From a virus, in the IMG/VR virus record IMGVR_UViG_3300029258_003546, positions 16,000-79,999 of that record: a stretch of 64,000 nucleotides of DNA; one strand, written 5' to 3'. Of this stretch, positions 1-64,000 are shown piece by piece (positions within the stretch are counted from its first letter, which is position 1; every line of letters starts with the position of its first letter). The notes below the pieces were generated by a model. That model searched no databases. It was given only the letters and a program-made list of their open reading frames with translations, and was not told where the DNA came from. The translations under genes and the position numbers were made by a program.

Positions 1-1
1 C

Positions 2-253
2 AAGTTTGCTAGCAGCGCCGGTAGATTCCGCAAGTACTTGGAGAGTGGAAAAGCGCCTGACGCGAAGAGCGCGCCTAAAGGCTACTGGTCGTGGTGGCAT
101 TACCAGCAGGGTAAGCTGCCACCGGCCCATTTGCTCACCAGAGCAAGTCGGTACGCGGTTAAAGTGTTCCTGGCCCATTATTGGGAAGTCGGTCGGGAAG
201 AGCTAACAGGAGAAGCCGTAGAGTCGTGTTATCATCATCTACGGCAGGATTAG
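2..253 (+). CDS. C-terminal end of an IS110/IS116-like (Nop-domain) phage protein; 5' truncated by the window edge
   Basis: Frame open from nt 2 (KFASSAGRFRKYLESG...). C-terminus GKLPPAHLLTRASRYAVKVFLAHYWEV resembles the GKLPPAH..RA.RY.VK.FL.H.W end of phage IS110-like proteins (recalled). Confidence 0.55.
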   Translation, partial: KFASSAGRFRKYLESGKAPDAKSAPKGYWSWWHYQQGKLPPAHLLTRASRYAVKVFLAHYWEVGREELTGEAVESCYHHLRQD

Positions 254-256
254 GAA

Positions 257-430
257 TCCTTACCAACACAGATATTGTGGCAATACAGTAACTACCAATT
301 CGTGCTGCAGCGTTTCTGGCTGACTCTTGATATGCGGCTCTATGTGCATCAAGATGCGGCTGGAAACGTAGAATGACGTATGAGTTGTGTATTTGCTAGT
401 ACCAATCTTGTCGGGTTGGTGCTGGAAGGG
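257..430 (+). ncRNA. Candidate structured RNA: rod-like hairpin with a central bubble
   Basis: Nested pairings: 261-267/415-421, 274-277/403-406, 278-287/388-398, 290-293/383-386, 310-322/357-369 (13 bp, 4 G-U), 325-335/344-354; apical loop 336-343. Confidence 0.6.
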
Positions 431-441
431 AGATCAGGTAG

Positions 442-831
442 ATGGCCAAGTCTACACGACGAAAAGTCGCAACAAAGCCCACAAGTTCGAAGGTCGCAAA
501 GGTTGGAGACGTTCAGGGCTTAAAAGAGCTGTTGGGCATACAGTCAAGCAACCTGCCGAACAACAGCCTGGAAGTTGGACAGTCGTATATGGTAAGGACT
601 GTGACTCATTATACGTTGGGGCGTTTATCTTCTATCACAGAGACGGACCTCAAGTTTAACGAGGCGTCATGGATACCGGAAACGGGACGCTGGTCAGAAG
701 TGCTGGAATCGGGGGCCGACAAGCTGGGAGAGGTCGAGCCTGTTCCAGATCCGGCAGGGGTCATCGTCAGCCGTGGCGCCATAGTGGATATTACACCGTG
801 GAATCATGCATTGCCGCGGAAGCAGAAATAG
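442..831 (+). CDS. Sm/LSm-like small beta-barrel phage protein (DUF6948-like)
   Basis: EVGQSYMVRTVTHYTLGRL...EASWIPETGRW..EVEP.P..VIVSRGAIVD matches a widespread phage family (recalled). Confidence 0.6.
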   Translation: MAKSTRRKVATKPTSSKVAKVGDVQGLKELLGIQSSNLPNNSLEVGQSYMVRTVTHYTLGRLSSITETDLKFNEASWIPETGRWSEVLESGADKLGEVEPVPDPAGVIVSRGAIVDITPWNHALPRKQK

Positions 832-840
832 TTAATCGGG

Positions 841-878
841 AGCAAGGCGGTCGTAGAAGCGTGGCGGCCGCCTTGTTC
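841..878 (+). terminator. Stem-loop after the Sm-like gene
   Basis: caaggcggtcg...cggccgccttg inverted repeat followed by ttcattt. Confidence 0.4.
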
Positions 879-951
879 ATTTCTACCGGGCCTGGTAAGT
901 GCCCTTGTAACCAGGCTTGTTCACAGTCAAAAGGGAGTGGAGGAGTGAGCG

Positions 952-1158
952 ATGGAAATCGTGCTCACGCCGGGATCCCGTTCGTCGTACGGGCCTTTCT
1001 GGTTCGACCTGCGCTCGAACGGCCGCCTGAAGACCAATGCGGCTGTACTAGAGCGCAACGACGAGGGTGGCAGGGTGCATGTGGTGTTCAAGCCACGCGC
1101 ACCAAGACGCCGTGTGCGGGGAAACTCTCATGTTGAGCAGGAACCCGTGGTTCAATAG
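952..1158 (+). CDS. Hypothetical protein
   Basis: ATG preceded by ggaggag. Confidence 0.55.
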   Translation: MEIVLTPGSRSSYGPFWFDLRSNGRLKTNAAVLERNDEGGRVHVVFKPRAPRRRVRGNSHVEQEPVVQ

Positions 1159-1468
1159 GAGAGGAGTGGTGCTCGACGATGGCGGGCGGTACACCGCCTG
1201 CTGCGAGCACTGCTCCAAGCAGCTGGTCGGCAAGCATTTCGGCAAGACGACCTTGGAGGCGTTTTGCCAGTTTGCTGCCCGAGTAGGCTGGAAGCTGTCG
1301 CGTATAGCGGCTGCTAGCGGGCCGCCGTACGAAAAGGCGGTCTGCCCAGCGTGTTCTAGAGGCCCAAGACGAGGAGAGAAGCATGAGATGGGTACGAGCA
1401 GTCGAAAAGATCGTGCTGGTGGTGGCTATTATAGCCATCGTGTGTACAGTCGTTTCGTACGCCGGTGA
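1067..1468 (+). CDS. Hypothetical Zn-ribbon protein (probable start GTG ~1167)
   Basis: CEHC...GWK...CPAC; SD aggagagga. Confidence 0.5.
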   Translation: MAGCMWCSSHAHQDAVCGETLMLSRNPWFNRRGVVLDDGGRYTACCEHCSKQLVGKHFGKTTLEAFCQFAARVGWKLSRIAAASGPPYEKAVCPACSRGPRRGEKHEMGTSSRKDRAGGGYYSHRVYSRFVRR

Positions 1469-1817
1469 TGTGTGCAGGTTGATAGGCCGTAAGGCCTGTC
1501 CCGGCGTAGTAGCCAACACGAGAGCGTTGCGCTACTATACAATGGAAGCCGCCAGGCTCGACCAGGCAGCCGAAAGCGGCACGGCTGTACACATGTCGTC
1601 GCTGGGTCGGTTGACGTACGCTATCGGCTCTGCGCGTTTCGAGCGGCAGCTGGTGAGCTGTGAGGGAGGCTGGACTGGCAGGGATTATCCTGCGGTCAGG
1701 CTGACCTATAGCACGTCTGGGGGTGGACGACTATCCAAGATCTACAAGGCTGACGTTGGCAGGGATTGGATGGTCAGCCTAGAAACAGACGAGGATGCCG
1801 AGCTCGCTAGTCAGTAG
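1383..1817 (+). CDS. Hypothetical membrane-anchored protein
   Basis: N-terminal hydrophobic helix IVLVVAIIAIVCTVV; SD gaggag. Confidence 0.6.
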   Translation: MRWVRAVEKIVLVVAIIAIVCTVVSYAGDVCRLIGRKACPGVVANTRALRYYTMEAARLDQAAESGTAVHMSSLGRLTYAIGSARFERQLVSCEGGWTGRDYPAVRLTYSTSGGGRLSKIYKADVGRDWMVSLETDEDAELASQ

Positions 1818-1828
1818 CGACTCATCAG

Positions 1829-1862
1829 GTGCCGGCGTCCTGCGTATTCAGGACGCCGGCAC
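1829..1862. terminator. Perfect 14-bp hairpin (terminator or processing signal)
   Basis: gtgccggcgtcctg-cgtatt-caggacgccggcac. Confidence 0.55.
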
Positions 1863-1868
1863 TATATT

Positions 1869-2156
1869 ATGGAGATTGATTTGATTATACCCGGTGAAAT
1901 GTGGCATAGTAGCCTGTCTGGTTGTACATGCAGCCACGGCTGTGTCACTAGATCCAATACTCTATGTTCATCGTTTTATCCTGACTTGTCAGCAAGTACT
2001 CATTTGTCGACAAGTCGCTGCCATATGATTGCTTACACCAACTCAGTAGTAGGTGCAGGATTTTATCCGCTCTCGCATAAACAAGCAAGGTCGTACGTAT
2101 CACTGGCAGAGGAAGATTCTGTTTCAGGTTCACACGCATCATCCTGGTCAAGATGA
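1869..2156 (+). CDS. Small Ser/Arg/Cys-rich family protein
   Basis: Ser-rich with SxS motifs; ends SGSHASSWSR. Confidence 0.5.
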   Translation: MEIDLIIPGEMWHSSLSGCTCSHGCVTRSNTLCSSFYPDLSASTHLSTSRCHMIAYTNSVVGAGFYPLSHKQARSYVSLAEEDSVSGSHASSWSR

Positions 2157-2168
2157 AGGAGGTAGATA

Positions 2169-3731
2169 ATGGCGGAACGCGGCGACATGCTGCCGTATTT
2201 CAATGCCGGAGCGCCGGCGTTGGCTGTGCAAACGATGGAAGAGGCGCCCCTTATTATGTGGCTGTTAGCCAATACGAACTATGAAACGTATTGGCGTAAG
2301 TCTGCGATGCCTGGCATTGAAATTCTGGCGGAACGCGCAGGAACAGCCAGCAGGAAATCCAAGCTAGGCCAGCACAAGATGCTGGATGCTAAGGCGGACG
2401 TGGTTACCACTCTGCAGAAGCTTCGAGGCCAGCGGCGGACTGCGCTTATCCTTGAAGATTTTGCTGATATGGCAACGATGGCGTTGCCGCGACGTGCATT
2501 GATGGACGGACTGTACGAGTACTCGTCCACGGGAAGCGTTGTTATTATGGTGGCCCCGCGCTGGAGGCTGCCTGCCGAGTTGCAGCATCTTATTCCCGTA
2601 ATAGACTGGTTACTACCAAAGCGGGATGAAATGGAAGGGATTCTTGACAAGGTAGAGATGTATCTATCTGCTGCCAAGGATAAGAAAGCCAAGACCAAAA
2701 CAAGCTTCAGTGTTCCTGAAGAGCGAAGACCTAATATCATCGACAGCATGATGGGTCTCGGCACTATGGAAGCTGAAAACAGTTTGTGCATGGCTGCGCG
2801 TATGACTGATCTTCAGACTATACACCCAGAGGATGTATTCAAGCTGAAAGCCAAAAGGCTGAAAGAGCAGGGCTTGTTGGATTATCAACCTCCAGTTTCG
2901 GTGAATAATATGGGCGGTTTGGGTAATCTTAAGGAGTACTTCAAAACAGAGGTTATTCCGCGTAAGCGCCACGCTAAATTGCGAGTACGCGGTCTTCTCT
3001 TGGTGGGTGTTCCTGGTACAGGTAAGTCTCTAGCTGCCAAGGTGGCAGGTTCCATATTGGAACGTCCTGTTTTTCATATGCAGATCGGCAGGCTGAAAGG
3101 TTCGTACGTGGGCCAGTCAGAGGCCAATATGGCTCGGGCGCTAGAAGTCGCTAACGCCATGCCGTGTGTGTTGTGGATGGATGAGATAGAGAAAGCTCTA
3201 GGAGGTGTTGCGTCCTCCAACATGACGGATGGCGGTACGCTGGACGCTATGTTCGGCATGTTGCTGACTTGGTTATCGGATCATAACGAGAACGCAATGG
3301 TTGTGGCAACATGCAATAACTTCTCCAAGCTGGAAATCGAGCTAACGCGTAAGGGCCGATTCGACGAGATATTCTTCGTCGACCTGCCCACGCTTATCGA
3401 GCGTGAGGAAATAGCAGCTGTGCACCTGGCCAGACTAGACTGTCCTGTCGAGCTGGCGCAGCAGATATCTGAGCTGACAGAAACGTTTACCGGTGCAGAG
3501 ATAGAGCATCTAGTAAAATCCCTGGCTACGGCCCAGCTACGCGGCGAGGAAGTAAAGCCTGGGACTAAGAAGACGGACAAGCTCCTCTTGGGGCTGAAAG
3601 ACGCGTGCAGGCCTTTGGCCGAAACGCGCGCGGAAGAGATTGGTCAGCTTCGTGCGTGGGCTAGTCGCACAGCGCAACCAGCCAATACGCCCGAAGCTCA
3701 CGTACAGTTGGAAAGGGAGTTGCTGGAATGA
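2169..3731 (+). CDS. AAA+ ATPase, Ycf46-like
   Basis: Walker A GVPGTGKS, Walker B LWMDEIEK, RKGRFDEIFFVDLP; SD aggagg. Confidence 0.9.
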   Translation: MAERGDMLPYFNAGAPALAVQTMEEAPLIMWLLANTNYETYWRKSAMPGIEILAERAGTASRKSKLGQHKMLDAKADVVTTLQKLRGQRRTALILEDFADMATMALPRRALMDGLYEYSSTGSVVIMVAPRWRLPAELQHLIPVIDWLLPKRDEMEGILDKVEMYLSAAKDKKAKTKTSFSVPEERRPNIIDSMMGLGTMEAENSLCMAARMTDLQTIHPEDVFKLKAKRLKEQGLLDYQPPVSVNNMGGLGNLKEYFKTEVIPRKRHAKLRVRGLLLVGVPGTGKSLAAKVAGSILERPVFHMQIGRLKGSYVGQSEANMARALEVANAMPCVLWMDEIEKALGGVASSNMTDGGTLDAMFGMLLTWLSDHNENAMVVATCNNFSKLEIELTRKGRFDEIFFVDLPTLIEREEIAAVHLARLDCPVELAQQISELTETFTGAEIEHLVKSLATAQLRGEEVKPGTKKTDKLLLGLKDACRPLAETRAEEIGQLRAWASRTAQPANTPEAHVQLERELLE

Positions 3732-4246
3732 GCCAGACGACCAAGGTGAAAGTCAATTTCAGGGACCTTGACATGCTGAAGGTTGCCGCAGAAGAACTGG
3801 ACGGCGAGTGTGTTGTCAGAGGCGATCAAGCGGCAGTGAGACTGCCTGGCTGGCATATGGATGCTGTATTGGGAATCAAGGACGGCGTCCTGACAGGAGA
3901 TATGCTCTATGATCGTGATGCCAGCTATTCGGGCATCACGCAGACGCATATGGACAAGCTGGCGATTGAATACGCAATGGCAGCGGCTAACGCCGAGGCG
4001 GTTGCGCATGGATGGCATTTCAACCGCCAAGGCGAAAAGGCCACGATCTCCACGCCGAAGGGGCGTATGGAGATCACGGCGGACGCAAAGGGGAGTATAC
4101 AGGTGGACGGACAGGGCTATTCCGGCACCGCCTGCGCCGGTGAAATAGGCGAGATCGTGGGACAGGTGGGTACTCAGGAGCAAACGCAGTACAAGCAAGA
4201 GTATCATCAGTCCCATACTCGTGTGCGGCAGAGAGAGCAGGGCTAG
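3728..4246 (+). CDS. DUF1257 (Ycf35)-DUF2997-like fusion protein
   Basis: N-part MSQTTKVKVNFRDLDMLKVAAEEL..RLPGW; C-part ITADAKGSIQVDGQGYSGTAC...KQEYH; ATGA overlap with the AAA gene. Confidence 0.6.
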   Translation: MSQTTKVKVNFRDLDMLKVAAEELDGECVVRGDQAAVRLPGWHMDAVLGIKDGVLTGDMLYDRDASYSGITQTHMDKLAIEYAMAAANAEAVAHGWHFNRQGEKATISTPKGRMEITADAKGSIQVDGQGYSGTACAGEIGEIVGQVGTQEQTQYKQEYHQSHTRVRQREQG

Positions 4247-4251
4247 CATTC

Positions 4252-4265
4252 TGCTAGTCCTAGCA
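4252..4265. promoter_or_regulatory. Palindromic motif TGCTAG-TC-CTAGCA, copy 1
   Basis: Seen directly; 8 copies in the window. Confidence 0.6.
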
Positions 4266-4269
4266 TTTT

Positions 4270-4308
4270 GGGGCGGGTTGGTTGATGCCAGCCCGCCCCG
4301 TTTCTTTT
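4270..4308 (+). terminator. Rho-independent terminator
   Basis: ggggcgggttgg-ttgatg-ccagcccgcccc followed by gtttctttt. Confidence 0.7.
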
Positions 4309-4323
4309 GAAGGAGGAGTGACA

Positions 4324-4548
4324 ATGCCTCATAGGCGATGCGCGACCTGCAACGTGCTGTGCAACGTGCTGTGCAACGGTAAGTGCGCAGTGATGGCCGT
4401 GCCGTGCTTCCCGCGCAAAGCGCGCAAAGGAAGCAAGGACATCAGAGTCATGCCTACGGCGCTGTCGGTAGGCATGGGCTTTATCGGAGGAATTCACGAG
4501 TCTCCTGAGTTCATCACTCAGGACTCGCTGGAGTCCTTTCAACAGTAG
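4324..4548 (+). CDS. Hypothetical Cys-rich protein
   Basis: SD aggagg; 12-bp tandem repeat encodes CNVL x2. Confidence 0.45.
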   Translation: MPHRRCATCNVLCNVLCNGKCAVMAVPCFPRKARKGSKDIRVMPTALSVGMGFIGGIHESPEFITQDSLESFQQ

Positions 4549-4610
4549 TTGCCAGCGAAACGGCAGGCCTGCCACATTGGCAGGTCTGCCATTTGCACAG
4601 GAGGAGCAAC

Positions 4611-5270
4611 ATGACGACCACGTACCGTGTGTATGTGCCCGAGGCGAAAGAGCTGTTTCCAACGTGGATAGACGAACAAGGCGGCATTTTGGTATGGAAC
4701 AATTGCGACATGTCGGACCCTGGGCGTGAGAACGCTTTTACGCCGGCGCTGGACGAGGACGGAAACGACAATGCAGCAAATCCTCCACGGTGGAATTACA
4801 AGTTGGGAGAGCGTGTTGACAGCCTGGCGCGTTTTCAGATATGCACGCGCAAGCTTATAGTAGCGATATTGGATGTAGAGTTGTTGCGTCAGGGCTCGTC
4901 CAGACCTAGACTGGTATTGTCGAAAGAATCAGAATGTCGCATATACTCGGCTCGCAACATCGTTGCCGAGATCTATGGAACGGATGAAGTAAAGTGGTCG
5001 TCTGGTGATATCATATATCCTGCAGTTACATTATACGTTTTCGAATTCGAGGACAAGCCTTTGCGTGCCGTGTGGACGTCAGGGTCTGTCAAACGTATCA
5101 CAGATTACGCACTCGATGAATGTTGTGAGGCGGAATCGCTGGTACTAGAAAAAGACGGCAGATTCGTAATACAGCTGTTCGATCTAAAACCTGAGCAGCT
5201 TGGCGACATCACTGCTACGTTGAAGGAACGGCTGCTAGGGTGCGATTTCACAATGGAGAGCATGGAATGA
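4611..5270 (+). CDS. Hypothetical protein
   Basis: ~220 aa ORF; SD aggagg. Confidence 0.7.
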   Translation: MTTTYRVYVPEAKELFPTWIDEQGGILVWNNCDMSDPGRENAFTPALDEDGNDNAANPPRWNYKLGERVDSLARFQICTRKLIVAILDVELLRQGSSRPRLVLSKESECRIYSARNIVAEIYGTDEVKWSSGDIIYPAVTLYVFEFEDKPLRAVWTSGSVKRITDYALDECCEAESLVLEKDGRFVIQLFDLKPEQLGDITATLKERLLGCDFTMESME

Positions 5271-5584
5271 GAAATGAGTACACGATTGAGTCTATGCAGG
5301 AGCGTCTGGCGGATGGTCCAACGGAAGCCGACATGTTGAGGCAGGCTTACGCTGCGCAGGATGCGTGTAATTTATCAGGAGTAGTGCATACATTTTCGTC
5401 GCTTGTGACGCAGCTGTGGAAAATAGCTAGAGCACGAGGTAAAGGCACAGACTGGGTAAACCGCCATCCCGTATGCATTATTTTAGCTGACAAGCTGAGA
5501 GATTTGTCTCGCAGCACGTCGGATCGAGTGTTCTCTGTATTTGAGCAGGCGAGAATCTTGAAAGAGCGGAAATGCAGTACCTGA
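5267..5584 (+). CDS. Hypothetical phage protein
   Basis: AQDACNLSGVVH...TDWVNRHPV motif; ATGA overlap. Confidence 0.65.
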   Translation: MRNEYTIESMQERLADGPTEADMLRQAYAAQDACNLSGVVHTFSSLVTQLWKIARARGKGTDWVNRHPVCIILADKLRDLSRSTSDRVFSVFEQARILKERKCST

Positions 5585-5817
5585 ATCTGTCGTTGGATAC
5601 GGTTGTTGGATCAAGTACTTGCGGACGTGCGTACTCTACGTCGACAATGTACCGCTCAGGTGTAGATTTCCGGGGCTTACTACCGTTGCCGGCTTCTAAT
5701 TCGTACAGCTTACATCTCAGATCAGTCGTGTACATGGGTGCCAGTCGATATGGAAATGTGGTAATTCATAGACATACTTTTGGTTCCAAAACCGATCATG
5801 CTAGACGTAGCAAGTGA
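5572..5817 (+). CDS. Small Ser/Arg-rich family protein
   Basis: Composition; tiles between its neighbours. Confidence 0.5.
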   Translation: MQYLNLSLDTVVGSSTCGRAYSTSTMYRSGVDFRGLLPLPASNSYSLHLRSVVYMGASRYGNVVIHRHTFGSKTDHARRSK

Positions 5818-6077
5818 AAGACGAGGAGTATGAAAATATGGATAATCACGCTATTGAGTTCAAGGTTGGTAGCGGTGATTGGGAATTTTGGGCGTGGTTC
5901 GACGGCGCGCGTCGCGAAGCTTGCGTAGCCGCTGCCCGACTGCACGAATCGTTACGTGTGGATGAAGGTCATACCCGCGTATCGGTACGCGTAAACGGTC
6001 GAAGACTGACATGCACAACAATCAATGATTGTCTGAAAGGAGATGCACATGAAGGACATGAAGGATCCCGCAGCTGA
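5814..6077 (+). CDS. Hypothetical protein
   Basis: Coupled ORF. Confidence 0.55.
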   Translation: MKDEEYENMDNHAIEFKVGSGDWEFWAWFDGARREACVAAARLHESLRVDEGHTRVSVRVNGRRLTCTTINDCLKGDAHEGHEGSRS

Positions 6078-6771
6078 ATTCGGTACCTTGCTAAAGCAGT
6101 GTGTGACGCCGGACGGTCTAGGATCTATAGTGCTGGCTGTAGATACTACGAGCGTGAAGCCTGACAGGCAGATATTAAAGGTGTCTGCTCTGTGGCTTGC
6201 CAGGCACTCGGCCACAGAGGCTAGATTTACAGTTGACGAGTTGCCGGAAGCTGTAACTACGTATACAGGAATTGCAAAGGAGCATTTGCCTGAACAGTCA
6301 GAAACTGACGAGGCCAAGAGCATTGTATATCAGCTGGTTACTGCGGAAAGAATCATAGGCCATGCGCTTGTTTTTACGCTTCAATCACTGGCAAGTATAG
6401 AAGGTGTCTGCGACGATTTTCCGGCATTCATGGAAGGCATCAAAGCCCTCACGGATAAAAAGGCTGCGATAGCAGATCTGACACACGGATTTCCCAAGCT
6501 AGTTGATATCGGCATGCTGGCTAAGCTTGCTACATGCACAGATGATCGGTTCAAAGCGTACGGAGACGCGCTTGATAGCTGGACTACGGTGCAGGCTCTT
6601 AATCGGAAAAGTGGCGGAGGCGCCAAGTGGAACTTCGAGATCTGCTGCGAGATGGCTGGTCTGGCTACTCCTGTACGCCCGTACGACTGCTCGACAAAGG
6701 TGAAACTGATTTCTGACATCATAGCGCGCACAGGTTTGGGCAAGCCCAGCCTCAATCTTGTAGGAAGATAA
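6043..6771 (+). CDS. Degenerate DnaQ/DEDD exonuclease-like protein
   Basis: LAVDTTS (cf. DxETTG), YTGI, IIGHALVFT (cf. GHNxxFD); catalytic acids appear lost. Confidence 0.4.
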   Translation: MHMKDMKDPAAEFGTLLKQCVTPDGLGSIVLAVDTTSVKPDRQILKVSALWLARHSATEARFTVDELPEAVTTYTGIAKEHLPEQSETDEAKSIVYQLVTAERIIGHALVFTLQSLASIEGVCDDFPAFMEGIKALTDKKAAIADLTHGFPKLVDIGMLAKLATCTDDRFKAYGDALDSWTTVQALNRKSGGGAKWNFEICCEMAGLATPVRPYDCSTKVKLISDIIARTGLGKPSLNLVGR

Positions 6772-6772
6772 A

Positions 6773-7051
6773 ATGCAGATGCTGCCTTCTATTTCGGTGC
6801 TAAGCGTTTGCAGGCGCGTTATCCCTATGTACTACGTGTCAACGTGTCAAGTTGGCGACACGAACGTTCGTGTCGTAGGCTCTAGATGCAGTAGACGCAT
6901 TAGCGGCAGTCACGGCGTAGTTATGACTGGTAACTATAACAAGCGGGTTAGATCCTGTGCAGGCTGGCTGGGTCGGCACTGGTACAACAGTGAAAGAGTA
7001 GAGCGCAGGTATCTAGTAAGTGCTGGGTCCACACAACGCCGAGGTCGATGA
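6773..7051 (+). CDS. Small Ser/Arg/Cys-rich family protein
   Basis: Composition; tandem cluster 6773-8237. Confidence 0.55.
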   Translation: MQMLPSISVLSVCRRVIPMYYVSTCQVGDTNVRVVGSRCSRRISGSHGVVMTGNYNKRVRSCAGWLGRHWYNSERVERRYLVSAGSTQRRGR

Positions 7052-7052
7052 T

Positions 7053-7379
7053 ATGAATTCGGTTATGAAAAGGGCAGGTTTGGAAGTAGTTGTTATATCT
7101 AAAAATTCTGCATACGACAGTGTGTCGTTGAGCCAGGCAGGTAGGTACATGCTGCGTACCGGATATTCAGTGTCGTCGTACCTTATCGACGCTAGTCCTG
7201 AGTCCAGACTAATAAACGACTGCCAGTCGATTGATACCAAACAGACGCGCCGTCCTCGTATATGGCGTAATTATAGTGGACTAGGCCGTTGCACAACCAG
7301 AAGCCTGGACGGGCGTACGGTGTCTGTATATTTCTCGCGCGCGCGGAGTTGGATAGCGACAAGGATTCGGATGCATTGA
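7053..7379 (+). CDS. Small Ser/Arg-rich family protein
   Basis: MNSVMKRAGLE leader; SD gaggt. Confidence 0.6.
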   Translation: MNSVMKRAGLEVVVISKNSAYDSVSLSQAGRYMLRTGYSVSSYLIDASPESRLINDCQSIDTKQTRRPRIWRNYSGLGRCTTRSLDGRTVSVYFSRARSWIATRIRMH

Positions 7380-7684
7380 ATGCGGCGATTGGTAGAACAG
7401 GTCTAGAGGCGTCTGTAGGAGCTAAGAAGATTATACATGCAGCCAAGTCGTTATGTTGTTGTGGAAAGTTCAAGACGCCTTGTGCTACCTCAGCTTCGGC
7501 TTATATAGGTCGACGAGAGACTCTGTTCAGCGCATACAGAAGGTTAATAGCTGTTCATTCAGTAGATGACAATTACCGCTGTCGTCCGGCGCTGAGATAC
7601 CGGAAACGTCAGGACTGTAGTGTATGTAGAGGCGCTATGCGTTTAGGCTTAGGTATTACGCGCTTTTCATTGATACAACACTAG
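7376..7684 (+). CDS. Small Ser/Arg/Cys-rich family protein
   Basis: (M)NAAIGRTGLE leader; TTGA overlap. Confidence 0.6.
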   Translation: MNAAIGRTGLEASVGAKKIIHAAKSLCCCGKFKTPCATSASAYIGRRETLFSAYRRLIAVHSVDDNYRCRPALRYRKRQDCSVCRGAMRLGLGITRFSLIQH

Positions 7685-7719
7685 TAATTGGGCACATCAG
7701 AGTGCGATGCTGAAGGAGA

Positions 7720-8004
7720 ATGCAGATGCTGGCAGCTGCGCTACGAGGAGGAATGGAAGCAGCGTATGTGACCTGGATGTCGGAATATAAAACAAAATCG
7801 AGTTCTATAGGGAGTAACCTATACGTTGTGTCGTCTAGCTGCAAGTCTCGTCACAATCATCTAGTCATTTCGTGCACGAAACGTAGTAATAACAGAGTGT
7901 ATTCGACCGTTCGCACTGATTGGGAACGACCTAAGCCGGGTTGTGCCTGGACAGCGTCGGTAGCTAACTGGAGACGTTTTTCTCAGACGAGGTACTACGC
8001 ATGA
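7720..8004 (+). CDS. Small Ser/Arg-rich family protein
   Basis: MLAAALRGGME leader; SD aaggag. Confidence 0.6.
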   Translation: MQMLAAALRGGMEAAYVTWMSEYKTKSSSIGSNLYVVSSSCKSRHNHLVISCTKRSNNRVYSTVRTDWERPKPGCAWTASVANWRRFSQTRYYA

Positions 8005-8237
8005 TAGCGACGCTGGTAGCTTTTCGCTGTGAGCCTGCTACCGGGCCGCAGTGTGTCTGCAGAAACGGGACGAGAACCATAGCATGCAGCTGGGCTTGTA
8101 CTGGGGAGCAAAAAGCGTTAGCGATTTCTTATAGAGGATCTATTACTGGTCGATTTGCTGATTATAAAGCGCCTACAGTTTCCAAATGCGCTAGACGGCG
8201 TAGTTCAAACAGCCGCATTAACGTGTCTTCACGCTAG
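8001..8237 (+). CDS. Small Ser/Arg/Cys-rich family protein
   Basis: ATGA overlap; SD gaggt. Confidence 0.55.
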   Translation: MIATLVAFRCEPATGPQCVCRNGTRTIACSWACTGEQKALAISYRGSITGRFADYKAPTVSKCARRRSSNSRINVSSR

Positions 8238-8871
8238 CGATGAAAGCGTCCAGCTGCTGCTGTTCGTCTTTAAGGGACAGCTTGGATAGTTGATCTGCCA
8301 GCCTGTGCATTCCTGCTGTTACTATGCCGTCTATGTCTTTTGACGTTTCAATTGACTTTTCACGTACGGCAACAGCTACTTCTGGAAAGTTAGCTGATAT
8401 CTGATATCCACTCACATCTACTAGTTCAGGGTCAGCAAAGTTGAGTGTTTCAGGCGCGTCGTCAGCGCCGGACAGAGACAGGACAAGACCTGTATATCGT
8501 TGGATCTCGTCGCTGAAGCCGTTTTCTGGCGGCCCGTCATTGAGCGCTACTTCTGTTACAGCCCAAGCGCATTCGTAGGGTGTAGCCGGATTGAACACGT
8601 TGAAGTCAACCGGGGTCGTTGCACTCAATGCGTTGCAGATATGAATATACGTATTGAGTGAGGTGTAGAACAGATCAGTACGGATAGCCGAGATCAGTGC
8701 CTGCAACTTTGAAAGACCAGGTTCCTCTAGTGGCACGCCGTACATGTGGGCAGCCTGCAGCTGGAATGTTTCCGGCTCCCACTCAAAGATCTCGGTTCCG
8801 TACTGGTCTAAGAACAGAAACAGCAGCGTTGTAGCGTACGTTTGCGGGTCTTCGATTAGTTGTCTGCTCAT
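8218..8871 (-). CDS. Hypothetical phage protein
   Basis: 217 aa; coupled to the 8868-9899 gene. Confidence 0.8.
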   Translation of the reverse strand: MSRQLIEDPQTYATTLLFLFLDQYGTEIFEWEPETFQLQAAHMYGVPLEEPGLSKLQALISAIRTDLFYTSLNTYIHICNALSATTPVDFNVFNPATPYECAWAVTEVALNDGPPENGFSDEIQRYTGLVLSLSGADDAPETLNFADPELVDVSGYQISANFPEVAVAVREKSIETSKDIDGIVTAGMHRLADQLSKLSLKDEQQQLDAFIASVKTR

Positions 8872-9899
8872 GCTATAGCGGTAACGTTTGAGTCGCGGAG
8901 CAGCATAGTCACAAAGTTGGAAACGTCGACTGGTGCGTCCTTCATGTGGTCAAAGGCCGCCTTCTTATCGACATGGGTGGCTAGTGTGTTTGCTATAGCC
9001 GGAACCTGCTTCCATAGGTTTGCAGGCACATTAACCAGATCGGCTATGTCGTATGTCTGGCCATTGCTAAAGGTAACGAATCTGTCCTGTGCTGACTTAG
9101 CTATGCTGTACGTTAGAGAATGCAGCTCGTCTTCAGGGAGCTTCTGCAGATAGCAGTCGTACTTGGAACAGACAGCATCTGCTATTTTCACTAGCCTGGA
9201 CATAAGCTTGGCAGAGGGCTTGATATTCTCCAGCGCCTGTGCCAGCTTTTGAAGGCTGGTTCGCTCGTCATCACTGAGAACCGGCACCGTTGATAGCCTG
9301 GTTAAATAGCTGGCGGCCTTGTGCACATCGGAAATACCATAGCCCGCCGAGCGCTCCAGACACAGCTGCTCGTGCTCCTGCAAGCGCACGCTGGCAGCGT
9401 CAGCTTTCTTGAGAATAGCGGTCGCGGCTGCACGTCTGTACTGCAGCGGCAAGCGCTCTCGACTCGCTGCGAATTCGGCTGCGGCGGTCTTGATCTGATC
9501 GTCGCTTACCAGCGGCCACACCCGCAGTTTTCGATCTGCGCCCTGTGTAAGGATCAAGGCAAAATCGTCGTCATCTGGATCCGGCACTGTCTCATCCAGA
9601 GCTGCTTTTACGTCCTCACTACTGAAGCTCCAGTAATCAGCCCACTTAGTCAGATTAGATTCTGCAACTTGTTGTTCAGCTGGAGCCAGGCTGTCTTTCT
9701 GTCTATAATAGTAGACATGGCTAATCCAGCAGGCTGCTTTAGTATGGCACGGGAACAGGCCAACGCCCGGCAATGCGCAATAACGAGTGGGCTGTCTGAT
9801 CTCATCAGTGCTGGACGCTTTGACAAAATCCGGCATCTTTATGCCAGAATTGATCAAAAGGCGCAGATTGTCATCTGTAAAGTCTACTACTCTGTCCAT
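8868..9899 (-). CDS. Hypothetical phage protein, possibly virion-associated
   Basis: 343 aa with recurring K-x-A motifs (KTAA, KKAD, HKAA, KIAD, KSAQ, KKAA). Confidence 0.75.
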   Translation of the reverse strand: MDRVVDFTDDNLRLLINSGIKMPDFVKASSTDEIRQPTRYCALPGVGLFPCHTKAACWISHVYYYRQKDSLAPAEQQVAESNLTKWADYWSFSSEDVKAALDETVPDPDDDDFALILTQGADRKLRVWPLVSDDQIKTAAAEFAASRERLPLQYRRAAATAILKKADAASVRLQEHEQLCLERSAGYGISDVHKAASYLTRLSTVPVLSDDERTSLQKLAQALENIKPSAKLMSRLVKIADAVCSKYDCYLQKLPEDELHSLTYSIAKSAQDRFVTFSNGQTYDIADLVNVPANLWKQVPAIANTLATHVDKKAAFDHMKDAPVDVSNFVTMLLRDSNVTAIA

Positions 9900-9911
9900 T
9901 GAGGGACCTCC

Positions 9912-12377
9912 GTGTTTGACTCACAAGTCTTGATGCTACTCGATATATCATACCAACCTTCCAGCGGATTTTCCATCTTATGTCCGCTTTGTCAAGGTAC
10001 AGGTTGGGTAGGTGTATCAGAATATGGAACGTACTTCAGCTGCTATCAGTGCGGCTTCAGCGGCGACATGTGCCAGCTGTTCGCCAAGGTCAACCGCATG
10101 CCGGTCACCAGAGCGGCTGCGTTGATAGCTGAGAAGCTGGAATTGTCACAGCCTTCTGATGACGAACTAGACGAATACGTACGTAAGATGCTCAGCAGAA
10201 ACATAGTACGGCGCTGGTGGCGCGAAAGAGCAGAGCATCTGGAGCGCGGTAATTGGAAAGTGTTAGAGCATCTAGGCTTACAACAACCAAGCTACAGCGA
10301 TAGTTGGGCCGCCACAATGGGCAGATTTGCAGGCTTGATGCCTGCGAGTGTGCTGGAAACTTTAGGAGGAAAGCCCAGATCCGAGTGGTATGGTGTTGTG
10401 CCTTATTTTGGAGCTCCGGGACTTATAACCAGCTTGGATCTATGGAACGGAGACAGCTGGAGCAGTCTAAAGCTGGAATCGGGAGATCAAGGTCTGGCAT
10501 TTGTGCCCAGGTCGTGTCTACATCAGAAGCTTCTGTGCCTGAGCTCTATAGAGCGCGCCTGCGTGCTGTACCAGGACAACTTTGCGGTATCTACAGCCTA
10601 TCTGCCTTTAGTCGTGATGGGGCCTAGAACAGGCTACTGGGGCTGGATGAACAGGCCTGTTGTTTTCGTGTATACAGGCTCGCTGGATACGTACAGACGC
10701 GCCAGAAAACTGAATACGCTGGTTACAGGAGCGGCGCCATCATCCGGCCTTGCCTCCGAAGTCGTAGTAAAACAGGCGCTGTGCAAGGCTAAGCACTGGC
10801 TTTGGGATTTGGGCGACCGCATGGCGAACTGGAGCACGCAACGCGCTGTTGGCGCCTTAAACGATTTGGATCTGACAGAGCTCGAAAAGGAGCAGATGCT
10901 AGGTTCAGTAAGCCCCGCAAAACGAACCCGGCTGAGCAGCGCTGTATACGCTAAAAGCGCGCTCCGCGGCATCGTCCTGGCGGGCCGCCGTGTGACCGAA
11001 GATTTCGATGGTTGGCACGTAAAGGATGAGCTGATATCGAACGTCGCTTTCCGCATAAAGACGGTCCGGATCGACGATGAAGATTTTCGCTTGTCATGCG
11101 CCTGCAGAATGCGAAATTTCACATTCGATATCAGCCTTACACGTAAGGAGATGTCGTCGGCAGCTAGACTTCAGCGCAGGTTGCTAGAGCGTATTTGCGA
11201 GGAGGGTAAAAACTATCTGCCAGTCTTTTCATCTACCTGGGTACCAAAATTTTATGATATCGCTGTAAGATTCAAAGAGCCGATAGTCCAAACGCAAAGC
11301 CAGGTGTTAGGCTGGAATACTGCATTTACTCGGTATCATATGCCAGCGTACACGGTAGGCGGAGGGGAGGCGTGCGCCAACGAGACGCGTCATACGTCCA
11401 AGCGTATAGTGACTACCAAATTCTGCCCTCTGACTACGAAGCAACTTCATGTATTGAACGCCGATACGTATCTGGCTGCCGTAACGATGGCAGCTGTTGC
11501 TGTAGGCGCTGCTAATCCTGTAGCCAGAGCGTTGTCCAGGGAACCGGAGAATGTAGGCGTAGTGTGTAATTCGACCATATGGGAAACGATTCTGGGCACT
11601 TTGAAGTCCAATGCAGCCATCTTACGCAACTGTCCAACAGAAGCTTCTCAGCTGTTGACGTCTGGCGTTACGGTCGTAGCTGATCAGGATGACAGCATAG
11701 AGGAGTCAGGCTACATCTCATGCATCACGCCCATGAAAGCCGCCACCATTTTGCAGCCGAACTGGACGTTTGTTGTAATACCGTACAGGCAAATCTTGTC
11801 CAGCGTAAAAGGACAGGTTACGTGGGTATCGGACTACATACGCAGATTCACGCAGACTCGTCAAGTGCCCAATGCAGTATGTCTAGTAGCAGGTCTAATA
11901 ACGGACGTATCAGAACACTGGAATTCTATCTACCCTTCTGATTGGAATATTCCCGCCGCTCTAGCCCGCAGCTTTGTTGAGCAGCAAGTGTACAAGGCTC
12001 CGCTGTGTGACAAGTTTGTAGGCATGGTAGGCGCGCTAGTATCGTCTCTGTCTGATACTACATGTGCTCTGTCTCCTATACGACGCAGGGAGCAGTATGT
12101 GCATGTCGACTACAGGAAACTGCTAGCACTAGCAAAATCAATGAGTCTGAATCTGACGGCTAACTTGGAATCCGTAGCCACATCATTTCAGCTAGACAGA
12201 GGTGTAGAAGCATTTTTGCAGCTAGACAAGTCGCCTACGATAGTGGTACCGTTGGCCGCCTGGGACGAGTATTACAACAAATGGGATGCTTGGAATACAG
12301 CTAGGAAAGAGCAGCTTAACCGTGCGTTGGGGCGATTGCTTCGGCTTCGCCACGAAGATCAGGCCAGTATCCGGTAA
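9912..12377 (+). CDS. Large protein with an N-terminal primase-type Zn finger
   Basis: CPLC...FSCYQCGFSGD at the N-terminus; 821 aa; no clear catalytic motif seen. Confidence 0.7.
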   Translation: MFDSQVLMLLDISYQPSSGFSILCPLCQGTGWVGVSEYGTYFSCYQCGFSGDMCQLFAKVNRMPVTRAAALIAEKLELSQPSDDELDEYVRKMLSRNIVRRWWRERAEHLERGNWKVLEHLGLQQPSYSDSWAATMGRFAGLMPASVLETLGGKPRSEWYGVVPYFGAPGLITSLDLWNGDSWSSLKLESGDQGLAFVPRSCLHQKLLCLSSIERACVLYQDNFAVSTAYLPLVVMGPRTGYWGWMNRPVVFVYTGSLDTYRRARKLNTLVTGAAPSSGLASEVVVKQALCKAKHWLWDLGDRMANWSTQRAVGALNDLDLTELEKEQMLGSVSPAKRTRLSSAVYAKSALRGIVLAGRRVTEDFDGWHVKDELISNVAFRIKTVRIDDEDFRLSCACRMRNFTFDISLTRKEMSSAARLQRRLLERICEEGKNYLPVFSSTWVPKFYDIAVRFKEPIVQTQSQVLGWNTAFTRYHMPAYTVGGGEACANETRHTSKRIVTTKFCPLTTKQLHVLNADTYLAAVTMAAVAVGAANPVARALSREPENVGVVCNSTIWETILGTLKSNAAILRNCPTEASQLLTSGVTVVADQDDSIEESGYISCITPMKAATILQPNWTFVVIPYRQILSSVKGQVTWVSDYIRRFTQTRQVPNAVCLVAGLITDVSEHWNSIYPSDWNIPAALARSFVEQQVYKAPLCDKFVGMVGALVSSLSDTTCALSPIRRREQYVHVDYRKLLALAKSMSLNLTANLESVATSFQLDRGVEAFLQLDKSPTIVVPLAAWDEYYNKWDAWNTARKEQLNRALGRLLRLRHEDQASIR

Positions 12378-14031
12378 CTCGGCATAGAGCTAATACACCT
12401 GTTACCACAGCATGAACGAAATCGTCAGGCACTTTAGGATTCCGCGCCATAATATACGTATCGCCGCGGCTGGGTGTATAGTGAGACTCTTCTCGCAACG
12501 ACAGAAAGTCCTGCAATAAAGGCTCGATCTTGCTCCAGTCAGGAAAGAGAATATAGCCGTTTTTTATTAGCCGTAATATATAACTGACAGCCCTGGTTTT
12601 GTCTGCTGAGTAGTAGTATCCCGGCCTAGTATTCGTAGGTGGGTGGACTACCAACAAGGCCCGTCCCGGCTCGGCGCGGGTATATCTGAAACTAAACAGC
12701 TCGTTCGGTCCCATATCAGCCACCTGCTTCAGATAGTCTTCTCGCAATATGCCGGCCTCGGCAAAGTCATGGGCTAGCAGCTCACAGCCCATAGTACGTT
12801 TCAGCCAGGCTACACGTTTGGCTTCGTCCTCAATGGTAGCGTGCAGAGGTACACGTTCGCCGTATAGTACATGGAAACGTCCGTGTTCCAACACTATCAG
12901 CGCCTGTGCTGTAGTTGACGACGTAAGATCTCCACGTCCGCTCCAGTCTACACCCAAGATAGCGTGCTGAGACTTGAAACGCTCGGCTTTTACCGCATCC
13001 AGGTTAGTAGTATCTACCGACAATGTACAGGCACGCACGAGCTCGCTGCGGGTAATAGGCTTGGATCCTACGTCGAACGTGATGCCCATACGTTCCTGAT
13101 AGAAACGTCTTGGCGCTTCTTCTTCATACGCCTCCATCAAACGCTTCCACTTGCGAGCACTGTTGCAGTGCAGCGGAACAACGGCTTGTGGTATATGCCA
13201 GCCAGCAAATTCATCGACTCTGTCAGGTCGCTGCGGCTGGAATTCGCCGCTGAATGTATCTAGCAGCTTGCCGCATTTTGCGCAGCTGAGGCCTCTTTTC
13301 TGCAGCATTCCTGTCAAATCTGCGTCCAGGGTGGGGATATTATAATGTCCGCAGCTGCAAGGTATGGCCCACTCGTATTGACAGCTCTTGTTCCATAGAA
13401 GGTCAATGAAGTTGTCTTCGGTAGACGCGGTGCCGGTGAACACTGCAATCTCGTATTTTGAAGCATCCATACAACGAGCTATAACGGGGAAGAAATCAGG
13501 ATCAAATAGCTGGCACTCGTCAACGAACGTAATATCGGCCGAGATCCCTCGGATGCGGTCTGGATCGTCTGATGCATAGGACAGATGCAGTAGTGATCCG
13601 TTCGTGAAGTTCTTCTGGAATACTCCAGAAGTGTTTTCAAGGTACGATCTAAGCTCTGACGAGCGATAGATGAACGGTCGTAAATGGTTATTGCTGAAAC
13701 GTTTAGCCGCTCGTTCTGCGGGCTGTAGAAATAAGCTGTTAAAGAACGGAATGTAGATCGAGTAGCACAGTCCTCTAGCTGCTATAGAAGTAGTCTTGCT
13801 GACTTGTCTGCCGCACATCCACACCTCATACGCAGGCGGAGTAAACGAATACATGGGTTTCATCATAGGATAGTCGTCTATGGATAACGGCAGATTTTTC
13901 AACGTAAACAGACTGCTCAGCGCCGGCTCAAACGACTGCGCCTCTTTCATGCGTCTGAGAGCTGCTTTCTGAGCCGCGCCCAGCAGATCTGTATCTGCGT
14001 TTGTTGTGTCTGTACGCGCTGTTTCTGGCAC
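12316..14031 (-). CDS. terL: Terminase large subunit (GpA-like)
   Basis: GRQVSKTT Walker A; IRGISAD..FVDECQ Walker B; CSC..CAKC Zn motif; GVDWSG and PDDFVHA nuclease motifs. Confidence 0.85.
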   Translation of the reverse strand: MPETARTDTTNADTDLLGAAQKAALRRMKEAQSFEPALSSLFTLKNLPLSIDDYPMMKPMYSFTPPAYEVWMCGRQVSKTTSIAARGLCYSIYIPFFNSLFLQPAERAAKRFSNNHLRPFIYRSSELRSYLENTSGVFQKNFTNGSLLHLSYASDDPDRIRGISADITFVDECQLFDPDFFPVIARCMDASKYEIAVFTGTASTEDNFIDLLWNKSCQYEWAIPCSCGHYNIPTLDADLTGMLQKRGLSCAKCGKLLDTFSGEFQPQRPDRVDEFAGWHIPQAVVPLHCNSARKWKRLMEAYEEEAPRRFYQERMGITFDVGSKPITRSELVRACTLSVDTTNLDAVKAERFKSQHAILGVDWSGRGDLTSSTTAQALIVLEHGRFHVLYGERVPLHATIEDEAKRVAWLKRTMGCELLAHDFAEAGILREDYLKQVADMGPNELFSFRYTRAEPGRALLVVHPPTNTRPGYYYSADKTRAVSYILRLIKNGYILFPDWSKIEPLLQDFLSLREESHYTPSRGDTYIMARNPKVPDDFVHAVVTGVLALCRVTGYWPDLRGEAEAIAPTHG

Positions 14032-14138
14032 CTAAACCAGGATAAGCGACTATAGACGCTGTGTCAATCCACTCGATTGTGTCGAGCTGGAGACTCGTTT
14101 ACCTTTGTAGAGGTATACAATATGATTTTTATTCTAAG

Positions 14139-14318
14139 ATGGCAAAGAAAGGTCCGTTTGGCGTACTGGAGAGTTACGTAGCAGTATATGTTGTAGGTGC
14201 TATAATAGTGTTTTGGATCGTACAGCCGTACCTGGAAGGCCTGATAGCGCTAGCGCTGTTGATAGGTGTTCTAGTCCTAGTAAGAAAGATTCTGGAGGCG
14301 TCGAATGAGCGTAAGTAG
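14139..14318 (+). CDS. Small membrane protein (2 TM)
   Basis: Two hydrophobic helices. Confidence 0.55.
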   Translation: MAKKGPFGVLESYVAVYVVGAIIVFWIVQPYLEGLIALALLIGVLVLVRKILEASNERK

Positions 14319-14478
14319 AGATTCTAGACATTACGTACGAAATTCGGTAATCAGAGCTACCCGTACGGTAAGCAGATTTATGCGACGTAGACTGCGACTT
14401 CATGACAAGCCTGTGACGCACGATCCGCACGATCTGACGCCGGATCGCGCGACGAAAATGGAGGACGAAGTAGAATGA
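14305..14478 (+). CDS. Hypothetical 57-aa protein (not in the ORF track)
   Basis: MSVSRDSRHYVRN...EDEVE*; SD ggagg; stop overlaps the next ATG. Confidence 0.45.
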   Translation: MSVSRDSRHYVRNSVIRATRTVSRFMRRRLRLHDKPVTHDPHDLTPDRATKMEDEVE

Positions 14479-14774
14479 GCTGGGGAACGGTGCTCTGGTG
14501 GTCTATTATTCTGGCCGTTGCCAATGCGGCTATCGTCAAGACCCTTTACGAAGGATCGATATTCGAGCGCCCAAAAGACTGGTTAGCTTCTAAGTCAGAA
14601 CGGGGTGGATGGTTGGCTCATATGATTTTGGAGTGGTGGGGTTGCGCCTACTGTATAAGTCATTGGACAGCAGCAGTATTGTGTGCCTGGGTAGTATATT
14701 TCAAAGCTTTCCCCTGGTGGTCGTTTCCTGTCATGTTGCTGATAGTTATACGAATTAGTAATCTAGATCTGTAG
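14475..14774 (+). CDS. DUF1360-like membrane protein
   Basis: SIFERPKDWL...GCAYCISHW motif plus TM helices. Confidence 0.55.
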   Translation: MSWGTVLWWSIILAVANAAIVKTLYEGSIFERPKDWLASKSERGGWLAHMILEWWGCAYCISHWTAAVLCAWVVYFKAFPWWSFPVMLLIVIRISNLDL

Positions 14775-14843
14775 CAATCGCGTTGTACGCGATAATCCTT
14801 GGCTGTGTCCGCAGGCACAGCATCATCTGGAGGCGCAGAATCG

Positions 14844-15077
14844 ATGATTCAGGCGTATGCAATAGGCGGACGAGTTTCCATGCCGGCCTTCCGCTTTCAG
14901 AGTACCAGCAGAAGCGGCGGCGGCCGCTGTACAGAAAGCCTAGTATTTCTGTTTAGAGGCCGATCATATAGTACTAGTACGGGGCTTAGGATAGGTTCGA
15001 TGTCACAGGGGCGGCGCAGGTTTTACCATACTTCTGCTTCTAGAGATTCTGTTGGTCGCGTATACAAATCTCTGTAA
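14844..15077 (+). CDS. Small Ser/Arg-rich family protein
   Basis: SD ggagg; STSRSGG and SYSTSTG motifs. Confidence 0.55.
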   Translation: MIQAYAIGGRVSMPAFRFQSTSRSGGGRCTESLVFLFRGRSYSTSTGLRIGSMSQGRRRFYHTSASRDSVGRVYKSL

Positions 15078-15095
15078 GTGCAGAGAGGAGCTACG

Positions 15096-15347
15096 ATGAG
15101 TGCGGTGTTTCTAGCTACGCCCTATACTTTTCACTGTAGAAGCGGTAGAAAAGTTCGCAGCACTTGCCTTGAAAGGGATAGAAGCTCATGCTTCTCAGGT
15201 GAGATACGCTTCACGCACGAGAGCGGTGAAATAAGATCGTTTACAGGGTACTATGACACTATATTCTCGAGCTACGAGGCGATATGCGCGTCGAGTCCTA
15301 CCGGTTCTTACATGCCCACGGTCAGAGACAGTAATCCCCGCCGATAG
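15096..15347 (+). CDS. Small Ser/Arg-rich family protein
   Basis: SD gaggag. Confidence 0.55.
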   Translation: MSAVFLATPYTFHCRSGRKVRSTCLERDRSSCFSGEIRFTHESGEIRSFTGYYDTIFSSYEAICASSPTGSYMPTVRDSNPRR

Positions 15348-15358
15348 AACGGAGGTGC

Positions 15359-15625
15359 GTGATGTATTTGTATGTTTCTGATAGAGTAGACGCATTTGGC
15401 TGCAAATGTTCCAGACAGTACAGAAGCTGCGCGCGAACCAGGCGCAGAATTGCTGCAGTAAGCAACGTCGGAATAATTTATGGCAGCGTTTCTGGTATTT
15501 CCAGGCGCCTCGGAAACGTTGTTCGTCGGGTAGCATACGCTGCCTATGTTCGCAATAATGCCGGTCGGAAATACCCTTGTTACGTTGCTGTCAGCTACAG
15601 TCAAACAAGCAAGGAGGTACGATGA
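15359..15625 (+). CDS. Small Ser/Arg/Tyr-rich family protein
   Basis: SD ggaggt. Confidence 0.55.
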   Translation: MMYLYVSDRVDAFGCKCSRQYRSCARTRRRIAAVSNVGIIYGSVSGISRRLGNVVRRVAYAAYVRNNAGRKYPCYVAVSYSQTSKEVR

Positions 15626-15846
15626 AGGTAAATAACGGAACACCTGTACGGATCCGGTGGCGCAGAAAGGCGAAGCCTAGATGGAACGGGCAGACTGGTG
15701 TTGTTAAAAAGGCGCACATAGGCCAGCCTGGTTCGAGAGTGCACCTGGTGCAGCTGAATAAACCGTTTCTTATGCCAACGGCAAAGAAGGGGATTAAAGA
15801 GCTGCTTATATCTGAGCGCGATTTGGAAATTCTGGAGGACGAATAG
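15622..15846 (+). CDS. Small SH3/KOW-like protein
   Basis: GTPVRI...NGQTGVV...HLVQL...SERDLEIL; SD aaggagg. Confidence 0.55.
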   Translation: MKVNNGTPVRIRWRRKAKPRWNGQTGVVKKAHIGQPGSRVHLVQLNKPFLMPTAKKGIKELLISERDLEILEDE

Positions 15847-15848
15847 CT

Positions 15849-16097
15849 ATGGCTATGTACGAGCCTGATAATGATCTTCACCTGTTCGTTGTGAAAGTAC
15901 AAGCCAAGTGGGATTACCTGACTGCGGTGGTGCGCGCTTCTGATTGTATCGCAGCAGAGCGGCTAGCTATAGATCTAGCTAAACAACAATGGTATGAAAT
16001 CGTATACAAGGACGGATTGGAAGTCACTGATTGTATAAAGCTGGATCCTGATGGTACAGCTGAAGTAGTACATGCTACGTGGTTCGCTGTGGGGTAG
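15849..16097 (+). CDS. Hypothetical protein
   Basis: 82 aa coupled ORF. Confidence 0.6.
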   Translation: MAMYEPDNDLHLFVVKVQAKWDYLTAVVRASDCIAAERLAIDLAKQQWYEIVYKDGLEVTDCIKLDPDGTAEVVHATWFAVG

Positions 16098-16122
16098 AGT
16101 CTGATTTAGGAGCCAGCCAGTA

Positions 16123-16329
16123 ATGGTCCACGCATGGTTTATTGCGTACAGATGGTATCAAAAGTCTCGTAGTGGGTGCTTCATCAGCCCAGCACTCCGC
16201 AGCGTGGCTGCTTCGCATGCTATGTATGGTCACAAGACGTCAAGTGGATGCTCTTCTGCTAGGCACAAATATATGGTGGTATCACAGTCAAAAAGCCGCA
16301 CACGCAGACGTGTGAGAAGCGAGAGCTAG
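16123..16329 (+). CDS. Small Ser/Arg-rich family protein
   Basis: MVHAWF leader; SD aggag. Confidence 0.55.
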   Translation: MVHAWFIAYRWYQKSRSGCFISPALRSVAASHAMYGHKTSSGCSSARHKYMVVSQSKSRTRRRVRSES

Positions 16330-16351
16330 ATGAATTTCGAAAGGATTCAAG

Positions 16352-16576
16352 ATGTTGTACGCGTGGACAGAGGTGCCTGTACGGCAGACGAGAACAAGCA
16401 GAACGCAAGGATTTCTCATAAGCAGCTCTCGTACACGAGTTTCTAGCTTATGCAGTTCCGGCACGAGGGGAAAGATTTCGGCATCCCTGTCAAGATATCA
16501 TTATGGGCCGGAATGGCTAAGCTATGTGGTTCGCAGTTCAACTGGCACGCTCTTATATAGCCAACGTACGCGATAG
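16352..16576 (+). CDS. Small Ser/Arg-rich family protein
   Basis: MLYAWT leader; 15 Ser, 10 Arg and 2 acidic residues in 74 aa. Confidence 0.55.
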   Translation: MLYAWTEVPVRQTRTSRTQGFLISSSRTRVSSLCSSGTRGKISASLSRYHYGPEWLSYVVRSSTGTLLYSQRTR

Positions 16577-16601
16577 GTGCTGTTCGAATAGGAGGGTGTG
16601 C

Positions 16602-16859
16602 ATGTGTATCGGCGTGCATCTTTCCAGGGGTCGGGTATCCCGCTGCTGCGGCCGCAGCGTGAGATATCTGAGCGCGTGTTTAGTCGATCGTAACGGCGTG
16701 GGCGGCGAAGTTTATCATCTTCGCATCAATAACAGCTGTAGCAGCTGTCAAGCAGGGCGCAGATGCCGCTCGTTTTCAACCGTAAACAGCACAGTAGCTG
16801 CTGGCTTGATACCGTACAGAGTACAAAGCTGGAGTCGAAGATACAGCGGACTGTACTAG
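16602..16859 (+). CDS. Small Ser/Arg/Cys-rich family protein
   Basis: SD aggagg. Confidence 0.55.
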   Translation: MCIGVHLSRGRVSRCCGRSVRYLSACLVDRNGVGGEVYHLRINNSCSSCQAGRRCRSFSTVNSTVAAGLIPYRVQSWSRRYSGLY

Positions 16860-16878
16860 GCTGGGGAAGGAGGAGTAT

Positions 16879-17109
16879 ATGTTTGTGCCGGGCCACCATC
16901 CTGTCGAAGGTGACTGGTCTTATTGCCTATTTACTCGCAGAAGAAAAGCATGGTGCAGCGTAATAAACAGGCCGGGCAGATCCAGAACGGGTAGCAGTCG
17001 CAGTGCCGGTAAAAGAAGATCGAAGACGTTGTCGGCATCAGACAGCGGAGCCTTGCGTACATGTAAACGCAGCTGGATCAGGTGCAGAGGCGGAATTTAC
17101 AGAGCTTGA
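16879..17109 (+). CDS. Small Ser/Arg-rich family protein
   Basis: SD aggagg. Confidence 0.55.
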   Translation: MFVPGHHPVEGDWSYCLFTRRRKAWCSVINRPGRSRTGSSRSAGKRRSKTLSASDSGALRTCKRSWIRCRGGIYRA

Positions 17110-17129
17110 GCTCGGGAGCAGCAGCAGCG

Positions 17130-17381
17130 ATGTATATGCAGACAGCTATGTACGGACGCGCAGCCATGTCTTGTCGTAGCATATCAGGACGGAACAGCAT
17201 TGTACGTAGCAAGGCAACAACAGGGAGCGGGAGTTTCAGATCAACTTGCTACGATCTATCTCGTACATACCCGGCCATATACAGCTCGGCTTGCCGCTCC
17301 CAGTACTGGCTCGGCTCGTTAGCAGATAAAAGAAACTGCAGCACAGTCGATCATACGTTGTCTCAACCAGCAAGGAGTTAA
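17130..17381 (+). CDS. Small Ser/Arg/Tyr-rich family protein
   Basis: Composition; fills the gap before sbcD. Confidence 0.5.
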   Translation: MYMQTAMYGRAAMSCRSISGRNSIVRSKATTGSGSFRSTCYDLSRTYPAIYSSACRSQYWLGSLADKRNCSTVDHTLSQPARS

Positions 17382-17383
17382 AT

Positions 17384-18391
17384 ATGCGTGCGGTCGTAAC
17401 AGGCGACACACACTTGAATGCCAAGCCGTATAAAGCAGTCGAGAGTTTTTACGGCTTATGGCAAGCATTCCAAATCGCTCAGGCGCGTAATCTGCCATTA
17501 GTGCATCTGGGCGACATGTTTGACAGTACCAGACCTTCATCTTCTACATGTAGCGTGCTCCAGCGCGTGGCCAGGAACTTTGACTCAACTAAAATATTCT
17601 ATATTCTGGGCAACCACGACAAGACTGACAATCCGTGGCAGGAGACCATACTGAAAAATGCCGAGCATCTGCCGTCGAATGTGGGTCTTGACTATACATC
17701 TGAGCCTGACGAAGTGATACGATTCATTAAGACATCTGCGTGTCCGGTAGTTTGCGTACACGCGTTTATAGGCGATATTCTACCATCCAGCACGATCCCC
17801 ATAGAGAGCATAAGTCCTAGTCCAACAGTATTGTCGGGGCATTTTCATGTGCCGTGCCAGATAGAGGCGCCAGGAGCCAAGGTTGTCTATGTTGGTAGTT
17901 CCCATCAGGTTGTCAAATTCAGGGAACCAGAAGCCTCTTTTATAGCTCATCCGACGAACAACAAGCGCGTACTGGTCGTTGATTTTGAGACTGGCGAAAT
18001 GGAGGGGATAGAACTTCAAACACGTCAGTATGTGACGGTAATAGCGTTGGAAGATATAAAGGTACCGGATACTATAGGTGAGCCTGTTTCTCTACCGCCT
18101 GCGCTCAGTATATTGACCGGCGTCAAAGCTCTAAGACCGTTTGTACGGGTCGTCTACAGCGATAAGTATACGCCTGCTGATGTGCATGATCTATTTGATG
18201 AACGTCTCACAATACTGGAAACGATGCCAGCGCCAGTATCAAAGAAAGCGGTTGATTCGGAATTCTGGTCGCTGGAAGACGTCTTGTGTGAGTATCTACC
18301 TGCTGGCGATGCTAGGTCCTTTGTGGAAAGCCTGGTGCAAAATCCGGAGGATGCGGTAAGTGATCTGCGTAAACAGTTTGAAGTTGACTAA
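17384..18391 (+). CDS. SbcD/Mre11-like metallophosphoesterase nuclease
   Basis: GDTH, HLGDMFD, LGNHD, SGHFH, YVGS motifs. Confidence 0.9.
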   Translation: MRAVVTGDTHLNAKPYKAVESFYGLWQAFQIAQARNLPLVHLGDMFDSTRPSSSTCSVLQRVARNFDSTKIFYILGNHDKTDNPWQETILKNAEHLPSNVGLDYTSEPDEVIRFIKTSACPVVCVHAFIGDILPSSTIPIESISPSPTVLSGHFHVPCQIEAPGAKVVYVGSSHQVVKFREPEASFIAHPTNNKRVLVVDFETGEMEGIELQTRQYVTVIALEDIKVPDTIGEPVSLPPALSILTGVKALRPFVRVVYSDKYTPADVHDLFDERLTILETMPAPVSKKAVDSEFWSLEDVLCEYLPAGDARSFVESLVQNPEDAVSDLRKQFEVD

Positions 18392-20495
18392 CTTTGGCTG
18401 CTATCGAGCGGCCGATTTGGTGTTTCCCGCTGTTGGTGTTATTGGCATTGTCGGACCTAACGGTTCTGGCAAATCGACTATTCTGGAAGCAATACGTTTT
18501 CTCATATCAGGACGGGTATCAGGCACTCTGTCTACTATGGTAACGACAGGAGAATCTGCCGGTAAGGTTTCAGGCGAGATCACTATTACGCTTCCCGGAC
18601 AACAGCCGTTCAATGTGGCGATAACGCGTCCCTTGCAGGGTCGGCATACTGCTAAACTCGCTGGAACGAAGGTAACTGGTGCTAAGGCTGTGACTGAGAA
18701 GCTTCAGGAGCTGCTGGGCGTCTCACCAGTCAGACTGGTCGAGACCAGCTTGCCAGTATTCAGCGCTCAGACTGCTCTGTTGACAGCTGCCCCGGTAGAA
18801 CGCGTAAGCTTGTGGGAGCGGCTGTTAGACTGCGAGAAGTTTCGCGCAGCCAGGGCTTGCGCAGTCAAGCACCTGAAAGCTGCCGCTGTTACAGACTTCT
18901 CAGATGCCATTTCTTCTCTGCGAGCCGGCATTGAGCGGAACGAACAGCAGCATCACGAGCTGGAGGACAAATTTCTGTCGATCAAGCTCGGCCTGGAGGC
19001 TATGCGGCTGGTAGAAAACGATATGAGAGCGATGGTCACGGAAGCACATAAACGAGCATCCAGCAACCGTGAAGCCACTGCTAATGCCGAGGCGATAAGC
19101 CGTTTACAGCGGAAAATAGATGAGCTTGCTCAACGCAAGACGGAAAATCAGAGGAAGCTGGACGACGCTGTTGTTGAGCAGCTACGTTTACGCACCGAGT
19201 GCGAAAGGCTTGGTTTAGAACCGACTGCTACTGCGGCACAGATCCGCACGATCAGGAATTACGCGGCAGAAAAATCAACCTGTCAACGAGAAGTAGAGCG
19301 GCTACAGAAGTCACTAGACAAAACGGCTCAATCGATGGAGAAGCTTGCCGGCTGCAAGGAACAATTGGAGCAGGCGCAGCAGCAACAGCACGCAGCGATG
19401 GCAGAGAAAGAGCTGGCAGATGAAGTGCTGTCGCATATGAGTCAGGACGGAACCTGCTACGTTTGTAAGCAGGATATTTCAGAGCTGAATCTAGCGCAAA
19501 CATACGAAGCTCAGCAGAAGCGAGCTGCGACAATTCTGGACAAGCTGTACGTTGAGCTGATACAGCTGCGGCAGCAGTCTGCTCACCTGGATTCACTGTC
19601 CGGTCGACGCGAGCAGATTGAGAAGGATTTGTCCAAGGCCAGTACCGCCCTTCGAGTTGCGAAGAAGCGTCTGCCTGCTAACGAAGCTACTACACCGCGA
19701 CAGATAGACGGCTTATTGGCCGACATGGATCGCATGCCTGATGCGCAGGCGTGCAGAGATGCTGTAGAAAACATCGAGCGCCAGCTGGCCGAGTTGTGCC
19801 TTGAATTGACAAAGCTGGAGGAGGCTGGTCTGTCTTTTATAACACCCACCAAAGCTCAACTAGAAGCTGAACAGGCGGCAGAAAAGGGTCTGGAAAGGAT
19901 AAGCCAGCTGGAAGGGCAAATGATAGCTACACAGCCGCAGCTGAAGCGCTATGAGAAAGAAGCTTCTGAGCTGCACAGTGATTTAGAGAGGATGACTGCC
20001 AAACAGGAAGGTGTAGAAAGGCAGAAAGCGTTTTATGACCTGCTGCAGGTAGCTGTTGATCTTCTACACCCAAGCAAGCTGCCCAGAAAGTATATGTCTG
20101 CCCGGCTCCACGAGGTAGAAGCTGATATCAATGCTACGCTGCAGAATATGAGCAGCAGATTTTCCGTCTCTATTACCGACGAGTGTGAAATACTAGCTGT
20201 ATTTGAGGACGGGCTCACCAGGTCTACTACCATGATGTCGCCCGGCGAGCTTTTGAGGTTGGCGGTAGCTTTGCGCATAGCTTTACAGCGATGCGTAGTG
20301 CGTAGTGGCATCATGAGTTTCGATGAGCCTACCGCTCATCTAGACGAGAATTCTCGAGACGCTGTGGGCTTGGCTGCAGACGCGTTGAAGGACGGAGTGA
20401 GCCAGGTATTTCTGATCACGCACTATGCGCCGCTGTGCGCCAAGGTTGACCGCCTGATACGTGTTGCGCAGGATCATACGGTTACAGTCTGCTAG
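18360..20495 (+). CDS. SbcC/Rad50-like ATPase
   Basis: GPNGSGKST, coiled coil, Zn hook CYVC, signature MSPGE, FDEPTAHLD, LITH. Confidence 0.9.
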   Translation: MICVNSLKLTNFGCYRAADLVFPAVGVIGIVGPNGSGKSTILEAIRFLISGRVSGTLSTMVTTGESAGKVSGEITITLPGQQPFNVAITRPLQGRHTAKLAGTKVTGAKAVTEKLQELLGVSPVRLVETSLPVFSAQTALLTAAPVERVSLWERLLDCEKFRAARACAVKHLKAAAVTDFSDAISSLRAGIERNEQQHHELEDKFLSIKLGLEAMRLVENDMRAMVTEAHKRASSNREATANAEAISRLQRKIDELAQRKTENQRKLDDAVVEQLRLRTECERLGLEPTATAAQIRTIRNYAAEKSTCQREVERLQKSLDKTAQSMEKLAGCKEQLEQAQQQQHAAMAEKELADEVLSHMSQDGTCYVCKQDISELNLAQTYEAQQKRAATILDKLYVELIQLRQQSAHLDSLSGRREQIEKDLSKASTALRVAKKRLPANEATTPRQIDGLLADMDRMPDAQACRDAVENIERQLAELCLELTKLEEAGLSFITPTKAQLEAEQAAEKGLERISQLEGQMIATQPQLKRYEKEASELHSDLERMTAKQEGVERQKAFYDLLQVAVDLLHPSKLPRKYMSARLHEVEADINATLQNMSSRFSVSITDECEILAVFEDGLTRSTTMMSPGELLRLAVALRIALQRCVVRSGIMSFDEPTAHLDENSRDAVGLAADALKDGVSQVFLITHYAPLCAKVDRLIRVAQDHTVTVC

Positions 20496-20523
20496 AATCG
20501 ACACCTTGCTGAAAGGATCTGTT

Positions 20524-20805
20524 ATGCATGCTGCGCTGCTGCAGAGTAAAAGGCGATACGCGATGTACGGTTCGCAGTACGGAAGCTATTGCAGAAACAG
20601 CCACAGAGCGAGGGCATTCGACAGCTATTGCCGTGTTAAGAATGATCGGCTCATTTGTAAGCGATCGTACATTGCCTCGATGATTTATCGAGATCTGCGC
20701 ATTTCAGCCTCTCTAGCTGTCACTGGTCGTGGTAAATCACTTCGCGGCTCACGAGCAAGGGCGCACGAGATAACGTTTGTCAGCTGTTCGTCGCAAATCT
20801 GCTAG
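20524..20805 (+). CDS. Small Ser/Arg/Tyr-rich family protein
   Basis: MHAALL leader; stop codon lies inside the palindromic motif. Confidence 0.55.
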   Translation: MHAALLQSKRRYAMYGSQYGSYCRNSHRARAFDSYCRVKNDRLICKRSYIASMIYRDLRISASLAVTGRGKSLRGSRARAHEITFVSCSSQIC

Positions 20806-20819
20806 GACTAGCAAATTTG
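20794..20819. promoter_or_regulatory. Palindromic motif copy 2 (caaatcTGCTAG-GA-CTAGCAaatttg)
   Basis: Seen directly. Confidence 0.6.
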
Positions 20820-20838
20820 TGCTCAAGGAGAATGAAGC

Positions 20839-21147
20839 GTGGTAGCCGCTATTTTGACAGCTGCATCATGCGTGCACCATACCGAGCACCATACCTGTTT
20901 TGAGATTTACAGCGGTTGCACTTCGAAGTACAACTTCAGTGTACGTACCAGCCGCGTGTATGCGCGCCTCAACCGTTTCCCTGGAGGTTTGATGCCTTTC
21001 AACAGATCTAGAGTCCATATGCCGCATCGAACCTCAAGTTACAGGACGAGTATACGATCTGTGGCAGGGTACGCATCAAACAAACGCGCTATACTTTCCC
21101 ACACCGCGCAGATGTTCGCGTCTATAAGCGAAAAAGGAAAGGAATAG
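20839..21147 (+). CDS. Small Ser/Arg/His-rich family protein
   Basis: MVAAIL leader; SD aaggag. Confidence 0.55.
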   Translation: MVAAILTAASCVHHTEHHTCFEIYSGCTSKYNFSVRTSRVYARLNRFPGGLMPFNRSRVHMPHRTSSYRTSIRSVAGYASNKRAILSHTAQMFASISEKGKE

Positions 21148-21161
21148 GCAGATGAAAACGT

Positions 21162-22595
21162 ATGAAATCAGGACACCTCAAATTGCGAATAACACTGACG
21201 TTGCAGGAAAATTTGTTGCTCATCGAACCGGTGGTGGATACGCTGAAAAGCGAACTATCAGGCTGGCGACGTATTTATCCTGAAAGCTCGTTTTTCCGCG
21301 GCGGCAAACCCGTCAATTGCCGAGAAACGTTTTATCGTATTGTAGGCAATCGGATGTGCACATACGGCGGATTTGCGCATCGTGTGTATAAATGCCTGTC
21401 CAAGGAAGGTCACCAAGTACGCGTAGTAGATACCAGGAAGTCGCTAGGGACGCCCAATCTGAAAAAGCTGGGATCTCTCAGGGAGACCCAGGACAAAATC
21501 ATAGCAGCAGCCGTAGCTTTTGGAGGAGGAATCGTATCTGCTCCTACAGCCTACGGCAAGAGCCGGCTGATAGTGGAGATAGCATCTCTATGGAACGTGC
21601 CTATACTCGTCATTGCGCCATCGATACCGGTTGTCGAGACCATATACTCCAGATTGTTGGAACGCTTCGCTGACGTAGGCATAGTTACCGGCAGCCGCGC
21701 TATCGAGCGGCGCATAACCGTAACGACGCCGATGTCTATGATGAAATGCTCGCTGGCAGACTATCGATTGGGCATATTTGACGAGGTGCATACATCGGCT
21801 GCTCCTGTAACGTGGAACAACCTGACCCATCTGACCAATGCCAGGCTTCTAGGCCTGAGTGCTTCCTGGAACGCACGCAGCGACGGCGCTACCCGCGCTA
21901 TCGAAGCGCTGTTCGGACCGTTGATCTACCGGATGACGTACAAGCAGGCAGTAAAGGCCGGGCTGATAGCGCCTATTTGTGTGGAATTCATAGAGGTCAG
22001 AGGTACAGTAGATACAGGCCGGTCGTTTACGATAGCCCAGAAAAAGCGGAAGCTTCTGTGGCGAAACGAAACGAGGAACAAAGCTATCGCCAGCCTGGTC
22101 AAGCGGCTGGAGAAAGAGCGCCCCAATCGTCAGATACTGATCATGGCCGCCACCCTGGAACACTGCCTAGAGTTGAGAAAATGGTTGCCTGATTACAAGC
22201 TCAGCTACGCGAATATCAACAACAAGCAGATCAAACGATTTACAAGGGCAGGCTTATGGGATCCCGAGAAAGATACACCACTTGACAGAACTGCGCGTAC
22301 CGCACTGAGAAATGACTTTGAAACTAGAAAGCTAAGAAAAGCTATCTCAACACGCACTTGGGGCCAGGGCGTAGATTTTGTAGAATTAGATACACTGGTA
22401 CGCGTCGATGGCGGTCGATCGAAGATTGATGCCACGCAAATTCCCGGCAGAGTTTCGCGTCTCTGCAGCAGCAAGGAATACGGTGCCGTTTATGATTTCT
22501 GGGACAGCTTTGACGAGACTGCGCTCAACGCATCCATTGCGCGTATGAAGCAGTATCGCAAGCACGGCTGGAAGATCATATTGCCAGAAAGCTAG
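21162..22595 (+). CDS. Superfamily 2 helicase (UvsW/ResIII-like)
   Basis: APTAYGKS, DEVH, LSAS, GQGVDF, QIPGRVSR. Confidence 0.9.
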   Translation: MKSGHLKLRITLTLQENLLLIEPVVDTLKSELSGWRRIYPESSFFRGGKPVNCRETFYRIVGNRMCTYGGFAHRVYKCLSKEGHQVRVVDTRKSLGTPNLKKLGSLRETQDKIIAAAVAFGGGIVSAPTAYGKSRLIVEIASLWNVPILVIAPSIPVVETIYSRLLERFADVGIVTGSRAIERRITVTTPMSMMKCSLADYRLGIFDEVHTSAAPVTWNNLTHLTNARLLGLSASWNARSDGATRAIEALFGPLIYRMTYKQAVKAGLIAPICVEFIEVRGTVDTGRSFTIAQKKRKLLWRNETRNKAIASLVKRLEKERPNRQILIMAATLEHCLELRKWLPDYKLSYANINNKQIKRFTRAGLWDPEKDTPLDRTARTALRNDFETRKLRKAISTRTWGQGVDFVELDTLVRVDGGRSKIDATQIPGRVSRLCSSKEYGAVYDFWDSFDETALNASIARMKQYRKHGWKIILPES

Positions 22596-22596
22596 C

Positions 22597-23133
22597 ATGC
22601 GTAGTCAGAATACCATAGGCAGCTCGCTCCGCAACACGTATGTCAGACTTCGTAGGCAGCAGAAGCCAGGGTACAACATACACCCGAAATTCCGCTACGT
22701 ATGGCCCAGGTTGGCGGATCAAATCAGGCAGAAAGGCGCCGATCCTGTATTGTTCGTAGAGGTTCAGTTCTCGCGGGCCGACGCAGCTCCGTTTCCTAAC
22801 ATGCTGTTGTCGGAGCGCGCATGGGATAACTATGACGAGTACCTGTCGAATCGAACGACTGCGTTGTACATGGCTGACCGCTTGGCCTGGGAATTGAGAG
22901 AATTTTCAGCCAGAACAAAGTTGGTTGGAAGCGCAGTCAAGGCCCTACAGGATGCGAATCTGAATATTACGCCTCTACTGAGATACACCTTGGCTGAGAT
23001 GCTGAATCATTCGGAAATAGCTGATACATGGAAAGATAGCGCTGCTGCATTTGCTCAGAAGTACGTTTTGTACCGGGACGCAGTGGCAGCGTGGAAGGAG
23101 ACGTCTACATGCCGTCAGGGAATGAACTTCTAA
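22597..23133 (+). CDS. Hypothetical protein, replication module
   Basis: 178 aa between the two helicases. Confidence 0.75.
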   Translation: MRSQNTIGSSLRNTYVRLRRQQKPGYNIHPKFRYVWPRLADQIRQKGADPVLFVEVQFSRADAAPFPNMLLSERAWDNYDEYLSNRTTALYMADRLAWELREFSARTKLVGSAVKALQDANLNITPLLRYTLAEMLNHSEIADTWKDSAAAFAQKYVLYRDAVAAWKETSTCRQGMNF

Positions 23134-24455
23134 TAGCCGGTCTCATTTCTGATTTGCAAACGTATAGACGATTCAGGCCTGTGCTAAACGACCCGCGGCT
23201 TCGACTTGCTTTATTCGGGACGCACGACAGACACCTGCTGGCGGCGTTGGATGCGACAAACGAACACGTTGACAAATATGCCAGCTTGCCATCCAGAAAC
23301 GTCTTGGAGTACGAGGCGGCATGGCGCCTACTTCGCACGTCTCCTACGGAGCAGCATGCCAAGCCGGCCATACAGGATTTGTTGCTCTTTACCGATATTC
23401 TGGGATCAACGCATCCAACGTACGCAGGTGACAAACTGATAGAGCGGCTGAAAACCAGGTTAAAAAAGGCTGTAGAATACCACGCAGGCAACGGCAAGAA
23501 TTTCGACCAGGTAGCAGAACTAGTACGAGAATTTCAAGCCAGCCTGTCGATTACAGCATCGGCCGAGCGTAATCCTTTGTCTGATATCACGCTTACAGCA
23601 AAAGCTACTAAACAACCTGTCGGCGTCAAGTACCTGGATGATCTTCTGGGCGGCGTAGCTCCAGGCGACTATATTGTGCTAACAGGTCCTACCGGCGGCG
23701 GCAAGACCCTCTGCAGCGTGGATATTTTCGGATCTGTTGTGCTGTGGCAACAGCATGCGATGTACTTCACATATGAGCAGCCGGTAGAAGGAGATATAGC
23801 TCGCCGCGTTACTGCAAGAATTCTGGAGATCAAGCAGAGCGCTGTTTCAAACGTGTCTAGACAAGGCACCGAGGAGAGCAGACGTTTACAGGAGCGTGCA
23901 GGTCTGCATCAGTATGTTCATATGTATGACATGCAGTTGCCGGAATCCGGGCGTGGCGGTACAAGTGATATTGATCAGTCAATTGAGCGGTTGCGGAAAG
24001 ACGGGATACAACCGCGGGTAGTAATTGTTGACTGGCTCATACCGCTGATGGAAAGGGCCAGTGACGGGCCTAAAACAGACGGCCAGCGTCGTGATTACGC
24101 GTACAGGGTATCCAAGGCGTTGAAGGACATAGCAGTCAGGCACTCGACCTTGGTAATTCTAGTGCATCAGCTAGCTACTCAGGAGTCTCGCAAGAGCCCC
24201 AAATACAAGCCTAGATGGACTGATTCTGCTGAGTTCAAGAACATCAACTGGGTAGCTGATTACTCGTTGGCATTAGGTGTTGTTGACGAGCAGACGGAAT
24301 GTTGTTGGTTAGTATCTAGCAAAGGCAGAAGTTCCAAGCCGTCCTCACGCATTATCAGGCGGAACTGGGACTATGCAAAATTCGATCTGGCTGACGACAT
24401 GCAGGTATCTCTATCCCGCCTGGCTGACACGGCGGCATTTCGTCGTAAACGCTAG
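23091..24455 (+). CDS. DnaB-like replicative helicase (likely start ATG 23109)
   Basis: GVKYLDDLLGG, GPTGGGKT, YFTYEQ, VVIVDW, LVHQL. Confidence 0.85.
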   Translation: MEGDVYMPSGNELLIAGLISDLQTYRRFRPVLNDPRLRLALFGTHDRHLLAALDATNEHVDKYASLPSRNVLEYEAAWRLLRTSPTEQHAKPAIQDLLLFTDILGSTHPTYAGDKLIERLKTRLKKAVEYHAGNGKNFDQVAELVREFQASLSITASAERNPLSDITLTAKATKQPVGVKYLDDLLGGVAPGDYIVLTGPTGGGKTLCSVDIFGSVVLWQQHAMYFTYEQPVEGDIARRVTARILEIKQSAVSNVSRQGTEESRRLQERAGLHQYVHMYDMQLPESGRGGTSDIDQSIERLRKDGIQPRVVIVDWLIPLMERASDGPKTDGQRRDYAYRVSKALKDIAVRHSTLVILVHQLATQESRKSPKYKPRWTDSAEFKNINWVADYSLALGVVDEQTECCWLVSSKGRSSKPSSRIIRRNWDYAKFDLADDMQVSLSRLADTAAFRRKR

Positions 24456-24497
24456 GCGTCATTCACAAATCCAAATTAACAGGAGAAGTACGTACAG

Positions 24498-24863
24498 ATG
24501 GCTGAAACCGAGCATCCGTCGTGCAAGGAACGTATACAAGAGCACATGAAGGCCCGTCTGGACGACCTGGCGACAGCTTTGGACGAGGAGCCTGGTGACG
24601 AAGATTATGATCGTGATGACAATGAAGTGGAACGGCTCAGAGAAAGCGTGCTGTCGATAGCGACAGCGATTCGCGTAGACATTTGTCTGAGCTGGGGCGG
24701 ACCTGAAGACGGCTTTGTGCTGTTCATAGACGATGAAGGTGACGCGATTGAAGGCTACTACTATTTCAAGGACTGGTTCGATGGAGCCCGCGAGTACATG
24801 AACAGCTCTGAAATTGATATGGTAGAGCAGGTATACGGGCCGTTCGACTACTTAGTAGAATAA
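24498..24863 (+). CDS. Acidic hypothetical phage protein
   Basis: LSWGGPEDGF...YYFKDWFDGA; SD aggag. Confidence 0.7.
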   Translation: MAETEHPSCKERIQEHMKARLDDLATALDEEPGDEDYDRDDNEVERLRESVLSIATAIRVDICLSWGGPEDGFVLFIDDEGDAIEGYYYFKDWFDGAREYMNSSEIDMVEQVYGPFDYLVE

Positions 24864-24878
24864 CGGCGGAGATCGCGA

Positions 24879-25103
24879 ATGTTGTTCCGTCTACCATCTG
24901 ATGTAAATTCGAAGAGCCGTGTTTCAGGCTGTTGCAGCGGCTCACAATACAATACAGACCGCTCTATATCGCGTACGTGTGATATGTACGGCTCGATGGA
25001 ATTGTCATTTTCGTATTGCAAATCACAGCACTCGCGTTTCGGTCTATATGTGCGCTCGTATCCAGCTACAAGTTCGATCGGAGTCAGAAGAGAGGATCGA
25101 TAA
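24879..25103 (+). CDS. Small Ser/Arg/Cys-rich family protein
   Basis: Cluster 24879-26217. Confidence 0.55.
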   Translation: MLFRLPSDVNSKSRVSGCCSGSQYNTDRSISRTCDMYGSMELSFSYCKSQHSRFGLYVRSYPATSSIGVRREDR

Positions 25104-25339
25104 TGCTAGTAGTATCACACACGTTGGAAGGCAGTAGAACTGACGAGAGACGATATTCCATATGCTACACAATCGGCAGCAGATCAGTAAACGGATCAGC
25201 CTGTAACCTGTATGCAGATATCTCATGGTGTGTAATAAGCCGTACGCCGAAAAAATGCATTGCGCATTCTACTTGCAAATACGGTACTGACAGGCTGCCT
25301 GGAGTGATGAGAAGCTTAACACGCTGGAGAAATACATGA
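25103..25339 (+). CDS. Small Ser/Arg/Cys-rich family protein
   Basis: TAATG overlap. Confidence 0.55.
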   Translation: MLVVSHTLEGSRTDERRYSICYTIGSRSVNGSACNLYADISWCVISRTPKKCIAHSTCKYGTDRLPGVMRSLTRWRNT

Positions 25340-25620
25340 TTTGTTTGAATCGATTTCATCTGCCTCCGTCTTTCTGGATAACAGGTCGTATAGGAAGAAG
25401 CAGAGACACGGTTAGCCCTGTCAAATCTACATATTCTTCTTTGTGTGAGGGAGAGGAAGGCCGGTACGATATGTCGTACTCCGTTTCAGGCTCTTGTCGG
25501 TACAGTGTGTTATCCCGCAGCAATAAATCGGTGTGGCCTACTCATCCAGCCCCAGTAGGATCGTCAGTGCATAATAGCTACACCAACCTTTGTCGCAAAT
25601 TCGATACAGAGCAGGAGTGA
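25336..25620 (+). CDS. Small Ser/Arg-rich family protein
   Basis: ATGA overlap. Confidence 0.55.
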   Translation: MICLNRFHLPPSFWITGRIGRSRDTVSPVKSTYSSLCEGEEGRYDMSYSVSGSCRYSVLSRSNKSVWPTHPAPVGSSVHNSYTNLCRKFDTEQE

Positions 25621-25624
25621 TACC

Positions 25625-25921
25625 ATGATACTACTGCCGGCGTGCAGTCGAACTTACGATCCGGATCGCGAAATCATACGTGCCAGCGCCGCTACCTGCG
25701 GCATATGGAACTTTACTGATGACCGTATTACAGCTTGTCTATCCTACTGCAGGCACAGAGGTAAATACCTTTACCGGTCTGTGCAACTGTCATCTTTACT
25801 GTTTACGCGAGAGGCCATATACGCTTCTCGCTGTGGGCGTGGCTCTAGAGGGATAGGCGTGCTGTACTCCATGACTCGCGATCAAAGCGGGAGAGTAGAA
25901 TACAGCAGCGGAAGCAGATAG
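25625..25921 (+). CDS. Small Ser/Arg/Tyr-rich family protein
   Basis: SD aggag. Confidence 0.55.
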   Translation: MILLPACSRTYDPDREIIRASAATCGIWNFTDDRITACLSYCRHRGKYLYRSVQLSSLLFTREAIYASRCGRGSRGIGVLYSMTRDQSGRVEYSSGSR

Positions 25922-25971
25922 TCTTCCAGAAGGAAACGTAATGTGATTCTGACGTTCAACAGGAGTCATAA

Positions 25972-26217
25972 ATGCTGATGACGTCTCTGACGTATCCGGA
26001 TATTAGAGCTTCATCGAGAAGCAGGAGCGGACGATGCGTCCGCTCGTTGTCCAGATGCTGCAACGCAGTAGGCGCATCTGTAGTCATGTCGCGCTGTAGA
26101 TACGTGATACTGCTAGAATTGTCACGTTGCGAAAGTAGCATCAGGCGTTTTAGCTCTGTCTGCGCTACCGCTCTCGCCTATGATAGACACTCGTATCAAG
26201 AAAGGAGAAAGATCTGA
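25972..26217 (+). CDS. Small Ser/Arg/Cys-rich family protein
   Basis: SD aggag; SSRSRSG motif. Confidence 0.55.
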   Translation: MLMTSLTYPDIRASSRSRSGRCVRSLSRCCNAVGASVVMSRCRYVILLELSRCESSIRRFSSVCATALAYDRHSYQERRKI

Positions 26218-26259
26218 TATAGTGTTAGCGGCGCACAGAATTTCCAGTAGGAGACTACG

Positions 26260-27264
26260 GTGCTCAATCCTGAACTTTACGCCGCACTGAAACAGACGTT
26301 TGGCGAGGTAAAAATATCCAACGCTAACGCGTCTGCCACATTTTTCCGCGATGTAGCCGGCAAACTGAGAATTACCAAGGGAGGAGAGTATTATACCGTT
26401 TGCTGCCCATACTGTGGTGACAAGCGCTTCAGACTGTGGATTTCGTATCTGTGGGGCTCCAAGCCTGCAGGAAAATTATGCAGGCACGTAGCCGTTTGTT
26501 ACAATCATCGCTGTGATTTGTCAGAGCTTCATCACTATATACGCGGAGCGGGCGCCGCCATTCGACATTTCGAGCCCGTGATCGAAGATACACTGCCTCC
26601 GCCCAGAACACAGGAAATCGATCCACCAGAACATGTACGCCTGGCGGATCTGCACCATGAGCATCCAGCTGTGAAATATATGACTGATAGAGGCTTCACG
26701 ATAGACGATCTTCGACGAGCCGATCTTGGGTACATCATAGACTGCAAGCCCGAATACTTTCCGTATACTAATCGCATTTACATACCTGTTAAGCTGAATA
26801 ACGAGCTGATAGGCTTTCAGGCTAGAGCTGCCAACGACAGTGAGGAGCCGCGGTACAGATCTACAACAGCGCTGACAACCACTCTGTATAATTACGACCG
26901 CGCCGTAGCCCAGGCAGGCGAAGTACTAGTGCTGGTCGAAGGCCCGTTCGATGCGATCAGATTGGGAGACATAGCGGTTGCCACTTTTGGTAAGCATCTG
27001 TCTCAATACCAGCATATGTTACTCGGACCCTGGCGCGAAAAGATGTGCGTTTTGGCGTGGGATCACGATTTCTGGGAAGATCAGAAAAGAGACGGACGCC
27101 CTGTATGGGTACAGGTAGTAGAAGACTTGCTCAGCTGTTTTCGAACGGTTGTGCAGATCGATTTAGGGCCGGAACGTGACCCCGCATCGATGTCGCCTCT
27201 GGATTTCTGGTGTTCAGTCCTAACAAAGGGAGTGGTACATGAGCATTCCGATCATCAGACATAG
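26260..27264 (+). CDS. DNA primase (Zn finger plus Toprim)
   Basis: CPYC...CYNHRC; RIYIP; GFQAR; LVEGPFDA; WDHD; DPA. Confidence 0.85.
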   Translation: MLNPELYAALKQTFGEVKISNANASATFFRDVAGKLRITKGGEYYTVCCPYCGDKRFRLWISYLWGSKPAGKLCRHVAVCYNHRCDLSELHHYIRGAGAAIRHFEPVIEDTLPPPRTQEIDPPEHVRLADLHHEHPAVKYMTDRGFTIDDLRRADLGYIIDCKPEYFPYTNRIYIPVKLNNELIGFQARAANDSEEPRYRSTTALTTTLYNYDRAVAQAGEVLVLVEGPFDAIRLGDIAVATFGKHLSQYQHMLLGPWREKMCVLAWDHDFWEDQKRDGRPVWVQVVEDLLSCFRTVVQIDLGPERDPASMSPLDFWCSVLTKGVVHEHSDHQT

Positions 27265-27523
27265 AACGGATTTGGCTGTGCAGTACAAAGATTTGAATTT
27301 CGTCAGGTGCCGCGGTAGAAACGGCAGCTTTACTCTGAAGAGCATAGAAGCCGAAGATCTAGGACGCGGTATCACGAAGCTATCCTTCTATTCTTCCGCA
27401 AAGGGAAAACAGCCTCCTATTAGATTTACAGCATCGACAAGCGACTTGCTGATAATGCTAGAACAGGCAAGAGCAGAGGTAATCAATGCGCAGCTCGAAG
27501 TGCAGAAGGAGAAACAATCGTGA
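27239..27523 (+). CDS. Hypothetical protein
   Basis: Coupled ORF. Confidence 0.6.
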   Translation: MSIPIIRHRTDLAVQYKDLNFVRCRGRNGSFTLKSIEAEDLGRGITKLSFYSSAKGKQPPIRFTASTSDLLIMLEQARAEVINAQLEVQKEKQS

Positions 27524-30500
27524 CCGATGTAGGTATATTCGGTGCGCCGGATATGGAAGATATGCCAAGTATCAAACTGACAGAATCTGATCTGGTGCCT
27601 GGTAAACTGGTAACCGCATTTGCTGAACAAACACAAAGCAGCCTGTCTGACGCGACAAAATATCTGCTGACGCACTCTGCAGTAGTAGATATAGATAATC
27701 GATCTAGATTCTGCGTAGCCGGTCATATGCCTACTGCTCCAAGTGGCATATACCAAGCTGACGTGGTCGCAATAGGAAAAATGCCAGGCCGAGCAGAGCA
27801 GGAAAGCGGCAGATTGTTTGTAGGAGAATCGGGCAAGTGGTGGAGAGCGTTGCTGCAGGAAGCAGGATTGATTGATCGTACATTTTTTTCCAATGTGCTT
27901 CGATTCTCGGTGGCCTCGGCAACCAAGACTAAGAAGATGACAGAGCTTGTAGGCCTCTGTAGATATCTGCTGCTACACGAGATAAATCAATGTCACCCAA
28001 GGCTGATACTGGCGCTTGGCAAGGAAGCTACGCAGTGGTTTTTTGGGTCCGGGGCTTTCAAGAAGAAACTGGGCGCGGTGATGGACTGGACATCGCCTCT
28101 AGACGGGGCTACTATTCCAGTCGCCATAACTAACAATCCCGCAGCCGTTGTTCGCGGCATGAACGATGCGCCGCTGCGCGTTACGACCTTTAGAGCTGCG
28201 GATATGATACTGAATAACCGTAGCGCATCAGAAGCGTTTATGGCTGATGATGGAGAATATGCTTATGTTAGAACAGAGCAGGATCTAGAACACGAGCTGC
28301 AGAAACTGCTGGATTGCTCCTCTACGTACCTGGCCATTGACTGCGAATGGGGAGGTAGAAATCCATTTGAGAAGAACGGCAAACTGCGCAGTATTACGCT
28401 GTCACAAGTACCTGGCACTGCCTTGGTTATAGAGCTGAGAGACGAACACAAAGAGATTCTATTTCAGCCAGGCGTCCAGGCAGCATACGATCAGTTACAG
28501 CGTTTGCTGGATGCAAGACAGTGGTGTTTGTGCGGCCACAACTTCACGGCAGACTGGCTGTGGCTGGAGAAGGAAGCGGGCTTAACAGGGCTGGACGAGG
28601 CAGTGAGCCGCGGCTTCGATACGATGGTAGCGTGGAATATTCTGCACGAAACCGACAGACTCAGTCTCGACCATTTGAGCATGTTGAATACTACGCTCGG
28701 TAGATATGACATACGCATAGATGATTACGTAGACAAGAAGTCTGATATGGACGGCTATTGGAAGGTTCCTCAAGATGTTCTCAGACTATACGCGGCTAAG
28801 GACGCTGACAGTACTATTCGTAACGTTCTGTACATTGCAGAACAGATGCAAAAGGAACCTCGTGTAGCAGAGCTGTATCAGAGCGTATCAATGCCGTGTT
28901 TGGCGGCTATTCATGAAATAGAGCGTAACGGCCTGCTAGTCGATACAGAGCGCATGTACGAGATATATGACAAGGCAGTGAAACAACGAGACGAGTTGCT
29001 GAGCTTGTTATCTGATGCAGTAAAAAAGCACGCCGACAAGCTGACGATCAAATTTATTGCGCAGGCGGTCAAAGCAGCAATAGAGGCGGATGTCTGCGTA
29101 TGCGAGCGTGACGAGAACGGCTGTCCTGATTTGTGCAGCCTGATCCACACCATCCTCGATTTTGACGCTATCTGGAAGCAGACGACGAAAGAGTGGAAAC
29201 GGCTAAATCGTCGTAAGCACAAGCCTGTTGACAGAATAAAAGAACTGGACGTTCAGATTACACAGCTGCGTCATCTGCAAACTGCTATAGGTCCAATACT
29301 CGAGCAGAAGAGTAGGATAGTAGATAAAGTAATGCCGTTTAACGCCAAAAGCTATATCAAGCTACAGATTATTCTGTATGACAGTAACTGGTTGGGTTTG
29401 GAGCCAGTCAAAACTACCAAAGCTCACAATTCTAGAGACTGGCACTCGTTCATGGAGGACGCTGCAGGAGTTTCGTACAGTTACGCTGACGAGTCGCAAT
29501 ACAGAAAAGCGGCATCTACTGATCTGCAGAGTTTGCGGATACTGGCGCAGACTGCTACCGGCGTGGCAGCTAGATGGCTGGATGCTCTTATCAAGCTGAG
29601 CGGGCTGGAGAAGATGAAATCGTCGTTTCTAAGCCCCCCTCCAACAGAGGTAGAAGACCGAGGCTTGGTGCATACGACCGGGCTGTTAGAGCGATTGGAC
29701 GACGACAACCGGCTGCGTACACACATCAGCCCTACTACGGCGACAGGAAGATGGCGATCGTACAAGCCGAATATGCAGAATATCAGTAAGCTGAGATCGG
29801 AAGAGCTGTCGGCTCAGTTCCCTGATATCCCACCTTTACGCAGCGTGTTTGTTGCGGAACCCGGTCATATTCTGATAGAAAGCGATCTGAGCCAGGCCGA
29901 GCTTCGTGTAATGGCGCACCTGTCCAACGACGTCAATATGCTGGAGATCCTGTCCAACCCCGCGCGCGATTTGCATTCTGAGACGGCGGTCAAATTCAGG
30001 CACTTGCCGGTATACGGAAGTCCGGAGGAAATTGCGGCGATTATCCGCAAGGATTACAAGCTGGAACGCACCGCTACAAAGCGGGTAAATTTTGGCATTG
30101 CGTATCAGATATCGGCGTTTGCGTTGGCCAGAGTGCTGCGCAGTTTTGGCGTGAACAGTCTGGTAGATCCTGATAAGCCAATCAGCGTAGAAGAAGTACA
30201 AGAGATGATCAACACCTTCTATAGCACGTTCGAAGGCGTTGAGAACTTCATGCGCCAGTGCAAGGATCAGGTGTATAAGCCGGGCTACATAGTCAGCCCG
30301 TTCGGTCGGAAACGAAGATTTATTATCACGAGAGACAAGGCTATGATGGCGTACCAGGAGCGACAAGCCTGCAACTTTCCTATTCAGTCTACTGTTGCGG
30401 ACGTGTTGAATTGCGCATGCATACGTTTGATGGAAGCGCGTGGAACAGATTATCCTCTTGAAGCCTATAAGCTGGTTCTGTGTATACATGACTCAGTACT

Positions 30501-30648
30501 ATTGTCGGTTCCAAACGAATATGTAGACCTGGTGACAAACGAAGTGCTGCCGAACTGTATGGGCAACGTACAGATACCGAACTATGGTTTCTCGATTCCA
30601 ATCGAAATCGAGAAGTACGGCCGGTATGGCGTGCCCTTAGAACACTGA
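27520..30648 (+). CDS. Family A DNA polymerase with an N-terminal uracil-DNA glycosylase-like domain and a 3'-5' exonuclease
   Basis: UDG-like GKMPGRAE..GRLFVGESG; exonuclease AIDCEW, GHNFTAD, YAAKDAD; polymerase TATGRW..PNMQN, SDLSQAELR, KRVNFGIAY, CIHDS. Confidence 0.92.
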   Translation: MTDVGIFGAPDMEDMPSIKLTESDLVPGKLVTAFAEQTQSSLSDATKYLLTHSAVVDIDNRSRFCVAGHMPTAPSGIYQADVVAIGKMPGRAEQESGRLFVGESGKWWRALLQEAGLIDRTFFSNVLRFSVASATKTKKMTELVGLCRYLLLHEINQCHPRLILALGKEATQWFFGSGAFKKKLGAVMDWTSPLDGATIPVAITNNPAAVVRGMNDAPLRVTTFRAADMILNNRSASEAFMADDGEYAYVRTEQDLEHELQKLLDCSSTYLAIDCEWGGRNPFEKNGKLRSITLSQVPGTALVIELRDEHKEILFQPGVQAAYDQLQRLLDARQWCLCGHNFTADWLWLEKEAGLTGLDEAVSRGFDTMVAWNILHETDRLSLDHLSMLNTTLGRYDIRIDDYVDKKSDMDGYWKVPQDVLRLYAAKDADSTIRNVLYIAEQMQKEPRVAELYQSVSMPCLAAIHEIERNGLLVDTERMYEIYDKAVKQRDELLSLLSDAVKKHADKLTIKFIAQAVKAAIEADVCVCERDENGCPDLCSLIHTILDFDAIWKQTTKEWKRLNRRKHKPVDRIKELDVQITQLRHLQTAIGPILEQKSRIVDKVMPFNAKSYIKLQIILYDSNWLGLEPVKTTKAHNSRDWHSFMEDAAGVSYSYADESQYRKAASTDLQSLRILAQTATGVAARWLDALIKLSGLEKMKSSFLSPPPTEVEDRGLVHTTGLLERLDDDNRLRTHISPTTATGRWRSYKPNMQNISKLRSEELSAQFPDIPPLRSVFVAEPGHILIESDLSQAELRVMAHLSNDVNMLEILSNPARDLHSETAVKFRHLPVYGSPEEIAAIIRKDYKLERTATKRVNFGIAYQISAFALARVLRSFGVNSLVDPDKPISVEEVQEMINTFYSTFEGVENFMRQCKDQVYKPGYIVSPFGRKRRFIITRDKAMMAYQERQACNFPIQSTVADVLNCACIRLMEARGTDYPLEAYKLVLCIHDSVLLSVPNEYVDLVTNEVLPNCMGNVQIPNYGFSIPIEIEKYGRYGVPLEH

Positions 30649-30663
30649 CTACAGGAGATTCTA

Positions 30664-32007
30664 ATGCGTGTCGGAGACGACAGAAACGATCCTCAAGCGC
30701 GTGGCAACAACTGGAATCTGGTTCTGGACGTGCCGGAAGGAATGTTTATACAGAGGCCAAAATTCAGCCTGGACGAGATCAGAGCGGTATATCCGTTTCC
30801 TGCTGTAATAGACGGTAAGCCGGTGTTGGAATGGAGGAATTCGGAGACCCAGTACGACTATACGCGTTGGATTCTGTTTCTCAATACCATGAGAGCTGGC
30901 TACACACAAGACAGATGGTTTGTCCTGTGTCCGTCTGACTGGGACAGGGTTCGTGAGCGGTACGACGAAATATATCCGTATCGTCGTCTGTATGATGTAG
31001 CCAAGGCGGGCGCGAATGCGGATATGGCAGCCTGGAACAAGCTGTTTATCAAGGCAGAAAACGCCTATCATCCGCCGCTGCCTGACAAAGCCGCTGTTAC
31101 GTACCTGGTGCAAGGATACAGCCGGCATCCGAAGCAGGGAGAATTCAGGCAGTGTGTTATGGTACTGCAGAAGAGTGCTGCAATCAGCCTGGAAGATCTT
31201 CTGGAACAGGAGCATCCCGGCTATAACGGCGATCCTGATAATTTTGCAGCAAGATACGTTGTCGGCAATATCTTTCCTATAGACCAGAACGACGGCAAGG
31301 TTCTGATGTCTGGTAAGGAAGGCTGGTATGCTCAGAATGCTAATAACGACAGCAACGATTTTGGTCAGCAGGCAGGAGCACGCAAGGAGTTCGAGGGCTA
31401 CGAGACCAAACTTGTGCCCTTGAAAGAGATGAGCAGGTTCAGGCTTCCTACTCGCGGTCCTACGGTAGAACAGATTATTAATGCGTGGTGCCCGTGGGAA
31501 CGAGTAGTAAGGCGAATGACGACAGAGGAGCAGATCGATATGCTCAAGGTTGCATTCTACAGTACGGGCAGTGTCCGCACTGATCTGCTGCTCAAGCGAG
31601 CATTTGATAACTACGGTACTGGGCACCAGACAGCGGTAGTAGAATCAATAGCGGCTGGCACAGTGCCGTCAGCGGCGTCTCGAGCCCAGGCGGCCGAGCC
31701 TGTAGCTCGACAAGCGCCGGAGGAGAACCCTTTCGGCGGCGGTTCTGCTCCTGTTGCTGCGCCTGCTGCTCCTGCTACGTCTACACCATCAGCTGCAGAG
31801 CCAGCAAGTCCCTTTGGTGACGCCGATGCCGCTGTTATCAACTCGGCGCCTGTGGCTCCTACAGCTTCTTCTGCGCCTGCGTCTGCGCCGGCGGGCTCTT
31901 TAGAGATCCCGGCAGACGTGTCACAGATGGACGAGCAGACTAAACTCATCCTTGAGCAGATACGCGCATCTATGCAAGCTCGGGAAGAGAAAAAGGAAGG
32001 TAAATGA
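30664..32007 (+). CDS. Putative single-stranded DNA-binding protein
   Basis: Lies between pol and recA; globular N-part plus long Ala/Pro-rich tail. Function inferred from position. Confidence 0.45.
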   Translation: MRVGDDRNDPQARGNNWNLVLDVPEGMFIQRPKFSLDEIRAVYPFPAVIDGKPVLEWRNSETQYDYTRWILFLNTMRAGYTQDRWFVLCPSDWDRVRERYDEIYPYRRLYDVAKAGANADMAAWNKLFIKAENAYHPPLPDKAAVTYLVQGYSRHPKQGEFRQCVMVLQKSAAISLEDLLEQEHPGYNGDPDNFAARYVVGNIFPIDQNDGKVLMSGKEGWYAQNANNDSNDFGQQAGARKEFEGYETKLVPLKEMSRFRLPTRGPTVEQIINAWCPWERVVRRMTTEEQIDMLKVAFYSTGSVRTDLLLKRAFDNYGTGHQTAVVESIAAGTVPSAASRAQAAEPVARQAPEENPFGGGSAPVAAPAAPATSTPSAAEPASPFGDADAAVINSAPVAPTASSAPASAPAGSLEIPADVSQMDEQTKLILEQIRASMQAREEKKEGK

Positions 32008-33107
32008 GCAAGTTCCTCGATAACCTGTCCGGAAAGGCCCTAGATCAGATGGCGGACAGGGTCACCAACTACGAAGCTATTAGAGAAGGAATGGGCGGTA
32101 TCGCCCTTCCTTCTCTCGCTCTTCAATGGTTATTCGATGCCAACGTCTTCTTGGTTCGCACCATATACTGCCTGGCCGGTCAGCCTAGATCTCTAAAATC
32201 TGCGTTTCTCTTTGAGCTGATGCGTTTACATCTGGCTAACCAGTTTCCAGCTGTGTTGCTGGAAACCGAGGGCAAGATCAGCCCCACATTGGTGGGCTCT
32301 CTGCTGGGAGACGCGGCAGGTCAGATCGAAATCATTAAATGCATGTCACTGGAGCAGGCTGAAGCCGCTATCACACTATGTGTTCAGCTGGCTGCCAAGA
32401 AACCTGAAGTTAGCAAGGGACTGATTATCGGCCTGGACAGTTTGCAAGGACGCGTCTCAGACGAGACCAGCTCGAAGCTGCGTAAAGAAGGCCACATCGG
32501 ACGCAGCTTCTCGGTCGAGGCGTTGTCGCTGTCGAAATTTTGGCCTGCTGCCAGCGCTATGCTGGAGAAGACAGAAGCTAGCTTGGTATACACCTCGCAT
32601 CTGTCCGTTGCCGGGCAGGATTATCGAGGCAATACGATTTACAATACGCCAGGAGGTATGAAGAAAGGGTATATGCAAGCTCAGGAGCTACGTTTCAAGC
32701 GTGTAGGCGGCGAGAAGTTTTCTTCACGCTCCGGCCGTGCTTCCATACACATAGAGATCAAGAACTACAAAAACTCGTATGGAGCTGACGGCAGATCAAT
32801 GCTGGCATTCCTGGACTACACACCCGATTCTGATAGTCCCAATCAACAGCGGTCAAGTTTCAACTGGGCCAGATCGGACGGGCACTTGCTGTTGGATCTG
32901 TACACCCGTTTCGGCATTGCTGATATTTTGCAGATGAAGCGCAGCAGTGATGAACGCAAGTTGAAATCAGAGCGGCTAGGCATTGCTACGTTCGTAGATC
33001 CGGAAGAGGTAGGCAGAAAGCTACAGGAAAATAAAGAAGTTGCCGAGGAGGTGCGACGGGCTTTGACAATCAAGGAGTATCAGGTCTTCAGTGGCGAGGA
33101 CGGCTAG
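32004..33107 (+). CDS. RecA/UvsX-like recombinase
   Basis: LPSLALQWL, GQPRSLKS, LETEG, IGLDSL, TPGG. Confidence 0.75.
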   Translation: MSKFLDNLSGKALDQMADRVTNYEAIREGMGGIALPSLALQWLFDANVFLVRTIYCLAGQPRSLKSAFLFELMRLHLANQFPAVLLETEGKISPTLVGSLLGDAAGQIEIIKCMSLEQAEAAITLCVQLAAKKPEVSKGLIIGLDSLQGRVSDETSSKLRKEGHIGRSFSVEALSLSKFWPAASAMLEKTEASLVYTSHLSVAGQDYRGNTIYNTPGGMKKGYMQAQELRFKRVGGEKFSSRSGRASIHIEIKNYKNSYGADGRSMLAFLDYTPDSDSPNQQRSSFNWARSDGHLLLDLYTRFGIADILQMKRSSDERKLKSERLGIATFVDPEEVGRKLQENKEVAEEVRRALTIKEYQVFSGEDG

Positions 33108-33109
33108 AA

Positions 33110-33613
33110 ATGTCAAAATCTCTAGGTTTCTACGGTGAGACCACCAAGGCGCTTCGCGGCACCCGCAAGAATCGTTGGGAGCAGGCGTTGCTGAAGCTTG
33201 TTCCGCCTCAATGGAGAGACTTCGATACCATAGAGGAATGTACGGACTCATACACCAGCGTCGTGTTGATGCTCTTGGATTACGAGGTGAAACCTGCGTT
33301 TGTACGCAACCTGTTAAGCGGGACGCGTGCTAAGACTACCAAGCAATATGCAAAGCTGTGGAAGAAGATGCTCGACGTGATGAGCGCTTGGACCCGTCAT
33401 CGTACTCTCGGGTTCATAGTGCACGTTTCGGGCAATGGGTTTCTGGCGCTGTTGCCAGACTACACCGCTCAAGGATGCATATACGCAGACATATGGAGAA
33501 TCGGCGGTAAGATGGTTTTTGCTAGTCCTAGCAATTTTCCAGATGACTGTCCTACGATGGAATTAGTAGACGCCAAAAATCTACTACAGGACCTTAACTG
33601 GAGATACCAGTAA
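33110..33613 (+). CDS. Hypothetical protein
   Basis: 167 aa; contains motif copy 3. Confidence 0.7.
   Translation: MSKSLGFYGETTKALRGTRKNRWEQALLKLVPPQWRDFDTIEECTDSYTSVVLMLLDYEVKPAFVRNLLSGTRAKTTKQYAKLWKKMLDVMSAWTRHRTLGFIVHVSGNGFLALLPDYTAQGCIYADIWRIGGKMVFASPSNFPDDCPTMELVDAKNLLQDLNWRYQ
33520..33533. promoter_or_regulatory. Palindromic motif copy 3 (TGCTAG-TC-CTAGCA)
   Basis: Seen directly; lies inside a CDS. Confidence 0.55.
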
Positions 33614-34438
33614 ATGCCTGACGAACAAGAAGAACAGACGGAACAGGCTGCTCAGGAAGAGCAGCTGCCGCAGGAAACCGAGGCAAGATACTCGCTACCG
33701 GTAGAAGATTATGACGATCTGGTAGGACGCTTTGCCAAGCTGTACGCAGAAACCGACGAAATGGTAGCTGACAGCTTATTCGAGCTTGGCAAGTTGGTAG
33801 ATGAATTCCATGCTAATAATTTCAAGTACGGAAAAAGGACATTGCAGGATCTTGCTGCCAGGCTGACAGAGCTGCGCGGAACTGAGATCAAAGAGCGTCA
33901 GCTTCGCAGTGCCATGAGCGTATTCCGTCGTTATCGTTTTGACGACGGAAAGGAATGGATCATAGATCCCAGAGTTCGGGCAGTTCTACGAGGCAGGCTG
34001 GGCCGTACGGCCGTTATTCGCGGCCTGCCGTACGAATCGCGTATCGACGTGTTGGAACTGGCTGAAAAGCATGGTGTTAACTCGGACGATATTCCTGCGT
34101 TGGGGTTGTGTGCAGACAAATACGGCATAGTCTACGTGCGACAGCTGTTCGTCGACAACGATGTCGCTACCGCCGTAAGCATTTTGCGCTCCAAGTTCCA
34201 GGAAATGAAGAGCAAGGGCAAGTCGAAAGCTGGCTCCACGCGCAAGCACGCGCCTGTAGAGTACTTCTCTAGCGTTATCCAGATAACAATGAAGCTATAC
34301 AGCAAGCTCGAATCGTTTAACAAGGTGCGTGAAGAGACGGTACACGCCAAAGATCAAGATCTGCTGCTCGATTGTGGTAAGCAGCTGCAGCGTCTTCGCG
34401 GCCGTTTAAGCACCATTATCGAGGAAACAGGAGTGTAA
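33614..34438 (+). CDS. Hypothetical helical protein
   Basis: 274 aa. Confidence 0.75.
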   Translation: MPDEQEEQTEQAAQEEQLPQETEARYSLPVEDYDDLVGRFAKLYAETDEMVADSLFELGKLVDEFHANNFKYGKRTLQDLAARLTELRGTEIKERQLRSAMSVFRRYRFDDGKEWIIDPRVRAVLRGRLGRTAVIRGLPYESRIDVLELAEKHGVNSDDIPALGLCADKYGIVYVRQLFVDNDVATAVSILRSKFQEMKSKGKSKAGSTRKHAPVEYFSSVIQITMKLYSKLESFNKVREETVHAKDQDLLLDCGKQLQRLRGRLSTIIEETGV

Positions 34439-34439
34439 T

Positions 34440-35114
34440 GTGGCCCTTGTAGTCAGACAAGCATTCCAGCCCGCTCCGCGCTGCGATGCAGACCCGTTCC
34501 GCGATCTGCTGAACGTCTTTCCTCCGCTGGTGGTACCGGTGATGGACAAGGACGACAAGGTTGCGGCGTGGAAGCAGGTAATGCAGGGAAACCTTCCTGC
34601 TAACCAGGTAAGCACACACGTAGAAGTAGCTCGTAAATGCTGGCAGAGACTTTTGGATTGGGCGGATTATTGTCGCAATTCTGTACGGGATACAACTCTT
34701 ACATCAGTGCATAACTACTCCAGTGCGCGCGATTTTGCCCGCCACTACCTTGAATGGTTCCGCAACGCTATAAACGATGACGTAGATAAGACAGAGCGGT
34801 TCGCGCTTCTACTAGCACTCGACAATGCGGTGGAGCACGCCGGCGAAGAGAGTGTGGACTTGATTACTGGGCCGACATTGTCATTCCGAACCGAGTTCAA
34901 GCCTGGCTGGCCGAGGCTGCGAGAGCCTGCTCAAGCAGCTGGTATGCTAGCTTTTACAGCTCTGCTGAACAAGTTCTTGGTATTCTGGGAAGACGCAACC
35001 CTGTATTCCAGGCCGCATGGAGGTATAAAGGAGCAACCGTGTCCACAACTGGTAGCATGGCTGGGAAAGACAACACAGTTTGGCATATCAGGCCCGGCGA
35101 TCCTGGAGCCGTAG
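34440..35114 (+). CDS. Hypothetical protein
   Basis: 224 aa; SD aggag. Confidence 0.7.
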   Translation: MALVVRQAFQPAPRCDADPFRDLLNVFPPLVVPVMDKDDKVAAWKQVMQGNLPANQVSTHVEVARKCWQRLLDWADYCRNSVRDTTLTSVHNYSSARDFARHYLEWFRNAINDDVDKTERFALLLALDNAVEHAGEESVDLITGPTLSFRTEFKPGWPRLREPAQAAGMLAFTALLNKFLVFWEDATLYSRPHGGIKEQPCPQLVAWLGKTTQFGISGPAILEP

Positions 35115-35237
35115 AGGCAATAGAGCTGCTCTGCAGAGCCATGAATAGAGCTATAATCAGCCCGCTCACATCCAACAGCAAGCGTCGCCGACTTCAAAAT
35201 CGGCTCGTAGCCGCAAGCTGTTTCAGGAGGCTGGCAA

Positions 35238-35954
35238 TTGAAGAGCGTACGTTGGCTCAGGAGCAGAGTCAGAAACAGCAGAGTAGCAAAATTGTGGGGC
35301 ACACCTCTCGATGATCACGGCATAGAAAAGATAGCCGACGCATTCGGCGGAGATCCAAAAGCGGTGCAATCTACTATCAGGTTGCACCGCTTTTATTTTG
35401 GTTCATCCTTTACCCCGCAGATGGCTCTTATGCTATTTGCAAACAGAGACCGGCTTATGAGCGGACAGATAGTGCCTGAAATTACGCCGTCACCAACAGA
35501 GACCACCTTGATGGATATAGAGACGTCCACGCTCATGGACAGGTCGGTCGTACTACAGGGACATCTGATGTCCGGGCCGTCGGCGGCAAGACGCGGACGG
35601 ACAGTTATAAGCTCTATCAGCTCCAAGATAGGATGGACACTGTGGGTAGGTCGGACTATCCCGTATTACCATCCTCTGGAGCTGACAAACCTGGTAGTGG
35701 CAGTACTTTGGGACAGAATTGGCAGACCGGTGGAGCTGTTAGCTTCCGACAGGCAGAACAACAGAAGGTATATTTCCGAGCAGCGCAGATTGAGTGACGT
35801 CTGCGGCAAATCGGATCTGTGTATTTTTTGTGAGTATCTAGGAGACTGCGATAAATCTCCATACAAGCTGAAAGAGGGAGTATGCTTTGGTTGCGGCAGT
35901 CAGAAGGTGCACAGCTCCGGATACTGCCCCGTATGCGAAAGGGATAGGTTTTGA
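35238..35954 (+). CDS. Hypothetical protein with a C-terminal Cys-rich Zn-binding region
   Basis: CIFC..C..CFGC..CPVC; SD aggagg. Confidence 0.7.
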   Translation: MKSVRWLRSRVRNSRVAKLWGTPLDDHGIEKIADAFGGDPKAVQSTIRLHRFYFGSSFTPQMALMLFANRDRLMSGQIVPEITPSPTETTLMDIETSTLMDRSVVLQGHLMSGPSAARRGRTVISSISSKIGWTLWVGRTIPYYHPLELTNLVVAVLWDRIGRPVELLASDRQNNRRYISEQRRLSDVCGKSDLCIFCEYLGDCDKSPYKLKEGVCFGCGSQKVHSSGYCPVCERDRF

Positions 35955-36130
35955 ATACAGCAGAAAAGCAGTGGAAGTGCAGGCGGTGTCGGAAAGTATT
36001 TTCCGACCACAAACAAGCGTTTGCTCATATCTGCCAGAACGGCAAGCGAGCGCATCCGAGCGCGGTTATCGCGTGCGCCAGACGTGCTAGGTCTAAATCC
36101 AGGCCTAGACCCAGGTCAACACGGCCGTAG
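35951..36130 (+). CDS. 59-aa C2H2/C2HC-type zinc-finger protein (not in the ORF track)
   Basis: WKCRRCRKVFSDHKQAFAHIC plus a basic tail; TTGA overlap. Confidence 0.55.
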   Translation: MNTAEKQWKCRRCRKVFSDHKQAFAHICQNGKRAHPSAVIACARRARSKSRPRPRSTRP

Positions 36131-36174
36131 CACTTGTGTCTGCATCAGGGCACGTTTCCATGAAAGGAGAACGC

Positions 36175-37077
36175 ATGAATTTAGACAGGAAAGTTCGTGT
36201 CGGACTGTACGTGGAGGGAGCTGCCTCAGAAGAGCTTCCGCTCATAGGCGCGCCGTCGGATGTACGCGTCATCACGTCAGAGGAGAACGCCAACGTCGAG
36301 GGCGTACGAATCCGGACGTTCTACTGTGACGTGTACGAGCAGCGCCGGGCCATGCAGCTGGGCGGCCACAATGTACAAGGCAGAAAGAAGGAGGATCTGC
36401 CGTACCTCTGCGGCGAAGACGTATCGTTCGACGGCTTGTCAGAGCTGGCGCGTACTCAGCCTGACCAGTACGCTCGCCTCTATGATGAGGCGAAGAAGCT
36501 GTTGGAAGTGGAAGAGCTGCCTCTGGAAAACATGGCAGAAGTGGTGATGCCTTTTGCTACATTCTTCGTACCGGGCGCATCTGCCGTTACGATGTCCATG
36601 CTGGACGATCAAACAGTGGCAGAATACATCACTTTCCACTACAGGCAGTGCTGGGACGATTTGATCAGCCCGATAATAGGACAGAGCGGCCTGCCGTTAC
36701 CGGGTCGCAACATCGACCCGCGGCTGCTGATCAACCATGATTGCTGGAATACGGAGGATGAAACCAGCATCAAGGGCTGGGCCTTCGAACGCCTGATGCA
36801 GAACATTCCGGCCAGGCCGAAAGTGCTGTATGCGCCAATGGCGTTTGTCAGGCGTAACATCTCATTGGCCGAGAAATTCCTGCTGATCAAGTGTAACAGG
36901 TTCGAAACGTGGCACAGCGCAAGACTTGGCCGTGTCCTCAATTTCGGCCTGCAGTGGGATTTCCAGACCGTGCCTCGGAATGTGGGGCGTGATCAGGGCT
37001 ACTACGGTCGTCCAAATCGTTACCAACATCCCAGGCAACGGACGTACCGGCGGTGGGACTCTCATCCTCGCAGGTAG
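36175..37077 (+). CDS. Hypothetical protein
   Basis: SD aaggag; ~300 aa. Confidence 0.75.
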   Translation: MNLDRKVRVGLYVEGAASEELPLIGAPSDVRVITSEENANVEGVRIRTFYCDVYEQRRAMQLGGHNVQGRKKEDLPYLCGEDVSFDGLSELARTQPDQYARLYDEAKKLLEVEELPLENMAEVVMPFATFFVPGASAVTMSMLDDQTVAEYITFHYRQCWDDLISPIIGQSGLPLPGRNIDPRLLINHDCWNTEDETSIKGWAFERLMQNIPARPKVLYAPMAFVRRNISLAEKFLLIKCNRFETWHSARLGRVLNFGLQWDFQTVPRNVGRDQGYYGRPNRYQHPRQRTYRRWDSHPRR

Positions 37078-37114
37078 ACGCTCTCAGAGGCTGCTGACGG
37101 CACGAAGTGAATGA

Positions 37115-37184
37115 AAGGTGCCAGGACACCTGCAGGACCGCCTTTGTCTCTCTGGCGCGTTCCTGCAGGTGCTCTGGCGACTTT
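37115..37184. other. Intergenic long stem-loop
   Basis: cacctgcagga 37127-37137 pairs with tcctgcaggtg 37161-37171; flanked by gccag/ctggc. Confidence 0.5.
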
Positions 37185-37201
37185 GATAGGAGGTAACCAG
37201 G

Positions 37202-37507
37202 ATGGCCAACGTGATCCCAGGCCCGCATTTTGTATCTTTCAATAGCAGGTACTGCAAAGAAGCGAGCGTTATCGCTAGACGAGAAGGAGACAGGACTCAC
37301 GCAAGTCATTCTAGCTCGCGGAGAAGGAGGAGCAGGTGTTCCAGCACTTGCGTCCAATACTCTAGCGGCGGCGCCTATTCAATACGCCTCTTTTCCCTGG
37401 CCGGTGCAGGCCGAGTCTGGTCTGTTGCTGCCTCTTCAGCCGCCGGACAGTGTACAAACTGGTATCATTCTTCTATTACAGCAGGCGTGATTCGCTCCGT
37501 AGAATAG
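37202..37507 (+). CDS. Small Ser/Arg-rich family protein
   Basis: SD aggagg; paralog of the ORF at 37538. Confidence 0.6.
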   Translation: MANVIPGPHFVSFNSRYCKEASVIARREGDRTHASHSSSRRRRSRCSSTCVQYSSGGAYSIRLFSLAGAGRVWSVAASSAAGQCTNWYHSSITAGVIRSVE

Positions 37508-37537
37508 CGGAATGGCTAATGGAACAGGAGAACAAGC

Positions 37538-37703
37538 GTGATCTCAGGAGCATTTTTAGTTCTCAGGGCCAGGTGTCGATTCGGCAAAGAAGCGAGCGCT
37601 ATCGTTAGCCGGCCTCTTTTCTCGAACTGACAGGTTACGCGTGAGCCAAGCTCACAGTCTACACGGCCGTCGTCGTGCCGGTTCGAACACCTGGTGGAGA
37701 TAA
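37538..37703 (+). pseudogene. Truncated or frameshifted small-family paralog
   Basis: VISGAFLVLRARCRFGKEASAIVSR; stop at 37630; shares gcaaagaagcgagcg with the previous ORF. Confidence 0.45.
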
Positions 37704-37707
37704 TTCA

Positions 37708-37986
37708 ATGTACGCATCAGCGATGTTGAGACGTTGTTGTTTTACCAGAGGCACCAGCTTCTGCAATGCCAAGCTTGGGCGCAGGCTTGGAAGCCATTGC
37801 GGATTGTACGATACCGATACGCACAAGATCGCATCGTATGTGCCGACGGGTCTAGGCAGATCTTATCAGTTATCCAGATTCTCTATTGCAGCATACAAAA
37901 TCACATCGCGGCCTAATCTGAGCCGCACCTCGACCGGCTATGCATCAAGGTCGTTCACCCAGAGCACGCCAATTTCCTTTTGCTGA
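37708..37986 (+). CDS. Small Ser/Arg/Cys-rich family protein
   Basis: Composition; cluster member. Confidence 0.55.
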   Translation: MYASAMLRRCCFTRGTSFCNAKLGRRLGSHCGLYDTDTHKIASYVPTGLGRSYQLSRFSIAAYKITSRPNLSRTSTGYASRSFTQSTPISFC

Positions 37987-38029
37987 AAAGCAAAAGATCG
38001 GCGAACCTACACGTGCAAAGGAGGTCGGA

Positions 38030-38299
38030 ATGGTTGCTGCTGCGCTGGGAGCCTGCGTACATCGAAAGGCGACACGGAATACAAGTCTGCGACGCCGTTT
38101 TGGCTTATCGACGGGATGGGTGGTTTATAAGAGCTCCGTCAGTACCAGAGCAGGCAAGCGTCTAATCAGCTCGGCAGTACGGTACGATTTCGGCCACACA
38201 ACGGCTTTGCTTAGGCGGTCTGTTTCACAACACAGATCATGTACGGCCGGCCCCAGGGCCAGCCATTCAACGACCTGGTATCGGCCCTACTCAGCATGA
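38030..38299 (+). CDS. Small Ser/Arg-rich family protein
   Basis: MVAAALG leader; SD aaggaggt. Confidence 0.6.
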   Translation: MVAAALGACVHRKATRNTSLRRRFGLSTGWVVYKSSVSTRAGKRLISSAVRYDFGHTTALLRRSVSQHRSCTAGPRASHSTTWYRPYSA

Positions 38300-38347
38300 A
38301 ATGTACGACCGAGCTCGTTCTGCATGGTGTCGAGACAGCGTTGATTT

Positions 38348-38361
38348 TGCCAGGACTAGCA
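38348..38361. promoter_or_regulatory. Palindromic motif copy 4 (TGCcAG-GA-CTAGCA, one mismatch)
   Basis: Seen directly. Confidence 0.5.
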
Positions 38362-38390
38362 AAGTTCGGGTCGGCAGAGAGGTGGGTGTC

Positions 38391-38723
38391 ATGGTCGTAG
38401 CTGCAATGAGTACAGCTGCTCGAATCTTTGATTTCAATATCAGTCACTGCTCGGCTCTACAAAAGAGCATAGTGCCGAAGAGTGGATGCTCTGGCGGGCA
38501 GGGTTGGTCTGGTATTTCGGCATCGTCTTGTAAAGCTTCCAGTCGAGTAGTTTACCTCACCACTAGGTTTCACTCTGAAACCGCGTATGTGAGACTGGGA
38601 TTGGCCTCTAGGCTAGTGCGTTTCCAAATCAACTTTTCATCAACTCGGTCGAGTACGGGATATCGCACTGTTTCTATCTCGCCACATTATCATATCCTGT
38701 CTCAATCTCAAGATTCTTGCTAG
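38391..38723 (+). CDS. Small Ser-rich family protein
   Basis: MVVAAMS leader; stop codon inside motif copy 5. Confidence 0.55.
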   Translation: MVVAAMSTAARIFDFNISHCSALQKSIVPKSGCSGGQGWSGISASSCKASSRVVYLTTRFHSETAYVRLGLASRLVRFQINFSSTRSSTGYRTVSISPHYHILSQSQDSC

Positions 38724-38883
38724 GACTAGCAAATTCTCAATTCTTCGGGGGCAGAAGATGGATTTCTCCCTGATTCTCCCTGATTTGTACTATTTATTCT
38801 TACGCATGCGCCTACGCGTACTATAAAATCACCGGCGTCGTACCGAAATTTATTGGCATAAAACTGGCCTGTTTTCAGGTGGG

Positions 38884-38917
38884 TCATATAATACCCCCTA
38901 TAGGGGGTATTATATGA
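38884..38917. repeat. Perfect 34-bp palindrome
   Basis: tcatataatacccccta|tagggggtattatatga. Confidence 0.95.
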
Positions 38918-38957
38918 GGTTTCCCTGCGTTACAAATACATACCGCTCGAAAACCCC

Positions 38958-38995
38958 CACCTCATAAACCCCCCTATAGGGGGGTTTATGAGGTG
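38958..38995. repeat. Perfect 38-bp palindrome
   Basis: cacctcataaaccccccta|taggggggtttatgaggtg. Confidence 0.95.
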
Positions 38996-39104
38996 AAACT
39001 GTCCAAAATCAGGCATCTGACAATTTTTGTGTGGTTCGGCCATTCTGCTGCTTGATTTTGGCTCATTTGGGCCAGTTTGCTAGGACTAGCAAAATAGGAG
39101 AGGA

Positions 39105-39362
39105 GTGGTTGTTGTGCAAATCTTAGGGTGCTCGAAGCCGCCCTCGCGTTCGACGTCCAAATCGCGCGGAAGCGATTTTAGATCGTACAACAGATCGTTG
39201 GCTCAGAGTCGCCTCGCGTTTCCAGTGCTCCGCGGTAACGGCTACTCTTTCGGCAAGGCAAGATCGTGGACGAACGTGGCGAAAGGTGCTGCTTACTATT
39301 TCAGGTCTTGCATATCTTGCACACAGAGCTGCTACGAGTCGTACGAAACTAGAAGGGAGTAA
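39105..39362 (+). CDS. Small Ser/Arg-rich family protein
   Basis: SD aggag; SRSTSKSRGS. Confidence 0.55.
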   Translation: MVVVQILGCSKPPSRSTSKSRGSDFRSYNRSLAQSRLAFPVLRGNGYSFGKARSWTNVAKGAAYYFRSCISCTQSCYESYETRRE

Positions 39363-39366
39363 CAGC

Positions 39367-39684
39367 ATGCAGATTTTTGGAGTGCGGCATGGAGAGCGTC
39401 GGCCTCCATGCGCAAGCGGAATCAAGCGTGAGCGATCAGGTCGTTGTTTTAGCTATGCAAAGTATATTCACACTTCTAGTGGTGGTGGTGCGTTCCCACG
39501 CAGCGCCTGGTCGTCTGCTGTGCACGATGCTCGCGGACGTACATTGCATGAGTCGTCGTCCGGGTGCGCGGGTAGTGGTGGTGATCCACTACGTGCGGGT
39601 GTCAGCTCACGTATTCTTGGCGTATACTGTTCGTACACAAAGGATCCTCCTTCGTTTGGCCGCTACCGTGTAGCCAGAGTCTGA
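39367..39684 (+). CDS. Small Ser/Arg/Gly-rich family protein
   Basis: SD gggag. Confidence 0.55.
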   Translation: MQIFGVRHGERRPPCASGIKRERSGRCFSYAKYIHTSSGGGAFPRSAWSSAVHDARGRTLHESSSGCAGSGGDPLRAGVSSRILGVYCSYTKDPPSFGRYRVARV

Positions 39685-39702
39685 TTTCAAATTCAGCCAG
39701 GT

Positions 39703-39960
39703 ATGGAGTACGTCAGCATGATTTTGCTTGGACGTGTATCGGCAGCGTATATGAATTATGAAGGTCACACCTCGACATTTTGTAGCGGCTGGTCGAGCTG
39801 CCGTCTGAACACCTGCTCGTGGTGCGCCTGGAGCCGGCATTCGGCGGCTCAAAGTTCCAGCGGATACAGACGTGGAAGGCTTTTCTATACGTACAGGCGC
39901 GCTTCGGCCTCAGCTGCAGAGTCAGGACGCAGGATGTGTCAGGCTTCTGCGAATTCCTAG
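39703..39960 (+). CDS. Small Ser/Arg/Cys-rich family protein
   Basis: CSGWSSC..CSWCAWSR. Confidence 0.55.
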   Translation: MEYVSMILLGRVSAAYMNYEGHTSTFCSGWSSCRLNTCSWCAWSRHSAAQSSSGYRRGRLFYTYRRASASAAESGRRMCQASANS

Positions 39961-39990
39961 TAGGAAGAGTTCGGTAGGTGGAGACAGCGC

Positions 39991-40218
39991 ATGAATGCGT
40001 GTGTTGCCGTTGTTGGGCGTTCGGATTGGCGTTATGTACGTTTGCATAGCTGGAGAAGGTATTTGTCGGGCGCGAACAAAGTAAGCCGGATCTATGAGTG
40101 GTACAAGGACACACACTGTAGGCGTTCGTCAGCGGATTGCGCATACGCGTCTAAGAGCGGCGGCTCTGCCTGGTCTTCTACGCAGGAGCTGCAGTGTTCA
40201 GGGTTACTAGGTGAGTAA
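39991..40218 (+). CDS. Small Ser/Arg-rich family protein
   Basis: MNACVAVVG leader; SD ggag. Confidence 0.55.
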   Translation: MNACVAVVGRSDWRYVRLHSWRRYLSGANKVSRIYEWYKDTHCRRSSADCAYASKSGGSAWSSTQELQCSGLLGE

Positions 40219-40393
40219 AATGATCCCGATTGTTCCGAGGATGGTTTGTCAATTAGGATCTTTTGTTAACGGGTACAGAGTTGTTAGTTTTACCGGTGCC
40301 CGGAGCAAGAAATATCTTATCCAGTCTACCAGTGCGTGTGGTGCGTACAAATACGTGGATCACTCTACAGAATCAGCAGATTACAGGTGGTAG
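40211..40393 (+). CDS. Small family protein
   Basis: Overlap coupling. Confidence 0.45.
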   Translation: MSKMIPIVPRMVCQLGSFVNGYRVVSFTGARSKKYLIQSTSACGAYKYVDHSTESADYRW

Positions 40394-40430
40394 AGGGGGT
40401 TGCGATGTGTCGTCACCGGAGGAGCTTCAG

Positions 40431-40649
40431 ATGATCGCATTGCTGGCGGGTTTTCACAGCAAGTCGATTTACGAGACGTCGTTACGCGTTTCCAGCACAG
40501 ACACGTTGTTCGGATCAACGTCTTGGTTTTATTACAGGTCTGGTTCTCGCATGGCTGCCGGGGAGCTAAGGCATTTATCACTGTCCGGCCTGCAATCCAG
40601 GCCGCCTATTTTCAAATCTCGGTCATACGGGCGTGCGTATTCAAACTGA
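40431..40649 (+). CDS. Small Ser/Arg-rich family protein
   Basis: SD ggagga. Confidence 0.55.
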   Translation: MIALLAGFHSKSIYETSLRVSSTDTLFGSTSWFYYRSGSRMAAGELRHLSLSGLQSRPPIFKSRSYGRAYSN

Positions 40650-40668
40650 GCAGGGTTTGGAGAGTGTT

Positions 40669-40929
40669 GTGTTTAATACAGCGATGTTGTTTAACAGGCG
40701 ACAGGTGGGTCGGTCAAGATCATACGGATGGTGTGATAGTGGGATACAAAGAGATATACGAACCTGGGGTTCCGGCGCCACGACTAGAACTGACAGCCAC
40801 AAAATACGGTCCCGATCCTTTGGTCGAGTACGAGGACAGTTTTACGTCTATGCGATACCTACTTCTACATCTCGTTCTAACTATAGGGGCAAAAATAGGG
40901 CTGTGTACAGCAGCCGGGTGTCGCGGTGA
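40669..40929 (+). CDS. Small Ser/Arg-rich family protein
   Basis: GRSRSYG, RSRSFG, STSRS motifs. Confidence 0.55.
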   Translation: MFNTAMLFNRRQVGRSRSYGWCDSGIQRDIRTWGSGATTRTDSHKIRSRSFGRVRGQFYVYAIPTSTSRSNYRGKNRAVYSSRVSR

Positions 40930-40938
40930 GGTGCTAGG

Positions 40939-41175
40939 ATGAATGCTGTTATGTTGAAGCATACTGGTCATGCGTTGTGGCGTGTCAGTACGTCAAGGCA
41001 CTGTGCTGTCAGCGCCAGGCGGTCGTACGTTTGTCTAGACTATGGTACGCATTACGGAGGACTTATAGCTCGGTTCTCAGTGTCGGTGACTTGTAGCGGA
41101 ACGTGGCCTTTTTTCAGATCGATAGGTGCTACGTACGGGTGCTCTTTTGCTGACATGTCCATGATGCAGCTGTGA
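40939..41175 (+). CDS. Small Ser/Arg-rich family protein
   Basis: MNAVMLKHTG leader; SD gaggt. Confidence 0.6.
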   Translation: MNAVMLKHTGHALWRVSTSRHCAVSARRSYVCLDYGTHYGGLIARFSVSVTCSGTWPFFRSIGATYGCSFADMSMMQL

Positions 41176-41193
41176 GCTGACAAGGAGGCCCGC

Positions 41194-41391
41194 ATGCTTT
41201 TGTTCAACAGGACGAATGTGATTACTACCAGGCTAGTCATAAGCCAGAACTTGAACTACGAGTCTACTAGCGGCGGTCAATCATGTTTGTGCGACTATAG
41301 TTGTTCTGAAGATGGCAGGCTTCATGGTGTTGTGTGCAGCAGAAGCTGTACAGGCGACGGCACTCGTCACTGGATATCGGTTGATGGCTGA
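41194..41391 (+). CDS. Small Ser/Cys-rich family protein
   Basis: SD aaggagg. Confidence 0.55.
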   Translation: MLLFNRTNVITTRLVISQNLNYESTSGGQSCLCDYSCSEDGRLHGVVCSRSCTGDGTRHWISVDG

Positions 41392-41417
41392 GTACATAGG
41401 ATGACGATGACTGGTGT

Positions 41418-41431
41418 TGCTAGGACTAGCA
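41418..41431. promoter_or_regulatory. Palindromic motif copy 7
   Basis: ttgctaggactagcaa. Confidence 0.6.
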
Positions 41432-41452
41432 AATTTAGTGAGAGGATGTTCA

Positions 41453-42040
41453 ATGCGTTCAGACGATCTGGACCCAAACAAGACGTTTGAGGTGGTAGAA
41501 TTGCGCGAGAATGATCCTATTTTGGACGTAGACAGCGGAATAGGCAGGGATCCATTTGAGCGCGAGCGGTCTGAGCCGGATGTGTCAGGCAGGCCTGTCA
41601 GGTCTGTCAGGTCTGCTGGTGCTCCTGATAAGGAGCCTGAGCAGAAGCTGGAAAGTACACCGGAGCCAGAGGTTCCTCCGGCATCTAGGTCGGTGAGTGA
41701 GAAGGAACATATGCAGATAACATTTGTCAAACCGGTGCTGGGTGCGGTGACGGTCGAATGTGCTCAGATGATAGTACATGATCTGTTCGTGGTGGTTGTA
41801 TACGATGCGAGCTGTCCTTCCAGGTGGATACCTGAAGCCGCCACTACTAGAGAGCAGGCCGAGTCGGCTGGTATGTCAGAAGCTGTGTTTGCGATTGTCA
41901 ATGCTCCTTATACGCTAAAGTTTACTCCTGCTGATGCGGATGAGCAGACGCTACAGGTTGTGCATGTGGGAATCTCATTTCGTCTAGAGGCCGGTGACGG
42001 CGAATTGGAGCTGTTGGTTTTACCGCGGGTGCTGACATGA
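41453..42040 (+). CDS. Hypothetical protein
   Basis: ~195 aa. Confidence 0.7.
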   Translation: MRSDDLDPNKTFEVVELRENDPILDVDSGIGRDPFERERSEPDVSGRPVRSVRSAGAPDKEPEQKLESTPEPEVPPASRSVSEKEHMQITFVKPVLGAVTVECAQMIVHDLFVVVVYDASCPSRWIPEAATTREQAESAGMSEAVFAIVNAPYTLKFTPADADEQTLQVVHVGISFRLEAGDGELELLVLPRVLT

Positions 42041-42258
42041 ACATGGTGATCTTCTTGGAAGGCGGCGTGATTTCGTCGATTCTGGTGGATTCGGTGGAGC
42101 CGTTGGTTAACGTGTTGGTGTTAGATGCTGATATCATCGAGGATCCGGTGATAGTGGTTAACAGCCTGGAATACGGGTGTTACGAGATCGAATGCGCAGA
42201 CGAGGCTGTTGCCGTGAACGATGTATTCAACCTTTACTGGGAGGCTCGTGATGGCTAA
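42037..42258 (+). CDS. Small acidic hypothetical protein
   Basis: ATGA overlap. Confidence 0.6.
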   Translation: MNMVIFLEGGVISSILVDSVEPLVNVLVLDADIIEDPVIVVNSLEYGCYEIECADEAVAVNDVFNLYWEARDG

Positions 42259-42559
42259 GGCAAGCAAGGCCACAGGGAAGGCTGCCAGGGCGGTGAGGCG
42301 CATTAGCCGCTTAATAGAGTTTGATCGAGTGTTGACGGCTTATAAGGCCGATTCTAAATATCAGGTCTACTTGGAGTTGACGTATGCTCCGGAAACGACA
42401 GCTTGCGAGTACGATGTAGCTAAATATTCAATCTGGTTGTGTACGGCTGACAGTGATGATATGCTGTACGACATGGCAAAACGCATGGAATCTCGTTTGG
42501 TCATAAACGGGAAGGACGTGACCGGAATGTGGCAGCTGCACTTGAGGCTTTGTGGTTGA
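42251..42559 (+). CDS. Hypothetical protein
   Basis: Coupled ORF. Confidence 0.6.
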   Translation: MAKASKATGKAARAVRRISRLIEFDRVLTAYKADSKYQVYLELTYAPETTACEYDVAKYSIWLCTADSDDMLYDMAKRMESRLVINGKDVTGMWQLHLRLCG

Positions 42560-43629
42560 AGGTCTTTATCAAGGTTCCCAATATCGTACTGTCGGGCGGC
42601 ATAAAGGTGGCGTTTCAGCTGGCCCGGCTTTTCCTCGACAAAGGGCACGAGGCGTTTGTTTGCACACCTGACGGCGCCAGGCGCAGGGCCAATTACTTTT
42701 TGCGGGCTAGATCTGTACCGATTATTCCTCTGCGGAAGGTGCCGGAGATGAGCGGACCTTCCGATCTCAGCATAGACAACTGGCCGAGCAGTCAGATGCG
42801 GAGCATATCTAATCGAACGAAAGGCTTCCGTGTCTTCTATTCACAGGGCTGCTCCAACTACAATTCATCTTTCCGTAAGGGTTTTGATGTCAGCTACTTA
42901 GACAGGCCTAACGGGTGGGGCATTGATATGGGCTGGGCTGTCAGCCAGCCCTCGCTAGCTTGGTTGCGCAAGGCTCATCCTACGCAGGGCTGGTATTACG
43001 TGCCGCCTTACTTTGAGCACGCGTGTATGGCTGAGCTTTGCAAGGATGCGCCCGCGCCCAGCTCCAGTTCGGTATTAACATACGATCACAAAGGTCGGCC
43101 GTACTGGCACCGTATTTACGATACGTATCGTCAGCGCCAGTTCCCCGCAGGCACGGTTACGTTTGGCCGCATCAAGCGTCCTATGTCCGAGATGGACGTG
43201 TACCGAATGTGTTGTCGCTACGGCATTTTCTTGGCTACTGCGGATGATCCCAGGTGCGGCTCGAATCAATATGACGGGCCTGGCGGCGTAAATGGTAGCG
43301 GGCATAATCGCATGGAAGGGTTTCCTTTGCCTCCAGCTGAAGCCGCGTTGCTAGGTTGTTGTGTTGCAGGCTGGGCGATGGGTGGTGGTCGTGAGTGGAT
43401 GGATAGTACGTCCTGCTTCCTAGCGGCTGACCCGGATTACAGGGCTGGTCACAGGTTTGATCAGGTGGCATATGCTGGCCTGTGCAAGGTTCTTGAGGAC
43501 GCGCTGAACGCTGACGGGTCTGTGCGTGCTGCAAAGGTTGCAGCGGCCAGGAAGAAGTTGAGTCGGTTCACAGCAGAGCATACATGGCATCACGTCGAGG
43601 TGGCGCTGAAATCGGCAGGTGTACTGTGA
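42529..43629 (+). CDS. GT-B (GT4-like) glycosyltransferase (likely start ~42556)
   Basis: SGGIKV..LA..GHE; EGFPLPPAEAALLGC; GGREW. Confidence 0.8.
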   Translation: MAAALEALWLKVFIKVPNIVLSGGIKVAFQLARLFLDKGHEAFVCTPDGARRRANYFLRARSVPIIPLRKVPEMSGPSDLSIDNWPSSQMRSISNRTKGFRVFYSQGCSNYNSSFRKGFDVSYLDRPNGWGIDMGWAVSQPSLAWLRKAHPTQGWYYVPPYFEHACMAELCKDAPAPSSSSVLTYDHKGRPYWHRIYDTYRQRQFPAGTVTFGRIKRPMSEMDVYRMCCRYGIFLATADDPRCGSNQYDGPGGVNGSGHNRMEGFPLPPAEAALLGCCVAGWAMGGGREWMDSTSCFLAADPDYRAGHRFDQVAYAGLCKVLEDALNADGSVRAAKVAAARKKLSRFTAEHTWHHVEVALKSAGVL

Positions 43630-44215
43630 TCAAGCTATCTATTGCTACCTGTGTGAAGAATCGGTTTGAGCATTTCAAGCAGATGGTGCGGATCAGGGCG
43701 ATTTGGAGCTGGTGGTAACAGACTTCATATCGGATGACGGCGACTATGCAGCGGTCTTGCAAGAGGCCAGCGTGGAAACCGTATATTTGCGGGTGCCTAT
43801 TCCCTTCCTGCAGTCCAGAGGTTTGAACACCTCGTTCCATGTGGCTTCTGGTCCGGTGGTGTTTTTCTGTGATTGTGATATTCTACTGTCACGCGAGTTT
43901 ATTGATCGGCTGTTAAGCGTGGTCAAGCCTGGTGTGGCTTATTTTCCTATCTGCTGGGCTTCGCCGTCTTCCGGGTCTACGAAGTGGTACTGGCGCACCG
44001 GAGCTTATGGCTTGTGCGCTTTTACGAAGCCTGATTTTCTGCGCTTCGGGCCGTGGAATGAAAAGGCTGCGACATGGGGTTATATAGACAATCAGTTGTT
44101 GGCTAAGTGTAAAGGTTCCATAAAAATAGTCAGGGAGAAGGTGCCGGATTTGGTGCACATGTGGCATCCGCACACGAAGACGGATGTGAACTGGTATTAT
44201 GGAGGTCTAAGATGA
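43626..44215 (+). pseudogene. GT2/GT7-like glycosyltransferase with a frameshift near 43690
   Basis: N-terminus VIKLSIATCVKNR is out of frame with ELVVTDF.SDD, FCDCD, WGYID, HMWH; ~16 nt missing relative to copy 2. Confidence 0.65.
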
Positions 44216-44364
44216 AGTTTTTTATCATAACCGTGTGCAGGGATGGTGCCAAGTTTTTGCCACAATGCGTCGGCAGCGTGCTGAGTCAAGCTCGTGCCGA
44301 TTGGACCATGGACAAGGCTTTTTATCTGCTCGAGGTGGCGCTGAAATCGGCAGGTGTACTGTGA
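44212..44364 (+). pseudogene. Chimeric remnant: GT2-rSAM N-terminus fused to a GT4 C-terminus
   Basis: MKFFIITVCRDGAKFLPQCVGSVL + EVALKSAGVL. Confidence 0.65.
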
Positions 44365-44543
44365 TCAAGCTATCTATTGCTACCTGTGTGAAGAATCGGT
44401 TTTCCTACTTCCAGCAGATGGTGAGGTTCATCGACGAAGCGGATCAGCGGGTGATAAGGGAACGCAGCTCTGGACTCGTGCACATGTGGCATGATCCTGC
44501 TAGAGCGGCTAAAGACAAGTACTATCGTGGAGGGATTAGGTAG
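44361..44543 (+). pseudogene. Internally deleted GT2 paralog
   Basis: VIKLSIATCVKNRF..DEADQ joined directly to ..GLVHMWH..YYRGG. Confidence 0.65.
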
Positions 44544-46342
44544 TGTTCTTCATTGTTACAGCGTGCAGGGATTGTGCTAAGTTTTTGCCGGAATGTGTGG
44601 GTAGTGTGTTGAAGCAGCGCCGTATTGACTGGCGGATGTGCATAGCGGTTGACGATGTTGGAAGTGATGTTGGCGCTGCTACTCTGCGCGTAGCGCGAAA
44701 ATTGGCGGAGCAATCACCACGGATATTAGTGATTTCTAACCAGGACAGGCTGCATGCGCTGCGGACACGCGTGGACGCGATCGACAGATTTTGCCCACAC
44801 GATGCTATAGTAGTAAAGCTGGATGGAGATGATTACCTCTATGACAGCGAAGTATTGTCGGTACTGGCCAAAGAGTATACTGATCCGGAGATGGATGCGG
44901 TATGGACGCAGTTCGTAACCGTGGCTGGAAAGAAGGGGTTTTGTGGGCCTCTCCCGGAAAATGCTAATCCCGCTTCCCACAAATGGGTCTCGTCACACTT
45001 ACAGACGTTTCGTAAGCGTGCGTTGTGGGGGGTGAGGCGAGAATGCTTTGTCGATAATGCTGGCAAATGGTGGTCTCATGCTACTGATCAGGCGCTATAC
45101 TTGCCTATCCTAGCGGTTGCGCGCAAGAGGAGGTTCGTCGATAAGGTTTGCTACGTGTACCGGGTTCGTGGGACTGACAATACTCGCGCTGCGCAGAATA
45201 AGACGGCTGCGGAGATACGCAGCAAGATTAAAACTTCATTGGTCTTTGCCAGAAAAAACGTATTATTTATGATAAGCGGACCAGGGAGGGCGAGGGACGC
45301 GCGCCTCTACTACAACGAGAAGCGGCCGTTTCTCGGCGTGTTGAACATGTCGTCGCATTTGCGCGCTAGAGGGCATCGTGTTCGGTTGGTTGACAGGCAC
45401 CTGAAACCAGCTTGGTTCCCGTCTGACGAGATCTTGTTGGACTGGGCTGACATAGTCGGGATATACATCTCTACTCCTGCTAAAAATGACGGATGTGCGC
45501 TGATCAAGGATGTCAGGGATAAGGGTTTCGGCGGACCTGTGTATACTGGTGGGCCGCATAGTGTGCTGCATCCAGAAGCGGTCAGGTCTGCCGGTGCTGA
45601 TTTTGTGAGTACATTTGAGGCTGACTATGCAATATCTCGGCTAGTAGAAACAGGGAGTGCTGCTCCCTCCGGCAAGAGGGTGCTCGATCTAGACAGCTTG
45701 CCGTTTCCTGACTATGCGTTGGTGAAGGAGCAAGGGCTCTCTTATACAGCCAAGTGGCCGTATGACGGTACAGCCCCCGTGATGAGTCTCAACTCATCAC
45801 GCAGCTGTCCATATAGCTGCGCATTTTGCGAGACGCGTAGGATATGGGGCAGGGAGTGGTACGCACAGAGTCCACAGAGGATGCTGCTGGATGCGGATTA
45901 TATGTATCGGAAGTACCGGCCCAAGGGAATTTACTACAGGGAATCGAATTTTGGTTGTAATCGAACTAGGGTGACCATGTTCTGCGACTTACTCAAAAAG
46001 CACGGGCCAGATGTGAGGTGGGCCTGTGAAATACGTGCCGACAGGGTGTGCGATGAGTCTTTGGTATCTAAGATGTCTGAGGCCGGTTGTAGGGGGTTTT
46101 ATATTGGGGCCGAGGCTGCGACTGATAGGTTGCTTAAGCAGATGAATAAAGGCATTACTGTGGCGCAGATTCGCAAGGCCTGTAAGAATGCGTCCAAGTA
46201 CGGGGTGAAGGTAGCCTTGAGTTTTGTGACGGACTTTCCTGGGGAGACGCAGGAGGATATCAAGGCCCGGGCTGTTCTGATCAAGGGTGTGCAGAAAGCG
46301 GTACACTGGTGCAATAAGTACCGTGCTACGTCTGATTTCTAG
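44543..46342 (+). CDS. GT2 domain fused to a B12-binding radical SAM domain
   Basis: GT2 VDD.GSD, KLDGDD, SHLQTFR; GGPH; SRSCPYSCAFC; IGAEA; FPGET. Confidence 0.85.
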   Translation: MFFIVTACRDCAKFLPECVGSVLKQRRIDWRMCIAVDDVGSDVGAATLRVARKLAEQSPRILVISNQDRLHALRTRVDAIDRFCPHDAIVVKLDGDDYLYDSEVLSVLAKEYTDPEMDAVWTQFVTVAGKKGFCGPLPENANPASHKWVSSHLQTFRKRALWGVRRECFVDNAGKWWSHATDQALYLPILAVARKRRFVDKVCYVYRVRGTDNTRAAQNKTAAEIRSKIKTSLVFARKNVLFMISGPGRARDARLYYNEKRPFLGVLNMSSHLRARGHRVRLVDRHLKPAWFPSDEILLDWADIVGIYISTPAKNDGCALIKDVRDKGFGGPVYTGGPHSVLHPEAVRSAGADFVSTFEADYAISRLVETGSAAPSGKRVLDLDSLPFPDYALVKEQGLSYTAKWPYDGTAPVMSLNSSRSCPYSCAFCETRRIWGREWYAQSPQRMLLDADYMYRKYRPKGIYYRESNFGCNRTRVTMFCDLLKKHGPDVRWACEIRADRVCDESLVSKMSEAGCRGFYIGAEAATDRLLKQMNKGITVAQIRKACKNASKYGVKVALSFVTDFPGETQEDIKARAVLIKGVQKAVHWCNKYRATSDF

Positions 46343-46359
46343 AGTAGGAGGTTGTTTTA

Positions 46360-46917
46360 ATGGGTGAGAAGCAGGTGGTAGGGCAGAGCCGCTTGTTGAA
46401 AGCGGACTTTCCGGCGCTGCTGGCAAACCTACCCTCGACCGGCAGGGTGGCTGAGATCGGAACTTGGCAGGGAAATTCTGTAGCTCGTTTAGCGAGATCG
46501 AGGCCCGATCTTGAATTCGTGTGTATTGATACGTTTGCGGTTCTGCCGGAGTATGACCAGCTGCAAGAGCGGAAGCCTGCACAGCGCATGGCGCTGTGGT
46601 TCGAAAATAAAAGGCCGAACATGACGTTGTTTGTGGGCGACACAAGTAAGTGGTCGGAGCTCAGATTGGGGGGCTGGTTTGGTTTAATCATTATAGACGG
46701 AGAGCACTCTCGTGCGGCGGTGAGGCAAGATATGTGTTGGGCTTCAGAGCATCTAACAAATGATGGGCGGATTCTGCTGCACGACTGGAAACGCGAAGTT
46801 ATTCGTGCGGGCTTTTCGGATTGTGGCGCTGCGGAGATTACAGGTACTCCTTCTGGGTGGGGCCTAGCCCAGTTGAAGTGCGAGTATAGGAGAGGCAGAC
46901 AGCTGGAAGATCGATGA
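46360..46917 (+). CDS. Class I SAM methyltransferase (Methyltransf_24-like)
   Basis: AEIGTWQGNS, CIDTF, IIDGEHS, LLHDW. Confidence 0.8.
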   Translation: MGEKQVVGQSRLLKADFPALLANLPSTGRVAEIGTWQGNSVARLARSRPDLEFVCIDTFAVLPEYDQLQERKPAQRMALWFENKRPNMTLFVGDTSKWSELRLGGWFGLIIIDGEHSRAAVRQDMCWASEHLTNDGRILLHDWKREVIRAGFSDCGAAEITGTPSGWGLAQLKCEYRRGRQLEDR

Positions 46918-47768
46918 GTATTGCTGAGGGCCGTAAACTAGGGGTACCGGTACTGCTGGTGGCTTTTCGCCGGCCAGCCTGCACGCGTCAGGCACTTGCT
47001 GGTATTCGTGCTGCAGAGCCTGCTCATTTCAGGGCGGCGGCCGACTATGATGGTACCCAGGCCTGCTTGGCGACCAGAGAGATTATCAAGAAAGGGGTTG
47101 ACTGGCCTTGTGATTTCAAGGCGGATATGCCGCAGAGTCGTATGGGGCTTAAGTGTAGGGTGGTGAGTGCGATAGACTGGGTTTTAGGTGAGTTTGACCG
47201 GGTGATTGTAGTAGAGGATGACTGCGTGCTCCATCCCTCATTTTTCCGCTTCTGCGAGGAGCTGCTGCATCGTTACCAGAACGATAAGAGAGTGATGCAT
47301 ATTTCAGCCTTGAATGTGCTATATGGGTCTGGCACTAATACGTCTGACAGCTACTACTTCTCTCAGCGCTTCCACTGTTGGGGCTGGGCTACGTGGCGCC
47401 GGGCTTGGCGGCACAACGATCCGGGCATGTCAGACTGGGATGCAGTGATCAAGTCAGATCTATTACGGCGTACGGCTAGCCACCCTAGGCTGGCAGCACA
47501 CAGGCATAAGAACCTGACTATGATCAAGGCTGGTAAGCTGGCTACCTGGGATTTCCAGTGGGGCTTGTCATGCCTGAAGCGCAACGGCCTGGCGGTCATT
47601 CCCAGGGTGAATGCGGTTCACAATATTGGTTTTGGTGTGGGTGCTACACATTCTCGCAGGCGCCCCCCGTTTGCCCGCAAAGCGCTTGCTACAGGCTTTC
47701 CCTTGAGACATCCGTCAGAGGTGGAGAAGAATATAGGATTAGAGCGGTCTAGCTGCAGATTTCTGTGA
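46914..47768 (+). CDS. GT-A fold glycosyltransferase
   Basis: FRRP, IVVEDDC, WGWATWRRAW, NIGFG..ATH. Confidence 0.8.
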   Translation: MSIAEGRKLGVPVLLVAFRRPACTRQALAGIRAAEPAHFRAAADYDGTQACLATREIIKKGVDWPCDFKADMPQSRMGLKCRVVSAIDWVLGEFDRVIVVEDDCVLHPSFFRFCEELLHRYQNDKRVMHISALNVLYGSGTNTSDSYYFSQRFHCWGWATWRRAWRHNDPGMSDWDAVIKSDLLRRTASHPRLAAHRHKNLTMIKAGKLATWDFQWGLSCLKRNGLAVIPRVNAVHNIGFGVGATHSRRRPPFARKALATGFPLRHPSEVEKNIGLERSSCRFL

Positions 47769-47777
47769 GGATGCGGT

Positions 47778-48785
47778 ATGGATGCCGTTGTGATGTTAGA
47801 CTCGGTAGGCTATAAGTTTTCGCACAAGGCGTTTGGTGGCTTCTTTCATGCAACCAATTGTGTAGCTACCAGCAACTGGACATTGCCGTCTGTGGTGTCT
47901 ATGCTCACAGGCAAGGAATCGGCCGAGCACGGCGTGCATATGAGGCCCAATGTGCGGAATCCGTGGGTGGGCAGAGTGGTTCGGACCGACAAGGTCAGGC
48001 TGTTTCGGCGCTGTGTTGTGCAGTGTGAGTATCCTACCCTGTTCAAAGGCTGCAGATCGTTGTATGTTTGCCAGATACCTGTAGTGCGTTTTGCGTTCGA
48101 CAAGCAATCTGTCTCATTTAAGGATCTGCCGTTGACGCAGCCGGTGGCAGAGACTATCAAGACACTACGTCCGGCGATTCGCAGCTACGATTTCATGTTT
48201 ATTCATCTGAAGGCAGCGCATACGCCTTATACTTGTCACGGGGAAATCCTGGACGAACGCCGTGTAGCTCAGAATTATGCTGCTTTGGCGGATGCGGAAA
48301 AACTGGTGCACGCGTTGTTTACAGATAAGGATAGGGTGATAGTAGCATCAGATCATGGCGATGGAGCCTGTGCGGCTCACACTAAGCATAAGCATACGGG
48401 CGACCACGGGCACGTGTTTTCTGAGCCAGTGTTACATACAATGCTGTGCGCTAACTTCAAGATACCGGAGCCGGATCGTCTGTGCTCAACGGCCTCGGTC
48501 TACACGTTGCTGACCGAAGGTCGACTAGCAGTTCAGCCGGAGGTGTGGGCCAGATTCCCGTTCTATGTAGATGTGCAAACGCACGCCCGGATCGAGCTGG
48601 ATGGCCAGCTGAAGATCACTGTGTTCGTACCGGATGGCTTGAACTTCGATCCCACAGTTTGCTACTGGTGCATTAATGGTATGCTGCATCCGAAGTACCG
48701 TGGGATGAAAAGCACCAGGGTGCCCAAGATCGGCCAGACAGTGACCAAGTTCAAAGAGTACCGGCTGTGGGAAACGCAGACCTAG
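47778..48785 (+). CDS. Sulfatase/alkaline phosphatase superfamily protein
   Basis: MLDS, WTLPSVVSMLTG, HTPY, ASDHG, DHGH. Confidence 0.75.
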   Translation: MDAVVMLDSVGYKFSHKAFGGFFHATNCVATSNWTLPSVVSMLTGKESAEHGVHMRPNVRNPWVGRVVRTDKVRLFRRCVVQCEYPTLFKGCRSLYVCQIPVVRFAFDKQSVSFKDLPLTQPVAETIKTLRPAIRSYDFMFIHLKAAHTPYTCHGEILDERRVAQNYAALADAEKLVHALFTDKDRVIVASDHGDGACAAHTKHKHTGDHGHVFSEPVLHTMLCANFKIPEPDRLCSTASVYTLLTEGRLAVQPEVWARFPFYVDVQTHARIELDGQLKITVFVPDGLNFDPTVCYWCINGMLHPKYRGMKSTRVPKIGQTVTKFKEYRLWETQT

Positions 48786-49669
48786 AGACAGCTGCGCTCA
48801 TACTGCAACGGCTACGCGGCAAGGTGCTGGTATTCGATCACGCATTCCACGGCAAAACTCGCAGCTCGTTTATCATCCTGAAGGATCTTGGCGTTTCCAT
48901 CGCCAAGCGCGTAGCTATACCTGTACCCTACCGGGCGTTTGCTGCTGGCGCTGGTAACTACGACGCTGCCTTGTTCTGGCAGGCGTATCCCTCTGTCGCT
49001 GCCAAGACCGCTTGCCCTGCGTTCTTCGCGCCTATGGAGGATGCTCCAGGCAAAGTACGGCGTCCGTTCATTGACTCGCTGGAGGGCATCCTATGCTTCT
49101 CCAGGCCGTGTGCCGGCTGGTTTTCCAAGTTCCGCGATGTCGGCTACGTGCAGTACATGCCTCCTGTAGCTGAGAGCCCCAGGTTGGAATGCCACGACCC
49201 GCTACGTGTTCTGTTCTGGTACCGCTACAAGCTGTCCGCGGCTGACGTGGCCTGCTTCATCAGCAAGTACAGCGGCAGATCCACTCTCAGCGTGCTGTCT
49301 AGGAACGACTACGGCAAGGAGCTACGAGGGCTGCCTAAGCTGCCCAGCAGGTGTCATGCAACGCTGGGTAGGCAGTGGTACTCCAGGGAGAAATATCTGG
49401 AGCTGCTTGACTGGTGCGACGTATTCGTGGCGCCGCGCAAACGGGAAGGCATAGGCCTGGCGTACCTGGAAGCTATGGCGCGTGGTAAGCTGATCTTGGC
49501 CTGGAATGGCTCTACTATGAACGAATACATTCGTCACTGGGAGAACGGGCTGTTGTTTAGGAAGCTTCCATCTCGGATAAACCTATCCGATCTGGACAGA
49601 TTGCGAAGATCTTCTTTCAAGCATGCTCGACGAGTGCGTGCGGCTTTAGAATCGGTGGTACGGACATGA
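48767..49669 (+). CDS. GT4-like glycosyltransferase
   Basis: APRKREGIGLAYLEAMARG..TMNEYI..ENGLLF. Confidence 0.8.
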   Translation: MGNADLETAALILQRLRGKVLVFDHAFHGKTRSSFIILKDLGVSIAKRVAIPVPYRAFAAGAGNYDAALFWQAYPSVAAKTACPAFFAPMEDAPGKVRRPFIDSLEGILCFSRPCAGWFSKFRDVGYVQYMPPVAESPRLECHDPLRVLFWYRYKLSAADVACFISKYSGRSTLSVLSRNDYGKELRGLPKLPSRCHATLGRQWYSREKYLELLDWCDVFVAPRKREGIGLAYLEAMARGKLILAWNGSTMNEYIRHWENGLLFRKLPSRINLSDLDRLRRSSFKHARRVRAALESVVRT

Positions 49670-50412
49670 GTAAGCCTTTAGTCACTGCAGTTATGATTAC
49701 TGGCAAGACTGTGCATCACGAGAAGTTTTGTCGTGTGGCGCTGAGGTGCTTTCGCGAGCAGACGTGGCCTAACAAGAATTTGGTTATAGTTTCGGATAGG
49801 CATTACGGTCTATTCGAGGAGGAGTTGGGCTCTGATGTGGAATTAGTTGAGCTGCCCAGCAAGCGCCAGCTAAGCGATCTTCGAAATGCGGGCTTGGATG
49901 CTGCTAGCGGTGATTATGTTATTCAGTGGGACGACGATGATTGGCATAATCCAGACCGTATTCAGGTTCAGATGGAAGCCTTGTCTTCGAACAAGCTGGC
50001 GTGCTTGTTGCAATATCAGATTAGATACTCTTTTCGGAATAATGCGGCGTATATAAAGCGTCAGCGTATATTCGGGACTATTCTGCACAGGGCTACCAAG
50101 CACAGATACGATGTTGGTCTAAGACGCCATGAGGATACTCATTTTTTCAAGAAGCATTTTGGTTCAAGTTACGTGATGCTTGGCAAAACGGACAGAGACG
50201 CAGATCACTATATTCGTATGTTTCACGGTCGCAACACATTTGGCGAGCCCCACATAATGGGTCGTTGGCGTGGCAAGTCTAATCATTGGCAGCTGCTGAA
50301 GCATCAAAGGCCGTTTTTGGCAAAAGTACTCCATGATTACTATGGTATTACAGCTGGTCATCAGAAATCGTGTGTTGGGGCTGATAGGTGGAATAGAAGC
50401 AGATCACAATGA
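49666..50412 (+). CDS. GT2 glycosyltransferase
   Basis: PLVTAVMIT, QTWPN, LRNAGL, QWDDDDW, HED. Confidence 0.85.
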   Translation: MSKPLVTAVMITGKTVHHEKFCRVALRCFREQTWPNKNLVIVSDRHYGLFEEELGSDVELVELPSKRQLSDLRNAGLDAASGDYVIQWDDDDWHNPDRIQVQMEALSSNKLACLLQYQIRYSFRNNAAYIKRQRIFGTILHRATKHRYDVGLRRHEDTHFFKKHFGSSYVMLGKTDRDADHYIRMFHGRNTFGEPHIMGRWRGKSNHWQLLKHQRPFLAKVLHDYYGITAGHQKSCVGADRWNRSRSQ

Positions 50413-51119
50413 CCGATCAAATCTCAGACATGGCGGTGGTCATACCGTGCCATGCTGGCGATATACAGGCTATAGTTCCGTTTTTTGATTGGTGTAAGAC
50501 GTTGAAGCCTGGTATAGCTGCGCCGTGGTTTCTGTATGCTGAGCAGACGGTACTTAGTCTGTTTGATAATAAATTGGATAAGCAGCTTACATGGCGGCCT
50601 TCCAGGTGGTCACGTATTACTTTTCCTGGCAAGAGTGTGCCTCCGTTTTGGCCGCATATGCCTAATCGTATGTTTGCGCATCTGCCAAAAGTACGCGCGT
50701 TGCCGGCCTGGTATCTGTGGCTGGAGTTGGATTCAGTGCCGCTGCGGAAAGGTTGGCTGCGTACGATCTACGAGTCGTTTAATCGCAAGGCGGATTACAG
50801 CGCTTTTCCTAAGCTGGGCCGGTCTATTCCGCATTACAGTGGAACTGGTGTATATCGTAAGGAGAGCTTTATCGGGTTCGAGGCGTCCAAGGCGCCACTC
50901 AAGCCGTCCGGTCGTGGTTGGCACGGCCGGGTGCCCTTTGATGTGGCCGTGCATCGACTCAAGTACAAGGCTGCCCCGTTGGATTGCATTGTTTGCTGGA
51001 CACGCGGGCGGTCAGATAAACACAAGCCTCGATGGCGCAGGTTTATAGGTACCAAGCGGGTGCTGTTCCACGGCTACAGGCTGAGGCCAGGCGAAAAACT
51101 GCCAAAGGTTCTGTGCTAG
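50409..51119 (+). CDS. Hypothetical, possibly GT-A-like protein
   Basis: VVIP, WLELDSVPL, GTGVY, PFD. Confidence 0.5.
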   Translation: MTDQISDMAVVIPCHAGDIQAIVPFFDWCKTLKPGIAAPWFLYAEQTVLSLFDNKLDKQLTWRPSRWSRITFPGKSVPPFWPHMPNRMFAHLPKVRALPAWYLWLELDSVPLRKGWLRTIYESFNRKADYSAFPKLGRSIPHYSGTGVYRKESFIGFEASKAPLKPSGRGWHGRVPFDVAVHRLKYKAAPLDCIVCWTRGRSDKHKPRWRRFIGTKRVLFHGYRLRPGEKLPKVLC

Positions 51120-51134
51120 TAAGGGGTTGATCAA

Positions 51135-51428
51135 ATGCTAAGTGTCGTGCTGGGTGTAGGCGCTCTGACTGGTCCGTCTGCTGCTTCAGCTTCTGGCGCA
51201 GGCTGGATGGGGCCGCCTGTGACGAGACGGGCGTCGTTTACCAGAAGTTGGACTCCAATGTCCGGTAGTATTACGTGGGATCGAAGGCGTCCGCTGGATT
51301 CTTTTGCTAGCGGCGGTACCGGCTGCTTAAAAAAGGTGAGCCGAGTAGCATCAGTTAAAGCTCCTCACTGGAGATCTGATGATGTTCCGGGTCAGCAGTA
51401 CGGGGTAGGAAGGTCGAGGCAGCCATGA
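51135..51428 (+). CDS. Small Ser/Gly/Arg-rich family protein
   Basis: Hydrophobic leader plus composition. Confidence 0.45.
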   Translation: MLSVVLGVGALTGPSAASASGAGWMGPPVTRRASFTRSWTPMSGSITWDRRRPLDSFASGGTGCLKKVSRVASVKAPHWRSDDVPGQQYGVGRSRQP

Positions 51429-52168
51429 GACCACGATGGGTAGAAGTATCAGGCGGCGCGTTGAAAGGTTGTTATCTACATATCGATCCGTCTGTTCATT
51501 GGATGGGGGCTATGGCCCGCGGTGAGTACGATCCCTATATCTATCAGTGTCTGGAGGGTACGGATCTTACTGGCTGTGTAGCGTGGGATGTAGGAGCGCA
51601 TATTGGTTATCACACCTTGTCGTTTGCCGTGCTGGTAGGAGCCACCGGCCAGGTCCACGCATTCGAACCAGTTCCATATAACTCGAATCGTATCTTCCGT
51701 CATCTGGAGCGGAACAGCGAGTTGAAGTCCAGGGTTCGTATACACGAGTTTCCTCTGGCAGATTGTCAGGGCAGTGCGGTGCTAAGGTACGACCCGCGCG
51801 GTGCTGATGGCGGTACTGCTATGGGCGCTTACTTGACGACGGCAAAACCTCCACGTAACGGGGGTCAGCCTAAGTTCAAACCGCTCAAGGTGAATACTAC
51901 CAGTGGCGATATCCTGATTGCGAAAGGCAGGGTGCCGCGTCCCGATATAATAAAGGTCGACGTGGAGGGCGCTGAAGGCCTAGTTCTGCGAGGAATGGTA
52001 GGGCTTCTTGCTGCCCAGCATCCGGCACATCTGTTTATCGAAATCCATAATGTGACTGCGATGTTCGACGTTATGGATGTTCTGTACACTTGCGGCTATG
52101 CGCCGGTGTTGATGCATGCAGCATCGGTATCTCGGTGTTTCCTGCATGCTGAAGTTAAGCTCTGCTAG
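51425..52168 (+). CDS. FkbM family methyltransferase
   Basis: WDVGAHIGYHT, AFEP, IKVDVEGAE, IEIH. Confidence 0.9.
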   Translation: MRPRWVEVSGGALKGCYLHIDPSVHWMGAMARGEYDPYIYQCLEGTDLTGCVAWDVGAHIGYHTLSFAVLVGATGQVHAFEPVPYNSNRIFRHLERNSELKSRVRIHEFPLADCQGSAVLRYDPRGADGGTAMGAYLTTAKPPRNGGQPKFKPLKVNTTSGDILIAKGRVPRPDIIKVDVEGAEGLVLRGMVGLLAAQHPAHLFIEIHNVTAMFDVMDVLYTCGYAPVLMHAASVSRCFLHAEVKLC

Positions 52169-52211
52169 GGTGGCGTGAGTAGGTCGCTGCTGCTGCGTCT
52201 TTGAAAGTGAG

Positions 52212-52466
52212 GTGTCTATGGTGGCGGCAGGTTTCTGCATATGCGTCCGCGAAACGTCGCGGTGTTGCTCAAGGAAGAGGCCCAGAACCCACGCGAGGAC
52301 CGATAATCGAGGTACTAGTAAGGCAGGCAGTCGATCAAAGAGGCGGGCTCTATCAGTCAGCCTTGTTCGGTGCGCCCTCTACGCTAGGAGTTATGGGAGT
52401 TATAGGAGTCATATAAGGCACGCTGGTAGCATCAGCTGGTGTTCTAGTACTAAGTTGGAGGACTAA
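52212..52466 (+). CDS. Small Ser/Arg/Cys-rich family protein
   Basis: MVAAGF leader; SD gaggt. Confidence 0.55.
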   Translation: MSMVAAGFCICVRETSRCCSRKRPRTHARTDNRGTSKAGSRSKRRALSVSLVRCALYARSYGSYRSHIRHAGSISWCSSTKLED

Positions 52467-52468
52467 CA

Positions 52469-52666
52469 ATGCTGTTTTGGCGCTTCATACCTCTGAGCAA
52501 GATCAGCGCATCTGATTCTAGTAGGTGTCACAGGCGCGAATCTTCCACACGCGGTTGGTGTACCAGCAGGCTCGGCAGTAGGCGGCATCTGTACCGTAAG
52601 AGGTCCTGGACGGGCACAGCGGGCGGGTCCGGCCGCTACAGATCGAGATCGAAGGGTTGCCCGTGA
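52469..52666 (+). CDS. Small Ser/Arg-rich family protein
   Basis: SD ggagga; YRSRSKG. Confidence 0.55.
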   Translation: MLFWRFIPLSKISASDSSRCHRRESSTRGWCTSRLGSRRHLYRKRSWTGTAGGSGRYRSRSKGCP

Positions 52667-52938
52667 TAGCTCAAATCGGATGTTGCGCTGTTTTTTCTTT
52701 TCATTCTAGCTGTGGTCGCAGGGGTACCACCGCGAACTATCGATCTTGGTGCCAGTTTGTTTGCACCAGCGTAGCTGCAGGGGCCATCGGCTATGATTTT
52801 GAATCACCAGTCATGCAAGTTCACGACGCGGCGAGCTGCAGCGTTCTATCAGCGGGACGTTCTAGCGTGGACTGGAAGGACCGGACGGACAAGTTCTGGA
52901 CCACCAAGGAACTCAAGGAAATCGTGGATCCAGTGTAG
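52663..52938 (+). CDS. Small Ser/Cys-rich family protein
   Basis: GTGA overlap. Confidence 0.45.
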   Translation: MIAQIGCCAVFSFHSSCGRRGTTANYRSWCQFVCTSVAAGAIGYDFESPVMQVHDAASCSVLSAGRSSVDWKDRTDKFWTTKELKEIVDPV

Positions 52939-52996
52939 GCCCCTAGACTGGCGGGTCGTTGTGCAGGAATTTAACACTGTTCTGAAGGAAGGTTAG

Positions 52997-54520
52997 ATGG
53001 CAAAAGCAGATCCAGGCAGGCGGTTCATCAAAGCAGCGCAGAAAGCCGGCAGCGAAGAGGCAGTGATCGATGCCTACCAGCGGCTACTGGCGATAGATGA
53101 GTTGCCGCGCCCGTTTGGTTGTGACGGTTATAGCAGCGACACGCTATTCGAGGCTAAGCTACAGGGAAGGCTGGTATCAGCGGGCCATGTGATTTTAGCG
53201 CAGGCATGTTATTACCTGCGACGGTTTCAGATGATAGGTATAAGCAAGGGCGTGCATTATGCGCCGCCGATACGGGTGGCTTGTGTGGATAAGAACGAGG
53301 CGTTCGTTGTCAAGGCTAGCAGTTTGTCGCCTTATACCAGCAACAATATGTATGATTGGGAGCGACCGCCAAGTTCGCCCGACCTTGCGCTGGTAAGCGC
53401 GTTACAGGCGGAGCGCCTATTCGTTCACGATATGACATCTGAGGCTGGGATAGCTGCGTTTGTAGCTGACATATCTACCGGCGGGGATCGCCCGAAGCAG
53501 TTGATCACCAGGGAGAATTTTGCGCTCGTATTCCAGGTCTGGCGGACGATGTTTCCTGACCTAACGCCCCAAGAAGCGGCCCTGGCGTTCTTCTCGGATA
53601 TTCAATGCCTGTCGTTCGTAAGTGAGGCGCGGGGAATGGTGTCGTTCCAGCCAATGGACAATACCGGCGCGGTCCTGAATAGCATAACAACCCGCGTGGA
53701 AGTCCCCGTCTATCGACGCTTCTGGGATACCTACAAGTTGCCGCCGGACGCGGCGTCCGTAATGTCGATCCTGGAAGCGAAAGACCAATTGATAGCCATG
53801 CAGTCCAGAAGGTCTACCGGGGAGTTTTTCACCCCAATAGAATTAGCGGCCCTGGCCCATGAATACATAGGTAAGGCCATTCCCAATGAGGGCGGCGGCG
53901 TTCACCACTCAATGTACGACTCTCATTACTGGTGGGATTGCTGTTGCGGAACAGGGAACCTGACCCTGATCTGCCCATCCGTAATGAGGGACCGGCTCGT
54001 CATGTCTACGCTGAACCCCGAAGACGTATCAGCCATTCAAATGAGCGGTCAGAACCCCGGCGCAATCCTGTTCCCGTACGACTTCCTGAATCAGCCCGAC
54101 GCAGAGTTGCCGGAAGCGGTAAAGAAACGGCTGACTCCAGGAAGCAAATGGGTTTTCATCCTCAATCCGCCTTTTGCAGCTGGAACAACGGATAGTATGC
54201 AAGGTGGTCGGGCCAGAAGGGGGATGTCGGACACTGAAATCAGGGCCTCAATGCAGGCACGCAAGCTGGGCCACGCCTGTCAAAACCTCTACTCCCAGTT
54301 CCTTTTCAAGCTGGGGCAACTGAAGCGCGATTACCAACTGAACATGACGATTGGCGCGTTCAGTATGGCCCGGTGGCTCAACGGAACCGGGTTCAAGGCG
54401 TTCAGGAAACTGTGGTACGAGGACTTCGAGGAGCAGGGCGGCTTCTGTTTCAGAGCTTCCGAGTTCAACGGAACAACGGGCAAATGGCCGTGTGTGTTCA
54501 CTGTTTGGAGAACGAGATGA
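52997..54520 (+). CDS. N6-adenine DNA methyltransferase, type IIG/IIL-like N-terminal part
   Basis: GEFFTP, WDCCCGTGNL, YDFL, LNPPF, NLYSQF. Confidence 0.8.
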   Translation: MAKADPGRRFIKAAQKAGSEEAVIDAYQRLLAIDELPRPFGCDGYSSDTLFEAKLQGRLVSAGHVILAQACYYLRRFQMIGISKGVHYAPPIRVACVDKNEAFVVKASSLSPYTSNNMYDWERPPSSPDLALVSALQAERLFVHDMTSEAGIAAFVADISTGGDRPKQLITRENFALVFQVWRTMFPDLTPQEAALAFFSDIQCLSFVSEARGMVSFQPMDNTGAVLNSITTRVEVPVYRRFWDTYKLPPDAASVMSILEAKDQLIAMQSRRSTGEFFTPIELAALAHEYIGKAIPNEGGGVHHSMYDSHYWWDCCCGTGNLTLICPSVMRDRLVMSTLNPEDVSAIQMSGQNPGAILFPYDFLNQPDAELPEAVKKRLTPGSKWVFILNPPFAAGTTDSMQGGRARRGMSDTEIRASMQARKLGHACQNLYSQFLFKLGQLKRDYQLNMTIGAFSMARWLNGTGFKAFRKLWYEDFEEQGGFCFRASEFNGTTGKWPCVFTVWRTR

Positions 54521-55491
54521 AACTCGACGTTGTAAGAACCGAAGACGGCATGGTCGTAAAAGAAGGCACAAAAGAGTTCCGCCCGGCTGAAAAGCCGCTC
54601 AACAAATGGGTGAAACGACCAAAGGGTACGCAGACCACCTTGCCAATGTCTTCTGCACTGAAGGTAGCAAAGGGGCGGTCTGTCCGTTGCGATAGGCTGG
54701 CAGAAGGCGCGTTGGGGTATATAAAGTATCACTCGAACGACGCATATCACAACAACCTTTGTTATTTCGTATCAGGCGCAGCAGCAGACGGCCACGGCTG
54801 GTCCATTACGCCCGACAATTTCGAGCAGTCAATGGTGTGCCTGGCGGCTCGTCGTCTGATACCTGATACTTGGTTGAACCACGAAGACGAGTACAATCAA
54901 CCAGATGAACAGCATTCCGACTATCAACAGCTTGTCAACGATGCGGTGATTTACGCCCTTTTCAACGGGGCGAATCAGTCGTCCAGTATCACGCCAGTAG
55001 ACTACGAGGGGCAACAAATAGAGCTTCGCAACGAGTTTTTCCCTTTTACGCGGCACGAGTTTATGACCACTACCGACCTACCGCTATGCGTTTACCAAGA
55101 TGCGCAGGCTTACGGAATAGACCCGTTCGTGTCTGAGTGGCTACACGACAGGCTTGTGATCGAGGGACAACCAGGAGAGCCCCGACAGCACTTCACCGCT
55201 TTCAGTCCTGATGCTCAGACCGTGCTTGATCTGGGACGGTTAATGTTTACGCAAAGCGTAGCAGTACGTATGAACGCCGACCCTCAATACCAACTAGGCC
55301 GTTGGGATGCTGGGTGGTATCAGTTGCGCATGGGCGTGTACAAGAGGGCCAAGTTCGAGCTTTCAAAGGAGCTAAAGGCGCTCCAGTGGGAGTTCGAGAG
55401 AGCGTACAAACTCCTGGCCGAACGGCTGGAGAAGCTGATCTACGAGCTGGGGATGCTACCAAAGGCTGAGCTGCTGGAGGAGGAAACCTGA
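54517..55491 (+). CDS. Partner of the methyltransferase (probable target-recognition part)
   Basis: ATGA overlap; TWLNHEDEY..P, NEFFPF, WDAGWYQ, IYELG. Confidence 0.65.
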   Translation: MKLDVVRTEDGMVVKEGTKEFRPAEKPLNKWVKRPKGTQTTLPMSSALKVAKGRSVRCDRLAEGALGYIKYHSNDAYHNNLCYFVSGAAADGHGWSITPDNFEQSMVCLAARRLIPDTWLNHEDEYNQPDEQHSDYQQLVNDAVIYALFNGANQSSSITPVDYEGQQIELRNEFFPFTRHEFMTTTDLPLCVYQDAQAYGIDPFVSEWLHDRLVIEGQPGEPRQHFTAFSPDAQTVLDLGRLMFTQSVAVRMNADPQYQLGRWDAGWYQLRMGVYKRAKFELSKELKALQWEFERAYKLLAERLEKLIYELGMLPKAELLEEET

Positions 55492-55610
55492 GCTATCAGG
55501 GCGCAGGGTGCAGAATCGTAATCCCGATTGTTATCTAACAGGCTGCTAGACTGGCGGATCATTACCGTATAGAATAAGTCTGTGGCAGTCAGCTCACAGG
55601 AGAACAGTCT

Positions 55611-57398
55611 ATGACGACCAATCTGAGCAGCAGCTCGAATTACACCGCTCTAAACAATCGGTACTACGGGGATAAGTTCCCCAATCCTTGGACCGACTAT
55701 AGCAGCGACGACTTCCCGCTCGATCTGCCGCGCATATTTAGGTTCTGCGAATATGTATGGTATTCCTGCGGCACTTTCAGCTCGGCCAGCAAGCGTGTTA
55801 TCAGGTATCTGCTGACCGAATTAGATTTCGGCGATCTGGATAGTGTATCCAGAGATAAGTGGCAGGAACTGATGGACGGGGCTGGCATATTATCAACGCT
55901 GGGCGAAATAGGTGATAATTTTCTGGCCTATGGTAACGCCTTTTCCAGTATTTATCAGCCGTTCAAGCGGTTTCTGCAGTGTCCCAAGTGCGGGCGCGAG
56001 ATCCCTTTGTCTGAGGCTGACTACACGTTCGAGCACTGGTCGTTTGTCATGACGTGCCCGAGATGCAAGTACCACGGTGAATTTCGTCGACACGATGTGA
56101 GGCATACTGATCTCAAGAGCGTCAAGGTAAAAATCTGGAGTCCGCATGATATCTCTATGATCTGGCATCCTGTCAGTCAGAGGGCCAAGTATGCTTGGAA
56201 GCCTCCTGCGGCCTTTAAGGAACACGTTCGCAGGGGCGATAAGTTTTATCTTGAGGATACACCCTGGGAGCTGGTGGATGCTGTCAGGAACGATGGTTTG
56301 TTTGTGTTCTATCCTGGCAAGTTGCATCATGCTAAAGAGCCTACTCTGGCTGGTGTAGAAAATAGAGGTTGGGGTATACCTAGGGCTCTGGCGCATTTCA
56401 AGCAGGTCTGGTATTGTCAGATGCTGCGTAAAGCTAATGAGGCCATATCGTTAGATTGGATTTTCCCCCTGCGTATCATAGCTCCTCCAGCTGGAGGAGG
56501 GGCAGGTGGTATAGAACCTGCCAGGCAGATTAATCTGGGCGATTTCAAGAGCAACGTTAACAGCATTATCGATGCACACAGACGCAATCCTAATCGATAT
56601 TATGTGCTGCCTTTCCCTCTAACATACGAGGAGCCTGGAGGGCAGGGTCTCAAGTTTGCTCCGGTAGATCTGCTGGAGCAGAGTACGGCTCAACTATTGA
56701 ATGATATGGGTTACCCTGTGGATCTGTACCAGGGCAATTTACGTTTGCAGACCATGCCTGCCGCTCTAAGGCTGTTTGATCGGAACTGGTCACATCTGCG
56801 AGATAGTTTCAACGAGTTCTTGCAGTGGTTTGCTGAGGCCGTGGCTAATTTATTCCGCTGGGAGGTCGTAAACGTGCGATTGCGGCCTGTGTCTCTGGCA
56901 GACGATCTTGAGAATCGTCATATCATGCTGAACCTCATGAGTGCAGGGCTGGTGTCAGATGAAACCGCGCTCGGTGAGTTCAATATCGATGCTAAGCAGG
57001 AGCGGCAGAAGAAGCTGCGCGAGCGTATGGAGTATGAACGTCAGACGCTTGAGATGCAGAAGCAACAGGAGAGCTCGCTGGCTATGATGGAGAATGTAGA
57101 GGGTGGGGCGCTGTCTCAGCCGGGGCAGGCTCCAGCACAGCCGGGCATGATGCCAGCGCAGGGCGCTGTTATAGCCCCAGGAGCCGACTTGGAATCGAAA
57201 TGGGCTCAGTCGGAGCAAATGGCTCAGCAGCTGCTCAGCATGCCGTACACGCCTCGACGGCAGCTTCTTAACAGGATTAGAGAATCTGATCCTACGTTGC
57301 ATGCCTTGGTTACCCAGCGGATGGATACAATTCGCTCTCAGACCAATACTGCGGCGGGCGAGGCAGCTCGGCAAGGTCAGCTGGCTTTGCCGGCGTAA
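55611..57398 (+). CDS. Portal protein with a Zn-ribbon insertion
   Basis: GDNFLAYGNAF; CPKC..CPRC insert; RGWGIP; Gln/Pro-rich tail; SD aggag. Confidence 0.65.
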   Translation: MTTNLSSSSNYTALNNRYYGDKFPNPWTDYSSDDFPLDLPRIFRFCEYVWYSCGTFSSASKRVIRYLLTELDFGDLDSVSRDKWQELMDGAGILSTLGEIGDNFLAYGNAFSSIYQPFKRFLQCPKCGREIPLSEADYTFEHWSFVMTCPRCKYHGEFRRHDVRHTDLKSVKVKIWSPHDISMIWHPVSQRAKYAWKPPAAFKEHVRRGDKFYLEDTPWELVDAVRNDGLFVFYPGKLHHAKEPTLAGVENRGWGIPRALAHFKQVWYCQMLRKANEAISLDWIFPLRIIAPPAGGGAGGIEPARQINLGDFKSNVNSIIDAHRRNPNRYYVLPFPLTYEEPGGQGLKFAPVDLLEQSTAQLLNDMGYPVDLYQGNLRLQTMPAALRLFDRNWSHLRDSFNEFLQWFAEAVANLFRWEVVNVRLRPVSLADDLENRHIMLNLMSAGLVSDETALGEFNIDAKQERQKKLRERMEYERQTLEMQKQQESSLAMMENVEGGALSQPGQAPAQPGMMPAQGAVIAPGADLESKWAQSEQMAQQLLSMPYTPRRQLLNRIRESDPTLHALVTQRMDTIRSQTNTAAGEAARQGQLALPA

Positions 57399-57452
57399 CA
57401 ATCTTTTCAGTGTGTTATCACAGGTGCCAGCCTGGGATACGTACGTTTCAAT

Positions 57453-57470
57453 TTTGCTAGTTCTAGCAAA
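57453..57470. promoter_or_regulatory. Palindromic motif copy 8 (TTTGCTAG-TT-CTAGCAAA)
   Basis: Directly upstream of SD aaggag. Confidence 0.6.
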
Positions 57471-57485
57471 TTCAAGGAGACCAAC

Positions 57486-58073
57486 TTGTCAGACGGCGAC
57501 AATTCAGATCTGTACGAGCGTAGATTGAAGACAGCGGAGAGTATTTTTGAGTGGGCAGGTCGTGCATTGGGCAATTGCAAAGAGATTCCGCGTTCTGATA
57601 GCGAGGCGTGGAGGGCTGATGGCGATCTGTGGTGGCTCAGGTTATCCCCAGATCCTGATAATCCAGATCTTATTCCGCACGAGTGTGTTATAGGACTGCG
57701 TTTTGTACCGGGCTCAGACGAAGTTTGGCGTCTGCAGTTTGAGAGCACCGTGTTTTCTCCCGCGGACGCAGATGACGAAGAGGAGGCCGAGCTGCCGGCA
57801 TCGATGCCGGGTGGTAGCCAGAATACGGATGATATTGTGGTCCCAGAGCAGATAGTTCCGCGTTTCGGGGTCTACGATATTTCGTCTGACAGCATGTTGT
57901 TCAAAAGGGTGTTTGACTCGCCAGAGGAAGCTGCGCAGGCTGTGTCTCAGCATCTACAACTGTCTGGTGTGTCAGCAGTTATGCCTAGTCAGGACATGAT
58001 GGTGATCGGATTCGCCGCACCAAGACCTGAAAGGGGTCTCTATCTGGGCATTGATGCGATCAAGCCGGACTGA
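57486..58073 (+). CDS. Hypothetical acidic protein
   Basis: 195 aa. Confidence 0.7.
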   Translation: MSDGDNSDLYERRLKTAESIFEWAGRALGNCKEIPRSDSEAWRADGDLWWLRLSPDPDNPDLIPHECVIGLRFVPGSDEVWRLQFESTVFSPADADDEEEAELPASMPGGSQNTDDIVVPEQIVPRFGVYDISSDSMLFKRVFDSPEEAAQAVSQHLQLSGVSAVMPSQDMMVIGFAAPRPERGLYLGIDAIKPD

Positions 58074-58090
58074 AAAAGGAGGGCACGCGG

Positions 58091-58816
58091 ATGGCCGATA
58101 ATTATCAGCAGACTGCTACAGTCGTGTTTTGCGACTTAGCGGACGACGAGGAGTCGTGGCTGGTAGAGCAGTTAGACGGGGCTGAGCGTCTGCGTGAGGA
58201 CTCTGATGTGCCTGATACTTCTGATGTTGGCGGTCTAGTGCTAACAGAATACATCAAGGATCGAGGATGCATGCCGTTCGAGTGGATTATAGACGAAGAT
58301 GCAAAAACGTCTGGCAAGCTGTTTTGGGTGTTTGCTGACGGTACGTGGTTTGACCCTGAAGGCTTTGCGGAGTTTGTTCAGGCGTTCCTTAAGAAATTCA
58401 GGCCCGCGTCTTGTGCTGCGGCATCGTATTCGTACACTTGTTCGCGGCCGCGTAGAGACGAGTTTGGCGGCGGAGCAGTATTTGTTACTGCGAGCAAGAT
58501 CAAATACAAGGATACGCTGGATTGGACGATAGAGAAACGGGTGCGGCATAAACAGTGCTTGTTGGCTGACGCCACTCATGCGGCTATAGAGGCCTGGTCG
58601 TCGGATATTGAGATAGACGACGATGAAGTTCTGGCGCTGATGCGGCCTCTTTTGGGCAGAGATGTGGATCCAGACGCTTTGGAACCAGCTATTCATGCTG
58701 AGTTAGAAGATAATACGGTGTATCACGCTGTCAGGATTGCAGTTACCAAGCTGTACGAAGCGTCAAAGCCCGATGTCGAGCTTTCGTGGTGTGATATAAG
58801 CAAGCGTGCGCTGTGA
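58091..58816 (+). CDS. Hypothetical protein
   Basis: MADNY...YTCSRPRRDEFGGGAVFVTA. Confidence 0.75.
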   Translation: MADNYQQTATVVFCDLADDEESWLVEQLDGAERLREDSDVPDTSDVGGLVLTEYIKDRGCMPFEWIIDEDAKTSGKLFWVFADGTWFDPEGFAEFVQAFLKKFRPASCAAASYSYTCSRPRRDEFGGGAVFVTASKIKYKDTLDWTIEKRVRHKQCLLADATHAAIEAWSSDIEIDDDEVLALMRPLLGRDVDPDALEPAIHAELEDNTVYHAVRIAVTKLYEASKPDVELSWCDISKRAL

Positions 58817-59058
58817 CGGGGTTGAGGCAGAATGGTGTTTCTGCTAGACTTAGATGCATGGGTAAAAGTGCGTCTGATGATCGTAGTCATGTCATTGCTG
58901 CTCGCATATGCGCGGAAGCCGGGGTTGTTCCACAAGGGTCTATCGTAGACGAGGTGTTGCGTGTTGCTGCGCCTCGCATTTACGGCCACGAATTTGCAGC
59001 TTTAGAGGGCGCTATCAGGAGCAGAATAGCCGCCCACAAAGCGCAGACCGACAGCTAA
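58813..59058 (+). CDS. Hypothetical protein
   Basis: Coupled ORF. Confidence 0.5.
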   Translation: MTGLRQNGVSARLRCMGKSASDDRSHVIAARICAEAGVVPQGSIVDEVLRVAAPRIYGHEFAALEGAIRSRIAAHKAQTDS

Positions 59059-59068
59059 GGGAGCCGTC

Positions 59069-59512
59069 ATGGATGATTTCGATCTTGCGGAATCGATGCG
59101 AGAAGCAGGGATTCCGTATGATGATTACGAATGGGAGGTAGGTCAACAGGTGAACGAAGAGTTGGCTCGCTACGTAGCTCGCTGCTTGGCGATCATCAAG
59201 ATGGCCGGTGTTGATTCTGAGCTGCCAGACCAGCCAACCGATCGTGAGTTTGACACTGCTACTTACATAACAGCCAGATCTAAAACTGGAGGTCCTCCCG
59301 TTTCCGCGCTGGTAGAGCGACTGGGTCAGAAGGACAAACCCGCCGACAAGCTGGGCGAGAGCCTAGAGGAGGCTACGGGTTCACTGATGCTCCGGAGCGG
59401 ATACAAGAGTATTGGACGTCCTGCGTCCAGGTGTATTATCGGCTACTACATGTTTACTCCGATTGTAGTGAGCAAGTGTTTGGCTACGATAGAAGAAGCA
59501 CAGAGAAGGTAG
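59069..59512 (+). CDS. Hypothetical protein
   Basis: 147 aa. Confidence 0.65.
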   Translation: MDDFDLAESMREAGIPYDDYEWEVGQQVNEELARYVARCLAIIKMAGVDSELPDQPTDREFDTATYITARSKTGGPPVSALVERLGQKDKPADKLGESLEEATGSLMLRSGYKSIGRPASRCIIGYYMFTPIVVSKCLATIEEAQRR

Positions 59513-59516
59513 TAGC

Positions 59517-60227
59517 ATGGCTACGCGCGACGATACCAGGCATTTATCACGTTTGCGGCCCAGGCAGCTTCAGGAGTATGTTCTACAGGAGCACAAAGCC
59601 CAACGTGCTGGTCATCATTACGATTTAAGACTAGGCGGAGGCCCCCGCGACACTTTTTTCAGCTGGGCGCTGCCAAAAGGCATGCCGAGGCCCGGCGAGC
59701 GACCTCGCTTGGCCGTACCCACTCCTCTACATACCCGGCAGGCGGCTACGTATAAAGGCCGCCTGTCGGGCTATGGTGCAGGCGAAGTGGACATTGCCAA
59801 GCGCGGCCAGGTGATGGTGACTGAGGTTGGTCCGGGCCTGGTTTCGTTTACTATAGCGTCTGAACGGTATCCTGAGCGTTTTCAGCTGCGCAAGCACAAT
59901 AATAACTGGTTGCTTATCAACACGACTCCACGCGCAGCGTGGGTTTCCGATCAGAAAGTTAGATATGTCAAGGTCCCAGCTGAAAAGGTGGACCAGCTGT
60001 TCGATCCTAAGTTTGCTGTACAGGCCAAGATAGACGGTGCTGCAGCGTGGTTGCGGCTGCTCAAGGACGAAGTAGAAGTAGCCAGCTACAGAGTATCAGC
60101 TCAAACAGGCAGACCGATAGTGCATACCGAGCGTATGGGCTTAGCTGGCTTGAAGGCGCCGATTCCTGCGCATTTGCAGGGCAGTGTTTTACGAGGCGAG
60201 ATCTATGCGGAAAAGCGGGATGCGTGA
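59517..60227 (+). CDS. LigD-type 3'-phosphoesterase plus the N-half of an ATP-dependent DNA ligase
   Basis: QEH.A..AG.HYDLRL, SWALPKG, RLAV, GYGAG; ligase motif I QAKIDG and motif III LRGEIY; then stop. Confidence 0.8.
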   Translation: MATRDDTRHLSRLRPRQLQEYVLQEHKAQRAGHHYDLRLGGGPRDTFFSWALPKGMPRPGERPRLAVPTPLHTRQAATYKGRLSGYGAGEVDIAKRGQVMVTEVGPGLVSFTIASERYPERFQLRKHNNNWLLINTTPRAAWVSDQKVRYVKVPAEKVDQLFDPKFAVQAKIDGAAAWLRLLKDEVEVASYRVSAQTGRPIVHTERMGLAGLKAPIPAHLQGSVLRGEIYAEKRDA

Positions 60228-61002
60228 TGACGAGGCCTTGATGTTGGGTGCGGCGGCGGCTAGTGGTGCCACCGGTGTTTTGGCATCTATGCTGGCGTCT
60301 TCGGTGCTGAACAGACGTGTGAGCAAGACTTTGAGCAGCATGCGAGGTACGCCTCCCTCTCGTCTAAAGCTTTTCTGGAAGAACATACCGCGCGATATCC
60401 AACGCCGTGTCAAGGCTATTCGTGTTCCTGGGTTTCGCAATGCTGCCTTCATACCTGCACGGCCCTATCCGTTGATTGTTACGGACGAAAAAGGCAAGAC
60501 TACCTTTCTTGAGTCCAAAAAGAACTACATACTGTACGATCCTGGCTTCTTCATACCTGGCGTGGTTGCTCATGAGTACGGACATGCTACCGACTGGTTG
60601 CGGAACAAGTGCACTCTGGGCGGCGAGGCTTCCAAAGATCTGCTTGCTGGGTTGTTGGGTAGTGGTGTGATGCTGGGTGGCCCATTTCTGCTATCAGCCG
60701 CTACACGTGACCTGATGCCGAAATCAGGTTTGGGTCGTGGTTTGGCTCTGGCTGGTGTACTTGGTGGCGGTGCGGTGTTAGGAGGTTTGGGATCGTACTT
60801 GTCTCAGTATCCAACATTGAAATCGGAGCGAACGGCCAGCGACTTTGCGCGTGAAGTTATCGCCAAATCCAGGCTTGCAGCTGCCAACGCTGAAGCTAAC
60901 AGACGCGCCTTGAAAGAGGCATATCGAACGTATTCGGTACCGCCTGTGCTGTCAGGCGCGTTGTTGGGGTTGGGTGCCGGCTTAGCTGGCCAGGTCAGAT
61001 GA
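60220..61002 (+). CDS. Membrane-associated HEXXH zinc peptidase-like protein
   Basis: VAHEYGHA, downstream E..AS, Gly-rich TM segments. Confidence 0.65.
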   Translation: MRDDEALMLGAAAASGATGVLASMLASSVLNRRVSKTLSSMRGTPPSRLKLFWKNIPRDIQRRVKAIRVPGFRNAAFIPARPYPLIVTDEKGKTTFLESKKNYILYDPGFFIPGVVAHEYGHATDWLRNKCTLGGEASKDLLAGLLGSGVMLGGPFLLSAATRDLMPKSGLGRGLALAGVLGGGAVLGGLGSYLSQYPTLKSERTASDFAREVIAKSRLAAANAEANRRALKEAYRTYSVPPVLSGALLGLGAGLAGQVR

Positions 61003-61111
61003 TAACCTGTCCCTGGGCCGTATCGTGTTGGAAGAGGACGGTGGCGTCGTGGGCGCTGGAGTCGTTGTTGGAGCTGATTACTAGAAGATCTAGACAGCTG
61101 GAGGTTGAGCA

Positions 61112-61297
61112 ATGAGCTACCGAATCAGGCTGGAGCCGGATGGAGACATCCGTCTCTGCGATTGGGAACGGTATGTGGCATTTCGCCGGGCCTTTGCGGA
61201 CTTGTTCTCACGCTATACTCCAGAGGAGGTTCTGGAATGGGGCCGCAAGACCTTTGGAGATCGATTCTTTCAGGCAATTGCGCAAACGGATATGTAG
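61112..61297 (+). CDS. Hypothetical protein
   Basis: 61 aa; SD ggaggt. Confidence 0.55.
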   Translation: MSYRIRLEPDGDIRLCDWERYVAFRRAFADLFSRYTPEEVLEWGRKTFGDRFFQAIAQTDM

Positions 61298-61307
61298 GTG
61301 ATGATCA

Positions 61308-62081
61308 GTGAATGGAGCAAGTGCGGTACTGCCGGCGTCTGAGTTAGGCGGCATTCTGAATGCCACGATTGCTAACTCTTTGAAGCGTCAACGCGAGAAA
61401 AATGTGCGTATGCGCATGGCATTATTTGACGTTGCCAAATATGGACGCAAGCGCATGACCAAAGAGATGCCTTATCTGGAGCGACTGGCCAAGGTTAAGG
61501 AAGTGGCTAGTGTATTGCCGGCAGGCGTGTTCACCGTACCAGAGACTTTTACAGATCCTGAAGAGCAGCGGAAGTTGTGGGATCAGATAGTAGCTGGTCA
61601 GCATCCGCTGACTACGGAAGGCATTGTTGCTCATCCGCTGGCGGGTGGAAGGCCGGCGAAGGCTAAGGTCTATCCTGAGTACGACGTATTCGTGCGTGAA
61701 GTGTTTCCTGGTGAAGGCGGGCTGGCTGGCAAGGGTGCCGGTGGTTTTAGTTACAGTACTACACCTGACGGTCCAATAGTTGGGCGTGTTGGCACAGGCT
61801 TTGACATGTCTACACGTGAAGATATGTTATCTGCTCCTGAAGAGTGGGTTGGCAGGAAGGCTCGTATACGTGCCCAGGAACAATTTCCTTCGGGAGCATA
61901 TCGAGCTCCGGTTTTCATCGCACTACACGAGGATTATCCTATGAACAAGGCTGCGTTTCAGCTAGATCCTGATGTTCTCAAGCGCATGGCTACATCTCCT
62001 GTTGGTATGGGCCTGCTGGGTGCGGGTGCTGGCGGTCTGGGTTGTTGGCTCGTAGCGGTCAGGGCGCGGCTGACAAGATAG
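61308..62081 (+). CDS. C-half of the ATP-dependent DNA ligase (motifs IIIa-VI, OB domain)
   Basis: LFDV, ERL, EGIV, KAK, VGTGF, YRAPVF; SD aggtga. Confidence 0.8.
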   Translation: MNGASAVLPASELGGILNATIANSLKRQREKNVRMRMALFDVAKYGRKRMTKEMPYLERLAKVKEVASVLPAGVFTVPETFTDPEEQRKLWDQIVAGQHPLTTEGIVAHPLAGGRPAKAKVYPEYDVFVREVFPGEGGLAGKGAGGFSYSTTPDGPIVGRVGTGFDMSTREDMLSAPEEWVGRKARIRAQEQFPSGAYRAPVFIALHEDYPMNKAAFQLDPDVLKRMATSPVGMGLLGAGAGGLGCWLVAVRARLTR

Positions 62082-62779
62082 ATCAGGGGCGTACCGCTTC
62101 ACAGGCACAGGTATCCAGATTTAGCCCAGAGGATTATGCTTATCGCGAGGCGTATGAATCTGAGAAAAATGTCAGAGGGCCTGGCTACGTGCCTGCAGTG
62201 GAAACATCTATATCTCTCGGCCCTCTAGTTGCCAAGTACGGTGGTCGTGCTTTGTGGCGCCGCGCCGTGCCTGGAAGCCTGGCTGGTCGCGCTGGCATGC
62301 AGACCTGGCTGACCGGCGCCACTGTGGCGAATCCTGCTCTAGCAGCAACACTGGCTACAGAAGCTGCGCGACGAATTATTCGATATCGTACTGGTGTTAC
62401 TGCCGGGCTGGAAGCGGCGGAAGGCGCGTATGCTGGCAGCCAGGCGCGTCGACGAGAGTATCAGTTACAGGCGCATCAGAGACTTCGCGGTTTGACCAGA
62501 GAACAAGCGCTGACCGATTATCCTCATTTAGCTCCGAGATCGCCGGATTACTATACGCTGGCTGCGTTGCAGTCTCAGCTGGGCTACACGCGTCCGGAGG
62601 CTCTACGCGCCTTGACGCAGATACGAGGCGAGGCTGAAAAGTGGACGAGAAGGGCGGCTGGAAGAGGGCCAGTTTCCTGGTTGGGAACTGCTGCGACCTT
62701 ACTCCGGTCGCGTTTAACGCCTGCAGACAGGTTGCTCGCAGCGCGTGAGAACTACATACGTGAAAGGTTGAATCGATGA
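62042..62779 (+). CDS. Hypothetical protein, probably the continuation of 61308 across a frameshift at ~62040
   Basis: One extra G in ctggg-ttgttg would give GGLGLLARSG. Confidence 0.55.
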   Translation: MLARSGQGAADKIDQGRTASQAQVSRFSPEDYAYREAYESEKNVRGPGYVPAVETSISLGPLVAKYGGRALWRRAVPGSLAGRAGMQTWLTGATVANPALAATLATEAARRIIRYRTGVTAGLEAAEGAYAGSQARRREYQLQAHQRLRGLTREQALTDYPHLAPRSPDYYTLAALQSQLGYTRPEALRALTQIRGEAEKWTRRAAGRGPVSWLGTAATLLRSRLTPADRLLAARENYIRERLNR

Positions 62780-63692
62780 TTGATCGAGAGGATAGATTAG
62801 TAGAAGTCGTAACAATGTCTGCAGTCGCTATATTTATTCTCGTAATGATGATAAATGCAGCTGTATCTGTTGGCTGTAAGCAGACTGGCGTTGTTGACTC
62901 TACGGTTAAGCCTGACCAGAGATTGAACGAGGCCATTGAAGACATAGCCGCACTTGAGAAGAAGGTGTCTAATCTGCAGGAAACGTCGGGCAAGTTGGAT
63001 AGCAAGGTGACGGCAGCCGAAGGGGCAATCGTAGATACCAAGACCGAGCTGACTAATCAGGTCAGCCAGGTCAATGAAACATTGTCTCAGCAGATTACCA
63101 GCGTGGCCAATACGACCAATCAAAATCAGCAGACGCTGACCGATATCAAGAATAAGACGGTATCGGCTGAATCAGGAGCGGCTGCTGCTCAAGAGCAGGT
63201 TCAGGAGGTAAAGGAAAATCACGGCAAGATCCTGACGGAGTTGAAAGAGGAGGTTGCCAATGCCAATTCGTCAGCTCAAGCTGCGCAAAAAGGAGCATCG
63301 GGCCTGGCCGAAAGTATCGACAACTTTGAGGGCAAAATTGAACAGGAAATCCAAAATGCGCAGACCACGGTGAACAAGAACGAGCAGTTCACCTGGAAGA
63401 TTTTCTGGGTGGTGATTGTGGTAGTGGGTGTCTGCCTGGTTTCCGTTTTGGGAGTGGTGGTGTACTTCACGTGGGCCAAGGTAAGCGGCACATCCAGGTG
63501 TCTAAGCGCTGTAGTAGGGCGTCTACAGGCGTTGCTGATTTGTTGCACAAGAAAGTGAAAAAAGTGACCAGTAAAGCTATTGCACCAATAGGTTCTGGTT
63601 TATTGGATGGTGCTGTTAGTAAGGCTGCTGGCGCTGTAAAGGACAAGGTGGTGGAGGTTGTTGAAGGAGAGGAAGGCAACGAAGGCCTATGA
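62776..63692 (+). CDS. Coiled-coil lipoprotein with a C-terminal TM helix (spanin-like); probable frameshift ~63518
   Basis: Signal peptide plus VSVGC lipobox, long coiled coil, TM WVVIVVVGVCLVSVLGVVVYF. Confidence 0.55.
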
Positions 63693-63777
63693 GCAGGCTA
63701 GACGAGTTTGACAAGAGCAATAAAAAACGACTCACTGTGTAGCAAGTTTATGATAGAATTGTCTACCGGAGAACATA

Positions 63778-64000
63778 AATGGATGGATTGATGGCGTTGG
63801 TGAAGATCAGCGGAGGGCGAGGTCGTATGGGCGGACCTCTGGCTGCTGGTCCTGACGGTCTGTGTGTTTGTACATCTTGCGGGCATACTATACCGCATGT
63901 GACGGGTCAGCCCTGTTCAGACATGACTTGTCCTGCTTGTGGAGGGTCTATGACTCGTGCTAGCACCAAGTCTGCTGATGATCCTGGCTGGCAGGAAGGT
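63778..64000 (+). CDS. Small Cys-rich Zn-binding-domain protein, 3' truncated
   Basis: MDGLMALVKISGGRGRMGGPLAAGPDGLCVCTSCGHTIPHVTGQPCSDMTCPACGGSMTR. Confidence 0.65.

Follow-up and report, generated by a model that had tools for sequence, protein, structure and literature searches.

The locus described here is probably related to a gene pair of other phages. Our window (the whole 64-kb stretch of DNA analyzed) comes from an uncultured marine jumbo phage and encodes an Sm-like protein at 442-831. In 66 of 73 IMG/VR loci, the gene for a homologue of this protein precedes one that encodes a leader, MNAA..R.G.(D/E), and a (Ser-Arg/Gly/Trp)n body, and in most cases the two overlap by ATGA. The original prediction had included such a pairing of an Sm-like gene with a single MNAA..R.G.. 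repeat-peptide gene, and the pairing is confirmed. For the 442-831 protein, the AF2 model (pLDDT ~97 over residues 42-129) retrieves Sm/LSm chains as every top Foldseek match (e.g., 1i8f, TM 0.75-0.78), and homologues fall into 1365 representative clusters at E<=1e-3; a Pfam search with this protein gave no match. Other phages present intermediate expansions of the Ser-X gene, with 12 tandem copies in one locus (L132) and degenerate bodies without repeats in another (L163). The window holds by far the largest and most degenerate expansion of the Sm-like and Ser-X pair that we have seen.

About one-sixth of the window is occupied by small, basic, Ser/Arg-rich ORFs. The original estimate of about 40 + strand ORFs of 60-120 aa becomes, on recount, 38 of 65-110 codons, which span ~11 kb and are interspersed with ordinary genes. 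Their positions are as first given: clusters at 6773-8237, 14844-15625, 16123-17381, 20524-21147, 24879-26217, 37202-38723, 39105-41391 and 52212-52938, and singletons at 1869, 5572 and 51135. The Sm-like gene of the window is not followed by a member of this class; the next ORF (952-1158) has ordinary codon use, and 6 kb separate the Sm-like gene from the closest ORF with the leader. For a few members (37202-38299, 40431-40929 and 52793-52996) other frames are also open and the frame is ambiguous.

Table 1. The Sm/LSm-fold gene and the small ORFs of the window. Score, class-versus-typical codon score.
Positions	Strand	Feature	Observations
442..831	+	Sm/LSm-fold protein gene, 129 aa	AF2 model, Foldseek
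1869..2156	+	Small Ser-rich ORF, 95 aa, singleton	Score +0.215; 21 Ser; weak SD
5572..5817	+	Small S/R-rich ORF, 81 aa, singleton	Score +0.134; net charge +7
6773..7051	+	Small S/R-rich ORF, 92 aa	Score +0.152; SD+ATG; called as gene, 4 contigs
7053..7379	+	Small ORF, 108 aa, family leader MNSVMKRAGLE	PSSM 6.2, second of 2413 + strand starts; ESM Atlas pLDDT 0.36
7376..7684	+	Small ORF, 102 aa, TTG start overlapping previous stop, best leader NAAIGRTGLE	PSSM 14.5, top of window
7720..8004	+	Small ORF, 94 aa; weaker leader MLAAALRGGME from second ATG 7726	PSSM 0.4, fifth in window; score +0.147
8001..8237	+	Small S/R/C-rich ORF, 78 aa, ATGA-coupled to 7720 ORF	Score +0.104
14844..15077	+	Small S/R-rich ORF, 77 aa	Score +0.191; SD+ATG
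15096..15347	+	Small S/R-rich ORF, 83 aa	Score +0.168; SD+ATG
15362..15625	+	Small S/R/Y-rich ORF, 87 aa	Score +0.175; SD+ATG
16123..16329	+	Small S/R-rich ORF, 68 aa	Score +0.208; SD+ATG
16352..16576	+	Small S/R-rich ORF, 74 aa	Score +0.209; 15 Ser, 10 Arg, 2 acidic
16602..16859	+	Small S/R/C-rich ORF, 85 aa; frame open from 16521, alternative ATG 16524	Score +0.207; SD before 16602
16879..17109	+	Small R/S-rich ORF, 76 aa	Score +0.153; strong SD; 4 contigs
17130..17381	+	Small S/R-rich ORF, 83 aa	Score +0.164
20524..20805	+	Small S/R/Y-rich ORF, 93 aa, start MHAALL	Score +0.143; SD+ATG
20839..21147	+	Small S/R-rich ORF, 102 aa, GTG start (VAAIL)	Score +0.118; SD AAGGAG; palindrome (20797) just upstream
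24879..25103	+	Small S/R-rich ORF, 74 aa	Score +0.225
25103..25339	+	Small ORF, 78 aa, start overlaps stop of 24879 ORF	Score +0.12
25336..25620	+	Small S-rich ORF, 94 aa, ATGA-coupled	Score +0.05; 4 contigs
25625..25921	+	Small S/R/Y-rich ORF, 98 aa	Score +0.113
25972..26217	+	Small S/R/C-rich ORF, 81 aa	Score +0.225; one-residue variant on 34-kb contig; ESM Atlas pLDDT 0.44
37202..37507	+	Small S/R-rich ORF, 101 aa, uncertain	Score +0.177; strong SD; 5' part partly duplicated 330 nt downstream; overlapping frame 37215-37487 of more ordinary codon use, score -0.149
37708..37986	+	Small S/R/C-rich ORF, 92 aa, with further open frames	Score +0.134
38030..38299	+	Uncertain small R/S-rich ORF of 89 aa beginning MVAAAL	Score +0.05; alternative frames -0.09 to -0.11
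38391..38723	+	Small S-rich ORF, 110 aa, frame open from 38166	Score +0.104; 23 Ser
39105..39362	+	Small S/R-rich ORF, 85 aa; palindrome (39077) immediately before its GTG start	Score +0.184
39367..39684	+	Small S/R-rich ORF, 105 aa	Score +0.122
39703..39960	+	Small S/R-rich ORF, 85 aa	Score +0.201
39991..40218	+	Small ORF, 75 aa, start MNACVAVVG	Score +0.078
40431..40649	+	Small S-rich ORF, 72 aa, start uncertain, overlapped by 182-codon open frame	Score +0.034
40684..40929	+	Small R/S-rich ORF, 81 aa	Score +0.146
40939..41175	+	Small ORF, 78 aa, start MNAVMLKHTG	Score +0.144; 4 contigs
41194..41391	+	Small ORF, 65 aa	Score +0.077; strong SD
51135..51428	+	Small S/R/G-rich ORF, 97 aa, singleton, weaker member	Score +0.06
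52218..52466	+	Small S/R/C-rich ORF, 82 aa, start MVAAGF	Score +0.219
52469..52666	+	Small S/R-rich ORF, 65 aa	Score +0.214
52793..52996	+	Doubtful last member, 67 aa; alternative frame 52657-52938	Scores -0.03 and -0.049, class membership doubtful for both

Comparison of the regions (11.3 kb) with dinucleotide shuffles reveals 57 open stretches of at least 60 codons on the + strand (26.2 +/- 3.7 in the shuffles), 5409 summed open codons (2093 +/- 293) and 399 stop triplets (530 +/- 15). This excess of open frames (z ~11) belongs to the + strand; the minus strand is weakly raised. When every open stretch is simply assigned its first ATG as the start, unselected, anti-SD pairing on the + strand averages -6.1 kcal/mol and is -5 or lower in 73% of cases, compared with -1.7 and 6% on the minus strand (p 3e-5). 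Successive ORFs are mostly spaced by -4 to +35 nt in an operon-like manner, with ATGA and TAATG overlaps, in agreement with the SD sites and coupling first described. The proteins contain 16.1% Ser, 12.5% Arg, 5.3% Tyr, 4.3% Cys and 4.7% Asp+Glu, are depleted of Leu, Pro, Asp and Glu, and mostly have net charges of +5 to +15; the basic, acid-poor, Ser/Arg/Cys/Tyr-rich bodies of the original description are what was measured, and its worked example (16352-16576) is exact. Their codon pattern is frame-locked and unlike that of the other genes of the phage. The small ORFs thus exceed chance, carry ribosome-binding sites and have a frame-locked composition in common; judged from these signals, the 38 are probably real genes of one compositional class, with predicted translation.

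Genes of this kind could be proto-genes, or spacer kept open and translated with products that are irrelevant (for example, to retain ribosomes on long early transcripts), their composition being that of stop-purged non-genic sequence. We consider this improbable, even though the ORFs have no homologues, predicted fold or mutual similarity: Pfam and PHROG searches returned no family for them, no confident fold was predicted (Table 1), and all-against-all BLASTP gave the same result as shuffled controls, so that the members are indeed barely alignable. Their composition is also near that of the shadow (non-coding) frames of the phage's own genes (r 0.35-0.45), and Tyr, Cys, Ser and Arg codons are often one step from a stop. 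Yet purging stops that make up ~4.7% cannot lift Ser from 9.5 to 16%, nor AGC 1.8-fold. Ser is enriched in frame through both the TCN and the AGY codon families (AGC 1.77x, TCT 1.85x, TCG 1.53x), and for 36 of the 38 ORFs a leave-one-out codon model that ignores stops chose the frame of the ORF. When the model was applied in a crude form, spurious ORFs within real genes received similar scores. The enrichment in both families and the choice of frame suggest selection on residues, beyond openness alone. The order of Ser speaks against non-genic origin as well. The recurring S-x-S motifs first noted are present as a statistical period-2 trace (even-minus-odd lag z = 4.2, reached by 0 of 5000 shuffles) but not as a visible repeat, and no tandem hexamer repeats survive.

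A distant relative (G001, terminase 35% identical) provides a second argument against proto-genes or spacer. Its Sm-like homologue, 53% identical to the 442-831 protein, lies inside a cluster of ~15 small ORFs whose amino-acid composition is nearly identical to that of the window set. A codon model trained on the window finds the right frame in 13 of these 15 ORFs, and Ser recurs at lag 2 (z 5.9).

The N-termini provide a third. The original prediction had assigned a shared leader to each ORF. The peptides it quoted are all in the ORF list, but the full leader, conserved across many phages, is carried by 3 of the 38 only (7053, 7376 and 7720), the others having a short hydrophobic N-terminus instead. 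In a leader PSSM run over all + strand starts of the window, with minus-strand starts as comparison, the best minus-strand start scores 2.0, below the first two of these leaders and above the third (Table 1), which aligns with them gap-free when read from 7726. The other 35 ORFs lack the leader core (R7, G9, D/E11) and retain a hydrophobic x-A-A-x-L start. The start is position-specific: in ORFs without the full leader, Kyte-Doolittle hydropathy is +1.09 at residues 2-7 and -0.57 in the body (p 6e-10), and the 35 are closer to leader residues 2-6 than ordinary genes are (p 0.015; 0 of 2000 shuffles).

At least these three ORFs are expanded, scrambled forms of the Sm-like-linked repeat-peptide gene, and all 38 probably derive from it. 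With 35 of 38 lacking R7, G9 and D/E11, the entire set need not share one ancestor, and its members may have converged on one composition. On balance, we find it likely that the small ORFs form a genuine family of microproteins that has expanded, diverges fast and arose from a leader and (Ser-X)n gene. The ancestor would have been a single such gene, translationally coupled directly 3' of the Sm/LSm-fold gene. Tandem duplication would have multiplied it in this jumbo-phage lineage, and copies would have dispersed to at least eight sites among replication genes. Rapid divergence may then have left the composition, the Ser period-2 trace and the hydrophobic start, with the full leader in three copies. 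Duplication and divergence are supported by adjacent paralogues 46-48% identical in the distant relative, by the 12 tandem copies mentioned above and by a 28-nt duplicate in the window (two copies 330 nt apart). This duplicate and a regulatory-looking palindrome, found before the 20839 and 39105 ORFs, were all that a DNA-level comparison of the small-ORF regions yielded. The original idea of this peptide expanded into a diversified library is favored by the three leaders, the shared composition and start, the Ser periodicity and the intermediate expansions elsewhere, and fails where it required a conserved leader in all.

The predicted products are small, strongly basic proteins, poor in Leu, Pro and acidic residues, without a stable fold and with a short hydrophobic N-terminus. 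They may work jointly with the Sm-like protein, and might dock on it as first proposed. Tentatively, these polycationic chains, with Arg/Tyr "stickers" spaced by Ser, could bind RNA through their bulk properties and cooperate with the Sm-like ring, to which they would supply low-complexity tails that can replace one another. In eukaryotic Sm, LSm and SR proteins the Arg-Gly/Arg-Ser tails are attached, whereas here they would act in trans. The roles first suggested for the peptides (decoys, binders or substrates for modification) are speculative. An unlikely alternative is that the proteins are real and independent of the Sm-like protein. They might be protamine-like polycations that condense the phage DNA or accompany it, as internal proteins of the head whose targeting leader can be cleaved off, or else decoys and inhibitors of host defence. 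The composition and charge are protamine-like, but Arg amounts to just 12.5%, compared with >=50% in protamines. Residues 9-11 of the three leaders, which read G-L-E or G-M-E, resemble the x-x-Glu cleavage sites of the T4 and phiKZ prohead proteases; this Glu motif is limited to 3 of 38, and by hand count Glu is not clearly enriched at positions 7-15. Lastly, the ORFs are dispersed away from the Sm-like gene, but their clusters lie among replication genes rather than head genes, and the ancestral gene is coupled to the Sm-like gene in the 66 loci described above.

It is very doubtful that the regions are non-coding (structured-RNA arrays, regulatory DNA or decayed genes) with incidental ORFs. 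None of the six frames has an ordinary codon signature and frame 2 of 37215-38720 resembles a decayed ordinary gene, yet the one-strand ORF excess, the SD sites and the frame-locked composition contradict this reading; tRNA and Rfam searches of the regions found no match, and they are not unusually folded (folding z -0.22, compared with -0.46 in core genes). That ordinary genes were misread, through a reassigned stop codon (TAG or TGA is reassigned in some large uncultured phages), the wrong strand or the wrong frame, is scarcely credible, as reading through any single stop codon gives no merged long frames, no frame resembles ordinary coding sequence when stops are ignored (mean scores -0.03 to -0.09; +0.077 for real genes), and minus-strand ORFs likewise score as non-ordinary. 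Within the population, the sequences give no sign of the hypervariability first proposed: across 20 kb, 1 SNP separates the four runs.

The small Ser/Arg-rich ORFs (about 38 on the + strand, 65-110 codons each) lie where the original prediction had placed them, and the leaders and residue counts quoted there are exact. In the 11.3 kb concerned, the + strand holds 57 open stretches of at least 60 codons, against 26.2 +/- 3.7 expected from dinucleotide-preserving shuffles, and the open codons sum to 5409 versus 2093 +/- 293. Stop triplets number 399, compared with 530 +/- 15 in the shuffles, a deficit about equal to one fully open frame covering three quarters of the DNA. The - strand of the same DNA is near the shuffle expectation, being weakly raised. 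To exclude the analyst's choice of start, each open stretch was represented by its first ATG; anti-SD pairing of -5 kcal/mol or better was seen for 73% of these on the + strand versus 6% on the - strand of the same DNA (p 3e-5). Consecutive small ORFs are mostly spaced by -4 to about +35 nt. A leave-one-out codon model that ignores stops scored the ORF's own frame best of six in 36 of 38 cases, and the codon-class score is bimodal across all + strand ORFs of the genome.

Other readings of these regions were rejected. ARAGORN and Rfam returned no match to a tRNA or known RNA family, and an array of structured RNAs is disfavored, as 120-nt windows fold no better than core genes (mean z -0.22 for 82 windows versus -0.46). 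A frame-aware Markov model, for which 32 long genes served as the training set, was positive for all 25 held-out ordinary genes and negative for almost all small ORFs in six frames, which argues against ordinary coding elsewhere. Ignoring stops revealed no hidden ordinary frame, read-through of TAG, TGA or TAA left the regions unfused, and the ORFs of the - strand are likewise non-ordinary. Short lipoprotein signals, for which some N-termini offer L-x-x-C, were discarded: for such signals the leaders are much too short, and Cys is frequent along the whole length of the products.

The products share an extreme composition: Ser 16.1%, Arg 12.5%, Tyr 5.3%, Cys 4.3%, Leu 5.6%, Pro 2.6% and Asp+Glu 4.7%, where random codons at equal base composition give Ser 9.5% and Leu 9.6%. 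Purging of stops as the sole origin of this composition is quantitatively insufficient. In-frame enrichment of Ser involves both of its codon families (AGC 1.77x, TCT 1.85x, TCG 1.53x), and as these families are unrelated, the likely target of selection is the residue and not a nucleotide motif. Residues 2-7 are hydrophobic, with a Kyte-Doolittle mean of +1.09 versus -0.57 for the body (p 6e-10); the N-termini of ordinary genes give -0.50 and positions after internal Met -0.88. The suggested i/i+2 periodicity of Ser was borne out: lags 1 and 3 are avoided (z about -3) and even lags favored, with a combined even/odd-lag statistic of z 4.2 reached by none of 5000 shuffles. This bias is visible singly in 25 of the 38 ORFs and is absent from ordinary genes.

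The members had also been described as barely alignable, and all-against-all BLASTP and BLASTN among them indeed equal shuffled controls. None of the 38 matched Pfam or PHROGs, and usable relatives are absent from the ESM Atlas. The products are small, basic and acid-poor, without a predicted fold as judged on two of them, the ESM Atlas models of which have pLDDT 0.36 and 0.44.

Coordinates of features, counted within the window or within the named IMG/VR locus with a homologue of the Sm-like gene (L)
Sequence	Position	Strand	Feature	Remarks
Window	442-831	+	Sm-like gene	129 aa
Window	861-1136		ORF behind the Sm-like gene	Ambiguous in codon class
Window	952-1158		68-aa ORF directly behind the Sm-like gene	Ordinary codons, strong SD; where other phages carry the Ser-X gene
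Window	1067-1468		ORF with several CxxC pairs	Zinc-ribbon-like appearance; where other phages carry the Ser-X gene
Window	7053 (start)	+	Small ORF	Family leader
Window	7376 (start)	+	Small ORF	Family leader
Window	7720 (start)	+	Small ORF	Weaker family leader from second ATG (7726)
Window	4249, 12120, 20797, 33517, 38347, 38717, 39077, 41417, 57454		Palindrome TTGCTAG-NN-CTAGCAA, then A/T	Nine copies
Window	27520-30648		Family A DNA polymerase	Uracil-DNA-glycosylase-superfamily domain N-terminal to 3'-5' exonuclease domain
Window	37202-38299, 40431-40929, 52793-52996	+	Ambiguous small ORFs	Other frames open or more ordinary in codon use
Window	37215-38720		Frame 2, about 500 codons nearly open	Four stops only
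Window	37254, 37584		28-nt match	330 nt apart
Window	37254-37612		330-nt partial tandem duplication, small-ORF cluster	Window probably collapsed within it
Window	37609-37612		Site of about 100 extra nt in Logan assemblies	66 nt like 37280-37345, 34 others
Window	39105-41391	+	Small-ORF cluster	Palindrome at both ends
Window	43595, 44330		101-nt repeat (92%)	Upstream of the 44543-46342 fusion
Window	44195, 44523		Diverged duplicates of the fusion's 5' end (72%)	Upstream of the 44543-46342 fusion
Window	44543-46342		Glycosyltransferase family 2 fused to B12-binding radical SAM domain	Only radical-SAM gene
L132	4357-8065		12 tandem Ser-X genes	Nearly identical leader; Cys/Ile-containing tails
L163	4572-7000		Ser-X family members	Degenerate, non-repetitive Ser/Arg/Cys/Tyr/Trp bodies
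L111	2903-4946		Five Ser-X copies	Different leader

The Sm-like protein has homologues in 1365 representative clusters at E<=1e-3. No Pfam family, LSM included, matches it at E<=1, and 58 homologues are without any at E<=0.01. The AF2 model from 58 sequences (pLDDT about 97 for residues 42-129) has the architecture of Sm/LSm folds, in which a strongly bent beta-sheet of five strands comes after an N-terminal helix. Nearly all of the top 40 Foldseek matches are Sm/LSm chains, at modest E-values (2e-3 to 2e-2). The model superimposes on archaeal SmAP with an rmsd of 1.3-1.6 A over 77 columns, the match to 1i8f having a TM of 0.75-0.78 and an rmsd of 1.5 A. A predicted complex between residues 40-129 of the Sm-like protein and the N-terminal 40 residues of ORF 7376 scored 0.00, which speaks neither for nor against binding. 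Small proteins with a predicted LSm-like fold and suspected action on RNA are known from Tevenvirinae (GoF, MotB.1 and Frd.2; PMC12152347), and phage LSm-like proteins as such are already known in T4 (PMC12152347). The protein of the window belongs to a different sequence family, and a coupled repeat-peptide gene goes unmentioned in the abstract of PMC12152347.

The original prediction had stated that in other phages the family of the Sm-like gene is followed by one MNAA..R.G..(SRSW/SRSG)n peptide gene, a leader plus (Ser-Arg/Gly/Trp)n type here termed Ser-X. This statement proved accurate. Among 80 IMG/VR loci fetched with a Sm-like homologue, 73 had room downstream and 66 of these carry a Ser-X ORF directly behind, most commonly with an ATGA overlap. 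No description of the pair was found in the literature searched. In the L087-L165 loci each of the three frames stays open across the hexamer arrays (Ser-X, Gly-Arg, or Val/Ala/Gly), and naive longest-ORF calling often selects the wrong one; conserved leader and ATGA overlap belong to the Ser-X frame.

The Ser-X leader has the consensus M-N/T-A/Q-A-[IVL]-[LM]-R-x-G-[FYLW]-[DE]. A PSSM built from 36 distinct leaders was scanned over every start codon of the window, and ranked ORF 7376 first (14.5) and ORF 7053 second (6.2), with ORF 7720, read from its second ATG, fifth (0.4); the other starts scored below 1, with 2.0 as the best score on the - strand. These three ORFs align to the family leader without gaps. 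The remaining 35 are without the R-x-G-x-D/E core and show no likeness at leader residues 7-11 (p 0.91). Taken together, their N-termini are closer to leader residues 2-6 than are those of ordinary genes (p 0.015), and none of 2000 sets of their own shuffled N-termini is as close; the likeness comprises Ala at 3 and 4, Leu at 6 and Gly at 9.

The window shares with the Sm-like/Ser-X pair the Sm-fold partner family, the leader in three ORFs, basic, acid-poor and Ser-rich bodies in which Ser prefers every second position, and an operon-like arrangement with SD sites and stop/start overlaps. It differs in gene number (about 38, where the pair has a single Ser-X gene and the largest of the other expansions found has 12-13), in its non-repetitive bodies of 60-100 residues, which contain no tandem hexamer repeats and no strict alternation, and in the prominence of Tyr and Cys but not of Trp. 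The leader is degenerate in 35 of the 38, and no ORF of the class is coupled to, or directly behind, the Sm-like gene.

We examined 80 terminase-anchored loci of the related clade for clusters of small ORFs. Most are without them; one relative (IMGVR_UViG_3300002460_000021, hereafter G001), a 98.7-kb fragment with a 35% identical terminase, has about 15 class ORFs in four clusters on the coding strand. Their composition is almost that of the window (Ser 20.8%, Arg 11.2%, Tyr 5.3%, Cys 3.8%, Asp+Glu 3.7%), the alternation of Ser is stronger (lag 2, z 5.9), and the codon model trained on the window finds the right frame in 13 of 15. The Sm-like homologue of G001, at 53% identity the best conserved of all shared proteins, lies inside one cluster, with a class ORF about 70 nt downstream. 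Adjacent ORFs in G001 are recognizable paralogues (46-48% identity), and none matches a window ORF above shuffles. G001 is an independent replicate of the ORF class. Smaller expansions, with intermediate states, are found in L132 (IMGVR_UViG_3300006919_000075), L163 and L111 (see table). The expansion in the window is the largest and most degenerate among those examined, and it is uncoupled from the Sm-like gene.

The sole trace of recent duplication in the window is the 28-nt match. The window sequence is probably collapsed at this site, because all four Logan assemblies carry the extra nucleotides. Under part of the same cluster, the pieces of the nearly open frame 2 are more ordinary in codon use than the small ORFs called there, and this frame may be a decayed or misassembled ordinary gene. 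The palindrome usually lies 5-30 nt ahead of an SD and start codon; it could be a phage promoter, operator or RNA processing hairpin.

The simplest account is a real gene family that probably arose from the Sm-associated Ser-X gene by repeated tandem duplication and dispersal. Selection would act on composition and architecture and not on sequence, and for this reason copies would quickly lose alignability. The evolutionary reading of the original prediction is therefore largely right, with the corrections that no more than three copies keep an intact leader and that no copy is coupled to the Sm-like gene here. As to function, near-universal translational coupling elsewhere, the conserved leader and the Sm fold suggest, tentatively, that the peptides bind the Sm-like protein through the leader and supply it in trans with basic low-complexity tails for RNA binding. 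Eukaryotic Sm (SmB, SmD1, SmD3), LSm4 and SR proteins carry Arg-Gly, Arg-Ser and RGG low-complexity tails, and a composition of Arg/Tyr stickers and Ser/Gly spacers is typical of RNA-binding, condensate-forming regions. In both cases disordered sequence that is basic, rich in Arg and spaced by Ser/Gly goes with an Sm-fold core. The putative tail of the phage system is a separate gene product instead of a fused C-terminus and has no sequence homology to the eukaryotic ones; on the phage side, RNA binding, a hexameric or heptameric ring and any interaction are putative. A combinatorial library, in which some 40 interchangeable disordered tails would join one Sm-like ring by the short leader and form RNA-binding or condensate particles of varied specificity, is an improbable extension.

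Alternatively, the products could be autonomous nucleic-acid-binding polycations or packaged internal proteins. Most have a net charge of +5 to +15. T4-type internal head proteins, which are found in virions, have a capsid-targeting leader of about 10 residues with a prohead-protease site (x-x-Glu) at its end. Only three window ORFs have G-L-E or G-M-E at residues 9-11, and no prohead protease was identified in the window. In large phages, small accessory genes that evolve fast lie in blocks between core genes; examples are the hyperplastic regions of T4-like phages and the polymorphic internal-protein locus, which has a shared capsid-targeting leader. Such blocks resemble the window in their many short lineage-specific genes amid replication genes, with a short shared N-terminal signal and variable bodies. 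Unlike them, with their ordinary codon use and diverse folded products, the window members are alike in a single extreme composition, have no predicted folds and make up a codon class of their own. The products could also be decoys. A further alternative is that of proto-genes, translated yet functionless: non-coding frames within ordinary genes of the phage have a similar composition (r 0.35-0.45), so that composition would not by itself prove coding, while the even-lag preference of Ser is foreign to ordinary genes and recurs in G001. A library of RiPP precursors was rejected. Prochlorosin-type libraries combine many precursors, one leader and hypervariable cores with one enzyme, and the window likewise has a multigene set with a shared N-terminal part and a variable Ser/Cys-rich rest; however, the leader, with about 11 residues as opposed to about 60, is degenerate in most members, long bodies follow it, and no lanthionine synthetase or recognition element adjoins. 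No maturase family lies beside the clusters among the proteins scanned, and the radical-SAM gene is 3 kb from the nearest cluster.

If the reading as a library of leader-docked tails were true, the system would be the viral equivalent of Sm/LSm and SR proteins, with core and tail encoded by separate genes and with fast diversification of the tails. If the ORFs are working genes, about 17% of this jumbo-phage stretch codes for proteins that standard annotation would dismiss as spurious. These proteins lack homologues and a fold, and their composition looks "non-coding". They are tied to a gene pair that spans well over a thousand protein clusters in public genomes and metagenomes, and after an expansion to about 38 copies it is hard to doubt that the peptide partner is of selective importance. 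Pure repeats, degenerate repeats and non-repetitive bodies form a natural series that bears on which property is selected (charge, Ser spacing or Arg/Tyr content), and offers a clean test case for the evolution of a microprotein family with composition alone conserved.

The IMG/VR fragment, of which the window is bases 16000-79999, has 80 kb and a CheckV completeness of 41%, which implies a jumbo phage genome of roughly 195 kb. Near-identical DNA is present in four sediment and seawater metagenome runs, and the genes for the small ORFs are also carried on 169-kb and 34-kb contigs. The four runs differ by 1 SNP in 20 kb, and no RNA run is among the runs listed. The phage stands apart as an outlier, sharing 32-38% terminase identity with a large clade of uncultured phages of about 200 kb; megablast, tblastn and three single-protein searches found no relative above about 38% terminase identity, the SbcD-like protein has zero homologues at E<=1e-10, and a metagenome scan for relatives gave one fragment of 1.6 kb only. 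The ordinary genes include an AAA ATPase, the large terminase, an SbcCD-like nuclease, helicases, a PolA with an N-terminal UDG-like domain and the GT2/B12-radical-SAM fusion, upstream of which lie both diverged duplicates of its own 5' end and a second repeat.

Follow-up and report, generated by a model that had tools for sequence, protein, structure and literature searches.

A phage end-repair ligase gene interrupted in its catalytic domain by three inserted genes

Enzymes encoded by split genes are known from several phages. The nrdA gene of Aeh1 is interrupted by mobE, the T4 topoisomerase genes 39 and 60 are separated by mobA, and the polymerase of phage 25/44RR is specified by 43A and 43B (PMC2988022). 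The products of split nrdA and gene 43 were shown to be active, and function of the split T4 topoisomerase was inferred (PMC2988022). The locus described here resembles these cases in that an ORF-bearing cassette devoid of a promoter of its own cuts a functional region, with overlapping stop and start codons (PMC2988022). It differs from them in affecting an ATP-dependent ligase, which is divided within its nucleotidyltransferase (NTase) fold, and in that the insert lacks an HNH or GIY-YIG endonuclease and carries a metallopeptidase gene normally found next to the ligase. The two polypeptides of Aeh1 NrdA and of gp43 reassemble into an active enzyme, as is predicted for the present ligase. A literature phrase search returned no report of a natural ATP-dependent ligase with an NTase fold made of two polypeptides; splits of this kind are on record for other phage enzymes.

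The domain organization recalls bacterial LigD, in which a PF13298 phosphoesterase is joined to an ATP-dependent ligase with KxDG, GE, FD, EG and KxK motifs and an OB domain. Unlike bacterial LigD, the halves and their neighbouring genes gave no Pfam match to a polymerase/primase domain, Ku (PF02735) was not found in the 80-kb record (about 41% complete; a control genome was positive), and identity to the best match among mycobacterial LigD proteins is 28%. The label "LigD-like", used in a preliminary description of this DNA, therefore holds for the phosphoesterase and ligase domains and does not extend to a polymerase domain or to Ku. A third point of reference is provided by polyvalent proteins, in which the MPTase is the commonest hub domain and is often interspersed between others (Iyer et al. 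2017, PMC5512222).

Layout of the ligase gene pair

The locus lies within a window of 64,000 nt (positions 16,000 to 79,999 of IMG/VR record IMGVR_UViG_3300029258_003546), whose coordinates are used throughout; all features are on the plus strand. The genome is that of a large uncultured phage and carries a gene for a DNA/RNA end-repair ligase whose catalytic domain is broken midway by three inserted genes. The first piece (N-half; 59517-60227, 236 aa) comprises a LigD-type 3'-phosphoesterase (PE) domain, matching Pfam LigD_N (PF13298; 4.6e-13, residues 24-124, 49.7 bits against a cut-off of 31.1), followed by the first part of the NTase domain. It contains motif I as KIDG (K171), with K171, D173 and G174 invariant in alignment A2, and motif III as RGEIY (E228), retains every invariant column of that alignment and ends in AEKRDA, followed by TGA TGA. 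The second piece (C-half; 61308-62081) is 257 aa long here and 522 aa in other assemblies. It carries motifs IIIa through V as well as the OB domain, and matches the phrog_114 ATP-dependent DNA ligase profile at positions 311-500 (2.2e-13). Motifs IIIa (FDV), IV (EGIV; E104, G105) and V (K118/K120) all fall in invariant columns, and all invariant residues of alignment A1 are retained. The OB assignment is based on this phrog_114 match, which extends over the region, on a weak similarity of the C-half to DNA_ligase_A_C, on OB_2 matches in relatives, and on the alignment of the OB region of the nearest relative's ligase (locus L007) to the Chlorella virus ligase. Upstream of the pair, a first guess that 55611-57398 is a portal gene found no support in Pfam or PHROGs.

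The start coordinates of the two halves, 59517 and 61308, are both divisible by 3, so the halves, 1101 nt apart, are in the same frame. Removal of positions 60225-61325 (1101 nt, or 367 codons) joins ...RDA to VLPAS... without a seam. In a family HMM built without the window, the N-half covers positions 12-246 and the C-half positions 248-463; on the contiguous L007 ligase they align with residues 38-270 and 270-485, respectively. The rejoined loop measures 6+5 = 11 residues, the commonest length in the ligase family. The halves are therefore exactly complementary, beyond what chance would produce, and the NTase domain, rather than residing on one polypeptide, is shared by two ORFs, the break falling between motifs III and IIIa. 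Coordinates, motifs and profile positions, together with the comparison to contiguous homologues, thus bear out the preliminary description of a ligase split inside its catalytic domain by a 1.1-kb multi-gene insert, including the PE domain, KIDG, RGEIY and AEKRDA terminus assigned to the N-half, the resumption of the C-half in the same frame with FDV and EGIV, and the seamless join with tgcg before both junctions.

The preliminary description had named misassembly as a reason to discard its reading. An identical sequence was found on a 19,277-nt contig in four public runs from three studies. Contigs from these runs, with depths of 17-29, show 0 differences over 58800-62039, and exact copies of the N-half, HExxH and orf61 proteins are encoded on four contigs, the largest of 169 kb. 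The one discrepancy in favour of an artefact is a nearby 97-nt indel, by which the window record differs from the other assemblies. Since the same DNA was recovered in four public runs from three studies, misassembly is excluded as far as contigs can show, and the probability that a chimeric contig or sequencing indels broke a single ORF is negligible. Every copy found has the identical sequence. A blastn search against phage records gave no match, and the split at this site was present in 0 of 53 loci fetched with the C-half alignment and in 0 of 3 MAG contigs.

The inserted segment and its metallopeptidase gene

The insert (60225-61325) begins with TGA TGA, GAGG and an ATG, and ends with TAG, AGGTGA, GTG and six codons. 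A TGCG sequence precedes each junction (60221-60224, the left junction following 60224, and 61322-61325); by a rough formula of our own, applied without a dedicated tool, a junction microhomology of at least 4 nt has a chance of about 0.01-0.02. No terminal direct or inverted repeats were found at the insert beyond this TGCG. Because start, stop and Shine-Dalgarno (SD) signals are present at both ends, the insert looks like an operon fragment joined at a 4-nt microhomology. A scan for promoters and terminators gave counts close to the shuffled expectation and placed none at the junctions.

The inserted genes, in the order HExxH ORF, orf38 and orf61, are connected by ATGA stop/start overlaps, each gene having a reading frame of its own; within the insert, the ligase frame contains stops. 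The coding status of orf38 (60999-61115), which is in the ligase frame and has ATGA overlaps on both sides, is doubtful: its codon log-odds score is 0.039, the means being 0.19 in frame and -0.29 off frame, and it has no match in Pfam or PHROGs. The small ORFan orf61 (61112-61297) is probably coding, with a codon log-odds score of 0.155 and the exact protein called on four contigs; no family or relative was found in Pfam, PHROGs or the Atlas. This content, an HEXXH gene and two small ORFs, is as the preliminary description had it, except that the HExxH ORF as called (60205-61002) overlaps the last codons of the N-half. Candidate starts for this ORF lie at 60184, 60205 and 60241, all with the end at 61002. 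The protein would be 265 aa long from ATG 60205 and 253 aa from ATG 60241; a start at the latter, which is inside the insert and has GAGG 5 nt upstream, is equally possible.

Over its entire length, the HExxH protein is a homologue of the C-terminal domain of protein P0022 (L007:9188-11425; 6e-17). In this nearest relative, the homologous Zn_peptidase_2-like domain is fused directly after an unsplit ligase. The HExxH gene is thus a usual companion of the ligase and not a foreign passenger, a point that had been missed from the letters alone. Further homologues are P0027, P0025, P0116 and P0026. The protein retains HEYGH and, by alignment, the downstream conserved Glu of a PT..E..A(S/T) block, and has Gly/Ala/Leu-rich hydrophobic segments recognizable by eye. 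Its homologues match PF04298 (P0027 with 32.8 bits against a cut-off of 27) and its Atlas structure resembles that of a cluster with 100% PF04298 (TM 0.54-0.59). The HExxH motif, the downstream Glu, the hydrophobic Gly-rich segments and the structural likeness are shared with Zn_peptidase_2, the YugP-like putative neutral zinc metallopeptidases; by contrast with that family, the window protein itself gave no match to PF04298 at E up to 1 and is part of a branch specific to phages, whose members stand alone or are joined to the ligase. Word-based searches for homologues of the HExxH gene retrieved only the gene itself, and single-protein scans of viral and metagenome contigs with it yielded no match. 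No homology was detected to the HELTH region of L003 or to genes downstream of L001 and L003, nor, by hhalign, to a HELVEH-bearing in-frame insert of P0159. This kinship with a ligase-linked peptidase domain, together with a GC content equal to that of the flanks and a codon usage native to the phage, rules out a foreign origin; by these sequence features the insert is of local origin.

The preliminary description left room for a splicing or excision event that would restore a contiguous ligase. Removal of the 1101 nt by RNA splicing, DNA excision, protein splicing or ribosomal bypass would accord with an insert that is an exact multiple of three, with its seamless deletion and 4-nt flanking repeats, and with a true intein located two residues from the window break in a relative (P0161; Cys start, HN-Ser end, Vint Pfam match 3.5e-8). 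A length divisible by three has, however, a chance of 1 in 3. No Rfam match was obtained at E up to 1 over 58500-63000, ORFs fill nearly the whole insert and leave no room for a ribozyme core, no choice of boundaries gives a 5' exon ending in U plus an intron ending in G, and pairing across the junctions was no better than in shuffled or native controls. A group I or group II intron was rejected on these grounds. While the P0161 intein occupies the same loop in the same family, the window insert differs from it in that stops break the ligase frame and Hint blocks are absent from every frame; Pfam searches were empty, blastx revealed no Hint or intein similarity to P0161, the N-half is without an intein N-part and the C-half without an HN-Ser/Cys part. 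This argues against an intein and a split intein alike. A homing endonuclease or transposase was likewise discarded, the three insert ORFs having no such family match in Pfam or PHROGs. The observation that no intein, intron, homing endonuclease or transposase signature is present thus stands, as Rfam, Pfam, PHROGs and blastx agree. Finally, a search for the joined junction found no insert-less form among the contigs of the four runs, contigs being prone to drop rare variants; the runs listed as containing this sequence included no RNA data set. Altogether, restoration of a contiguous ligase by removal of the insert appears very improbable.

The interrupted loop in a virus-specific ligase family

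The phosphoesterase-ligase family comprises 848 clusters at 50% identity and is almost confined to viral contigs. Its ligase part is minimal and closest to the Chlorella virus and Lig E types. The family is usually found inside proteins of 450-2200 aa, and relatives sit in giant proteins with InPase, NUDIX, 2H-SAK, GNAT, SNF2 and HExxH peptidase domains. It is a virus-specific module of large multidomain proteins of the polyvalent type. The relatives fit this type in having several effector domains per large polypeptide; unlike polyvalent proteins, the present phage has separate genes, of 236, 265 and 257/522 aa. The large, almost purely viral family outlined in this way is absent from the founding paper on polyvalent proteins, where the term LigD does not occur and "ligase" appears only three times (PMC5512222). 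A mosaic origin of the window's two halves was considered and set aside, the sole, weak hint being an unusually short distance to P0022 in the N-part (z = 2.4); distances are otherwise star-like.

The loop between motifs III and IIIa is a hotspot for interruption in this family. Relatives have linkers of up to about 260 aa at the cut loop, 7 of 150 carry in-frame inserts of about 240-540 aa, and some begin or end their ligase at HMM positions 247-251, beside unrelated sequence. P0034, P0107/P0160, P0118 and P0165 are candidates for further splits, on whose surroundings scans of viral and metagenome contigs gave no useful match. As interruptions of this loop occur in several further lineages, it appears to be tolerant of them. 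A more far-reaching reading is that the loop is a recurrent, selected break point of the viral module and that, in the present phage, the ligase would be a two-component end-healing and sealing enzyme, active only once its two chains have assembled and made together with a probably membrane-located Zn-peptidase, with its activity switched by assembly or processing during infection. Under such a reading, different lineages have acquired inteins, folded domains, long linkers or whole genes at this loop. We regard this broader proposal as doubtful.

Integrity of the halves and their predicted assembly

Most likely, the two intact ligase pieces cooperate as one enzyme of two chains. There are 0 stops or frameshifts in their 493 codons. 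At columns conserved in at least 80% of the family, the halves keep 113 of 121 residues, as against a family mean of 112.1 (sd 4.8). The N-terminal NTase part keeps 24/25 and the C-half 58/59, or 82/84 for the ligase parts together. By this measure neither half is degraded, and conserved residues are kept at the level of the family median. Root-to-tip distances of the halves are average.

Intactness of the halves fits a recent insertion equally, because such an event would leave both of them intact. The gene could then be a dispensable ligase, recently inactivated and on its way to decay, with too little time elapsed for damage to accumulate. In line with this, all known copies are identical, so that purifying selection after the split is not demonstrable, and the site is uninterrupted in every other related locus fetched. 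Of 37 conserved columns in the PE domain, 6 deviate from the family, among them that of a Tyr conserved at 98%, which is Ala here. The terminal branch, at 0.57-0.67 as compared with a median of about 0.4, is on the long side. In addition, the record lacks 97 nt (about position 62039) present in other assemblies; a 245-aa tail ORF, separate here (62037-62779 including the absence site), is fused to the C-half elsewhere (P0001, P0154). This deletion, which breaks the frame immediately behind the ligase C-half, may point to decay or be a variant of the assembly. The tail has no homology to the HExxH gene, and single-protein scans of viral and metagenome contigs with the C-half gave no match. Against decay speak the undamaged frames, the conserved columns of the ligase parts at or above the family median, the fully native codon usage of the insert and the interruption of the same loop in other lineages. 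To these is added a correctly framed restart signal exactly at the right junction (61296-61310): the sequence AGGTGA (61296-61301), the SD that the preliminary description had attributed to the C-half, lies 6 nt upstream of GTG 61308, with an in-frame TGA TGA at 61299-61304 just before that codon. A restart of this kind is offered by about 5.9% of random window positions; the signal could thus be due to chance (p ~0.06), which was counted against a two-chain enzyme. On balance, decay of a recently inactivated gene seems to us unlikely, though it is the alternative to be taken most seriously.

The co-fold that had been proposed as a check on the halves gave a clear pass. N-half residues 130-236 and C-half residues 1-215 scored an ipSAE of 0.83, the best null control scoring 0.00; the mark was reached by 58 of 80 solved complexes and by 2 of 110 mismatched pairs. 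Runs agreed in at least 92% of contacts, with a partner pLDDT of at least 79 and a predicted interface of about 270 contacts. The pass may stem from likeness to solved single-chain ligases; it would be expected for halves of a known fold, and was for this reason also counted against the two-chain reading. The model bears as well on the notion that the halves have separate roles, the N-half being an end-processing enzyme on its own and the C-half, with its OB domain, a nucleic-acid-binding head of the 522-aa tail protein, with no ligation. Stand-alone PE proteins do exist (PDB 3p4h, 3p43), locus L058 has a separate PE gene, several family members consist of the C-half only, beside unrelated domains, and in other assemblies the protein continues beyond the C-half with a Gly-rich tail of 265 aa. 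However, the catalytic Lys, the motif III and motif IV Glu residues and the motif V lysines are all kept, which argues against lost ligation, as these residues would otherwise be free to drift; NTase half-domains are also unlikely to fold alone, and the predicted interface weighs in the same direction. Separate roles are accordingly held to be improbable.

We therefore favour gene fission giving a two-chain ligase as the probable explanation. A naturally two-chain enzyme had been one of the two outcomes envisaged in the preliminary description, and it is the one best supported by the independent assemblies, the intact and conserved halves, the SD and start codon of the C-half and the co-fold. 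According to this model, a contiguous PE and ATP-dependent ligase gene of a large uncultured phage would have been broken by a 1.1-kb piece of an operon, which entered the surface loop of 11 residues that separates motif III from motif IIIa, probably through illegitimate recombination at TGCG. With this piece would have come the Zn_peptidase_2-like HExxH gene, the normal companion of the ligase, and one or two small ORFs; the N-half would owe its stop codons to the left end of the piece, and the C-half its SD, GTG and first six codons to the right end. All genes would be on one transcript and their translation coupled. The two ligase chains would associate non-covalently and restore a single NTase fold. 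Trimming of 3' ends would fall to the PE domain, and their sealing to the reassembled ligase.

If the chains are active together, this would be a natural ATP-dependent ligase in which the nucleotidyltransferase fold is made from two polypeptides. The region between motifs III and IIIa would then constitute a permissive split site, usable for engineered split or conditionally assembled ligases, and the examples of phage gene fission represented by NrdA, gp43 and topoisomerase would be extended to an insertion without a homing endonuclease.

Two parts of a LigD-like ligase gene

The ligase described as split inside its catalytic domain was confirmed as a whole. Its first half (N-half, 59517-60227, 236 aa) carries, as had been noticed, a LigD-type 3'-phosphoesterase domain (PF13298, 4.6e-13) followed by motif I (KIDG) and motif III (RGEIY), and ends in TGA TGA. 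The second half (C-half, 61308-62081, 257 aa) matches positions 311-500 of the ATP-dependent DNA ligase profile phrog_114 and contains motifs IIIa, IV and V plus the OB part. It also has the ribosome-binding signal attributed to it: the GTG start lies 6 nt past AGGTGA, directly after two in-frame TGA codons. In a family HMM built without the window sequence the halves correspond to positions 12-246 and 248-463. Comparison with contiguous homologues agreed, the unsplit ligase of the related locus L007 aligning through residues 38-270 with the N-half and through residues 270-485 with the C-half. Eleven residues separate the motif III tyrosine from the ELGG block in most of 150 cluster representatives; the window has six before the break and five after it. 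Thus, deleting 60225-61325 (1101 nt) gives back a loop of normal length, in agreement with the seamless joining initially proposed, and TGCG directly precedes each junction.

Misassembly had been named as a case that would undo the observation. Four public runs (three studies, sediment 2018 and seawater 2021; depths 17-29) contain a 19,277-nt contig that matches the window over 58800-62039 without a single difference, and four contigs, the longest of 169 kb, encode exactly the window's N-half, HExxH and orf61 proteins. At the level of contigs, misassembly of the split is therefore excluded. Near 62039, 97 nt present in the four Logan contigs and in P0001/P0154 (C-half proteins of other assemblies) are missing from the window record. 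In those assemblies the C-half is the first part of a 522-aa protein that goes on through a Gly-rich segment to a 245-aa tail; the missing 97 nt cut the window's C-half off from both. The difference, in the 62037-62779 region, reflects a real variant or else a collapse during assembly. Directly downstream, 62776-63558 encodes 260 aa with a long coiled-coil and, at the C-terminus, a hydrophobic segment; this protein gave weak matches to coiled-coil families and to a PHROG "hemolysin", and nothing stronger.

Genes of the insert

The insert contains three tightly packed ORFs in three different frames, with stop/start overlaps of the form ATGA: the HExxH gene (60205-61002; ATG 60241 is an equally possible start), orf38 (60999-61115) and orf61 (61112-61297). 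By codon usage orf61 looks coding and the status of orf38 is doubtful; neither has relatives in Pfam or PHROGs, nor orf61 in Atlas. The product of the first gene is homologous over its whole length (residues 6-270, 6e-17) to the last domain of P0022, a 745-aa L007 protein in which a phosphoesterase, an unsplit ligase and a HExxH domain follow one another. L007 also provides the nearest relative of the ligase N-part (60-65% identity). P0027, P0025, P0116 and P0026 carry weaker homologues of the HExxH domain, on one side or the other of the ligase; these regions match PF04298 (Zn_peptidase_2), P0027 exceeding the curated cut-off, whereas the window protein itself gave no PF04298 match at E values up to 1. 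The Atlas model of the window protein has a TM score of 0.54-0.59 to a PF04298 cluster, and the feature clusters closest to it consist of free-standing phage proteins 228-300 aa long. HEYGH and the conserved downstream Glu are retained. In GC and codon usage the insert matches the remaining phage. Homology to ligase-linked domains and this native composition argue that the insert is a usual companion of the ligase, now inside it, and not a foreign mobile element.

Removal of the insert by splicing or excision, another possibility raised initially, is very improbable. Rfam gave zero matches over the split region at E values up to 1, junction-junction pairing did not rise above controls, and none of the contigs of the four runs lacks the insert. 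A ribozyme intron was rejected on the Rfam result and because the ORFs fill the insert, with no space for a ribozyme core; an intein, because of stops in the ligase frame of the insert and the lack of blastx similarity to a true intein from the family; a homing endonuclease or transposase, because none of the three ORFs matched a nuclease or transposase family. The preliminary description had likewise seen no such signatures. Terminal repeats are limited to the 4-nt TGCG. The left end of the insert reads stop, stop, GAGG, ATG and the right end stop, SD, GTG and six codons; both resemble the boundaries of an operon fragment. A comparable restart signal is available at about 6% of random window positions.

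The III-IIIa loop in the ligase family

A HMMER scan with the C-half returned 848 clusters, nearly all proteins of 450-2200 aa, whose partner domains (InPase, NUDIX, 2H-SAK, GNAT, SNF2 helicase, HExxH peptidase) form the repertoire of polyvalent proteins (Iyer et al., PMC5512222), a study that does not describe the present ligase module. One member, L001:4642-7446 (934 aa), is built of a 2H-SAK phosphoesterase, a P-loop kinase-like segment (GASGAGKTT), a LigD-type phosphoesterase and the ligase, a layout resembling a full set of activities for healing and sealing RNA or DNA ends. Among 185,579 bacterial and archaeal species (one genome each), the family was found in three MAG contigs only, along with a mycobacterial LigD at 28% identity.

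The III-IIIa loop is a family hotspot. Of the 150 representatives, 131 align across the loop in a single stretch. In seven, one protein contains both halves with 51-539 aa between them, and this intervening sequence includes linkers of low complexity, folded inserts and a true intein; the intein, in P0161, lies two residues off the window's break (Vint Pfam 3.5e-8; Cys start, HN-Ser end). In P0034, P0107/P0160 and P0118 the C-half begins at HMM position 247, preceded by unrelated N-terminal sequence, and in P0165 the N-half stops at position 251 and unrelated sequence follows. A split at the same site was found neither in the 53 loci fetched with the C-half alignment nor in the three MAG loci. 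True inteins occupy two sites in the family, this loop (P0161) and the position directly before the conserved GLPIVHTER block (P0137, with P0123 giving a Vint match). P0159, P0093, P0103 and P0069 form one lineage with in-frame inserts of 240-590 aa in the same loop within a single ORF; one insert has a HELVEH motif and by hhalign is unrelated to the window's HExxH gene.

The source IMG/VR virus record has 79,999 bases and an estimated completeness of about 41%. Contigs of relatives with the same gene family measure 160-226 kb, so the source is probably a large phage. Neither Ku nor a second ligase was found in this 80-kb, partial record. At 55611-57398, a 595-aa gene keeps its synteny with the ligase across about ten loci of related phages (24-37% identity); it has no Pfam or PHROG match, and a role as portal, guessed at first, is unsupported.

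Conservation, co-folding and interpretation

Of the 121 family columns with at least 80% conservation, the halves together keep 113 (family mean 112.1, sd 4.8): 24/25 in the nucleotidyltransferase N-part, 58/59 in the C-half and 31/37 in the phosphoesterase domain (59517-59920). All invariant residues of both alignments are kept. In the phosphoesterase domain Ala replaces a 98%-conserved Tyr four residues past the PLH histidine, and Thr replaces a 95%-conserved Gln. This Tyr is the counterpart of an essential residue in LigD phosphoesterases, and the domain may therefore be weakened. In distance from root to tip the halves are average; their terminal branch is rather long. Every copy found of the gene is identical, so that selection after the split is not measurable and recent inactivation stays a serious, if unlikely, rival. 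Still less probable is that the pieces have taken on separate new roles.

Co-folding, one of the checks first suggested, paired N-half residues 130-236 with C-half residues 1-215 at an ipSAE of 0.83, while the best of three controls stood at 0.00. Of 80 solved complexes 58 attain this mark, as do 2 of 110 mismatched pairs. At least 92% of contacts are shared between runs, with partner pLDDT of at least 79. Since the halves belong to a known fold, this pass may mirror solved single-chain ligases and is no demonstration of binding.

A phrase search of one paper library found no paper on a naturally split or heterodimeric DNA ligase, a weak sign that the case is new. T4-like phages, in which nrdA, gene 43 and topoisomerase genes are split (PMC2988022), offer a parallel, although the insert here, unlike theirs, has no homing endonuclease. 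An operon-like fragment probably inserted into the loop through illegitimate recombination, with TGCG as the microhomology, and would have been kept since its ends give a stop to the first half and a restart to the second. Of the two alternatives initially offered, the two-chain ligase fared better: the best, and a reasonably probable, reading is a gene fission yielding a two-chain phosphoesterase-ligase expressed along with its companion peptidase.
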